This document shows, one piece after another, positions 1-32,000 of a DNA stretch of 32,000 nt (within the stretch, counting starts at the first letter, position 1; each line of letters starts with the position of its first letter). The DNA lies in the NCBI GenBank assembly GCA_963528875.1, contig CAURWT010000002.1, positions 120,001 through 152,000 of the forward strand, in the 5' to 3' direction. The stretch comes from an uncultured Candidatus Saccharimonas sp. (lineage in GTDB: Bacteria > Patescibacteriota > Saccharimonadia > Saccharimonadales > Saccharimonadaceae). The notes under the pieces are model-generated. The model ran no database searches and was not told where the DNA came from. It saw only the letters and a list, made by a program, of their open reading frames with translations. The translations under genes and the position numbers were made by a program.

Positions 1-829
1 GTGAAATTTTATGAGTTCTAAAATATTCAATAGCTTTTTTAAAGTTAATAATTTGCCCTTCTGCGGAATCGGCTGTCGACATCCTCGCAAAGTAACTTAT
101 ACCTTCTACAGAAACTTCAACCTGTCGTAAACTAAGGGGCGGAATACGAATTTTCGAAACCTCTAGTCCTTGTTTGTTCGCAGCAGAAACTAGTTTTCCA
201 ATAAAGCTAAAAAAGCTACTGCTTGCAACATTTTTACCGTTAGAAACTATAGCACCACTATCATCAATTATATTTAGTGACGGTTTTTCAAAATTATTAA
301 CACTAAAAGATATACCTTCAGAATCTACAAAAAATTCTTTACTATCGACCAACCAAGAAGCAACAGGTTTTCGAAAATCAAGATAAATTTTATATGAGGT
401 TAAACCATTAAATTTAATATCCGAAATAGATAACACCTCTGGATAATCTTTTTGAAGACTTTCAAGTAAAGCATTTTTATTTAAATTTGACAAAATCCGT
501 TCACTCGGATTTATATTTAAATATTCTTCAACTGATTTTTCATATTTACTTAAATTTTGGCTTTTTGACTCATTTGAAACTACTGAAACCTTAGAAATAA
601 ACTGAAATAAAAATATAGAAATTAAACTTATAAAAATAGCTAAAATTATGAAAAAAGCACCTAGCTTTCTTCGGCGAATAACTAATTTTTGATTTTCTAA
701 ACGCTCAGAATGCTCTTTTTGATGCCGTGAAATTGTTTTTCCACGCCGAAAATCACCCTTCTCTTTTGAGCGTTCTTCTAGGATCTTTTCGCGCATTTCG
801 CGTCGAGTTAAGTTTTTTTCTTCTTTCAT
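1..829 (-). CDS. ftsQ: FtsQ/DivIB-like cell-division protein (3' end runs off the window)
   Basis: Absent from the ORF track because it is open at the window edge. My translation from the ATG (revcomp 827-829) reads MKEEKNLTRREMREKILEERSKEKGDFRRGK..LGAFFIILAIFISLISIFLFQFI.. That gives a basic cytoplasmic tail, one TM helix and an external domain. It sits directly after murG, the canonical ftsQ slot in a dcw cluster. Confidence 0.55.
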   Translation of the reverse strand, partial: MKEEKNLTRREMREKILEERSKEKGDFRRGKTISRHQKEHSERLENQKLVIRRRKLGAFFIILAIFISLISIFLFQFISKVSVVSNESKSQNLSKYEKSVEEYLNINPSERILSNLNKNALLESLQKDYPEVLSISDIKFNGLTSYKIYLDFRKPVASWLVDSKEFFVDSEGISFSVNNFEKPSLNIIDDSGAIVSNGKNVASSSFFSFIGKLVSAANKQGLEVSKIRIPPLSLRQVEVSVEGISYFARMSTADSAEGQIINFKKAIEYFRTHKIS

Positions 830-838
830 CTAACTATA

Positions 839-847
839 ATTATACCA
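839..847 (-). promoter_or_regulatory. Extended -10 promoter TGGTATAAT, 9 nt from the ftsQ-like ATG (leaderless type)
   Basis: The plus strand reads attatacca, which is TGGTATAAT on the minus strand. It lies in the 33-bp murG/ftsQ gap and there is no room for a Shine-Dalgarno. Confidence 0.6.
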
Positions 848-862
848 TAAGCTCAATATTTT

Positions 863-2020
863 TTATAGTTTCACAGCCTCAAAAATCATTTCTGCAACAT
901 CTTTAGCAGCATTAGGCTTAGCAAACTTACCAAATTCTTTACCAAGTTTAAGCATCTCTTCTGGATTTTCTAAAGTTCTCAAAATTTCATCTGAAAGGAT
1001 TTCTGGATTTTTTTCAATTTCATCGTCTGAAACAATCTTAACAGCATTAGATTTTTGATAAACCTGCGCATTTTTTAATTGATGTCCACCTGTTAATCTT
1101 GCGTTTGGAACAAGAATTGTTGGCTTGTGAAGCGCGGCAAGTTCAAGGTTGGAAGTTGCACCAGCCCGAGCAACAACCAAATCTGCAGCAGCTAAAAACT
1201 TCCACATATCTTTTGATACAAAACTTAACAAGTAAAAATCCTTCGAAAACCCCTCAGTTTTTCTCTTAAGTTCACTAAATTGAGATACGCCAGAAATTAG
1301 AACAATTTGAGCGGATTTTGAAAGCTCCCTGCCCTTTGAAACTACCGCATTGTTAAGCCGAGTTGCACCAAGACCACCACCAGTAACTAAAACAAGAGGC
1401 TTACTTTTCGAAAACCCGAGCTCAACCTTAAAATTATCTTGTTCTTTTTTACTATATTTTTTAAAATTTTCAAGTACCGGAATTCCAACGTAATTTGAAA
1501 TTTCTTTTGGATAATTATAAAATTCGAGTGGTGCGCCTGTTGCAATCCTTTTAGCAAATTTTGAAATAATACGATTAGCTAAACCTGGGTGAGCATCAGA
1601 ATCATGTATCACAATTGGAATTCTCAAAATCCAAGCGCTTATTCCAACAGGAACACAAACAAACCCACCTTTACAGAAAATAACATCTGGTCGCCAAAAA
1701 ATTAGTTTGAAAAAAGACTGAAAAATACCAGCAATATTTCGAAAAATATCTATAAGATTGCCAAAAACAACACTTGGAATTGTAAGATGTTGCCAAAAAG
1801 TTAAGTGATTGTAGCGGCGAAATTTCCCACTTGAAATTTTCGAAATTTTAACTCTTTCACCAAAAGAATCAGTCATTATTTTTTTAGCCTGTGGTGCAAA
1901 TTTTTTATCACACCAAAAATGTAATTCTACTTTTGGATTTTTCTTTAAAATTTCCTTAAAAACTGCCACGATTGGAACTACGTGACCGCCCGACCCGCCG
2001 CCGACTGCCAATATTTTCAT
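863..2020 (-). CDS. murG: UDP-GlcNAc:lipid I N-acetylglucosaminyltransferase MurG
   Basis: MKILAVGGGSGGHVVP.. glycine-rich N-terminus and a ..GATSNLELAAL..P.. C-domain in dcw context. Start trimmed from 2089 to the ATG at 2020, which is preceded by GGAGGAAGG. Confidence 0.9.
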   Translation of the reverse strand: MKILAVGGGSGGHVVPIVAVFKEILKKNPKVELHFWCDKKFAPQAKKIMTDSFGERVKISKISSGKFRRYNHLTFWQHLTIPSVVFGNLIDIFRNIAGIFQSFFKLIFWRPDVIFCKGGFVCVPVGISAWILRIPIVIHDSDAHPGLANRIISKFAKRIATGAPLEFYNYPKEISNYVGIPVLENFKKYSKKEQDNFKVELGFSKSKPLVLVTGGGLGATRLNNAVVSKGRELSKSAQIVLISGVSQFSELKRKTEGFSKDFYLLSFVSKDMWKFLAAADLVVARAGATSNLELAALHKPTILVPNARLTGGHQLKNAQVYQKSNAVKIVSDDEIEKNPEILSDEILRTLENPEEMLKLGKEFGKFAKPNAAKDVAEMIFEAVKL

Positions 2021-3524
2021 TGCCTTCCTCCTTAAAATCTTCAACTTGAGTAAATGATGTGTAGTTCGAAATATTAAACACAACACCAAGAACTGTCAAA
2101 ATAACAACCAAACTCGTTCCACCATAAGAAATTAACGGAATTGTAATACCTTTAAGCGGAAATAGCCCAACCATCGCTGCAATATTAATAATTGTTTGCG
2201 AAGCTAGCCACCCAGCAACACCGGCCACAAAAAGGCGGCTCGCAGGGTTTTCCATTTTTGAAATAATCACAAGAAGCTGATAAAACAGCCCAAAATAAAT
2301 TGCAATAATAAAAATTAAACCAACAAAACCAAACATTTCACCCATTACGGCAAAAATTGAGTCGTTAATGGTTTCAGGCAAATAACCAGCAGATTGGACT
2401 GAATTTCCAATCCCTAAGCCCAAAACTCCGCCCGAACCAATCGCGAGCTTTGCATTACAAATATGATATTGATCCTTACCACTTTCAGTTAAAATATTAC
2501 TACAATCACCGCTCGAAAAAGTTAAAATTCGAGAAATTCGATGAGGCTCGAAAACAATTAGAAGAACAACCCCAACCAAAACCAACACACCAATTGGAAT
2601 TAATTTTTTAGACTTCATACCTGCAATAATAAACTGGAATGCAATCGCAATAATAATTGTCGTTGCCGTTCCGAGATCTTTTTGAAAACCAGCAATCACC
2701 AAAAGTACCGCAATAATTACAACTGAAGCCGGCAAAATCGTTTCTTTATAGCTGTTGATTTTTCCCTTCGAAGCTTGAGCGCCAAGGAAAGTTGAAAGAA
2801 GTAAAATCACGCCAATCTTTAAAAACTCAGCTTGTTGAAAACTGAAACCAGAAAAGCCAAACCAGCGACAAGCTCCATTTTCACAAATTACAGGAGGAAG
2901 ATTAAACAACGCTAAGCCTGCAAGAGCTACACATAAAATTAGAGAAAAGATAAAGAATTGTAATGATTTCGAAAAAATCCAGTTGAGTGGAATTGCCTTC
3001 ATTCCAAAAAAGAAGATCAAACCAACCGCGATATAAATTAAATGTCGCCAGAAGAAATAATAATCATCATAGTTCGCGCCTTTAGCAATATTCAATGAAT
3101 TTGCCCGCTGCGGGCTTAACGAAAACATTACAACCAAACCAATCAACAACAGCAGACAGATGAAAAGAAATAGCATATAGTTTGCACGATGCTTGCGGAT
3201 TTTTTCGAAGCCTTCAAGATTGAGGCGTTTTTTATTGTCAGCTTTAACACTTTCATAAATTCTCACGCAAGGATTTACGATGAAAATTAAAAACATTGAA
3301 CGAATTAAAAATATAACTCGCTCCAAAAAACCTGCAAAATCACCGTTCAAAAATTGCTGAAAAATTACAGAAAAATTATCATTATTCAAATCACTTTTTA
3401 AAAAGCTTTGGCTATGTGATTTTCGAAAAGATGAATTTCGAACTTGTGGCGTTCGAGATTGACGACGAGATGAATAGTTTTCGAAACCTCGTCGTTCACT
3501 CAAATTCCTATTCCTTCTTTCCAT
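1956..3524 (-). CDS. ftsW: SEDS-family peptidoglycan polymerase FtsW/RodA with a long basic Ser/Arg-rich N-terminal tail
   Basis: 522-aa polytopic membrane protein with ..LPETINDSIFAVMGEMFGFVG.. and ..FPLKGITIPLISYGGTS.. SEDS motifs. Lies between mraY and murG. The 3' end overlaps murG by 65 nt. Confidence 0.88.
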   Translation of the reverse strand: MERRNRNLSERRGFENYSSRRQSRTPQVRNSSFRKSHSQSFLKSDLNNDNFSVIFQQFLNGDFAGFLERVIFLIRSMFLIFIVNPCVRIYESVKADNKKRLNLEGFEKIRKHRANYMLFLFICLLLLIGLVVMFSLSPQRANSLNIAKGANYDDYYFFWRHLIYIAVGLIFFFGMKAIPLNWIFSKSLQFFIFSLILCVALAGLALFNLPPVICENGACRWFGFSGFSFQQAEFLKIGVILLLSTFLGAQASKGKINSYKETILPASVVIIAVLLVIAGFQKDLGTATTIIIAIAFQFIIAGMKSKKLIPIGVLVLVGVVLLIVFEPHRISRILTFSSGDCSNILTESGKDQYHICNAKLAIGSGGVLGLGIGNSVQSAGYLPETINDSIFAVMGEMFGFVGLIFIIAIYFGLFYQLLVIISKMENPASRLFVAGVAGWLASQTIINIAAMVGLFPLKGITIPLISYGGTSLVVILTVLGVVFNISNYTSFTQVEDFKEEGNENIGSRRRVGRSRSSNRGSF

Positions 3525-3525
3525 T

Positions 3526-4551
3526 TTAAAGAATTTTATGCTCTACCAGCGCCAAAATTACACCAATAAAGGCCATAACCATTCCGATAATCCAAAAACG
3601 CATTGTGATTTTAGTTTCTTCCCAGCCGGTAGCTTCAAGATGATGATGAATTGGCGCAGAAATAAAGATTTTTCGTTTAAATACTTTTTTCGAAAAAATT
3701 TGAATCGCGCTTGAACCAGCTTCGATTACAAAAATTAAGCCAATTACAGGAAGAAGAAGGAGCGAATTTGTAAGCATTGCAACTACTCCGAGAGTCGTTC
3801 CCCAAGCAAAAGAGCCAACATCGCCCATAAAGAAACGTGCAGGATAAACATTAAACCATAAATACGCAAGAAGTGCGCCAAGAACAGTAAAACAAAATAC
3901 CGCTAAATTATGCTGATTCTGAACAAGAGCAATAATTCCGAAAGCGCCGAAAGCAGCACTCAATAATCCACCCGCCAAACCATCGAGTCCGTCAGAAATA
4001 TTTACAGCATTACTTGTTGCAACAATAGCAAAAATAAAGAGTGGAACCATCCAGTATCCAATTTCAATATTACCAATAAAAGGAATCATAACACTTGTAA
4101 AGTGAAGTTTAAAAGTAAAAAACCACGCCAAGAAACCAGCAAGAGAGATAATCATCGCAAACTTAACAGGAGCACGGAGTCCAGCATCTTTACGATTCGA
4201 ACCCCAAATATTTAAGATGTCATCGATTAAACCAATAAACGCACCACCAGCAAGCCCAGCAAGTGGCAACCAAGTTTGCTCACGCTTCAAATTTAATAAA
4301 ACAGAAATGATAATAACCGCAATTACGCCAATAATTCCTGCCATAGTAGGAATATTACGTGCGATTTTTTTAGCGTGCAATTTATTTACAACAGTTAAAG
4401 CTTCACCTGTAACAGATGCTGTTTTTTGTTTCTTCCAGAATTTATACTTATAAGCAAAAAAAGTATAAATTGGCGTTAAAGCCATTGCCAGAATGAACCC
4501 AGCAAGACTAAATAATGCAGAAACGATTAATTGATTTGTGATATTTAACAT
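3526..4551 (-). CDS. mraY: Phospho-N-acetylmuramoyl-pentapeptide transferase MraY
   Basis: 341-aa polytopic protein with NAVNISDGLDGLA, MGDVGSFAWG and APIHHHLE motifs typical of MraY. Confidence 0.95.
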   Translation of the reverse strand: MLNITNQLIVSALFSLAGFILAMALTPIYTFFAYKYKFWKKQKTASVTGEALTVVNKLHAKKIARNIPTMAGIIGVIAVIIISVLLNLKREQTWLPLAGLAGGAFIGLIDDILNIWGSNRKDAGLRAPVKFAMIISLAGFLAWFFTFKLHFTSVMIPFIGNIEIGYWMVPLFIFAIVATSNAVNISDGLDGLAGGLLSAAFGAFGIIALVQNQHNLAVFCFTVLGALLAYLWFNVYPARFFMGDVGSFAWGTTLGVVAMLTNSLLLLPVIGLIFVIEAGSSAIQIFSKKVFKRKIFISAPIHHHLEATGWEETKITMRFWIIGMVMAFIGVILALVEHKIL

Positions 4552-4560
4552 ATTCCCTCT

Positions 4561-6303
4561 TTAATTCTTTGGTTTAATCTCTAAATAATTTAATAGCCAG
4601 TTTGAAATTTCGGTGAAAATCGGTGCAGCATCTTTGGATCCTTGCAAATTCTGATTTTCACCCCAAACCGCTACCATTATAACATACTCGGCTTCATCTC
4701 CGCCACCAAAACCAACATAACTACCAATTGTCTGATAATCAACATATTTTCCACCAACGATCGTCTGGCTTGTTCCGGTTTTTCCGCCAATTTGATAACC
4801 CGATGGATCTTTTGCACCGCCAACTTTTCGAACACCTTCCAGAACTTGTCTCATCTGTTCACTGGTTTCTTTCGAAATTACCGCTTCTTTATTAATTTCA
4901 GGCTCTTTTTTCGAAAGCTTTCCATTTTCATCAACTATTCCTTCAATCAGGCTTGGCTTATATAAAGTTCCACCATTCACTAGTGAAGAAAAAGCATTTG
5001 CCGTTTGAAGCATTGTTGTGGTCATACCTTGGCCAAAAGTCATATTCGAATATCGAACCGCATTTCCTTCAGCTTTTTTTGGTGAAACTAGCAAACCTTT
5101 GCTTTCAAGAACTTCAATTCCAGTCTCCTGCCCAAGCCCAAAACGATTATGGAAATAATCATAAATCTTATCCCGAGCGGTTGAGTTAAGACTTCCACCA
5201 CCAAGGAGCTTTCCAATAGTCACCATTCCAGTATTGAGCGAATAATTCATGGCTGTTTGAAGAGTAATCGAACCAGTATGCCCCAAAACTGCATTTTGAA
5301 TTACAATATCTTCAATTCTAATTGAATCAGTATTGTTATATCGAGTTGAAGGACTTGCAACGCCTTCATTAATTCCTGTTGCCATAGTGAAAGATTTTAT
5401 CACCGAGCCATTCTCATAAGCCATTGTTGTAGTATTATTATTATATACTGAGCTTTTTTCAACTTTACCATAATCTGCTGGGTTGTAAGTTGGATAGTTC
5501 GCCATTGCCATAATTTTGCCATTTTTTGGATTCATAACCAAAACTGAGCCATTTTTCATACCTTTTGACTCCATTTGCGATTTTAAAACCTTTTCAACGC
5601 GAGCCTGAATATTACGATCAATTGATAACGCGATATTTTTTCCATTTATGGCTGGCTTTTCGATATTCTCACTTCCAACTTCAATAACCTGATTGAATGC
5701 ATCGGTAGTAATTTTTTTATAGCCGTCAGTTCCCGTCAATTCTTTATTCATTGCCTGTTCGATGCCATAATTCCCGCCATTGTCATTTACAAAACCAAGA
5801 ACTTGCGCAGCTAAATTTCCCTCAGGATAAACTCGGCGAGTTTCTGCAGTAAATCCGACCCCATGAAATTTCTTTTCACGAATTGCATTTGCCTGTTTTA
5901 ATGAAAGTTTAGTTCCAACAACTTGGTATCGCGTGCTGGTTTTTTCGAAAAGCTTTTCAAAATCATCCCTTAAATTTCCGCCAGCAATTTTCCTAAACTC
6001 TGAAATAATTTCATTTTTTTTAACTTTTTTTGAATTTGCAATTTCCTGCGGGTCAATCCAAAGCGTATAAACAGTTTCATTCAAAACCATTTTAGTTAGT
6101 TTTTTGCCATCCATTGCGTAAATTAAACCGCGTTGAGCTTTAATTTCAAATTGTTTTCTCTGACCTTTATCAGCACGGGCACGATAATCCGCACCTTCAA
6201 TAACTTGCAAGAAAAAAAGACGAACCACAATTACCGCAAAAACCCCTAAAATTGAGACTGCGAGATAACCTGTTCGACTTTTATTCTTAAAACCTAAAAT
6301 CAT
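4561..6303 (-). CDS. ftsI: Class B penicillin-binding protein / transpeptidase FtsI
   Basis: 580 aa with an N-terminal TM anchor, a dimerisation domain and a transpeptidase domain (SVIKSF = SxxK, ..GKTGTSQ = KTG). dcw position is after the ftsL-like gene. Confidence 0.9.
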   Translation of the reverse strand: MILGFKNKSRTGYLAVSILGVFAVIVVRLFFLQVIEGADYRARADKGQRKQFEIKAQRGLIYAMDGKKLTKMVLNETVYTLWIDPQEIANSKKVKKNEIISEFRKIAGGNLRDDFEKLFEKTSTRYQVVGTKLSLKQANAIREKKFHGVGFTAETRRVYPEGNLAAQVLGFVNDNGGNYGIEQAMNKELTGTDGYKKITTDAFNQVIEVGSENIEKPAINGKNIALSIDRNIQARVEKVLKSQMESKGMKNGSVLVMNPKNGKIMAMANYPTYNPADYGKVEKSSVYNNNTTTMAYENGSVIKSFTMATGINEGVASPSTRYNNTDSIRIEDIVIQNAVLGHTGSITLQTAMNYSLNTGMVTIGKLLGGGSLNSTARDKIYDYFHNRFGLGQETGIEVLESKGLLVSPKKAEGNAVRYSNMTFGQGMTTTMLQTANAFSSLVNGGTLYKPSLIEGIVDENGKLSKKEPEINKEAVISKETSEQMRQVLEGVRKVGGAKDPSGYQIGGKTGTSQTIVGGKYVDYQTIGSYVGFGGGDEAEYVIMVAVWGENQNLQGSKDAAPIFTEISNWLLNYLEIKPKN

Positions 6304-6311
6304 ATAATTCT

Positions 6312-6320
6312 ATTTTATCA
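6312..6320 (-). promoter_or_regulatory. Extended -10 TGATAAAAT, 8 nt from the ftsI ATG (leaderless type)
   Basis: Plus-strand attttatca is TGATAAAAT on the minus strand. It overlaps a 6-bp inverted repeat, ATCACA(n5)TGTGAT, at 6317-6333. Confidence 0.5.
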
Positions 6321-6353
6321 CACTTTTTGTGATTTTTCGAAAAAAGCTTAACC

Positions 6354-6716
6354 TTATTTTGCGTAAGAAACTGACGCCGGAGTTGTCATTTTCTTGGCGA
6401 CTTCGCTATTTTCAATATTCGAAAGCGCTGTAAGCCGTGCATTTTCCACTTCTAAATCAGCCTTTTTAGTTTCTAAATCTGAAATTTTCGAATCAATTTG
6501 CTGAATTTCATTTCCATAAAGTGCCGGTTTAGAAGAATTCATTAAGAAGATAATTCCAAGAACAGCAATCAAAACACCAAGCATCAAAAATTGCGTTACT
6601 ACACCAAGTTTTGCTGTTGGCTGAAAAATAGCGATATTGTTATTTCTTCCATATGACCGCGACGAAACTTGTGTTTGGCGACGGCGACTAACATAATTTG
6701 TGTTTGTTTTATACAT
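6354..6716 (-). CDS. FtsL/DivIC-like bitopic division protein
   Basis: 120 aa: cytoplasmic N-terminus, one TM (VVTQFLMLGVLIAVLGIIFLM), then a coiled coil (IDSKISDLETKKADLEVENARL). Positioned between rsmH and ftsI. Confidence 0.55.
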   Translation of the reverse strand: MYKTNTNYVSRRRQTQVSSRSYGRNNNIAIFQPTAKLGVVTQFLMLGVLIAVLGIIFLMNSSKPALYGNEIQQIDSKISDLETKKADLEVENARLTALSNIENSEVAKKMTTPASVSYAK

Positions 6717-6745
6717 TGGTTTTTTGTTGCGTTAAATTTAATATT

Positions 6746-6788
6746 CAATAAAATAAAGCACCAGACCAGTTTTTTGGCTGGTGCCTTA
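6746..6788 (-). terminator. Rho-independent terminator between rsmH and the ftsL-like gene
   Basis: Minus-strand RNA reads GGCACCAGCC-AAAAAACU-GG(U)CUGGUGC followed by UUUAUUUUAUU. The stem is 9 bp, GC-rich, with one bulge. Confidence 0.6.
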
Positions 6789-6841
6789 AAGTTTAGTTTC
6801 TGTTTTAAATTTTTGTTTTTGTTTTTCGAAAGTGTCAAATA

Positions 6842-6907
6842 CTATCGAAAATTAACTTTTACGCGAGCTTGTTCGTTAGCGTAGCTTACTTTGATTGTTT
6901 TTGGCAT
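6842..6907 (-). CDS. Possible 21-aa micro-ORF (MPKTIKVSYANEQARVKVNFR)
   Basis: Below the ORF-track size cut-off. The ATG is preceded by a strong SD (AAAAGGAGGCGAGATG) in otherwise AT-rich spacer, and the ORF ends at TAG just before the terminator. No homology recognised. Confidence 0.3.
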   Translation of the reverse strand: MPKTIKVSYANEQARVKVNFR

Positions 6908-6926
6908 CTCGCCTCCTTTTGTTTTT

Positions 6927-7823
6927 TTATTTTCTAATGCTCACTCGCAATTTTGCACTGCGGGCTCGCGGATTGTTAACATCTTCTTTTGCACCATTAA
7001 GCGGTTTTTTGGTAATTGTCTGAAATTTAGATTCCAAACCTTTTTTCGAATCTTCTTTGAAATAATTCTTCACTATTTTATCTTCAAGACTGTGAAAAGT
7101 TATAATTCCAACTCTTCCACCTGAATTTAATAGTTTCGGAAGCAATTTTAAAACCTCTTCAACTTGTTGAAGTTCATTATTTACCGCGATTCGAATCGCC
7201 TGAAAAGTGCGCGTTGCGGGGTGCGTTTTTTGCCAACCGCCTTTGTGCACGCTTAAAATTAAATCAGCCAGCTGCGTTGTGGTCTCAATTCTCTGCTTTT
7301 TTCGAACTTCTAAAATTTTCGAAACGATTCTTTCAGCAAAACCGCGCTTTTCTTCGCCAAATTCAATTAAAATTTGCAAAAGTTCGTTCTTGCTTGCGAA
7401 ATTCACAATATCTGCCGCTGTTTTTTCTTGAGCAGGATTCATTCGCATATCAAGTGGGCCATCTTTTCGAAAAGAAAATCCCCTTTCTGCAATATCTAAC
7501 TGAGGTGAAGAAACACCCAAATCTGCCAAAATTATATCAAATTTTTGACCTCTTTTTACCAATTCTTTTGCGACCGAAAGAAAATCTTTATGTAAAATCT
7601 CTACACCTTCATTTTTAAACCGTTGAAGCGTGCGAATTGCATTTTCATCTCTATCGACTAAAACCGAGTTTTCGAAATTCTCGGTTATACGCAAAAATTC
7701 GCCAGCGTGTCCTCCGTATCCTGCCGTAAGATCGAGATAACTTTCACCTCTCTTTGGCTGGATTTGTTGCAGACTTGCTTGCAGTAAAACTGGTATGTGA
7801 ACTGATTCTTCTGTGTAATTCAT
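6927..7823 (-). CDS. rsmH: 16S rRNA (cytosine1402-N4)-methyltransferase RsmH (MraW)
   Basis: HIPVLL.., YLDLTAGYGGHA, LADLGVSSPQLD and ..ITFHSLEDKIVK motifs. SD AGGTGG lies 10 nt upstream. Confidence 0.95.
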   Translation of the reverse strand: MNYTEESVHIPVLLQASLQQIQPKRGESYLDLTAGYGGHAGEFLRITENFENSVLVDRDENAIRTLQRFKNEGVEILHKDFLSVAKELVKRGQKFDIILADLGVSSPQLDIAERGFSFRKDGPLDMRMNPAQEKTAADIVNFASKNELLQILIEFGEEKRGFAERIVSKILEVRKKQRIETTTQLADLILSVHKGGWQKTHPATRTFQAIRIAVNNELQQVEEVLKLLPKLLNSGGRVGIITFHSLEDKIVKNYFKEDSKKGLESKFQTITKKPLNGAKEDVNNPRARSAKLRVSIRK

Positions 7824-8218
7824 AAATTTAAAGCCACCTAACTGATGATTAAACTTTTTGTTTTTGTTATATTTTTGTTTTAAGATTCATTATAAGTTTA
7901 GCTTTTTGCTTAGCGTATAGCCAATCATATTGCTGTTTGAGAGACTTATATATGAGGTGGAGTTTTATTTTGGGAGGTTTTAAAATGTGCTCCAGCTATT
8001 ATTTTAACCTGGTTACTGGAATTTGTCCAGCTGTTTAATCACCAGATAGTTGACCTTAAACTAAAAACTACATCTATTTTAACGTGCTTTTATTTTTGTT
8101 TAGTGGTTTTTCTGTTTGTTTCTGTCGTTGCCACTGATTTAAGTTTACCGCGAATTATTTTTTTTCGCAAGACCTATTTTTGACAAACACGCAAGTTTAG
8201 AAATAATTTTTTATATAT

Positions 8219-8276
8219 TTTTCCACAACTATGTGGAAAAGCAAGCCTTTTAACAGATATTTCCTACTTTTCCACA
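8219..8276. promoter_or_regulatory. Three DnaA-box-like 9-mers (TTTTCCACA), two of them forming a perfect 9-4-9 palindrome
   Basis: TTTTCCACA at 8219-8227, TGTGGAAAA at 8232-8240 and TTTTCCACA at 8268-8276. Each matches the TTATCCACA consensus at 8 of 9 positions. There is no flanking U-tract, so this is not a terminator. Confidence 0.35.
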
Positions 8277-8305
8277 ATGCTTGTGTTTAATTGTTGAAAA
8301 CTAAT

Positions 8306-8584
8306 TTATCGTGGCAATAATGCACTAATTAATGCAGTATCATATTTTGTTGTAGATATTAAAATCAAGTATGTCACAAATACAACAAGATTGATTGCAA
8401 GTGAAAGAACCAAAACTGCACTTCGAAAATCTTGCGTAACTTGGTCAACCACTACTGTTCCATCTTCAGCAATAATAATTCCATTATTTGTAAGCAAAGT
8501 TTTAGCTTTTTTAATATCTTGCTCTTTTTTTGAAACTTTTGTAGTTTTTTTAGCAATTTTTGTTTCTGTTTGTTTTTTTGTCAT
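8306..8584 (-). CDS. Small hypothetical membrane protein (Lys-rich N-terminus, C-terminal TM helix)
   Basis: 92-aa ORF reading MTKKQTETKIAKKTTKVSKKEQDIKK...AVLVLSLAINLVVFVTYLILI. Weak AAGGAAA SD. No family recognised. Confidence 0.45.
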   Translation of the reverse strand: MTKKQTETKIAKKTTKVSKKEQDIKKAKTLLTNNGIIIAEDGTVVVDQVTQDFRSAVLVLSLAINLVVFVTYLILISTTKYDTALISALLPR

Positions 8585-8834
8585 TTTTTTCCTTTTTTTG
8601 TTTATTTGACTTATTTGATCTTAATTGTTTTTTATGTTTATATAATAGCATAAGTTTTTTAAAAAGTCAATAGCTTTTATGCTAAATTATTTTAAAATAT
8701 TTCAAAACCCTCTGCCAACAATTTGTTCGCTTGACATTGTATAGTTTTATTTTATTTTATTTTTTGACATTTCACTATTTTATTGTTTTCATATTTTTAA
8801 ACCTTTAGCCTCACTATTCCATGAAAAATGATTA

Positions 8835-8869
8835 AAACTAAAAGACTCTCGAATTTTCGAAAGCCTTTT
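8835..8869 (-). terminator. Rho-independent terminator of the helicase operon
   Basis: Minus-strand RNA reads GGCUUUCGA-AAAU-UCGAGAGUC (9 bp including G-U pairs) followed by UUUUAGUUUU. Confidence 0.5.
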
Positions 8870-8910
8870 GCACACAATTGATTTTAAAACAAATTAACTA
8901 AAAATCTACT

Positions 8911-10458
8911 TTATATAGCATCTTCACCAAAGAGTTTTTTTATGCGAGCTTCAATTGAACCTTTATGGCGACCGAGCTCTTTACTTAATTTAGCAATTAA
9001 ATCTGCGTCAATTTTTCCATTTGCAAAAACCATTTCTTGCAATTTCGAATCATCAACAAGTCTCCACGCACGATACGCATTTGGATATTCTTTCCGCATT
9101 TTTTCAAGCTTTTCAGCCCAAGTTGTTTTTGATGGTTGCACCTCAACAATTTCGCCCGCTTCACGCTTTTTAGCAACTTCTTTTAAGTGCGAAAAATGCT
9201 TTTCGGCTTTTAAGCTTTCATTTTTAAGTCTAAAATCAATCTTTTGCGCCTCTTCGCTAACCATCAAAGCGGTGCGGTTTATTCCAAGTAAATAGAGTTT
9301 ATCAAGAGAGCGAACACGAGAAAGCGCCACATACCCCATTCCTTCAGAAAAGGCTTTTCGAAGGTCGATTCGAGCGGCATCGAGTGTCATCCCTTGGCTT
9401 TTATGAACTGTAATTGCATATGCTAGTCGGAGTGGAATTTGCATAATACTTGCTCGCTTTTTTTCGCCATCACGCATTTCCCAAGTTTCTGGCGCCATTG
9501 TAATAATTTTACCATTTCGAAATTGAACAATCGGGTAATCTGTTAATCTTTCAAAATCAATAACTTCACCAATTGAACCGTTCACATATTGGCGGTTTTG
9601 GGCATTTTTTACCGCCATCACTAAAGCACCTTTTTTGAGTCGCAAGAGTTCTGGTGCAAGAACGGATTTCTGTAAAGTTTCAACGTAGTTTTTTGCACCA
9701 GTTGTGGTTTGCGCAAAATGAAACTCCTCGCCTTCGAGCTCGGCAAGCTTTTGCTCATTAATTTTATCAACATCGATATTAGTAGTGTGGAGTTCGGTTA
9801 AGTTTTTCAAAAAATCATCACTTTCAAAATTAGGCTCAATATCGATACGATCAAGCAAACTTTGAGCGTGTTTTCGGCGTAAATCATCCGCTCTAAGTGC
9901 GTTTAAAATTTCAGATAGTTCATCATTTTTTTGGCGGTGATTTTCCTCAAGATAGCAAATCGTAAATTCGGCAAGCTTCCAGGCGTTCGAATAAATTGCA
10001 AAACCACCAGTTCGCCCACCAGTTCGGTTAATTGGCGGTAGCTGAAAAAAATCACCACATAAAATTACCTGAATTCCACCAAAAGGTTTATCATTTTGGC
10101 GAATTGTGCGACAAATTTCTTCAACCATGTCTAGTCGAAAATCGTGCAACATAGAGATTTCGTCAATCACCAGAATATCTGTATTTTTAATAATTTCAGC
10201 CCGCGTTTTTGGGAATTTTTCAAAAAATTTTCTCGAAAGATAATCATAAATTCCAATTCCGCTCCAAGCGTGAATGGTGTTTCCTCCAAGATGAGTTGCC
10301 GCTAAACCAGTAGTGGCCGTAACGCTAACCTTTTTTCCAGAATTTTTTGCAAGCTTAATAAACTGATTAAGCGTGAAAGTTTTTCCGCTTCCTGCCGCAC
10401 CAGTTAAAAAAACATTTTCGCCTGAGAGCATAATCTCTAATGCTAACGCTTGCTTCAT
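8911..10458 (-). CDS. SF1B Pif1/RecD-family DNA helicase with a C-terminal HTH-like tail
   Basis: Walker A GAAGSGKTF, TATTGLAA, ILVIDEISM, ILCGDFFQLPP, YAITVHKSQGMTLD and YVALSRV motifs. The C-terminal ..NAYRAWRLVDDSKLQEM....IAKLSKELGRHKGSIEARIKKL tail is typical of bacterial Pif1-like helicases. Confidence 0.85.
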   Translation of the reverse strand: MKQALALEIMLSGENVFLTGAAGSGKTFTLNQFIKLAKNSGKKVSVTATTGLAATHLGGNTIHAWSGIGIYDYLSRKFFEKFPKTRAEIIKNTDILVIDEISMLHDFRLDMVEEICRTIRQNDKPFGGIQVILCGDFFQLPPINRTGGRTGGFAIYSNAWKLAEFTICYLEENHRQKNDELSEILNALRADDLRRKHAQSLLDRIDIEPNFESDDFLKNLTELHTTNIDVDKINEQKLAELEGEEFHFAQTTTGAKNYVETLQKSVLAPELLRLKKGALVMAVKNAQNRQYVNGSIGEVIDFERLTDYPIVQFRNGKIITMAPETWEMRDGEKKRASIMQIPLRLAYAITVHKSQGMTLDAARIDLRKAFSEGMGYVALSRVRSLDKLYLLGINRTALMVSEEAQKIDFRLKNESLKAEKHFSHLKEVAKKREAGEIVEVQPSKTTWAEKLEKMRKEYPNAYRAWRLVDDSKLQEMVFANGKIDADLIAKLSKELGRHKGSIEARIKKLFGEDAI

Positions 10459-10467
10459 TTTCGAAAA

Positions 10468-11565
10468 CTACTCGCTTCCGATCATTCGTGGCGGTTCACC
10501 TTCTGGGCCGTCGAGCAACTTTTTGCTTTTAATTTCATAACGGCGACCAGTGATTTCGCTCAAGATGTAATCTTCATTAATTAAATTCACGAACATATCT
10601 AAATCGTTACTATCCATAATAATGATTGCACCGTTGTCGTCCGTCATTAATTCAAGCTGCATTTCATCGGCGTATTCAACCACTTTTTCTTGCGAAATTT
10701 CACCAATTTCATCCATTTTTTGTAATTTCGTAGCAGCTTTTTTATGCTCGCGAACCAAAGTTTGCAAATCTAAACCATCAGGAAAACTCAATTTATACTT
10801 TCTTTCGATTTCCAAAACTTTTTTATCAGCTAAAACTTGTTTTTTATAATCGTAATTAAAGAGTTTTTCAAATTTTCCTTGATTGAAAATAAAAATATCA
10901 TTATTTACGATCAAAACTTGATTATCTGGCTGGATTTTTAAACCAAATTCAGGCTCAAATGCACCAAATTTACCATTTCGAAATTCCCAAGCTGTTGCTC
11001 CGCGCAAAACCTGCCCTTGCATAATTTGTTTAGCAACATAAAATTTCTCGCCTTTCGAATTTGTAAACCTTGCCAAAATTCCTTTAATCCGCTTAAAATC
11101 ATGTTCGTTTTCATTAAATTCCACAATGTCGGAATATTGCGTTTCAATTATATTTAATAGCGCATTAGCGTGTTGAACTTTTTGTAGTTCAGTTTTTAAA
11201 AGCACATCTTTGCCCGCGCCACCATCCATTTCATAGTCTCGCACGCTCAAACCAGTTCCTGCACCCATATTTACGAAATTAATCATATCAAACAAAAACA
11301 ACGGCTTAATTTGCGAGTTCAATTCGCTTGAAAAACTAGTTGTAAAAGGCACAAAATTTTTATTAAATAAGAAAAATTCTACATCAAGCTCATTTTTGAT
11401 TCCATCAGTCAAATTTGCCCACTGAAAAATATCAGTTGATTCATCTTTTTTCGAATTTTCAGCTTCTTCAAAATTTTGTTCTTCATTTAAAATTTCAGCC
11501 TTATTTTCTGTCAGGTTTTCAGTATTTTTAATCTCAGCGTTTTCAGTTCTAATATCTTCTTCCAT
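10468..11565 (-). CDS. Hypothetical protein with an acidic disordered N-terminus; possibly KwaB/DUF4868-like (unverified)
   Basis: 365-aa ORF ending 10 bp before the helicase start. Residues 1-45 are Glu/Asn-rich. No catalytic motif recognised. The central/C-terminal pattern (..FYVAKQI..VLIVNNDIFIFNQGKFEKLFNYDYKK..) recalls DUF4868 from memory only. Confidence 0.7.
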   Translation of the reverse strand: MEEDIRTENAEIKNTENLTENKAEILNEEQNFEEAENSKKDESTDIFQWANLTDGIKNELDVEFFLFNKNFVPFTTSFSSELNSQIKPLFLFDMINFVNMGAGTGLSVRDYEMDGGAGKDVLLKTELQKVQHANALLNIIETQYSDIVEFNENEHDFKRIKGILARFTNSKGEKFYVAKQIMQGQVLRGATAWEFRNGKFGAFEPEFGLKIQPDNQVLIVNNDIFIFNQGKFEKLFNYDYKKQVLADKKVLEIERKYKLSFPDGLDLQTLVREHKKAATKLQKMDEIGEISQEKVVEYADEMQLELMTDDNGAIIIMDSNDLDMFVNLINEDYILSEITGRRYEIKSKKLLDGPEGEPPRMIGSE

Positions 11566-11573
11566 ATAGTTCT

Positions 11574-11582
11574 ATTATACCA
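11574..11582 (-). promoter_or_regulatory. Extended -10 TGGTATAAT, 8 nt from the ATG of the 365-aa gene (leaderless type)
   Basis: The minus strand reads TGGTATAAT-AGAACTAT-ATGGAAGAAG. Confidence 0.6.
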
Positions 11583-11604
11583 CAGCCTAGACAGCAAGTC
11601 CAAG
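11574..11604 (-). repeat. Promoter-module direct repeat, copy 1
   Basis: Plus strand reads attataccacagcctagacagcaagtccaag. It differs from copy 2 at two bases plus a 1-nt indel. Confidence 0.8.
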
Positions 11605-11674
11605 ACAACAAAACTAATATGCGACACCTTTATTAAACCTAAAAAATAATCATAGTTGCATATATACTATGATT

Positions 11675-11704
11675 ATTATACCACAGCTCAGACAGCAGTC
11701 CAAG
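11675..11704 (-). repeat. Promoter-module direct repeat, copy 2 (probably a decayed duplicate)
   Basis: Plus strand reads attataccacagctcagacagcagtccaag. On the minus strand it is followed by an 8-bp hairpin (11649-11673) plus a U-tract, and only a 3-codon ORF. Confidence 0.8.
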
Positions 11705-11735
11705 TAACCATTATAAACTATACCTATAACTCATC

Positions 11736-11760
11736 AAAACGCCCTTTTATAGGGCGTTTT
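11736..11760 (-). terminator. Terminator hairpin after the PHP-ATPase gene
   Basis: AAAACGCCC-ttttata-GGGCGTTTT, a perfect 9-bp stem with A/T runs on both sides, 13 bp after the stop codon. Confidence 0.7.
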
Positions 11761-11772
11761 GACTTTGATAGA

Positions 11773-14358
11773 TTATAATTCTTCTTGTAAGTCATATTTA
11801 CTTTCTCGTTTAAGGAAAGCTATTCGACCTCCTTCGAGAATATCACAAACGTGTTCTTTGATGCTATATCTCTGCAGTAAAAATTGGCTTTTCTCGTCCT
11901 TGACTATACTTTCCAAGGCACCACTTACATAATCGAAGACTTTACCATTTTTATTTTTGGAAACATCCGATTCTTGATTTGCAACAATAACATTCTCACA
12001 ATCTCCTGCAACAACAATATTAGGGTTATGAGTAACAAGAATAATCTGACGATTTAATTTCGTCTTTTTTATATAAGCCGTTAATTCATTATATATAGCA
12101 CGATTATCCAGACTATCTTCTGGCTGGTCAATTAAGACTGGAATTTTACTATCTGAGAAATCTAAAATCAGTTTCAGAACGATAAATGCTTTCTTGCCGG
12201 GTGACATTTGTTCAAATTTATCCTTCTGATATTCGATGTCAAAACGATAAGAATAAAAATTTTTGCCGAAAAAATACTCAATATGAGATAACTTATCTCT
12301 ATTACCATTAAAAGTTAAGGTGTCGTCTTCAAAAATCTTATCAACTACGGTATCGAAATTCTCTTCCAAATTATCAATAAAATCCTGTTTAGCGTGGCCT
12401 CTCGCATTGATATAATCAAACTCAGAATGTAAATCATTTAATGAAAAATTGATAGTTATCTTTAAACCATCTTTCTCTGATATGTCAAAAGAATCTTGCA
12501 GTTCGGTTCTAAAAATTGAGTATTGTTTATACTTTAGGATAATATCATTTTTAATTCTATTTTCTTTATCAGTAAGGGATTTTAATCTACTATTAAATTT
12601 ATCAATCTTAGATAGAATTTCATTTTCCGACTTAATTGACGCATCTAGCTTGACAACTTCATTATTACTCTCTAAATATTGAGTACACTTCTGAAATAAC
12701 TTGTCATTCTTTATAGTATCTATCTTTTCCTCAATACTATGAATTGTTTTAGTTACGTTAGACTTAAGTTTTTCTACTTTATCTTTAAATTCTTTCCGTA
12801 TATTTTCATTCAAAGATTCAACGATAATGTCCAACTCATTTTGGAGAAATTCAGAAGGTTCATCAAATCTATCACAACGAAGCTCTACATCCGAGATAAA
12901 TAATTCAGCTATATAATTCAAATCAGACTGATGAGAGGTTTTTTTCAATATATTTATTTTTAACTCCTCATTCATTTTATCGAATGATTCTCGCTCAATA
13001 TCGGTTATAGAACCATTTTTTAATAATTTTTGCTTTTTGTTTTCATAGATTTTAATTCTATCTAAAGTCGCCTGTCTTTCTTCTTCAGGCTTAACTAATT
13101 CATTCTGTGAACGCTTAGTCTCCTTATACTCATGAAATAAATGTCGAATTTCACTTTGTAAGTTACTACACTTTTGGTCATATATTTTTATTGCTGAATC
13201 CATTCCCTTGGATTGTATTATATCTCCAACCAAATCCTTCAGTTTGCTATTATCTTTAGCTAAAGAAAACATATACTCTTGAGGTATGTAATGAATTTTT
13301 CTAGAATCATCCTCTTTGCCGTCTCTCCAAACAACACGAAAATTATCCAAGTCTTTAAAATAATAGCTTCCCTCATCTATGCTATTCCCTAATTTTTTAG
13401 CAATCGAATTTAATAATGTTGATTTTCCTGTAGACCGACCTCCGATAATAGTATTTAGATTTTCAGATAGATAAATTTCTTCTCCTGGATAACCAATTCT
13501 ATCAATCACAAGCTCATCTTTTTCAAGTAATGGCTTTTCTTTTGATAAACTAATACGATATTCAGGTTCATATTTTATCTGTCTTAATCCATCGAAGGTT
13601 AGATCAGCCTTTATCCAAGAATACTTCATTCCTATTTGCTCCAATGAATGAGCGTCTGAAGATTGGAGTAAGGGTTTAATATATTTTGGATGATTCAGCC
13701 AGTACTCTCTATCTTTGAAAGTATTATCATGAGAACATTTAGTATCTTGACAGTCATCGGGATTATCGCAGCTAGAATGAAGTATGAAGTCTGAATTTCG
13801 ACAAACATCTTCATAGATAGAACTAATTTTCACTCTCGCATTTCCGTGCCCCCTCGACAAAAATCCTTTTAAATATCTGCCATTTAATTCTTCATCGCCT
13901 TCCAGAGTAGATATAAGGCTATTAAAAGGGACACTTGCCGAATTGTCGATTTCACTCTTTGTCAACCTATTAAAGGATTTATCAGTATTACCAATTTTTG
14001 CCTTTAAATTGGCTAATAAATTTTTGATAATTTGATTTTCTATACTATTGTCAAAAATAACATGATAATCAAAAAACTGATTTGAGTTATTCGTATTAGT
14101 GAGTCTAACCTCAAGGTTTAAAAATGTAACAATACCTGCAGAATTTAGCTTATCCTTCAATATAAAATCTTCATCTTTAAAATTGAAATAATTAGTTAAA
14201 CCAACTGCTGAAATTCCCTCATCCTTAAGTTTCTTGATAAACTGTTCAATATCGGGACTACCGTCTGCCAAATGTTCAAAATTATTATTCAATATCGTAT
14301 ATGGTGAATGTATATGTAAATCCCATTTTCTAAATTCCGAACCTCTATTAACTGTCAT
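11773..14358 (-). CDS. PHP-domain phosphoesterase fused to a Rad50/SbcC-like ABC ATPase; PplA-like (Gao_Ppl) / TrlF-like putative defence protein
   Basis: N-terminal PHP signatures (RKWDLHIHSPYT, ..SSDAHSLEQIG). Walker A IIGGRSTGKSTLLN. About 250 aa of coiled coil. Then SPGKKAFIVL.., Walker B PVLIDQPEDSLD and H-loop LVTHNPN. Start set to the ATG at 14358, preceded by GGAGGTTATT. The in-frame ATG at 14370 is an alternative. Confidence 0.85.
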   Translation of the reverse strand: MTVNRGSEFRKWDLHIHSPYTILNNNFEHLADGSPDIEQFIKKLKDEGISAVGLTNYFNFKDEDFILKDKLNSAGIVTFLNLEVRLTNTNNSNQFFDYHVIFDNSIENQIIKNLLANLKAKIGNTDKSFNRLTKSEIDNSASVPFNSLISTLEGDEELNGRYLKGFLSRGHGNARVKISSIYEDVCRNSDFILHSSCDNPDDCQDTKCSHDNTFKDREYWLNHPKYIKPLLQSSDAHSLEQIGMKYSWIKADLTFDGLRQIKYEPEYRISLSKEKPLLEKDELVIDRIGYPGEEIYLSENLNTIIGGRSTGKSTLLNSIAKKLGNSIDEGSYYFKDLDNFRVVWRDGKEDDSRKIHYIPQEYMFSLAKDNSKLKDLVGDIIQSKGMDSAIKIYDQKCSNLQSEIRHLFHEYKETKRSQNELVKPEEERQATLDRIKIYENKKQKLLKNGSITDIERESFDKMNEELKINILKKTSHQSDLNYIAELFISDVELRCDRFDEPSEFLQNELDIIVESLNENIRKEFKDKVEKLKSNVTKTIHSIEEKIDTIKNDKLFQKCTQYLESNNEVVKLDASIKSENEILSKIDKFNSRLKSLTDKENRIKNDIILKYKQYSIFRTELQDSFDISEKDGLKITINFSLNDLHSEFDYINARGHAKQDFIDNLEENFDTVVDKIFEDDTLTFNGNRDKLSHIEYFFGKNFYSYRFDIEYQKDKFEQMSPGKKAFIVLKLILDFSDSKIPVLIDQPEDSLDNRAIYNELTAYIKKTKLNRQIILVTHNPNIVVAGDCENVIVANQESDVSKNKNGKVFDYVSGALESIVKDEKSQFLLQRYSIKEHVCDILEGGRIAFLKRESKYDLQEEL

Positions 14359-14370
14359 AATAACCTCCAT

Positions 14371-14638
14371 ATATAGTTCTATAAGATTCTCAGAGTTTCC
14401 TTAACCCTATCCTTACTAATCGTCTCATTGAAGAACGGTAAGCCTACAATACGATAACGGCACACCTTCCACCATAAAGGTGTCATTTTGTGCCAGAAGG
14501 TGTTCCAGTTCTTGTTTCATATAAAGTTTACCTTTCAGTTATATTTTAGCGAAGGGCTGATAGGATTCCTTTATTATGAATATAATAAAGAAAGGTTACC
14601 CTTCGGGTTTTTCAAATTTTTCTGATTCTATTATACCA
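14371..14638 (-). promoter_or_regulatory. TGGTATAAT promoter (14630-14638) plus a structured 5' leader of about 260 nt for the PHP-ATPase gene
   Basis: Only promoter-like element upstream of the gene. The leader holds a 12-bp AU hairpin (about 14566-14593) enclosed by CGAAGGG/CCCTTCG pairing. It also has mutually exclusive pairings among ACACCTT, ACACCTT and AAGGTGT copies at 14459-14507. Confidence 0.5.
14425..14520 (-). CDS. Possible 31-aa upstream ORF (MKQELEHLLAQNDTFMVEGVPLSYCRLTVLQ)
   Basis: ATG preceded by GAAAGGTAA about 10 nt upstream; TGA stop. It spans the alternative-pairing region of the leader. No homology recognised. Confidence 0.25.
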   Translation of the reverse strand: MKQELEHLLAQNDTFMVEGVPLSYCRLTVLQ

Positions 14639-14770
14639 TAAACATTAAAAAATATTTATATCTGATTAAATATTAGTCGAATATCAGAAAAAACTCACCC
14701 GTCAATAGCTCGTTATGCTTATAGAATAAGACAAATAATCTCTTTAAAAATTGCTGATTTTAACTTTTTA

Positions 14771-14779
14771 TGATACAAT
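14771..14779 (+). promoter_or_regulatory. Extended -10 TGATACAAT, 6 nt from the methyltransferase ATG (leaderless type)
   Basis: The plus strand reads tTGATACAATtaaagaATG. Confidence 0.55.
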
Positions 14780-14785
14780 TAAAGA

Positions 14786-16012
14786 ATGAAAATTGCAATT
14801 TTAGGGCGTCAGCCAAGTATCGGGATTGCCGAACTCGAAAGTGTTTTTGGCGGCGATAAAATTCGCGTACTGGGTGATTACGCCTGTCTTATAGAAACTG
14901 AAAAACTCAATGTTTCGCATTTTGGCTCAATTTTAAAAACAGGCCAAGTTGTTTTTGAAGTCAATTCAACGGATTGGCGAGATGTTTCAAAAAAAATAAC
15001 CAAAATTTTTGAACACGATTTTGCGGATTTTAGCGGAAAAATCACACTAGGAATTTCAACCTATGGCTTAAAAACTCGGGCAAACGAAGTTTCGAAAACT
15101 GGAACAATTATTAAACAAAAGCTTAAAAATCACGGCGTTTCAGTGCGAATAATCCCTTCAAAAAATACTGAGCTTTCAACCGCAATTTCGCATAATAATA
15201 AGCTTGGCTTAAGCGAGAAAAAAATCGAAATTTTAGTAGTTCGTGGCGGCAAAAAAACAATTATTGCTTTAAGTGAAGGTGCACAAAATATCACAAACTA
15301 CGCTAGACGTGATCAAAACAGACCAAAGCGCGATGCTTTTGTTGGGATGCTGCCACCAAAACTCGCTCAAACAATGATCAATCTCGGTGTTGGCGAAAAT
15401 CAGCCACAGATTCAAGCACTTTTCGGTAAAAAAACTTTCGAAAATCCAGAAATCCTCGATCCTTTTTGCGGAACTGGCACAGTTATTCAAGAAGCACTTC
15501 TAAAAGGTTTTAAAGCAAACGGGACGGATTTGAGCGAAAAGATGGTGGAGTTTTCGAAAGAAAATAGTGATTGGTTTGTGCGGGAGTTTAAACCGCATGG
15601 TGAACTTGGAGAAATTTACGAAGCTGATGCTACAATTGAAAAATGGAGTTTTGCAAAAAAACTTTCAAGCGTAGTTTGCGAGACTTACTTAGGGCAACCA
15701 TTTTCTGCTCCACCTTCACCCAAAAAATTAGCAGAAGTTCGCGAAAATTGCAACCGTATAATTTCGAACTTTTTGAAGAATTTATCGCAGCAAATTCCAG
15801 AAGGCACACAGATTTGTATTGCTGTTCCTGCTTGGAAAACGCAAAATGGTGATTTTTCTCATCTTCCACTTATTGACTTTTTAAATGAGCTGGGTTATAA
15901 TAGAAAGGAATTTATGCGCGTTAAACCACAAGATCTAATATATTATCGCGAAGATCAAGTTGTGGCGCGTGAATTATTAGTACTAATAAGGAGTAAAAAT
16001 GTCACACGTTAA
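14786..16012 (+). CDS. Putative SAM-dependent RNA/DNA methyltransferase (UPF0020/THUMP-associated type)
   Basis: 408 aa with motif I ILDPFCGTGTVIQEA and a downstream ..CETYLGQPF.. segment in the (D/N)PPY position. The N-terminal roughly 190 aa form an unassigned domain. Confidence 0.65.
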   Translation: MKIAILGRQPSIGIAELESVFGGDKIRVLGDYACLIETEKLNVSHFGSILKTGQVVFEVNSTDWRDVSKKITKIFEHDFADFSGKITLGISTYGLKTRANEVSKTGTIIKQKLKNHGVSVRIIPSKNTELSTAISHNNKLGLSEKKIEILVVRGGKKTIIALSEGAQNITNYARRDQNRPKRDAFVGMLPPKLAQTMINLGVGENQPQIQALFGKKTFENPEILDPFCGTGTVIQEALLKGFKANGTDLSEKMVEFSKENSDWFVREFKPHGELGEIYEADATIEKWSFAKKLSSVVCETYLGQPFSAPPSPKKLAEVRENCNRIISNFLKNLSQQIPEGTQICIAVPAWKTQNGDFSHLPLIDFLNELGYNRKEFMRVKPQDLIYYREDQVVARELLVLIRSKNVTR

Positions 16013-16277
16013 ATCGGGTGGTTCAAGTAAGAACATCCACAACAACGCCGGTCAACGCCTTGGTGTTAAACGATTTGGTGGCCAAAAAGTTAACGAGGGC
16101 GAAGTTCTCGTTCGACAGACTGGTGCAACTAAATTGGCTGGCGAAGGAACTTACATGAGCCGGAATTTCACGATTCACGCCAAACAAGACGGTGTTGTGA
16201 AATTTAAACAAATCCAAAAACGCAAATTTACTGGCAAAACAGAACGACGCACAGTTGTAGAAGTTGTTGCTGCGTAA
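15999..16277 (+). CDS. rpmA: 50S ribosomal protein L27
   Basis: MSHVKSGGSSKNIHNNAGQRLGVKRFGGQKV..GEVLVRQTG.. matches the conserved L27 N-terminus. SD AAGGAG. Overlaps the upstream gene by 14 nt. Confidence 0.95.
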   Translation: MSHVKSGGSSKNIHNNAGQRLGVKRFGGQKVNEGEVLVRQTGATKLAGEGTYMSRNFTIHAKQDGVVKFKQIQKRKFTGKTERRTVVEVVAA

Positions 16278-16284
16278 TTGCAAT

Positions 16285-16320
16285 AAAAAATGAGCCTTTC
16301 GAAAGATTGACTCATTTTTT
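16285..16320. terminator. Bidirectional terminator between convergent rpmA and a response-regulator gene
   Basis: AAAAAATGAG...CTCATTTTTT is a perfect 10-bp stem. The loop contains the palindrome CTTTCGAAAG. Confidence 0.7.
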
Positions 16321-16341
16321 ATTTTACTCATTTTAGACCTG

Positions 16342-16731
16342 CTAGTAATCTTCACCAATGCCCAAATGTTCACGAACCTTCTCAATCACATCTGAAATCA
16401 TCACCTGAGATTTAACAAGATATTCATCAACGCCAAGTTTTTCAGCTCGCTCACGATCACTTTCTTGGCTTAAAGCGGTAAGCATAATAATTTGCAGATT
16501 CATTGTTTCAGGAGTATTTCGAAGAATATCTAACACATCAAAGCCCGAAATTTTTGGCATCATTGCATCAAGAATCATTAAATCTGGACGATATTTTAAA
16601 GCTGCAGTCAACGCTTGCTCGCCGTCATGAACTTCCATAACCTCAAAATCCTCCATTTCAAGCCTTGCACGATATACGCTAGCCAAAACCTCATCGTCTT
16701 CAACTAATAAGATCTTTTTTCTTGCTTCCAT
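16342..16731 (-). CDS. Receiver-only (CheY-like) response regulator
   Basis: KILLVEDDE.., ..DLMILDAMMPKISGF.., ..IIMLTA.. and ..K motifs with no output domain. Start trimmed to the ATG at 16731, preceded by GGAGGGAAA. Confidence 0.85.
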   Translation of the reverse strand: MEARKKILLVEDDEVLASVYRARLEMEDFEVMEVHDGEQALTAALKYRPDLMILDAMMPKISGFDVLDILRNTPETMNLQIIMLTALSQESDRERAEKLGVDEYLVKSQVMISDVIEKVREHLGIGEDY

Positions 16732-16755
16732 TTTCCCTCCTAAATAGTTCTGCAA

Positions 16756-17937
16756 TTATTTTAAAATTTCTAACGCCTTGTTTTTTTGAATATCGTTTAA
16801 TAAATAACTTTCACCCTTTGGTGCGCTCACTTTAATATCTGGCGAAATTCCATTATTCGAAATATTTTTCCCACTTGGCGTAAACCATTTCGCAATCGTA
16901 ACTTTCAATAAAGCTCCATTTGGCATATCAATAGTAGTTTGAACACTTCCCTTACCGTAAGATTTTTCACCAACAATTTGAGCAGCTTTATGCTCTTTTA
17001 AAGCGCCCGCAACGATTTCGCTCGCACTAGCCGAGGAGCCGTCAAGCAAAATTACAGTTTTAATACCTTTCAAAGGATTGTCACCAGTCGCTCGAATCTC
17101 CTCAATCGTTTTTGAACCAGTTTTTTCACTAACGATCAAAGCATTTTTTTCAAGCCACAAGCTTGCAACAGTTTTTGCAGCTTGAACATATCCGCCGCCG
17201 TTTCCACGCAAGTCTAAAATAACTTTTGAAATTCCCTCATTTTTAATTTCTTCGGCATATTTTTTCGCCAAAACACCAGTTTCACTATCAAATCGATAAA
17301 TTGAAAGTGTTGCGACACCATCTTTCTTCGAGAGTTCCACACTTGGATTTTCAATTTTCGCACGCGTAACTGAGAATTCTTTCTTTTCATTGCCACGAAC
17401 TACACCAATCTTAACAGTTGTTCCAGCATCTCCACGAATTTTTTTGCTAATTTCAGAAACATTTTCTTTCGAGACATCTTCACCGTTAACTTTCGAAATT
17501 ACATCACCTACTAAAATTCCTGAACTTTCGGCTGGATTTTTAGCTAAAACTCGCACAACTTTAACGGAATCACCATCTTTTGCGAGCTCAACACCAATTC
17601 CTGTTCCAACATCACCACTTAAGCTTTTATTGAATTCTTCAGCCTCTTTAGAAGTCATATACTCCGTGTATTTGTCTCCTACCGCTTCAACTAGACCTTT
17701 CGAAGCACCATCGATAATTTTTTGTTTATCAATTTCGCCATCAAAATTTGAGGCTAAAGCTTGATAAGTTTTTTCGACATTCGAAAAATCTATTCTTTCA
17801 ACCTTTTTCAGTCCAAAAACTGGCGCGATTAAATTTCTAATATCATCTATTCTTGAGCCACCCGCAAAGCCTAAAACCAGCATAAAAACTGAAACCAAAA
17901 CTAGCGTTGAGCGTTCAACTTTTTTACCTCTATCCAT
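16756..17937 (-). CDS. ctpA: S41 family C-terminal processing peptidase with a PDZ domain
   Basis: N-terminal TM anchor, PDZ (..GIGVEL..V..V..PA..SGILVGDVI..VNG), LDLRGNGGG and DGSSASASEIVAGAL (catalytic Ser). Start trimmed to the ATG at 17937, 7 nt from a -10 element. Confidence 0.88.
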   Translation of the reverse strand: MDRGKKVERSTLVLVSVFMLVLGFAGGSRIDDIRNLIAPVFGLKKVERIDFSNVEKTYQALASNFDGEIDKQKIIDGASKGLVEAVGDKYTEYMTSKEAEEFNKSLSGDVGTGIGVELAKDGDSVKVVRVLAKNPAESSGILVGDVISKVNGEDVSKENVSEISKKIRGDAGTTVKIGVVRGNEKKEFSVTRAKIENPSVELSKKDGVATLSIYRFDSETGVLAKKYAEEIKNEGISKVILDLRGNGGGYVQAAKTVASLWLEKNALIVSEKTGSKTIEEIRATGDNPLKGIKTVILLDGSSASASEIVAGALKEHKAAQIVGEKSYGKGSVQTTIDMPNGALLKVTIAKWFTPSGKNISNNGISPDIKVSAPKGESYLLNDIQKNKALEILK

Positions 17938-17944
17938 AAATTCC

Positions 17945-17953
17945 ATTATATCA
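17945..17953 (-). promoter_or_regulatory. Extended -10 TGATATAAT, 7 nt from the ctpA ATG (leaderless type)
   Basis: The minus strand reads TGATATAAT-GGAATTT-ATGGAT. Confidence 0.55.
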
Positions 17954-18056
17954 CAAAAGCACAAGCATAACAAAAAAATAAGTTCTGAAAGATAAGTTTA
18001 ATATTTGGTGCCTTAAAATAATTTGAATTTGCACTGTTTTTGTGCTATATATTATT

Positions 18057-18800
18057 TTATTTCTTCAAAAGATTTCGCAATATAAGCTCAGGATTTTCTA
18101 AAGTAAGTTTTGTAATTTGATAGCTTTCTGAATCGTGATAATCAATTTCTTGAATAGATTCATTAAAATTGTATATTTTTGAATTTGGTAAAGCTGTAAT
18201 AATAGGGGAATGAGTAGCTATGATGAATTGAGCTCCGCTTTGCGTTAGTTCATATATCTTTGCCATAAAGGCTAATTGATTTTGTGGCGAAAGAGCAGCT
18301 TCTGGTTCATCTAAGATATATAATCCATTAGGTTTAAATTTATTTAAAACCAGACCTAAGAATGCCTGACCGTGTGAGCGTTCGTGAGGGATTCCGCCGT
18401 AAGAATCTAACTTATATCCCATAGCAATCTCTCTACTGTATATATCTTCCAGATAAGTAGCTACATTATAAAAACTTTCAGCCCTCAAGAAAAATCCATC
18501 CCGTGGTCGCTTAGCCCCTCTAACAATCTGAATATATTCACTAAGGTTTGAATGCGTTTCTTTAGTTGCGAAATTAAAATTAACAGTTCCTCCCTCAGGA
18601 TTAAATCCTAAAGAAACCGCAATACCTTCAAGTAAAGTTGATTTACCGCTCCCATTTTCGCCCATAAAAAAGGTAATAGGAGAAGACAAATTTAAATAAT
18701 CAATGGAATTTATTGATGGAATTTCAGAGTAGTATTTCCCTTTAGGTATAGGTTTTATCCTTATTTCTTTAACAAAAACATCCATTACATCCCCTTTCAT
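18057..18800 (-). CDS. Stand-alone small ABC-type (AAA_15/21-like) ATPase with no partner gene
   Basis: Walker A GENGSGKSTLLEGI, signature-like SHGQ, Walker B LYILDEPEAALS and H-loop IATHSP. No TM or nuclease domain. Alternative start is the ATG at 18785, preceded by AAAGGGGA. Confidence 0.8.
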   Translation of the reverse strand: MKGDVMDVFVKEIRIKPIPKGKYYSEIPSINSIDYLNLSSPITFFMGENGSGKSTLLEGIAVSLGFNPEGGTVNFNFATKETHSNLSEYIQIVRGAKRPRDGFFLRAESFYNVATYLEDIYSREIAMGYKLDSYGGIPHERSHGQAFLGLVLNKFKPNGLYILDEPEAALSPQNQLAFMAKIYELTQSGAQFIIATHSPIITALPNSKIYNFNESIQEIDYHDSESYQITKLTLENPELILRNLLKK

Positions 18801-18805
18801 TCTTT

Positions 18806-18814
18806 ATTATATCA
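18806..18814 (-). promoter_or_regulatory. Extended -10 TGATATAAT, 5 nt from the first ATG of the ATPase ORF
   Basis: The minus strand reads TGATATAAT-AAAGA-ATG. The spacing is so short that the 18785 ATG may be the one actually used. Confidence 0.45.
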
Positions 18815-18950
18815 TGATAAAGAGAAACTTTTAATAATAAAAATTTATTGATAGCTTATTTTGATAAAAATCTATCCAAAACTTTATAAAGACACCCTAC
18901 CTCGTGGAATTTTTAAATGAGCACTTTTAGTTAATCGCTAAAAATAACAA

Positions 18951-18984
18951 ATAATAAAAAGCGAGTCAGTTAAACTGGCTCGCT
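18951..18984 (-). terminator. Rho-independent terminator after the CHAP hydrolase gene
   Basis: Minus-strand RNA reads AGCGAGCCAG-UUUAA-CUGACUCGCU (10 bp, one mismatch) followed by UUUUUAUUAU. Confidence 0.65.
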
Positions 18985-18989
18985 AAATA

Positions 18990-20174
18990 TTAATCGAAAT
19001 ACACATATGTATCATAAGTGCTTGCAGGTACGGTCATTGTTGAGAATTGACCCCATCTACCATTAACAAAGTAATTATACTGCGAAATCGTAACCATATT
19101 ACCATTCACAGCCTCAACCCAAACAATGTGACCATATTGACCGCCGCTCATTACGCCGAATGATCCAACTTTTGGAGTACTTCCAGTTCGGAATCCTGCT
19201 CGCCGTGCGCTAGCCGGCACATCTTTAGCATTACCCCAATATGCAGCGTTGATACCTTTTGTTGCACGCAATTTCCATGCAACATAGCTCACGCATTGGC
19301 GACAACCATAGCCATAGCCATCTGTTCCATTTCCATCTGCACCACCATAGCTTACCGCATTTGCATCAACAAAACAGTTTGCATCATTCCAGGGGTAGCT
19401 ACTTGTTCCAGCAATAGCTTGCGGAAGTGATCCACTACCAGCCGCCCGGGCTGCACGCAAAATTTGAGCCTGAATAATATCTTGCTGCTGTTTTTGAAGA
19501 GCTGCTTTTTGCGAATTTCGCTCGTTCGCATATTTTGTATATTCTGCTTCATCATTTTTAGTTTGAGCAATCAATTCATTCTGCTGGCGAATTTTTTCTT
19601 GAAGCGCAGATTCAGCTTGTTGCTGATTAGTTAAAGCAACTTTAACTTCATCTCGCTGTTTTTCAAGTTCAGCTTTTGCTCGCTTAATACTATCAACCTT
19701 TTCAACCAACTGGTTCTTAACTGCACTCTGATATTCAAAATTATCAAGCGCTTTCGAAAGATTGTTACTCCCTGCAATCCGCTCGATTGGTGTTATGTCA
19801 TCTTCAATTGACATTGCCGCCAAAATAGAACCCAACGCATTTCGATTTCGTTCAATATTTTCTTCGTTATTTTTAATTTCAAGCTGCAGCTTTTCGTATT
19901 GTTTTTGATATATTGCAATTTGCGATTGAATTGTGGCTTTTTCATTTTCAATACCACTAAGCTCATTTTGAAGTGTTTGTGCTTTATTTCTAAGATCACT
20001 CGCACGAGATTCCGCACCGCTAATTTGAGATTCCAGCGCTTTAATTTCTTTATCGAGCTGTTCAACGCTCTTCTCGGCTTCAGCACTTTTTGGTAAAGCC
20101 GCAATAATACCAGCAGCAACAACTCCAAGAGAAATTGCGCCATTTATCACTAAATTCTTCTTAATCTTTTTCAT
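18990..20174 (-). CDS. PcsB-like secreted coiled-coil protein with a C-terminal CHAP peptidoglycan hydrolase domain
   Basis: Signal/TM (LVINGAISLGVVAAGIIAAL), about 230 aa of heptad-rich coiled coil, then CHAP (..YGCRQCVSYVAWKL.., ..YGHIVWVEAV..). Start trimmed from a TTG at 20225 to the ATG at 20174. Lies directly downstream of ftsEX. Confidence 0.8.
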   Translation of the reverse strand: MKKIKKNLVINGAISLGVVAAGIIAALPKSAEAEKSVEQLDKEIKALESQISGAESRASDLRNKAQTLQNELSGIENEKATIQSQIAIYQKQYEKLQLEIKNNEENIERNRNALGSILAAMSIEDDITPIERIAGSNNLSKALDNFEYQSAVKNQLVEKVDSIKRAKAELEKQRDEVKVALTNQQQAESALQEKIRQQNELIAQTKNDEAEYTKYANERNSQKAALQKQQQDIIQAQILRAARAAGSGSLPQAIAGTSSYPWNDANCFVDANAVSYGGADGNGTDGYGYGCRQCVSYVAWKLRATKGINAAYWGNAKDVPASARRAGFRTGSTPKVGSFGVMSGGQYGHIVWVEAVNGNMVTISQYNYFVNGRWGQFSTMTVPASTYDTYVYFD

Positions 20175-20213
20175 AGTTGTTTTTCTTTTTATTTTAAATT
20201 TATTCTTAATTAG

Positions 20214-20222
20214 ATTATACCA
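20214..20222 (-). promoter_or_regulatory. Extended -10 TGGTATAAT promoter for the CHAP hydrolase gene (about 33-nt leader)
   Basis: Plus-strand attatacca lies in the ftsX / CHAP-gene spacer. Confidence 0.5.
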
Positions 20223-20250
20223 CAATATTTTTTCGAAAACAAGCCCCTTT

Positions 20251-21282
20251 CTATATTTTTAGATATTTTCTTGTTGCCGTAAATGCCGAGACAACACCAA
20301 TAAACGAACCAACAACTATCAGTCCCAGAACAACCAAAAATCCATAAATTTGCAAGAATGAAATTACTGGCGAAATGATAATTCCATAAGCCTCGAGCCG
20401 AGATTTCGAAAGAAAAATTATAGTATAGCCAATTATTGAAGCTAGAATTGCTGCAATTGTTCCGCAAATTATAGCTTCAACCAAAAATGGCCCAGCAATA
20501 AAACTCTTATTAGCACCGATCAATTTCATCATATAAATCTCTTCTCGACGGTTAAAAATAGCCATTCGAATTGTATTAAAAATGATTAAACTAGCAATGA
20601 TTACAAAAATTGAGCCAGCTAAAATTCCAACTTTTTCAGCAAAATTAATTGTATTTGATATATTTTTAATAATCTCATTTCGATCGCTCGCATATGTTGG
20701 CGGATGATCTGGATCGAGATTCGATTTAATCAACTTATTATTTTCAACAAGATTTTTTAGCTCGGTTGAATTAGAAATATCCACAAGTTTAACATTGAAA
20801 ATTCCAAAAAATTCATTATTCGATTCAATTAAGGCTTTTCGAATATCCGCATCAGCCGAATTTTTTCGAGCAAATCTATCACGTGCCTCTTGTGGTGAAG
20901 TATATGTTATATCTGTAACTGAAGGTAAATCTTTAATTGCTTTTTGCATCTTTAAAACATCAGAATTTAAAACACCTTTTTTAAGGTAGATAGACATATC
21001 AACTTTATTTTTGATGTCATCAACTGTATCCATCAAAATTGAACGCGCAAGGAGTGAACCAAAAATAATAACCAAAGTAACAGTCATCACAGCAGTCGCA
21101 GCAACTGAAAGCCAAGCATTTCGAATAAAGCTATTTGCACCATATTTCGTAATTCGCCAAAGAGTTAAAGTTTTGCGGCGGCGCTGTTTCTGTTGCATAA
21201 TAATTTTTGAATTTTGTTTTTTTCTACCTTGTTGCACTTGAGAGCCTTTAATTTTATGATGTTTTAGATTTTCCTCTCTCAT
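20251..21282 (-). CDS. ftsX: Cell-division ABC transporter permease-like protein FtsX
   Basis: Basic N-terminus, TM1, a large extracytoplasmic loop and three C-terminal TMs (..MKLIGANKSFIAGPFLVEA..). The start overlaps the ftsE stop (TAATG). Confidence 0.85.
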   Translation of the reverse strand: MREENLKHHKIKGSQVQQGRKKQNSKIIMQQKQRRRKTLTLWRITKYGANSFIRNAWLSVAATAVMTVTLVIIFGSLLARSILMDTVDDIKNKVDMSIYLKKGVLNSDVLKMQKAIKDLPSVTDITYTSPQEARDRFARKNSADADIRKALIESNNEFFGIFNVKLVDISNSTELKNLVENNKLIKSNLDPDHPPTYASDRNEIIKNISNTINFAEKVGILAGSIFVIIASLIIFNTIRMAIFNRREEIYMMKLIGANKSFIAGPFLVEAIICGTIAAILASIIGYTIIFLSKSRLEAYGIIISPVISFLQIYGFLVVLGLIVVGSFIGVVSAFTATRKYLKI

Positions 21283-21965
21283 TATTGTCTATACTCCCCT
21301 TGCGATTGGTCGTGGGTAATTTTTCCACCATTTAAGGTAATTACACGACGTTTAAGTTTATTTACAATTTCAACATTGTGTGTAGTTAGAACAACCGTTG
21401 TTCCGTAGTTGTTAATTTTTTCAAGCAATCTAATAATATCCCAACTGTGCTTTGGGTCAAGATTCCCCGTTGGTTCATCAGCAATTAGAATTTTTGGCTG
21501 GCGAGCAATTGCGCGGGCGATTGCCACGCGTTGTCTTTCACCACCACTTAACTGGTGCGGAAAATTTCCCTCTTTTCCTTCAAGGCCAACAAGTTTAATA
21601 ACTTTCGGAACAGTCGCTTTAATCTCATGATTTGTCATTCCGGCAATTTCAAGCGCAAAAGCTACATTTTCGAAAACAGTTCGATTTGGCAAAAGCTTAA
21701 AATCTTGAAAAATCACACCAATTCGGCGCCGCAAAAGTGGAACATCCTTATCTCGCAATTTATCATAATCGATTCCACCAACAACAATTTTACCGCTGGT
21801 TTGTTTTTCTTCACGAGTGAGCATTTTTAAAAGTGAGGATTTCCCCGCACCACTCGTTCCAACCAAAATAACAAACTCTTTTGGCTTAATATGAAGGCTA
21901 ACCCTGTTAATCGCAGGAGTTTTTGAATTACCATAAACTTTTGTCACACGATCTAATAATATCAT
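21282..21965 (-). CDS. ftsE: Cell-division ATP-binding protein FtsE
   Basis: [28 protein letters not shown] and [12 protein letters not shown] motifs. A GTG at 21968 is also possible as the start. Confidence 0.95.
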
Positions 21966-21973
21966 CACTTTTT

Positions 21974-21982
21974 ATTATACCA
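21974..21982 (-). promoter_or_regulatory. Extended -10 TGGTATAAT, 8 nt from the ftsE ATG (leaderless type)
   Basis: The minus strand reads TGGTATAAT-AAAAAGTG-ATGATA. Confidence 0.6.
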
Positions 21983-22051
21983 GCTTTTTTCAAAGTGTTC
22001 AAGCTTATTTAAAAATTTTAACTAAAATCACCCTTTCGAGTGATTTTTGAG

Positions 22052-22609
22052 TTATTTTTTAGCTTTTTTCTTTCGAAGAAGCTGTGCTGTATAGTTTTCT
22101 GGTGAATCTGCAGTTTTATCGATTCCTAGAACTTCTAGAACATCCCACAACTCTTGGCGAATTCCATCTGGATTATCACCTTTTTTCACTTCTCGTTCAA
22201 GTTTAATGAAAGTCCCCAATCCTTCAACATCATCTAAAAAGAAAGTAGTATCCTCAACTTGAAGCTTTTGACGGTTTCGAAGCACCTCAACTTTCATTTC
22301 GAACCCAAGTTGCTGAACAATATGTGCCGTTTCAGAATAATTTAAAACTGGCGTTTCGTGAATTAAATCAACATTTTCAGCATCAATATGGCGCTTTTGA
22401 ATTAACTGATACCAAGGTTTGCGTTTTGGATCAATAATCTCTGTTCGAATCATTAACTTTGGTAAATTTCTGCTTGGCTGAAAACCTCGTGGTAAAAACA
22501 CGCGATCATTCTGAAAAATAACTCGCCCAAAATCATGCCCCGTATCCGTTATTCTTTTAATAAAATCAACCTTATTTTTAATTTTTGCCTTTACGATAAC
22601 TTTCTTCAT
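22052..22609 (-). CDS. CYTH-like (class IV adenylate cyclase / triphosphate tunnel) domain protein
   Basis: 185 aa with size and a ..LGTFIKLEREV.. C-terminal strand resembling CyaB/CYTH. The N-terminal ExExK motif is replaced by VKAKIK. Confidence 0.5.
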   Translation of the reverse strand: MKKVIVKAKIKNKVDFIKRITDTGHDFGRVIFQNDRVFLPRGFQPSRNLPKLMIRTEIIDPKRKPWYQLIQKRHIDAENVDLIHETPVLNYSETAHIVQQLGFEMKVEVLRNRQKLQVEDTTFFLDDVEGLGTFIKLEREVKKGDNPDGIRQELWDVLEVLGIDKTADSPENYTAQLLRKKKAKK

Positions 22610-22615
22610 GATTCG

Positions 22616-22624
22616 ATTATACCA
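22616..22624 (-). promoter_or_regulatory. Extended -10 TGGTATAAT, 6 nt from the CYTH-gene ATG (leaderless type)
   Basis: The minus strand reads TGGTATAAT-CGAATC-ATGAAG. It lies in a 21-bp intergenic gap. Confidence 0.6.
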
Positions 22625-22630
22625 TATTAT

Positions 22631-23431
22631 TTAGATTTCGCCAAGATGCTCATGCTCCAACCTTTGTCTAGATTGTTCTGCCAAACAGACCGTAGCGGCC
22701 ATTGCCACATTTAAGCTTTCAATTTCGCCAACCTGCGGAATCATTACTTGATTTTCAATTTTCGAAAGTAGCTCACTAGAAACACCAGAACCTTCATTAC
22801 CAAAAATCCAAGCCGTTTTTATTGTAAAATCCTCGTCGTAAATTGATTTTTTAGCTCTCAAACTTGTAGCAAAAACTGGAACTTGCATTTTATCAACTAA
22901 TAAATTTAAATCTTGGTTTTCGAAAATTTTTAGTTTAAAATGCGCCCCCATTCCAGATCGCAACACTTTTGGAGACCAAGCCGAAACAGTCCCTTTCGAG
23001 CAAATAATTTGTTCAACACCAAAACCGACCGCACTACGCAAAATCGTGCCAAGATTACCCGGATCTTGAATCTTTTCAAGAAAAATCGTATCTTTTCGAA
23101 AGTCGACATCTTGAAAAGTCGATATTTTTACAACAAAAAGTATTCCAACACCCTCAATTACGGGGCTAATTTTAGTATAAATATTTGTCTCAAGTTCAAC
23201 AATTTCAACGCCGAGCTCTTCACATTTTTTAATCACTTGCTCAACCTCAAAACTTTTAGAAGAACTTGAGATAACACAAATCTCTGGTGAGCCAAAAGCT
23301 TTAAGCCATTCGCTAGCTAAATGGACACCTTCAATAATAGTTAGCCCCTGTTTGTTTCGAAAGCTTTGTTTATTCGAAAGTTGAACAAGTTTTTTAACCA
23401 AAGGGTTTTGCGATGAACTAATTTTTTTCAT
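22631..23431 (-). CDS. TrmH/SpoU-family RNA 2'-O-methyltransferase (RlmB-like)
   Basis: ..LEKIQDPGNLGTILRSA.., ..WIFGNEGSGVS.. and ..IPQVGEIESLNVAMAATV.. SPOUT motifs. The start overlaps the glyQS stop by 1 nt. Confidence 0.85.
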   Translation of the reverse strand: MKKISSSQNPLVKKLVQLSNKQSFRNKQGLTIIEGVHLASEWLKAFGSPEICVISSSSKSFEVEQVIKKCEELGVEIVELETNIYTKISPVIEGVGILFVVKISTFQDVDFRKDTIFLEKIQDPGNLGTILRSAVGFGVEQIICSKGTVSAWSPKVLRSGMGAHFKLKIFENQDLNLLVDKMQVPVFATSLRAKKSIYDEDFTIKTAWIFGNEGSGVSSELLSKIENQVMIPQVGEIESLNVAMAATVCLAEQSRQRLEHEHLGEI

Positions 23432-24780
23432 TAAATCTCGCTCGATTTTACGCGAATTTGCGAGGCGTCATCTCGATTTCGAACGCTCACCAAGCCATCA
23501 CCCTCAATTGTGTCAAAATCAATCACAACAACTTTTGGCACACCAATTTCATCGGCCTTGGCGTAAACTTTTCCAACTTTTCCACTCAAATCAAATTCGA
23601 CATTTTTGTATTTTTGGCGAAGTTCAAGATAGATTTCTCGTGCTTTTTCAACCAAAGCTTCTTTGTTTTTAAGAAGTGGCGCCACAATAATTTTTGTTGG
23701 AGCAAGATTTTCAGGTAATGCCAAAAAAATGCGAGTTTTACCATTAGTTTCAACTTCGCGATAAGCATTCGAAAGAACCGCCATCAAAAGCCGCTCAACA
23801 CCAAAACTTGGCTCAATTACGTGAGGAATGAACTTTTTACGAGTTTGTTTATTGGTGTATTCCATACTTTTACCGCTCACTCGCTGAATATTCGCAAGAT
23901 CAAAATCAGTGCGATAAGCAATCCCCATCAATTCTTCTTTACCGATTGGGTAATTAAATTCAAAATCAACAGTACGCTTTGAATAATGCGCGCGGTCTTC
24001 TTCTGGAACTTCAAGCTCATATAGCGAACTTTGTGACAAGACCATTTTTTCAGTTAAGAATTCTCGAACTAAATCAAGCAATTTTTCAAATTCAGCCTCC
24101 CAATTCTCAGGATTTACGAAATATTCAATCTCCATTTGCTCAAACTCACGAGAACGAAAAACAAAATCCCGAGGTGAAATCTCATTTCGAAAGGCTTTTC
24201 CTTGTTGCGCGAGGCCAAATGGCAAGCTTGGATAGAACGAATCAACAACATTTTTGTAATTAGTAAAAATTCCCTGAGCAGTTTCTGGTCGAAGATATGC
24301 AGTTGAATTTTCATTCACCACAGCACCAACATTAGTTTGAAACATCATATTGAAACTTCGAACTTCACTAAGCTCATTGCCTTTTGGTGATTTCAAGCCT
24401 TGCTCACGGATAATTTCAGTGATTTTCTCGTTTGAAAGTCCTTCTGCTTCAATTCCAACATCTTTTAAAAGATGATCAGCACGATATCGCTCGCCTGTTT
24501 TTAAATCTTCTACCAAAGGGTCGGCGAAAGTTGCAGCATGGCCACTCGCTTGCCAAACTTTTGGATTCATAATAATTGCAGCATCAACACCAAACATATC
24601 TTCACGATTTTCAACAAAAAATTCCCACCACTCGTTCATGATTTTACGTTTCAAAGCTAGCCCGAGTGGGCCGTAGTCCCAAGTTCCGCGCATTCCGCCA
24701 TAAACTTCACTACCTTGCCAAATAAAACCGCGCCGTTTAGCAAGGCTCACAATTTTATCCATCAAATCTTCGTTCTTCAT
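23431..24780 (-). CDS. glyQS: Glycine--tRNA ligase (dimeric class II GlyQS type)
   Basis: ..RGFIWQGSEVYGGMRGTWDYGPLG.., ..YLRPETAQGIF.., ..GKAFRNEISPR.. and ..PHVIEPSFGVERL.. motifs. SD GGAGG. Confidence 0.95.
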   Translation of the reverse strand: MKNEDLMDKIVSLAKRRGFIWQGSEVYGGMRGTWDYGPLGLALKRKIMNEWWEFFVENREDMFGVDAAIIMNPKVWQASGHAATFADPLVEDLKTGERYRADHLLKDVGIEAEGLSNEKITEIIREQGLKSPKGNELSEVRSFNMMFQTNVGAVVNENSTAYLRPETAQGIFTNYKNVVDSFYPSLPFGLAQQGKAFRNEISPRDFVFRSREFEQMEIEYFVNPENWEAEFEKLLDLVREFLTEKMVLSQSSLYELEVPEEDRAHYSKRTVDFEFNYPIGKEELMGIAYRTDFDLANIQRVSGKSMEYTNKQTRKKFIPHVIEPSFGVERLLMAVLSNAYREVETNGKTRIFLALPENLAPTKIIVAPLLKNKEALVEKAREIYLELRQKYKNVEFDLSGKVGKVYAKADEIGVPKVVVIDFDTIEGDGLVSVRNRDDASQIRVKSSEI

Positions 24781-24805
24781 TTTTCCTCCGTATAACCTTT
24801 TAACT

Positions 24806-24814
24806 ATTATACCA
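24806..24814 (-). promoter_or_regulatory. Extended -10 TGGTATAAT promoter for glyQS (short leader containing GGAGG)
   Basis: The minus strand reads TGGTATAAT-agttaaaaggttatacGGAGGaaaa-ATG. Confidence 0.6.
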
Positions 24815-24846
24815 AAAAAGCTCCCGTTTTTCGAGAGCTTTTTGTT
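24814..24846 (-). terminator. Terminator hairpin after the surface-protein gene
   Basis: AAAAAGCTCCCG-ttttt-CGAGAGCTTTTT: an 8-bp stem with one mismatch, flanked by A and T runs. Confidence 0.6.
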
Positions 24847-24861
24847 TAAATTGCTATAAAA

Positions 24862-26166
24862 TTAGATTTTTATTTTTGCCAATTTCTTGCGAAAAACTAC
24901 TGCAGTAGTTACGCCCAAAATAGCAAAAGCTAGAATAATGAAATTTTGAGATTTTTCAAAACCAGTGTTTGGAGCTTGAACTTTCCCTTCTGAAGGCTTT
25001 TCAGCTTTTGGCGTCTCAACAGCTGGTTGCGGTTGAGCTGGAGTTGGTGCAGGAGCAGGTTTTTGTGGTTTTGCCTCAGGCCTACGGATTTTGGCATAGG
25101 TTTCTACGTTACTTCCAAAAATATCTGCAGTATCGTTAAAAACTCTTTTATCAATTACGCTTCCATCTGGCGCAATTAGCTCAGTAGTCTGCTTAACATC
25201 GCTAATCTTCCCATTTTTAATACTTGAACCATCTACCACTTTGACTGAAGAAAACCAACCCCGATAAACTCCATCTGTAGCTGGCATATCTTTCAATACC
25301 TCCAAGACTACTTCATCCTCAGAACGGGAAATAACTTTCAATTCCATACCCGGGCCACCAGCAAAATATACACCATATTTATTCACTGGAGTTGAAGCAA
25401 AGATACTTTCACGCATTCTCGTAAACTGTACAGTTGAGCCGATAGGATGAGTTTTATCGTCAAAACGGAGTGAAGAGTCTTTGTGCATAGTAACCTTAAG
25501 CTTAGAACCAGCCTTAATAGCGTTTTTTCCGTATTGTACTATAGTAGGATTAAATGAGAAAACTCCATTATTAGAATTTAATTGTGTTACACTACCCCCA
25601 ACAGCAGTTCTAGTTGCATTTAGCAAAGGTTGTTTAGTTAGTTTAACATCTTCACCTTTTAAAGTAGTGCTACCAATAATTTTAGTTTCTACAATAACGT
25701 CACGATTCACATATGAGAAATAATTGGCATTATTGTTAGAAATAGATGTTTTAAAATCAGCATATTTTTCAATATTCTTATTGAAAACAATTTTTCCCTG
25801 CCAAATAGTAGCTCCTGGTTTAGCATTTTCATCATTGCGAACAACAGATTGATAGTTTAAGTCATGACCGTCACTATACTTCTTATCAACCAATATCTCA
25901 CCAATTTTATCGCCTTTATAATTAAGATCTACTTTCCATCCAGGAATCACAGACACATTCTCAGCACGAAAAGTTGCCCAGTCCCCTTCTTTAACATTCT
26001 GGCCAGAAATATCAATAGACCACTCGCGCCCGCTGCTCTTAATACTCTTAGGTTCAATCTTTAACCGACTCGTAATATCCTCAGCAGCAAAGGCCGAAGA
26101 ACCAAAGCTAACTATCGAAAATAACGCAACAAGAATAAAAATTGTTATTTTACTTCGAAAATTCAT
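24862..26166 (-). CDS. Secreted cell-surface protein with a sortase-type C-terminal sorting signal
   Basis: Signal peptide (ITIFILVALFSIVSFGSSAFA), a Pro-rich stalk (PEAKPQKPAPAPTPAQPQPAVETPKAEKP), then APNTG + hydrophobic helix + RKKLAKIKI. SD GGGAGA. Confidence 0.7.
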   Translation of the reverse strand: MNFRSKITIFILVALFSIVSFGSSAFAAEDITSRLKIEPKSIKSSGREWSIDISGQNVKEGDWATFRAENVSVIPGWKVDLNYKGDKIGEILVDKKYSDGHDLNYQSVVRNDENAKPGATIWQGKIVFNKNIEKYADFKTSISNNNANYFSYVNRDVIVETKIIGSTTLKGEDVKLTKQPLLNATRTAVGGSVTQLNSNNGVFSFNPTIVQYGKNAIKAGSKLKVTMHKDSSLRFDDKTHPIGSTVQFTRMRESIFASTPVNKYGVYFAGGPGMELKVISRSEDEVVLEVLKDMPATDGVYRGWFSSVKVVDGSSIKNGKISDVKQTTELIAPDGSVIDKRVFNDTADIFGSNVETYAKIRRPEAKPQKPAPAPTPAQPQPAVETPKAEKPSEGKVQAPNTGFEKSQNFIILAFAILGVTTAVVFRKKLAKIKI

Positions 26167-26210
26167 TTTTTCTCCCTTTTTAATTATATAAACACTTATG
26201 CTTAAAATTT

Positions 26211-26219
26211 ATTATACCA
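26211..26219 (-). promoter_or_regulatory. Extended -10 TGGTATAAT promoter for the surface-protein gene (about 40-nt leader)
   Basis: Plus-strand attatacca lies upstream of the SD-containing leader. Confidence 0.5.
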
Positions 26220-26242
26220 CTTTCTTTTTTAAAAGTAAATAA

Positions 26243-26269
26243 CAAAAAATAGACTTTTAAAAGCCTATT
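26243..26269 (-). terminator. Terminator immediately after recO
   Basis: Minus-strand RNA reads AAUAGGC-UUUUAAAA-GUCUAUU followed by UUUUGUUAUUU. Confidence 0.45.
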
Positions 26270-26941
26270 TTAAAATCTTGGAATTATTTCTTCAATTTTG
26301 TTCAAAAAAATATCACAACCTTTAATTTTTGAAATAACTTTTGGCTCGCTTGAAACCATTAGCCGCAAAAATTTAATATCATTTGCGTCAAATTTACCGC
26401 TAAAACTTTCCACAAAAACCTTATCATAAAAATCAAAATCATATTTTAAATTTACCTGCAATTTCTTGCCATTTTTATCTGTTTCAAGATTAATTTCATC
26501 GCCAGAAAATTCTGCAATTTTAAGAATAAACCATTTTCGAACTAAATCTAAGCTAATCTCAAAATCATTCAAACTGCGAAAGACTTTTAACAAAATTTCG
26601 AAAAATTCAGCCGATTCGATATGTTCGCAAAGGTTCGAAACCTTTTTAATTGCTTGGTAGGCAAAATCTGTTCTTTCAAAATCTTTCAAAATTTCACCAA
26701 AAAACTCGCACATTCGCGCCGAAGAAAGTGTTTTCATTTCACTCTTCCCCTCAATTAAAACCACTTCATTTAGCGAAAAAAACTCAATTCCACCAGCAAG
26801 CTTTGATTTTGGTTTTCGAACGCCACGCGCAATTGCCACCTGCTTGCCATTTGGAGTTAATAAATTTATAATTCGGTCGGCCTCGCCAAAATCAGTTCGC
26901 CGCAAAACTATAGCCAGAGTTTTTTTGCGTGAATTATTCAT
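26270..26941 (-). CDS. recO: DNA repair protein RecO
   Basis: ..AIVLRRTDFGEADRIINLLTPNGKQVAIARGVRKPKSKLAGGIE.. is typical of the RecO OB-fold N-terminus. The start overlaps the upstream regulator by 8 nt. Confidence 0.85.
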   Translation of the reverse strand: MNNSRKKTLAIVLRRTDFGEADRIINLLTPNGKQVAIARGVRKPKSKLAGGIEFFSLNEVVLIEGKSEMKTLSSARMCEFFGEILKDFERTDFAYQAIKKVSNLCEHIESAEFFEILLKVFRSLNDFEISLDLVRKWFILKIAEFSGDEINLETDKNGKKLQVNLKYDFDFYDKVFVESFSGKFDANDIKFLRLMVSSEPKVISKIKGCDIFLNKIEEIIPRF

Positions 26942-27299
26942 CTAAAATCTCCTTGATTTTTGTGCGAATTTCTTTTGGTGAAACCTGAGATTTATCAAAA
27001 ATATGGCGAACATTGAACAATTTTAAACTTTCGGAATCTATTTCACTTGCTAAATCTGAACAAATCACCACTGGAATTTTTGCTGTATCAGTATAGCTCT
27101 GCAATTCATTTAAAAGAGCAAAAGCCGAGTGCCCTTCAAGCAAAATATCAAGAAAAATTAAGTCTGGCAAACTTTTATCAATCTCTAAGATTGCTTTTTG
27201 CGCAGAATTAACTTTTGAAATTAAAAAAATTGAACGCAAAATTATTTCAAAATTATCTGCCAAGATTGTATTATCTTCAATAATTAAAATTTTTTTCAC
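26934..27299 (-). CDS. Receiver-only response regulator
   Basis: KILIIEDN.., ..DLIFLDILLEGHSAF.., ..VVICSD.. with no output domain. The GTG start overlaps the kinase TGA stop. Confidence 0.8.
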   Translation of the reverse strand: MKKILIIEDNTILADNFEIILRSIFLISKVNSAQKAILEIDKSLPDLIFLDILLEGHSAFALLNELQSYTDTAKIPVVICSDLASEIDSESLKLFNVRHIFDKSQVSPKEIRTKIKEILDE

Positions 27300-28012
27300 A
27301 ATAAACTCAACTGACCAGAACGGTTTAAATCAACATAAAAAGTGCTTCCATCACGATGGCGAATCACACCAATTTTTGCTCCCATTGCCGCCGCAAAACT
27401 TTGAGCAATAAAAATACCCAGGCCAGAACTCTGCGGCCGAGAATTCGCTCGAACCGGCTGATGATTCTGTTTTTTAACTGAACGCCAAATCGAAAGCGGT
27501 AATTCTTCGCCATAATCTCGAACTGAAATTCGAACTTTTTCACCAATATTTGAAATTTTAATTTCAACTTCGCTCTTTTCGTTCGAAGAATAAAGTGCGT
27601 TATCTGAGAAGTTCATCAAAATTGAACGAAGCAATTCATAATTCGCCATAATTAACTCATTTTTTCGAACATTTTTAAACCTAATAACTCTACCATGAAG
27701 TTTAAAAACATCGGTAATTTCTGCAACTACATCATTGCAGATTTTTTTCGAATTTATAGGCTCAAGCTCGAACATTGCATCTTCAAGCTTTGAAATTTTA
27801 GTTAGATCTTGAACGAGTCGCAAAGCCCTCTCGCTAGTGATATCGATTTGTCGTAGAATTCGGCTTTTTTCAGAATTAGAAATCTCAATTTCATCATCAT
27901 TCAAAGTTAAAGAAAGCTGGCGAATAATTGAAAGCGGGGTTTTCATCTCGTGAGCAGCAATAAGAAAACTGCTTTCTTTTGCTACCAGATTTAAAAACTC
28001 CCGCTCATCCAT
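27296..28012 (-). CDS. Minimal cytoplasmic histidine kinase (HisKA + HATPase_c only)
   Basis: H-box AAHEMKTPLSII, N-box NFSDNALYSS, and G-boxes RDYGEELP / GLGIFIAQSF. No TM or sensor domain in 238 aa. Confidence 0.85.
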   Translation of the reverse strand: MDEREFLNLVAKESSFLIAAHEMKTPLSIIRQLSLTLNDDEIEISNSEKSRILRQIDITSERALRLVQDLTKISKLEDAMFELEPINSKKICNDVVAEITDVFKLHGRVIRFKNVRKNELIMANYELLRSILMNFSDNALYSSNEKSEVEIKISNIGEKVRISVRDYGEELPLSIWRSVKKQNHQPVRANSRPQSSGLGIFIAQSFAAAMGAKIGVIRHRDGSTFYVDLNRSGQLSLL

Positions 28013-28018
28013 ATTTTT

Positions 28019-28027
28019 ATTATAGCA
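28019..28027 (-). promoter_or_regulatory. Extended -10 TGCTATAAT, 6 nt from the kinase ATG (leaderless type)
   Basis: The minus strand reads TGCTATAAT-AAAAAT-ATGGAT. Confidence 0.55.
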
Positions 28028-28048
28028 AATTTTTGCTATTTTTAAAAG

Positions 28049-28723
28049 CTAATCCATTTTTAGAGTGCTTAAAACATTTTCGTTCAAGACGTTGTTGTAA
28101 GTGTCAGCATCGGTTCGAATCATCAAAGTTTTACTATTCAATTTAAAATAATAAGCTGTTCCACGAATTCGATTATTCTTCTCTAGTCCAGGGAATAACC
28201 CTGCAATTTTTGTTGCTGGATATCCATTAACCGTTACGGCTTCAGAAGAAAGCTCACCTTTTTTAATAGCTTCGTTAAATTCTTTAAGAACTTCATCCAC
28301 GCTCTTCTCATAAATAGCTACGCGCAAACCGAAACGCTGAGTATCTTTGCCGTCTTTTGGAACTGGTGGCACTGTATCTGGATAGAAATAAGAGAAGAAC
28401 CCCTTTCGATCAGAACCATTAGATTCAACATATTGATTCCAAAATGTTGGATAACTAAAAGTTACCTTTCCTAAATCTTCTGGAGCACGAAATTCTTTAA
28501 CAGTTTTTCGTCGCTCTTCATTATATTTCTTTTCATCATCTTCTTGCTGTTTTCGTTTTCCTTCAGCAACTTGTAAGTCAATTTTTCCTTCAACATCTGT
28601 TTTTACATTGTTATATTCAATATAAGCCCAAATCCCAAATGAACCAGCACCAGCAAAACCGATGCTCAACAGAATAATTGCGATTGTTGAACCTTTAACT
28701 GCACCTTTTTTGAATCTATTCAT
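28049..28723 (-). CDS. Hypothetical membrane-anchored extracytoplasmic protein
   Basis: The track ORF extends to 28855 but that part overlaps the tRNA. Trimmed to the ATG at 28723 (MNRFKKGAVKGSTIAIILLSIGFAGAG..), 7 nt from a TATAAT. No family recognised. Confidence 0.6.
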   Translation of the reverse strand: MNRFKKGAVKGSTIAIILLSIGFAGAGSFGIWAYIEYNNVKTDVEGKIDLQVAEGKRKQQEDDEKKYNEERRKTVKEFRAPEDLGKVTFSYPTFWNQYVESNGSDRKGFFSYFYPDTVPPVPKDGKDTQRFGLRVAIYEKSVDEVLKEFNEAIKKGELSSEAVTVNGYPATKIAGLFPGLEKNNRIRGTAYYFKLNSKTLMIRTDADTYNNVLNENVLSTLKMD

Positions 28724-28730
28724 ACCTACC

Positions 28731-28736
28731 ATTATA
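28731..28736 (-). promoter_or_regulatory. -10 TATAAT, 7 nt from the ATG at 28723 (leaderless type)
   Basis: The minus strand reads AAGTATAAT-GGTAGGT-ATGAAT. There is no TG extension. Confidence 0.4.
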
Positions 28737-28820
28737 CTTATGTTTTTAAATTTTTCAAGTGCTTTTCGAAACTTTATTTTAAAAAATAAAAAACCGCCAA
28801 AGCGGAATTTATCAAAAAAT

Positions 28821-28896
28821 TGGTGGCTCCTCCCAGACTTGAACTGGGGACACAAGGCTCTTCAGGCCTCTGCTCTACCAACTGAGCTAAAGAGCC
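28821..28896 (-). tRNA. tRNA-Phe (anticodon GAA), CCA encoded
   Basis: The minus strand reads GGCTCTTTAGCTCAGTTGGTAGAGCAGAGGCCTGAAGAGCCTTGTGTCCCCAGTTCAAGTCTGGGAGGAGCCACCA. This folds as a 76-nt cloverleaf (7/4/5/5-bp stems) with anticodon loop CTGAAGA. Confidence 0.92.
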
Positions 28897-28907
28897 AACC
28901 TTTATTA

Positions 28908-28936
28908 ATTATACAGTATAAGCTTTTTTATTGCAA
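28908..28936 (-). promoter_or_regulatory. Sigma-70 type promoter for tRNA-Phe
   Basis: -35 TTGCAA (28931-28936), a 17-bp spacer and -10 TATAAT (28908-28913), 11 nt before the mature tRNA 5' end. Confidence 0.6.
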
Positions 28937-28961
28937 GAGTTTTTTAAAATTTTATTAGAAA

Positions 28962-29001
28962 ATAAGCGTGTCGCAAAATTAAAGTTTTGTTATACGCTTA
29001 T
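28962..29001 (-). terminator. Hairpin after prfB (probable terminator)
   Basis: ATAAGCGT...ACGCTTAT outer 8-bp stem with an inner CAAAA/TTTTG stem, followed on the minus strand by UUUCUAAUAAAAUUUU. Confidence 0.45.
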
Positions 29002-29005
29002 GTTT

Positions 29006-30085
29006 TTATTCTTTCGAACTTTCTAAAAATGCAAAGATAAATCCGTCAATTTCGCCGTTTAAGACCTTTTCGATATCTTTTTCTTCATATTTGGTTCGTG
29101 TATCTTTAACTATTTTATAGGGGTTTAGAACATAATTTCGAATTTGCGAGCCCCAATCAGCAGATTTTCCAGCTTGAAGTTCACTCAAATTCTGTGCGTG
29201 CTGTTCCATTTTCATTTGCACTAGCTTTCCACGCAAAATATTCATTGCGGTTTCTTTATTTTGCGTCTGCGAGCGTTCATTCTGAATTGCCACAACCGTA
29301 CCAGTTGGAATGTGTGTAATTCGCACAGCTGAGTCAGTTGTATTTACACCTTGCCCGCCCTTTCCGCCAGAGCGATAAACATCAATTCGAAGGTCTTTTT
29401 CAGCAATTTCAACATGTTCTGGCGTATCAATTTTTGGCAAAACTTCAACTAAAGCAAAAGAAGTTTCACGAGTTCCACCACTGTTAAACGGCGAAATCCG
29501 CACCAAACGATGTACACCATTTTCACTTCGCATTTTACCATAAGCATAAAGGCCTTGAATTTCGAAAACGCTAGTTTTAATTCCAGCTTCTTCACCAACA
29601 CTTCGCTCAATTTGCTCGGTTTTGAGCTTATTTTTTTCAGCCCAACGCAAATACATTCGCTCCAACATTTCAGCAAAATCTTGCGCATCAGTTCCGCCAA
29701 CACCAGCTGTAATTCGAACGATTGCATCGCCGCTGTCAAATTCTCCATCAAATAAAAGCTGTTTTTTTAGCTCTTCAAAATCATTTTCGAATTGCAAAAT
29801 TTGAGTTTCAAACTCTTCAAGAAGCTCATCATCGCTAAGATTTATCAATTCTAGAATGTCTTCAACTTGCGTTTTTAAGACCAGCCAAGGGTGGATTTCC
29901 TTGTTTAAATCAGCAAGTTTTTTAACTTTTTCTTGTGCAGTTTTGGGGTTTAGCCAAATTTCTGGATTCGAAATTTCAACCTCTAAATCTGAGATTTGAT
30001 TTTTTTTGCTTTCAAGATTAAGCTTTAAGCTCGCTTTTTCAAGCTCATTTAAAATTTCGCCAACGCGAGCTTTCAGCTTATCCAT
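29006..30085 (-). CDS. prfB: Peptide chain release factor 2, encoded in one uninterrupted frame
   Basis: SPF tripeptide (RISPFNSGG) and GGQ (SGGKGGQGVNTTDSAVRITHIPTG). No in-frame UGA at the usual codon-26 region. Confidence 0.95.
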   Translation of the reverse strand: MDKLKARVGEILNELEKASLKLNLESKKNQISDLEVEISNPEIWLNPKTAQEKVKKLADLNKEIHPWLVLKTQVEDILELINLSDDELLEEFETQILQFENDFEELKKQLLFDGEFDSGDAIVRITAGVGGTDAQDFAEMLERMYLRWAEKNKLKTEQIERSVGEEAGIKTSVFEIQGLYAYGKMRSENGVHRLVRISPFNSGGTRETSFALVEVLPKIDTPEHVEIAEKDLRIDVYRSGGKGGQGVNTTDSAVRITHIPTGTVVAIQNERSQTQNKETAMNILRGKLVQMKMEQHAQNLSELQAGKSADWGSQIRNYVLNPYKIVKDTRTKYEEKDIEKVLNGEIDGFIFAFLESSKE

Positions 30086-30509
30086 AATTTATTTCTTTGC
30101 CGCCTTCTTCAGCTTCTGCTTCAGTATCATCGTCTGTGAAAAGTTTTTCAACAAACAAAAGTACGAAATATACAACGAATGCAATTACTAAAAAGTTAAT
30201 GACATCGTTTAAAAATGCACCATAAGAAAGAACTGCTTCTTTACCTGCTGGTGTTTTTCCCATATTCCAAACAACACCTTTCAAACCTTCGGCTGATCCA
30301 AGAATGAAACCAAGTGGTGGCATAATGATATTATTAATCAAAGACTTAACAAGATCGCCAGAAGCCGTACCGAGAATTAAACCGATCGCCATTCCGATCA
30401 ATCCTTGATCTTTAATAAATTTTTTAAAACCCGCAAATTGTGCTTTTGGGTCTACTGCTTTTAATTTTAAAGCAGATTTCTTTGTAGATTTAGCTTGTTT
30501 TTTAGTCAT
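30078..30509 (-). CDS. mscL: Large-conductance mechanosensitive channel MscL
   Basis: ..GFKKFIKDQGLIGMAIGLILGTASGDLVKSLINNIIMPPLG.. with two TM helices and an acidic C-terminal tail. Overlaps the prfB start by 8 nt. Confidence 0.9.
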   Translation of the reverse strand: MTKKQAKSTKKSALKLKAVDPKAQFAGFKKFIKDQGLIGMAIGLILGTASGDLVKSLINNIIMPPLGFILGSAEGLKGVVWNMGKTPAGKEAVLSYGAFLNDVINFLVIAFVVYFVLLFVEKLFTDDDTEAEAEEGGKEINYG

Positions 30510-30516
30510 AATATAA

Positions 30517-30525
30517 ATTTTATCA
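30517..30525 (-). promoter_or_regulatory. Extended -10 TGATAAAAT, 7 nt from the mscL ATG (leaderless type); its TGA is the murD stop codon
   Basis: The minus strand reads ..CTTTTA-TGATAAAAT-TTATATT-ATGACT. Confidence 0.5.
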
Positions 30526-31857
30526 TAAAAGGTTTACATTTTCAACAAATTGTTCACCGCGATCAACATAACTTTTAAACATATCAAAACTGGCATGAGC
30601 AGGGCTTAAAATAATCACATCACCACTTTTTGCGTTTTCGAAAGCGGTTTTTACAACTTCTTGCATATTTGTTTTTGTGCCTAAATTTATAAACCGCTCG
30701 AATCCGCTTGATATCAATTTCTGGGCTAGTTTTTCAGATTCTGCCCCCATTAAAATTACCTTTCGAAGCTCTTGCTCTGGCATTTTTGCAATTTTTCCAA
30801 TCAGTTCACTTAGATCGGCGCCTTTATTGCTTCCACCAAGAATTAGAATTTTTGGCTTTTCGAAAGAATTTAGTGCAGCAATCGCACTACCCGGTGTGGT
30901 TGCAATGGAATCATCATAAAATCGCACACCTTCAAACTTACGAACAAATTTTAACCGATGTGGTAAACCTGTAAATTTCGAAAGCCCCTCTCGCCAAAAA
31001 TCGAAGATTTCCTCAATTTCGAAACCCTCTTCACGCAAAAAATCAAAGGTTGCAATCATTGCAGCACAAGCATTTTTTTGATTGTGTTCGCCTGGAATTT
31101 TCAAAATATCAGTTTCGAAGAGAACTTCATCTCCCCATAAAAAATGATCTTCTTGAATATGGGCTAAATTGTAGTTCTGAAAAGGCTGAAGTTCCGCCTT
31201 GAGTTGATTTTTTAAGTTTTCAACATTTTTTAAAACTATTGGATTTTCAGCATTAAAAATAAAAAAATCATTCTCGGTTTGATTTTTAGCAATATTCATT
31301 TTTGCCGCCACATAATCTTCAAAATCATCATGAACGTCAAGGTGATCAACTTCAAGATTATTTAAAATTGCAATATGCGGCGATTTTTGAGCATCCCAAA
31401 GCTGAAAACTGCTGAGTTCATAAATCACGGCATCATCTTTTTGAATTTTCGAAAGCTCATTAAGTGCTGGTAAGCCAATATTGCCAACAAGATGAATACT
31501 TAAACCAACTGCACGCAAAATTTCAGCAATAAAACTCGACACAGTTCCCTTGCCTTTTGAGCCAGTTACACCAATAATTGGTGCTGGGCATTTTTCGAAG
31601 AATAAATTTGTAACAGATGTAATTTTAGTATTTTTCGGCAAACGGCTAGGATTAACTGCGGGTGTTCGCACGATCAAATCTGCTTGAATTTTTGAAAAAT
31701 CATGAAAATCACCAAAGAATTTAACGCCACTTGGTAGCTCAATTTTACTTTTTGGGTTTTCGTCATAAATTTCAAAAGTATTATTTTGATCAATACTTTT
31801 GAAATAATCATAAGCACTTTTTGCCTCGAGCCCAAAACCAATTAATGCAATTTTCAT
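30523..31857 (-). CDS. murD: UDP-N-acetylmuramoylalanine--D-glutamate ligase MurD
   Basis: Rossmann-like N-terminus (KIALIGFGLEAKS), P-loop GVTGSKGKGT, ..HRLKFV.., and C-terminal ..SPAHASFDMFKSYVDRGEQF typical of MurD. SD GGAGA. Confidence 0.85.
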   Translation of the reverse strand: MKIALIGFGLEAKSAYDYFKSIDQNNTFEIYDENPKSKIELPSGVKFFGDFHDFSKIQADLIVRTPAVNPSRLPKNTKITSVTNLFFEKCPAPIIGVTGSKGKGTVSSFIAEILRAVGLSIHLVGNIGLPALNELSKIQKDDAVIYELSSFQLWDAQKSPHIAILNNLEVDHLDVHDDFEDYVAAKMNIAKNQTENDFFIFNAENPIVLKNVENLKNQLKAELQPFQNYNLAHIQEDHFLWGDEVLFETDILKIPGEHNQKNACAAMIATFDFLREEGFEIEEIFDFWREGLSKFTGLPHRLKFVRKFEGVRFYDDSIATTPGSAIAALNSFEKPKILILGGSNKGADLSELIGKIAKMPEQELRKVILMGAESEKLAQKLISSGFERFINLGTKTNMQEVVKTAFENAKSGDVIILSPAHASFDMFKSYVDRGEQFVENVNLL

Positions 31858-31910
31858 ATTTCTCCTTTTAGTTTAGATTATCTTTATTTTATTTTAGCAT
31901 ATTTCATGCA

Positions 31911-31948
31911 AAAAAACACCCCTTCCATTTTTTTGGAAGAGTGTTTTT
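31911..31948 (-). terminator. Rho-independent terminator of the gene entering from the right edge
   Basis: AAAAAACAC-CC-CTTCC(A) ttttttt GGAAG-A-GTGTTTTT. On the minus strand the stem is followed by UUUUUUU. Confidence 0.65.
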
Positions 31949-31952
31949 ACAT

Positions 31953-32000
31953 TTAGTTAGCACCAAATTTTCTGTTTGATTTAGTTGGATCGCTCGCAGT
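31953..32000 (-). CDS. 3' end of an unidentified gene (..TASDPTKSNRKFGAN*)
   Basis: Open frame from the window edge to a TAA at 31953-31955, directly followed by the terminator. Too short to identify. Confidence 0.3.
   Translation of the reverse strand, partial: TASDPTKSNRKFGAN

Follow-up and report, generated by a model that had tools for sequence, protein, structure and literature searches.

TTCGAA as a lineage-specific, hyper-abundant palindrome in a genus-level clade of Saccharibacteria

Introduction

The closest described counterparts of the motif reported here are HIP1 (GCGATCGC) and the alternate palindromes of cyanobacteria, the hallmarks of which include a cognate (orphan) methyltransferase and a periodic spacing of 10–90 kb. 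Like TTCGAA, these are short, hyper-abundant palindromes found in every frame as well as between genes, and they are lineage-restricted, different lineages being able to carry different palindromes. Work with HIP1 has shown that, as for TTCGAA, orthologous positions are conserved beyond control motifs and the constituent codons are better kept inside the motif (PMC5861425). Its sequence, again like TTCGAA, is typical of a methyltransferase or Type II restriction-modification (R-M) specificity, and HIP abundance follows cognate methyltransferases, for which a ratchet model based on methyl-directed repair has been proposed (PMC4390886). Natural transformation is also boosted by methylated HIP1 (bioRxiv 10.1101/2024.09.10.611283; 10.64898/2026.06.24.733823).

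Another kind of abundant word is represented by the USS of Pasteurellaceae (e.g. Haemophilus) and the DUS of Neisseriaceae, which occur in naturally competent bacteria about once or more per kb, independently of frame, the explanation, as for TTCGAA, being a weak bias in fixation (molecular drive). Their uptake specificity has been demonstrated experimentally. They share with TTCGAA an abundance of about one per kb or more, a scarcity in recently acquired DNA and a bending of protein sequences (PMC2817400). However, USS and DUS are asymmetric, mismatch-tolerant motifs of 9–12 nt with enriched near-matches, whereas TTCGAA is a strict 6-bp palindrome whose near-matches are not enriched.

TTCGAA is also the target of Type IIP R-M systems of the BstBI/AsuII/NspV type (REBASE specificities), which recognize the identical hexamer in an all-or-none manner. 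In E. coli, Dcm/Vsr very-short-patch (VSP) repair exerts a bias on the methylation site CCWGG, like TTCGAA (a putative methylation site) an over-represented palindrome with a transition-linked precursor and T-to-C gains at the cytosine position. Skewed oligomers such as Chi and KOPS depend on strand or orientation; TTCGAA does not resemble them in this, as it is its own reverse complement and no orientation is therefore possible.

Abundance of TTCGAA

The window (the whole stretch of DNA analysed, 32,000 nt, G+C 35%) comes from a scaffold of a Candidatus Saccharibacteria metagenome, Saccharibacteria being tiny epibiotic bacteria. It holds 96 TTCGAA sites, in good agreement with the roughly 90 estimated in a first-pass annotation, and the hexamer ranks seventh by frequency. 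The 8-mer TTTCGAAA encloses 45% of the sites, and not more than half as initially estimated; T is the 5′ neighbour at 72 of the 96 and A the 3′ neighbour at 54. The field, with an example of each frame and the two hairpins that carry sites, is as follows.

1..32000, no strand: TTCGAA field, 96 sites, 43 as TTTCGAAA, coding and non-coding, 3.0/kb
7671..7676, minus strand: TTC-GAA (Phe-Glu) site in rsmH
7466..7471, minus strand: xTT-CGA-A (Phe-Arg-Lys) site in rsmH
7318..7323, minus strand: xxT-TCG-AA (Val-Ser-Lys) site in rsmH
8840..8869, minus strand: terminator-like hairpin with TTTCGAAA (8855-8862) in its stem/apex, −15.7 kcal/mol, z = −4.6
16282..16323, no strand: hairpin with TTTCGAAA (16297-16304) at its apex, −13.6 kcal/mol, z = −6.4

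The excess is confirmed by a series of expectations. Mononucleotide composition predicts about 10 sites in the window, and dinucleotide-preserving shuffles give 22.9±4.8 with a maximum of 37. In the 29 CDS, 87 sites were observed against 30.5±4.7 in synonymous-codon shuffles; a shuffle preserving protein, codons and dinucleotides does not reproduce the count either, since it yields 57.2±4.4 (maximum 72). Only the other null suggested at the outset, a maximal-order Markov model, comes close (192 observed against 170 expected on both strands), because the sub-words are enriched too. For TTTCGAAA, 43 occurrences compare with 4.4 expected from dinucleotides, and the enrichment is about 4-fold for the hexamer and 10-fold for the 8-mer. 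Across the 48.3 kb of scaffold examined the density stays at 3.08/kb, and the 3.9 kb of spacers within it contain 8 sites against 1.1 expected (about 7-fold). One-mismatch neighbours do not share the enrichment, lying at 0.4–1.4 times expectation; no member of the NTCGAN set is enriched apart from TTCGAA, and the precursors TTTGAA and TTCAAA are mildly depleted (0.76–0.86 of expectation). The spacing of sites in the 48 kb shows a weak short-range deficit alone, with 12 pairs less than 50 bp apart against 22.4 expected (P = 0.004), a tendency that recurs in six other loci.

As first proposed, the pressure acts on DNA and not on protein: the excess survives codon and dinucleotide nulls, and sites fall in every frame (TTC-GAA 16, xTT-CGA-A 33, xxT-TCG-AA 38) and between genes. 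Nine of the 96 were scored as non-coding, two of which (153 and 370) lie in a gene crossing the window start. The sites at 8856 and 16298, noted early on as lying in spacers and terminator hairpins, do lie in stem-loops of terminator type (listed above), the second of them between the convergent rpmA and response-regulator genes. The idea that TCG and CGA are normally rare codons needs division. CGA is the top or near-top Arg codon (25–27%) in non-enriched sister lineages as well, so this preference predates the motif; TCG, on the other hand, makes up 16–28% of Ser codons in the enriched clade against 11–13% in the sisters. Of the peptide contexts compatible with the motif, the clade encodes 34–72% as TTCGAA and the sisters 0–17%, and the same aligned codons provide 84 such contexts against 54 and 41 in the sisters (p = 0.002 and 2e-6). 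These figures show that codon choice and some amino acids have been bent towards TTCGAA.

Distribution among relatives

TTCGAA is a lineage-specific, hyper-abundant palindrome confined to one genus-level clade of Saccharibacteria. In relatives recounted over the same two genomic regions, as had been recommended, it occurs at 2.7–4.2/kb in seven genomes of 82–95% DNA identity and in one at about 75%. The syntenic sisters L179 and L180, with FtsI 62% and 59% identical and a G+C content of 34–37%, are not enriched (14 sites where 12.2 are expected in the first, 8 where 9.7 are expected in the second), nor is any of about 160 other Patescibacteria loci (2.4 Mb). In fact, the latter avoid the hexamer (pooled observed/expected 0.54), and Microcystis, whose NspV system recognizes TTCGAA, carries the site once per 209 kb (PMC2779907); the enrichment thus runs opposite to the usual restriction-site avoidance, as the first-pass annotation had remarked. 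Its view of the motif as a host signature is likewise borne out within the clade, where core DNA carries 3.0–3.6 sites per kb against 0.4–0.75 in DNA that has no counterpart in the other clade species.

Stretches without TTCGAA

Three gaps, all recovered at the positions originally given, had been taken to mark accessory DNA.

11456..15090, no strand: desert 1, 3,635 bp without TTCGAA by site count
11583..14625, minus strand: strain-specific insert in desert 1, 3,043 bp, G+C 31%, without TTCGAA
11773-14358, minus strand: TrlF-family PHP + AAA-like ATPase gene (defence; NCBIfam NF045780, E = 2.7e-145)
17786..19752, no strand: desert 2, 1,967 bp without TTCGAA, an insert plus site-poor core DNA
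18045..18947, minus strand: strain-specific insert in desert 2, 903 bp, without TTCGAA
18057-18785, minus strand: AAA_15/AAA_21 ATPase gene (Pfam), 242 aa, in the desert 2 insert
24363..26153, no strand: desert 3, 1,791 bp without TTCGAA, glyQS 5′ end plus surface-protein gene
24862..26166, minus strand: variable sortase-type surface-protein gene, present in 4/6 relatives

Desert 1 alone is statistically compelling, gaps of such length being expected at about 1e-3 at the local density, and its TrlF gene has no site in 2,586 bp (P = 2e-4). The insert is absent from relatives L091–L094, L096, L148 and L177, and in L095 an OLD-like TOPRIM gene occupies its slot. In desert 2, the insert found no alignment in six of six relatives, while about 1.07 kb of core DNA (the ctpA 5′ end and the CHAP half of a PcsB-like gene) is site-poor in all strains. 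Desert 3 is within chance; its surface-protein gene is absent from L091, L092 and L148, and the orthologues in L093–L096 carry two sites. The accessory reading is thus borne out in part only, by the insert of desert 1 and by 903 bp of desert 2. With both inserts removed, the largest gap is an unremarkable 1,797 bp, against a simulated median maximum of 1,578 bp. The inserts themselves are un-enriched and not depleted, with no sites against 1.7 expected from the dinucleotides of the first and 0.4 from the composition of the second.

Conservation and turnover of sites

TTCGAA sites are kept in other species at 47–61%, compared with 31–39% for other hexamers and 22–30% for CG-containing ones, and TCG and CGA codons are retained better within the motif than outside it. 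The flanking T and A are enriched, yet not conserved. At sites that vary between strains, the other allele is in the great majority of cases TTTGAA (73) or TTCAAA (68). Polarised counts in three lineages, obtained by parsimony on BLAST alignments of two genomic regions and small in number (16 gains, about 90 losses), give 16 gains through central transitions against 7.5 expected (2.1-fold, p = 0.005); at the four outer bases they give 45 losses, where 65.1 would be expected (ratio 0.69, p = 0.005). The outer-base profile runs from 0.48 to 0.81, and the reduction extends to synonymous outer positions. Losses at the central CpG number 46 against 40.1 expected; the ratio of 1.15 means a relatively fast CpG turnover, compatible with modification of the cytosine or with tolerance of half-decayed sites. 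Together these data show a weak genome-wide fixation bias at the DNA level that favours the complete hexamer and holds TTCGAA at about 3/kb.

What maintains TTCGAA

One reading is that TTCGAA is a genomic “self” signature of the HIP1/USS kind, kept by the weak whole-hexamer bias through a protein of R-M type; we favour it tentatively, at a little short of an even chance. TTTGAA and TTCAAA become TTCGAA at about twice the rate of the same changes elsewhere, and the loss rate of the four outer bases is about 0.7 times that of matched bases. Recent arrivals (the TrlF defence insert and the small ATPase insert) stand at chance level, the bias having had too little time to act on them. The agent would be a strict hexamer-recognizing protein, the likeliest candidate a DNA methyltransferase of BstBI/AsuII specificity without an active cognate nuclease, and the (perhaps methylated) site would be favoured in methyl-directed repair, or in uptake and recombination of conspecific DNA. 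The same mechanism is currently put forward for HIP1. Genomes with BstBI/AsuII/NspV-type systems avoid the site, as is usual for hosts of active Type II R-M, whereas the present clade has a 4-fold excess; an active cognate nuclease is therefore unlikely to be the selective agent. TTCGAA has been detected as a methylation motif in one metagenome-assembled genome (bioRxiv 10.64898/2026.06.24.734251). Neither a DNA methyltransferase nor a Vsr/MutH-like nuclease nor an uptake receptor was found in the 48 kb of this genome or in the same two regions of its relatives; a 408-aa methyltransferase-like gene (14786-16012) was rejected as a Trm11/TIGR01177-like tRNA enzyme. TTCGAA agrees with HIP motifs in its excess over composition, its presence in all frames and non-coding DNA, and its conservation beyond controls. 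It differs in that HIP1 is a GC-rich octamer, phylum-wide and enriched 15–300-fold with known cognate methyltransferases, whereas TTCGAA is an AT-rich hexamer/octamer of Patescibacteria/Saccharibacteria, limited to a genus-level clade, much more mildly enriched (4–10-fold) and without such an enzyme in the 48 kb.

Among the alternatives, a classical uptake sequence that needs no methylation, in which a surface or periplasmic competence receptor prefers TTCGAA-bearing fragments and recombination spreads the sites by molecular drive, is rather unlikely. The whole hexamer is the target of the bias, newly acquired DNA lacks it, the proteome has shifted as with USS and DUS (PMC2817400), close pairs are mildly under-represented, and competence has been demonstrated in Saccharibacteria (PMC10633639). 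Yet known uptake sequences are longer, non-palindromic and accompanied by enriched near-matches, whereas variants of TTCGAA lie at or below expectation; a hexamer offers little discrimination, its central CpG, the most informative part in AT-rich DNA, is unprotected from loss, and no receptor lies in the regions covered. It is improbable that the sites are bound by a dimeric protein peculiar to the clade, their density being selected for nucleoid organisation, segregation or the control of replication. A palindrome would suit a dimer, conservation of the sites exceeds background and their outer bases are protected, a chromosome-structure role was preferred for HIP1 by Xu et al. (PMC5861425), and a structural binding site under selection would yield an identical static and evolutionary pattern. 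However, about 3 sites per kb, or some 2,500 in a genome assumed to be about 0.8 Mb, is far above known nucleoid or segregation site densities; all-or-none specificity without enriched near-cognates is unusual for such proteins, the spacing shows a weak short-range deficit only, and the surplus of gains, which fall at arbitrary synonymous positions, suggests drive over positional function.

Still less probable is that functionless sites are a by-product of VSP-type repair alone, a TTCGAA cytosine methyltransferase and a T:G-specific nuclease converting TTTGAA and TTCAAA to TTCGAA. The dominance of these two alleles, the 2.1-fold central-transition gains and the depleted precursors agree with it, although synonymous transitions would largely yield such C/T dominance anyway. 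T:G-specific repair predicts no protection of outer positions, where losses are in fact reduced (on small event numbers), so that the bias is not confined to T:G-to-C:G correction at a methylated cytosine; moreover, no Dcm/Vsr homologue or other C5-methyltransferase was seen in the DNA examined. That base composition, codon usage and dipeptide content explain the excess is hardly credible, even though the sisters also favour CGA and the Markov expectation lies near the count: this account is refuted by the codon shuffles, by the 7-fold intergenic enrichment and by un-enriched sisters with equal G+C and the same genes.

Implications

A more specific form of the favoured self-signature reading is that TTCGAA is a methylation-dependent self tag for conspecific DNA uptake or recombination, or both, with a specificity domesticated from an R-M system of BstBI type; this is conceivable, if somewhat doubtful. 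Saccharibacteria are naturally competent, as shown for other members of the group (PMC10633639). Because the excess is missing from sisters of equal G+C that carry the same genes, the causal gene would be findable by simple comparative genomics. If true, such a tag would be the first uptake-sequence or HIP-like system in the candidate phyla radiation, and the clade would offer a young and sharply bounded case.

Over-representation of TTCGAA

The palindromic hexamer TTCGAA occurs 96 times in the window (3.0/kb), with 43 of the 96 sites lying within the 8-mer TTTCGAAA, and it ranks seventh among hexamers by frequency in this DNA of 35% G+C. Dinucleotide-preserving shuffles of the window gave 22.9±4.8 sites, with a maximum of 37. 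In addition, 29 coding sequences were defined and checked against the genes called on the source contig; these hold 87 sites, versus 30.5±4.7 after permutation of synonymous codons within each gene and 57.2±4.4 (maximum 72) after a synonymous-codon shuffle that also kept all dinucleotides. The first-pass annotation, which had proposed the over-representation by eye, named a codon- and dinucleotide-preserving null that matched the count as its refutation; since this null falls short of the count, the excess stands, and in fact it exceeds every null applied. Within 28733-28896, the tRNA-Phe(GAA) gene (28821-28896) overlaps an upstream extension of the mechanical ORF at 28049-28855, but this TTG-initiated extension is spurious, as the contig's gene call begins at 28732.

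As had also been claimed, the sites occupy all reading frames (TTC-GAA 16, xTT-CGA-A 33, xxT-TCG-AA 38), and both sites cited as hairpin examples fold as terminator-like stem-loops. Extending the sequence to 48.3 kb brought the total to 149 sites (3.08/kb), including 8 versus 1.1 expected in 3.9 kb of intergenic DNA (27% G+C). The stretch comes from a metagenome scaffold of 375 kb, where scaffold coordinates equal window coordinates plus 271,133. Its source is a Candidatus Saccharibacteria bacterium, in keeping with the gene content, which includes a dcw cluster, a PcsB-like CHAP hydrolase and a TrbL-like gene of type IV secretion.

The enrichment is confined to the exact hexamer: one-mismatch variants occur at 0.4-1.4 times expectation, and no NTCGAN other than TTCGAA is enriched. 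The flanks show a preference for T at -1 and for A at +6 (65% versus a baseline of ~44%). A mobile element or MITE was rejected as the source, as there is no information past these two flanking bases, and tRNA T-loop remnants (GTTCGAATC) were rejected as well, as their flanks mismatch and the window's tRNA-Phe lacks a site. Regular spacing was likewise discarded: with inserts removed, the coefficient of variation is ~0.95, and there is a weak short-range deficit alone. Pairs less than 50 bp apart number 12 in the core of this genome versus 22.4 under random placement (P = 0.004), with a deficit in the same direction in 6 of 6 other loci.

Phylogenetic extent

TTCGAA density is 2.7-3.6/kb in every relative with 92-98% identical GlyRS (82-95% DNA identity), a set that spans at least three species-level groups. 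Among other Saccharibacteria and other Patescibacteria, the 80 GTDB species representatives and the 79 loci from JGI metagenomes all lack the enrichment. GlyRS scans of GTDB genomes and JGI metagenomes for intermediate relatives yielded matches at no more than 71% identity and one clade member, because GlyRS is too conserved for the purpose; the boundary of the clade was located with the faster-evolving FtsI. A relative at 78% FtsI identity (~75% DNA identity) has 4.15 TTCGAA/kb. The sister lineages L179 (62% FtsI identity; ERZ28635010 scaffold_4, 477 kb) and L180 (59%; ERZ28615429 scaffold_180) share the gene order, have 34-37% G+C and show 14 sites versus 12.2 expected and 8 versus 9.7 expected, respectively. 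The enriched clade itself includes ENA ERZ28636975 scaffold_8 (375 kb) and ERZ28634486 scaffold_11, the source of L177. By this distribution, the enrichment arose on a single branch, about as deep as a genus, and base composition is not its cause.

Pooled loci of other Patescibacteria (2.4 Mb) show an observed/expected ratio of 0.54, and TTCGAA is significantly depleted in 30 of the 100 loci having an expectation of at least 5 sites. Avoidance on this scale implies that TTCGAA-specific restriction is common in Patescibacteria. The extremes among these loci (L003-L082 and L097-L176) are L134, with 0 sites versus 18.8 expected, and L151, with 1 versus 17.4. Among the matches listed for TTTCGAAA pairs (at least 120 loci), no viral contig carried them at genome-like density.

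A different restriction-type palindrome, CGGCCG, stands out in another Saccharibacteria lineage, represented by locus L063 (CAZLZS010000006.1, 21 kb, 52% G+C), with 50 copies versus 14.7±3.5 by dinucleotide shuffle and 45 versus 23.2±4.1 by synonymous shuffle; two other loci, L050 and L027, show weaker enrichment. This suggests that "alternate" iterated palindromes exist within the phylum.

Conservation and substitution dynamics

In other species of the clade, 47-61% of the window's sites persist, versus 31-39% of other hexamers in the same frames; the figures are 27-33% for one-mismatch neighbours and 22-30% for hexamers containing CG. Turnover is nonetheless evident, with the motif present in 7 of 7 strains at 15 of the 96 aligned positions where at least one strain has it. 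TCG codons are kept at 61-64% inside the motif versus 29-30% outside it. Where one genome has TTT-GAA, a relative has TTC-GAA in 33-44% of cases, and the rate of TTT to TTC elsewhere is 10%. Against a background of the same base and codon position, observed/expected substitution over T-T-C-G-A-A is 0.48, 0.72, 0.96, 0.95, 0.70 and 0.81, with flanks near 1.

An unpolarised test of conversion from one-mismatch precursors gave a 2.2-4-fold excess in all classes and was discarded as evidence of gain, because decayed motifs among the precursors mimic the signal. It was replaced by a polarised count over three lineages, in which a change was scored where the other two agree.

Polarised gains and losses of TTCGAA
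Gains by central transitions: observed 16, expected 7.5, ratio 2.13, p 0.005
Losses, four outer bases: observed 45, expected 65.1, ratio 0.69, p 0.005
Losses, central CpG: observed 46, expected 40.1, ratio 1.15, not significant

A weak directional force acts on the whole hexamer, and its central CpG turns over faster than the remaining bases, a speed that 5mC at the site would account for. Under a standard weak-selection fixation model, the polarised ratios and the 4-5-fold enrichment would give, as a rough estimate, a scaled advantage of order 1.

The force also reaches the proteins. Peptide contexts able to host a site are encoded as TTCGAA in 34-72% of cases in the clade and 0-17% in the sister lineages. 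When ten shared core genes are compared over identical aligned codons, the genome of the window has 84 compatible contexts versus 54 and 41 in the two sisters (p = 0.002 and 2e-6), and many sites coincide with replacements of Lys by Arg, Gln by Arg or another residue by Ser. Separately, CGA is the top or leading Arg codon (25-33%) both in the enriched clade and in the sister lineages L179 and L180 (34-37% G+C), an unusual preference that predates the motif.

Site-free stretches and inserted DNA

Three site-free stretches (11456-15090, 17786-19752 and 24363-26153) had been taken to mark accessory DNA, a reading that is well supported for the first, partly supported for the second and unsupported for the third. 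The first coincides with a 3,043-bp insert (11583-14625) found in no other strain, which encodes a TrlF-family PHP + AAA-like ATPase (NCBIfam, E = 2.7e-145) related to the Ppl anti-phage protein. The TrlF gene has the lowest G+C of the large genes and no TTCGAA in 2,586 bp (P = 2e-4). The second stretch includes a 903-bp insert (18045-18947) that encodes a small AAA_15/21 ATPase and is absent in all relatives; its remainder is 1.07 kb of core DNA (the CHAP half of the PcsB-like gene and the ctpA 5' end) with 0-1 sites in each strain. The third is a dispensable surface-protein gene, present in 4 of 6 relatives with two sites there, plus a short piece of glyQS. With inserts removed, the largest gap in 44 kb of core is 1,797 bp, and the median maximum under random placement is 1,578 bp; the third stretch is therefore uninformative.

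DNA aligned in all other species carries 3.0-3.6 TTCGAA/kb, versus 0.4-0.75/kb in larger unaligned stretches (seven strains). The inserts are un-enriched rather than depleted, with 0 sites versus 1.7 and 0.4 expected by their own composition. Together with the gap test, these densities and counts make the proposal of a host signature missing from accessory DNA right in principle, but of the three site-free stretches only one and a half support it well.

Several neighbouring features were also recorded. The slot at 11566-14785, between Trm11-like and KwaB-like genes, holds the TrlF gene here and is empty in five other strains; it is a variable defence-gene hot spot, since the equivalent slot in the relative L095 (20000-21350) has an OLD-like TOPRIM/AAA_15 gene. 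The KwaB-like gene (Pfam KwaB, E = 5e-11) lies directly upstream of a PIF1-type helicase, the two together spanning 8911-11565, with no KwaA partner seen. Because this pair is kept in all lineages examined (L177-L180 among them), including the non-enriched sisters, it looks like part of the core genome and not like a mobile Kiwa defence system. The TrbL_3 gene (type IV secretion) that lies past the window's end on the same scaffold has only 3 TTCGAA over 2.5 kb (P = 0.04) and contains a site-free gap of 1.6 kb (32898-34515), a stretch with 2-3 sites in relatives. In the non-enriched sister lineage L179, several small ORFs in succession follow the dcw cluster (16900-21698), the last being a REP_ORF2-G2P gene (rolling-circle replication initiator-like); they may be an integrated small element.

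Possible agent and mechanism

The TTCGAA excess is real and lineage-specific, belongs to the DNA level, is kept by a fixation bias on the whole site and is absent from new DNA. The 48.3 kb examined contain no DNA methyltransferase, nuclease or receptor gene. A 408-aa methyltransferase-like gene at 14786-16012, beside the first site-free stretch, was rejected as a TTCGAA methyltransferase: its best matches are Trm11/TIGR01177 tRNA methyltransferases, its Pfam N6_N4_Mtase match is sub-threshold, and it is a conserved core gene beside rpmA.

We infer that the agent is a restriction-modification-type recognition protein, most likely a methyltransferase, because TTCGAA is the restriction specificity of BstBI, AsuII and NspV, because wide avoidance elsewhere in the phylum implies that such systems circulate, because recognition is all-or-none and because the CpG behaves as relatively hypermutable. 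The NspV specificity is documented (PMC2779907), and TTCGAA methylation has been detected in a metagenome-assembled genome from a thermophilic community (bioRxiv 10.64898/2026.06.24.734251). A bias from purely T:G-specific very-short-patch repair is less likely to make the motif, since its outer bases are protected. It is also possible, though less likely, that TTCGAA is a site for a nucleoid protein, a role that fits poorly with its density and with the lack of enrichment of near-cognate sites.

Recognition of the motif could become a fixation bias by either of two candidate routes. One would be a methyl-directed repair ratchet, as proposed for HIP sequences by Elhai (PMC4390886). The other would be preferential uptake and recombination of TTCGAA-tagged conspecific DNA, a route suggested by the ability of HIP1 to stimulate transformation when methylated (bioRxiv 10.1101/2024.09.10.611283; 10.64898/2026.06.24.733823) and by the natural competence demonstrated in Saccharibacteria (PMC10633639).

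Relation to known iterated motifs and significance

Hyper-abundant short motifs are few, and the closest known phenomena are HIP1, the highly iterated palindrome of cyanobacteria, with its cyanobacterial alternates, and the USS/DUS uptake sequences of Pasteurellaceae and Neisseriaceae. How HIP1 arose has been under debate for 30 years, in part owing to its ancient, phylum-wide distribution. Xu et al. argued for selection on HIP1 from conservation of the motif versus controls and from codons inside versus outside the motif (PMC5861425), and the same tests give the same qualitative result for TTCGAA. Unlike HIP1 and USS/DUS, which belong to other phyla, TTCGAA is an AT-rich, restriction-site-like hexamer with milder enrichment and a shallow, sharply bounded phylogenetic distribution. 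The literature yielded no report of TTCGAA over-representation in Saccharibacteria or other Patescibacteria, none of a hyper-abundant palindrome of any sequence there, and nothing relevant on Saccharibacteria methylomes.

TTCGAA is thus the same kind of signature as HIP1 in a different phylum, with a recent and sharply delimited origin. Because of that origin, the causal factor, whether a methyltransferase, a repair nuclease or an uptake receptor, should be directly findable by gene presence and absence, and hundreds of strains are already in public metagenomes. The question of selection versus drive is addressable with polymorphism data. In genomes of the clade, the motif also serves as an inexpensive marker for DNA acquired recently. 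Should it stimulate transformation in the manner of methylated HIP1, it could aid Saccharibacteria genetics. As a young and tractable example, TTCGAA is chiefly valuable for discovering how motifs of this type are created.

What the first reader, a model, noticed from the sequence alone, without database searches (positions are those of the whole stretch)
8911..11604. Candidate undescribed two-gene system: an acidic-tailed 365-aa protein (possibly KwaB/DUF4868-like) co-transcribed with a Pif1/RecD-type helicase, next to a PplA-like defence gene
The two genes are 10 bp apart. They have their own leaderless promoter (11574-11582) and their own terminator (8835-8869), so they form a discrete operon.

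The helicase has the complete SF1B motif set and the HTH-like tail of bacterial Pif1 proteins.

The upstream protein has a 45-aa Glu/Asn-rich disordered N-terminus and no recognisable catalytic motif. Its core reminds me of DUF4868, the KwaB component of the Kiwa defence system. That is recollection, not a search result. No multi-TM KwaA-like partner is present anywhere in the window, so a DUF4868-plus-helicase pairing would be a new architecture.

Two-gene sets of a helicase plus an uncharacterised effector or sensor are a recurring defence theme (Hachiman HamAB, helicase+DUF2290). The operon sits directly beside a PHP-ATPase defence-type gene, between housekeeping blocks.

As a caveat, its TTCGAA density is host-like (I see about eight sites), so it is a long-term resident. 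It could instead be a replication or repair module.
Basis: inference. Interest (0 to 1): 0.75.

Follow-up and report, generated by a model that had tools for sequence, protein, structure and literature searches.

The report
KwaA-less KwaB protein paired with Pif1
A Saccharibacterium co-transcribes a relative of the Kiwa anti-phage protein KwaB (without its membrane partner KwaA) with a Pif1 helicase; the pair is inherited vertically across this bacterial group, so it looks like a DNA-maintenance module rather than a mobile defence system.

Summary
Two co-oriented genes lie 9 nt apart: a KwaB-family protein (10468-11565) and a Pif1-family helicase (8911-10458). They have a conserved leaderless promoter and their own terminator.

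The recalled KwaB/DUF4868 similarity is real (Pfam 43 bits, cut-off 26; solved KwaB E=7e-17; Foldseek E~1e-13). There is no KwaA in the window.

The defence reading is not supported:
- The pair is inherited vertically in Saccharibacteria beside the cell-division (dcw) cluster. Pif1 lies within 2.7 kb on the same strand in 74/77 and 46/55 informative loci, in either gene order.
- dN/dS is 0.02-0.08, like FtsI and RsmH, and TTCGAA density is host-like.
- The "Ppl" neighbour is a TrlF-family ATPase on a strain-specific 3,043-bp insertion absent from all relatives.
- The Southlakia orthologues are non-essential in published Tn-seq.
- Phage relatives sit in exonuclease-annealase-SSB modules. One lies 1 nt from a Dda/Pif1-like helicase.

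Best reading (confidence about 0.5): a KwaB-fold DNA-binding protein working with Pif1 in replication, recombination or repair. DNA binding and partnership are inferred. It is a new variant of a known kind.

The parts
10468..11565 (-). KwaB-family (DUF4868) protein, 365 aa. It has a disordered acidic N-terminal tail (about residues 1-44), a Rossmann-like N-domain, a DUF4868 C-domain and no KwaA partner.
   Evidence: ORF. Pfam PF16162 at 43.4 bits (cut-off 26.3) and PADLOC KwaB. PDB KwaB E=7e-17 over chain residues 32-316. AF2 pLDDT 86.9, with solved KwaB structures the only significant Foldseek hits.
8911..10458 (-). Pif1-family SF1B DNA helicase, 515 aa. The helicase core is about residues 2-415 and includes the 2B/SH3 domain. 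The C-terminal ~100 aa are uncharacterised.
   Evidence: Pfam PIF1 E=8e-39 and Pif1_2B_dom 25.2 bits (cut-off 23.9). Yeast, human and Bacteroides Pif1 structures at E=8e-73 to 3e-49.
10459..10467 (-). 9-nt intergenic spacer (TTTTCGAAA) with no promoter or terminator. The two ORFs are in the same frame.
   Evidence: Sequence. The same tight spacing recurs in L006-L024.
11574..11602 (-). Sigma-70-type promoter: TGGACT, 17 nt, then an extended -10 (TG-n-TATAAT). It sits 8 nt upstream of the ATG at 11565, giving a leaderless mRNA.
   Evidence: Scan. The -10 to ATG layout is conserved in L006, L008 and L017.
8830..8869 (-). Intrinsic terminator 41 nt after the Pif1 stop codon: a 13-pair hairpin followed by a T-rich tail.

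Best explanation
This is a two-gene operon in a host-associated Saccharibacterium (nearest relatives are Ca. Saccharimonas and Nanogingivalaceae MAGs). It encodes a KwaB-fold protein that lacks the membrane sensor KwaA, followed by a Pif1-family 5'-3' helicase.

**Proposed mechanism.** By homology with KwaB, a dimer whose channel binds ss/dsDNA and stalls forks, the KwaB-like protein binds DNA at replication forks or recombination intermediates. It then works with Pif1, either by recruiting or positioning the helicase or by marking substrates that the helicase clears. The pair would be a dispensable genome-maintenance module for replication, recombination or repair, not a mobile anti-phage system.

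**Shown:** family membership of both proteins, absence of KwaA, operon structure, long-term vertical linkage, purifying selection, non-essentiality of the orthologues, and the replication/recombination context of phage homologues.

**Inferred:** DNA binding by this protein, a physical or functional partnership with Pif1, and the cellular process involved.
For: **1. Linkage in the chromosome.** Pif1 lies within 2.5 kb on the same strand in 74 of 77 informative Saccharibacterial loci. In an independent metagenome sample only 39-46% identical to the window protein, the figure is 46 of 55, with gaps up to 2.7 kb.

**2. Adjacency survives a swap in gene order.** Pif1 precedes the KwaB-like gene in L086, L088 and Southlakia SEML1_0264/0265. 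It also survives rearrangement of the upstream synteny.

**3. The pair exists outside the chromosomal synteny.** L089 carries ParB, RecT, a RecE-like exonuclease, a KwaB-like gene, then a Dda/Pif1-like helicase 1 nt downstream. Both proteins are specifically related to the window pair (35% and 46% identity).

**4. Phage homologues occupy recombination/replication early regions.**
- L099: integrase, exonuclease, RecT, SSB, KwaB-like, terminase.
- SSB lies about 1.1 kb upstream in 27 of 43 viral loci.
- L136: ERF, an RNase T-type exonuclease, then KwaB-like.

**5. Housekeeping-like evolution.** dN/dS is 0.024-0.061 for the KwaB-like gene and 0.053-0.082 for Pif1, against 0.033-0.101 for FtsI and 0.067-0.084 for RsmH. 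TTCGAA density is 3.0/kb, equal to the window average.

**6. DNA-metabolism neighbours.** RNase HI lies within 1 kb upstream in 54 of 129 informative loci. RecO and ExoVII are in the same syntenic block.

**7. Known KwaB biochemistry.** KwaB binds ss/dsDNA non-specifically and stalls forks (PMC11785009). Two of its six DNA-contact residues align with basic residues here: R142 with R188 and R167 with K210.

**8. Dispensable in culture.** Both Southlakia orthologues are called NE/NE/NE with flat read counts in Tn-seq, consistent with an accessory maintenance function.
Against: - No experiment addresses this protein, and no interaction with Pif1 has been shown.
- About half of the loci have unrelated genes inserted between the two genes, often on the opposite strand, so co-transcription is clade-specific.
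- Nine to twelve loci have a KwaB-like gene with no Pif1 nearby: L045, L051, L139 and L144-L147, among others.
- Most viral homologues have no adjacent Pif1.
- The protein is acidic (pI 4.7), and four of the six KwaB DNA-contact residues are not conserved one-to-one.
- Non-essentiality in phage-free culture is equally what a defence gene would show.
- The only characterised family member is an anti-phage effector.
- The genome loci were chosen by similarity to the query, which inflates apparent conservation in that set.
Confidence: 0.5

Rival explanations
1. This is a KwaA-less, Kiwa-like anti-phage or anti-plasmid system. The KwaB-like protein would bind invading DNA and Pif1 would act as sensor or co-effector. 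The system would have become fixed in the Saccharibacterial chromosome.
For: - The protein is homologous to the Kiwa effector over its full length.
- NCBI names some homologues "Kiwa anti-phage protein KwaB-like".
- Helicase-plus-partner pairs are a common defence theme.
- Both orthologues are dispensable in phage-free Tn-seq.
- The region upstream of the pair has accepted defence-type cargo twice: a TrlF/Ppl-like gene in the window, and KwaA+KwaB with a zeta toxin in L139.
- Phages also carry homologues, which could be exclusion genes.
Against: - The locus is fixed and inheritance is vertical across divergent clades.
- dN/dS is as low as for FtsI and RsmH, and oligonucleotide content is host-like.
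- No defence neighbours were found in more than 120 related loci with Pif1. Genes inserted between the pair are metabolic or pilin-like.
- The protein scores 52.9 bits against the NCBIfam KwaB equivalog model (cut-off 200).
- A genome with a canonical KwaA+KwaB keeps a separate KwaA-less paralogue.
- Phage copies lie inside recombination modules, not at typical moron sites.
Confidence: 0.2
2. The two genes are neighbours only by inherited synteny and act independently. Pif1 would be a general accessory helicase, and the KwaB-like protein would have an unrelated function.
For: - The whole RNase H to dcw region is syntenic.
- Unrelated genes on the opposite strand often separate the two.
- Solo KwaB-like genes exist in other conserved contexts, such as CHAP/LysM, CorA and SDR genes in L145 and L147.
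- Most phage homologues lack Pif1.
Against: - Adjacency is kept although gene order is swapped in some clades and upstream synteny is rearranged.
- An unrelated phage-type element carries the same pair 1 nt apart, and both proteins are closest to the Saccharibacterial ones.
- In 37 of 74 loci the gap is 100 nt or less.
Confidence: 0.2
3. This is a domesticated phage recombination or replication gene pair. Its present role would concern foreign or incoming DNA, for example processing DNA taken up by natural transformation or controlling resident prophage or plasmid replication, rather than host chromosome maintenance.
For: - Phage and chromosomal homologues interleave in a rough NJ tree.
- KwaB-like identity drops disproportionately between Saccharibacterial clades (72% to 44-49%) while Pif1 stays near 60%. 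This hints at replacement by phage-derived copies.
- Saccharibacteria are naturally competent (PMC10633639).
Against: - The tree has no bootstrap support and has long branches.
- No prophage genes flank the chromosomal pair.
- Nothing links the pair to competence genes.
Confidence: 0.1

Closest known systems
Kiwa defence system (KwaA + KwaB; PDB 9mtn, 9mrx, 9nyu, 9o0i; PMC11785009)
   Same: The 365-aa protein shares the full two-domain KwaB architecture (Rossmann-like N-domain plus DUF4868). Solved KwaB structures are its only significant structural relatives.
   Different: - There is no KwaA, so no membrane tethering or sensing.
- Identity to solved KwaB is only 13-16% (Foldseek alignments). 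It scores well below the NCBIfam equivalog cut-off, and the predicted inter-domain pose differs (TM 0.40-0.47).
- Its partner is a Pif1 helicase.
- Inheritance is vertical at a fixed locus, whereas Kiwa is HGT-driven and about 54% associated with mobile elements.
- It has an acidic N-terminal tail, and a GAxTG motif that is not seen in E. coli KwaB.
Pif1-family SF1B helicases (yeast Pif1/Rrm3, human PIF1, Bacteroides Pif1) and phage T4 Dda
   Same: The helicase has all the core motifs, the Pif1 signature motif and the 2B/SH3 domain. Its closest solved relatives are bona fide Pif1 proteins. The phage counterpart in L089 hits the Dda-like PHROG.
   Different: No KwaB-like partner has been described for bacterial Pif1. 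The physiological role of bacterial Pif1 is still open (PMC3113762, PMC9964779). The ~100-aa C-terminal tail here is uncharacterised.
Phage Red/RecET-type early recombination-replication modules (exonuclease, single-strand annealing protein, SSB, then replication proteins)
   Same: Phage homologues of the KwaB-like protein sit just downstream of exonuclease, RecT or ERF, and SSB. That is where replisome-organiser or helicase-loading genes usually lie (my own knowledge of siphovirus genome layout).
   Different: The window pair is chromosomal, has no recombinase or SSB beside it, and is not within a prophage.
Helicase-plus-partner defence pairs (Hachiman HamAB and similar)
   Same: The layout is a two-gene operon of a helicase and a protein with no catalytic motif.
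   Different: - There are no PADLOC hits to Hachiman components.
- The helicase is SF1B Pif1, not an SF2 HamB-type helicase. Its only PADLOC hits are generic RecD/Pif1-core matches within much larger proteins.
- Its distribution is not that of a defence island.

Membership tests
Kiwa (KwaA+KwaB) defence system | KwaB component with a DUF4868 domain and a Rossmann-like N-domain | tested here: met
   Pfam PF16162 at 43.4 bits (cut-off 26.3). PADLOC KwaB E=2e-12 covering residues 119-350. PDB KwaB E=7e-17. Foldseek E=1.8e-13 over about 325 columns.
Kiwa (KwaA+KwaB) defence system | Equivalog-level similarity to characterised KwaB (NCBIfam NF041623) | tested here: not met
   52.9 bits against a curated cut-off of 200.
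Kiwa (KwaA+KwaB) defence system | Adjacent four-TM KwaA partner | tested here: not met
   No KwaA-like ORF in the window: tblastn with a Saccharibacterial KwaA gives E>=0.17, and no ~190-aa multi-TM ORF lies near the pair. KwaA was found in only one of 219 collected loci, next to a different KwaB paralogue.
Kiwa (KwaA+KwaB) defence system | DNA-contact residues of KwaB (N134, R142, R167, D169, K187, R233) | tested here: inconclusive
   R142 aligns with R188 and R167 with K210, both basic. The other four are not conserved, although invariant lysines lie adjacent (K179, K231, K280).
Kiwa (KwaA+KwaB) defence system | Sporadic, HGT-driven distribution associated with mobile elements or defence islands | tested here: not met
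   Fixed locus beside the dcw cluster (74/77 and 46/55 loci), dN/dS 0.02-0.06, and host-like TTCGAA density.
Kiwa (KwaA+KwaB) defence system | Protection against phage or conjugation | not testable with these tools
   The only available data are that the Southlakia orthologues are non-essential in phage-free co-culture.
Pif1-family SF1B helicase | Walker A/B, Pif1 signature motif and helicase motifs III-VI | tested here: met
   GAAGSGKT, DEISM, GDFFQLPPI, HKSQG and YVALSR are present. They align to yeast Pif1 at E=8e-73. PF05970 E=8e-39.
Pif1-family SF1B helicase | 2B/SH3-like domain | tested here: met
   PF21530 Pif1_2B_dom at 25.2 bits (cut-off 23.9), residues 258-302.
Pif1-family SF1B helicase | 5'-3' DNA unwinding activity | not testable with these tools
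   This needs a biochemical assay.
RecD2 / RecD (exonuclease V alpha subunit) | Equivalog-level match | tested here: not met
   TIGR01448 at 84.9 bits (cut-off 500) and TIGR01447 at 61.5 bits (cut-off 310).
Ppl anti-phage protein (the 865-aa neighbour) | Full-length match to the Ppl model | tested here: not met
   NF042955 at 95 bits (cut-off 1000), and PADLOC Ppl matches the C-terminal region only. The protein is instead a full-length TrlF-family AAA-like ATPase (NF045780, 486 bits, cut-off 350).

The most novel reading that the evidence does not exclude
The KwaB fold is primarily a DNA-binding accessory factor of SF1B (Pif1/Dda-type) helicases in replication and recombination. It would be used by phages in their Exo-annealase-SSB modules and fixed as a class-wide partner of the sole Pif1 helicase in Saccharibacteria. 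Kiwa's effector would then be a co-opted, membrane-tethered derivative, or the reverse. That would explain why KwaB stalls replication forks, and it would give bacterial Pif1 its first dedicated partner.
Probability: 0.3. Interest if true: 0.7.

Novelty: new variant of a known kind. Interest (0 to 1): 0.55.

Why it matters
- **Origin of a defence effector.** KwaB is known only as the effector of a membrane-anchored defence complex. A large KwaA-less branch that is vertically conserved in an entire reduced-genome bacterial class, and that recurs in phage recombination modules, points to a non-defence origin or function for the fold. It also offers a simpler soluble system for studying how this fold engages DNA and forks.
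- **Bacterial Pif1.** What bacterial Pif1 helicases do, and with whom, is a long-standing open question. This pair provides a candidate partner.
- **Testability.** Both genes are non-essential in the genetically tractable Saccharibacterium Southlakia epibionticum, so knock-outs and phenotyping are feasible.
- **Annotation practice.** The case shows that hits to defence-family models such as KwaB and Ppl need context before a locus is called a defence system.

Tried and rejected
- **Genome scan with the broad alignment A2.** It failed because the alignment had no conserved stretch. A1 was used instead.
- **Second DUF4868 paralogue downstream of Pif1 in L003.** Rejected: the 340-aa ORF there has no KwaB similarity. 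Southlakia simply has the gene order swapped.
- **A conserved third partner between the two genes.** Rejected: the inserts are heterogeneous (pilin-like, HD, prephenate dehydratase and dehydrogenase, LssY_C, DUF4419) and often on the opposite strand.
- **Exceptions without Pif1 being canonical Kiwa.** True only for the L091/L139 paralogue. L144-L147 have no KwaA.
- **Viral scans with P0141 and P0136.** No relatives found. The metagenome scan with P0141 found no close relatives of the L089 element, only chromosomal Saccharibacterial loci.
- **tblastn against GenBank phages and PLSDB plasmids.** No match.
Full report
**Observation**

One encodes 365 aa (10468-11565) and the other 515 aa (8911-10458). 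They are separated by 9 nt, not 10, and lie in the same frame (TAG TTT TCG AAA ATG).

- **Promoter.** A sigma-70-type promoter, TGGACT-17-TATAAT with an upstream TG (11602-11574), ends 8 nt before the ATG and there is no Shine-Dalgarno sequence. The TGnTATAAT-8nt-ATG layout is conserved in relatives L006, L008 and L017, which supports a leaderless transcript.
- **Terminator.** A 13-pair hairpin plus a T-run follows the helicase gene at 8869-8830.
- **Rfam.** No known RNA family matches in 8000-15000.

**Identity of the proteins**

The 365-aa protein:
- It passes the Pfam KwaB/DUF4868 threshold (E=5e-11, 43.4 bits against a cut-off of 26.3). PADLOC full-length KwaB models match residues 68-350.
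- A 43-sequence profile hits solved KwaB chains over residues 32-316 at E=7e-17.
- An AlphaFold2 model (pLDDT 86.9, pTM 0.78) has solved KwaB structures as its only significant PDB matches (E about 1e-13, about 325 aligned columns). TM is only 0.40-0.47, which suggests a different inter-domain pose.
- Residues 1-40 are predicted disordered, acidic, and variable or absent in orthologues.
- Against NCBI's KwaB equivalog model it scores 52.9 bits, far below the cut-off of 200. It is a family member, not an equivalog of the characterised effector.
- Of the six KwaB residues shown to contact DNA (PMC11785009), R142 aligns with R188 and R167 with K210. The other four are not conserved.
- The protein is acidic overall (pI 4.7).

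The helicase is an unambiguous Pif1:
- PF05970 E=8e-39 plus the Pif1 2B domain.
- Its best PDB matches are yeast Pif1 (8e-73), human PIF1 and Bacteroides Pif1, with all motifs aligned.
- It is not a RecD or RecD2 equivalog.

No KwaA exists anywhere in the window.

**The neighbour is not a conserved defence partner**

The 865-aa neighbour matches PADLOC and NCBIfam Ppl only in its C-terminal ATPase part (95 bits against a cut-off of 1000). It is a full-length TrlF-family AAA-like ATPase (486 bits against 350).
- It is absent from all 80 related genome loci, including relatives that are 97% identical at the protein level.
- Comparison with L006, L008 and L009 defines it as a 3,043-bp insertion (window 11583-14625). 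The insertion landed in the -10 element of the KwaB-like promoter, and 13 bp (TGGTATAATAGAA) match at both junctions.
- It has no TTCGAA site in 2.6 kb and the lowest GC (30.6%). The window averages 3.0 TTCGAA sites per kb and the pair has 3.0 per kb.

**Distribution and linkage**

- The KwaB-like protein has 2,623 database homologues. The top ones are all Saccharibacteria or Patescibacteria.
- Only about 210 clusters at 50% identity match at E<=1e-3. Canonical KwaB-like proteins appear at about 22-24% identity.
- A scan of species-representative genomes found relatives in 415 genomes.
- In the 80 loci retrieved from that scan, together with 8 earlier loci (L001-L005, L086-L088) and L139, a Pif1 orthologue lies within 2.5 kb on the same strand in 74 of 77 informative loci. 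The gap is 30 nt or less in 30 loci, 31-100 nt in 7, 101-1000 nt in 25 and over 1 kb in 12. RsmH and FtsI lie further downstream.
- An independent metagenome sample from a clade only 39-46% identical to the window protein gives 46 of 55.
- In some clades the order is reversed but adjacency is kept: L086, L088 and Southlakia SEML1_0264/0265.
- Upstream synteny is rearranged in the window's own clade without separating the pair.
- Genes inserted between the two are heterogeneous and not defence-related.
- Exceptions with no Pif1 nearby exist. They include a lineage with a solo KwaB-like gene among CHAP/LysM, CorA and SDR genes.
- One Saccharibacterium carries a canonical KwaA+KwaB pair and, 5 kb away, a separate KwaA-less paralogue. 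The two types are therefore distinct.

**Selection and essentiality**

- Against close relatives, dN/dS is 0.024-0.061 for the KwaB-like gene and 0.053-0.082 for Pif1. FtsI gives 0.033-0.101 and RsmH 0.067-0.084. There is no arms-race signature. dS is saturating in the more distant comparisons.
- In published Tn-seq of Southlakia epibionticum, both the Pif1 (K15255) gene and the adjacent DUF4868 gene are called non-essential at all three time points, with flat read counts. RecA and RecF show late growth defects in the same data (PMC10633639, Table S1).
- That annotation lists no RecB, AddA or RecD genes. This Pif1 may therefore be the only RecD-like helicase in that genome.

**Homologues on mobile elements**

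- **L089.** A 33-35%-identical relative lies in a phage-type DNA-metabolism module: ParB-like, RecT, a RecE-like exonuclease, another exonuclease, an HTH protein, KwaB-like, a Dda/Pif1-like helicase 1 nt downstream, a HerA/FtsK-like ATPase and an RNA ligase. That helicase is 46% identical to the window's Pif1.
- **IMG/VR contigs.** Forty-three IMG/VR contigs, mostly related ~30-kb phages and many from oral samples, carry a ~41%-identical homologue with no Pif1 or dcw genes nearby.
- **L099.** This is a temperate phage with integrase, exonuclease, RecT, SSB, small ORFs, KwaB-like, then terminase and portal.
- **SSB position.** SSB lies about 1.1 kb upstream in 27 of the 43 viral loci.
- **Other phage-like contigs.** One places the homologue after ERF and an RNase T-type exonuclease. 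Another places it beside a PD-(D/E)xK-FtsK protein.
- **Cultured collections.** There are no homologues in GenBank phage records or PLSDB plasmids.
- **Tree.** A rough NJ tree interleaves phage and chromosomal clades. It is unbootstrapped and only suggestive.

**Interpretation**

The evidence favours a KwaA-less KwaB-fold DNA-binding protein that works with a Pif1/Dda-type helicase in replication, recombination or repair.
- It is fixed in Saccharibacteria as a dispensable maintenance module.
- RNase HI is a frequent neighbour (within 1 kb upstream in 54 of 129 informative loci). RecO and ExoVII share the same syntenic block.
- DNA binding, partnership with Pif1 and the process involved are inferences.

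The defence reading is not excluded, because the protein is homologous to a defence effector and is dispensable without phage. It fails the distribution, neighbourhood and selection tests. Pure synteny is weakened by the swapped-order clades and by the L089 pair.

I found no paper describing KwaB-like proteins without KwaA, their link to Pif1, or their presence in Saccharibacteria beyond an automatic DUF4868 annotation.

**Verdict**

This is a new variant of a known kind, with interest about 0.55.

Noticed in passing
window 11583-14625: A 3,043-bp strain-specific insertion carries a TrlF-family (Ppl-like, PHP plus ABC-type ATPase) gene (11773-14370) with its own terminator (11760-11735). Relative to L006, L008 and L009 it landed in the -10 element of the KwaB-like promoter, and the 13 bp TGGTATAATAGAA match at both junctions. 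It has zero TTCGAA sites and 30.6% GC, so it looks like a recent horizontal acquisition.
   Followed up: yes
window 11705-11640 and 11604-11574 (minus strand): There are two copies of a ~30-nt promoter-like element, CTTGGACT(T)GCTGTCTxxGCTGTGGTATAAT. The first is followed by a hairpin (ATAATCATAGT/ACTATGATTAT) and a T-run, so it could produce a very short terminated transcript. The second drives the leaderless KwaB-like mRNA. The element occurs nowhere else in the window.
   Followed up: partly
whole window: The palindrome TTCGAA occurs 96 times in 32 kb (3.0 per kb). My estimate from base composition is about 0.34 per kb, so it is roughly nine-fold over-represented. It is completely absent from the inserted cassette. 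The cause is unknown; possibilities include a methylation, restriction or uptake-related signal, or a codon or dipeptide effect.
   Followed up: partly
window 8306-8584 (minus strand): A 92-aa lysine-rich protein with one C-terminal TM segment has its own promoter-like site (8670-8642). It is conserved (64-99% identity) only in the host-associated clade and lies between Pif1 and RsmH, where other Saccharibacteria have MraZ. It has no family match.
   Followed up: partly
L139 1265-9080 (same contig as L091): An environmental Saccharibacterium carries a canonical KwaA (PF28043) plus KwaB pair, a zeta-toxin-like kinase and other cargo between the tRNA synthetase gene and a second, KwaA-less KwaB-family gene. 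Canonical Kiwa and the KwaA-less type therefore coexist, and this chromosomal region accepts accessory cargo.
   Followed up: partly
L093-L135 (IMG/VR), e.g. L099 7980-8966: A group of related ~30-kb temperate phages, many from human oral metagenomes (GC 44-49%), encodes a KwaB-family protein about 1.1 kb downstream of SSB in the recombination module. The host is unknown. There are no counterparts in cultured-phage GenBank records, and the L099 protein has no PHROG match at E<=0.001.
   Followed up: partly
window 10459-10470: The KwaB-like and Pif1 ORFs are in the same reading frame, separated only by TAG plus three codons, so read-through of the stop codon would fuse them. The spacing is the same in the closest relatives (L006-L024) but differs in other clades, so this is probably incidental.
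   Followed up: no
window protein residues 101-105 (GAGTG); alignments A1-A3: A glycine-rich GAxTG loop in the N-terminal Rossmann-like domain is invariant in the Saccharibacterial clade, and G105 is present in at least 90% of the wider alignment A2. The aligned segment of E. coli KwaB (NNEDLTSPL) lacks it. It may be a ligand- or phosphate-binding loop specific to the KwaA-less branch.
   Followed up: no
window 16000-27000 compared with L002: Upstream synteny differs even among host-associated relatives. In L002 the order is L27, methyltransferase, ..., RecO, aaRS, SpoU, CYTH, KwaB-like. In the window and in L006 the methyltransferase and L27 genes abut the KwaB-like gene, while CYTH (22052-22609) and RecO (26270-26941) lie 10-15 kb away. 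No RNase HI was found in the window.
   Followed up: partly
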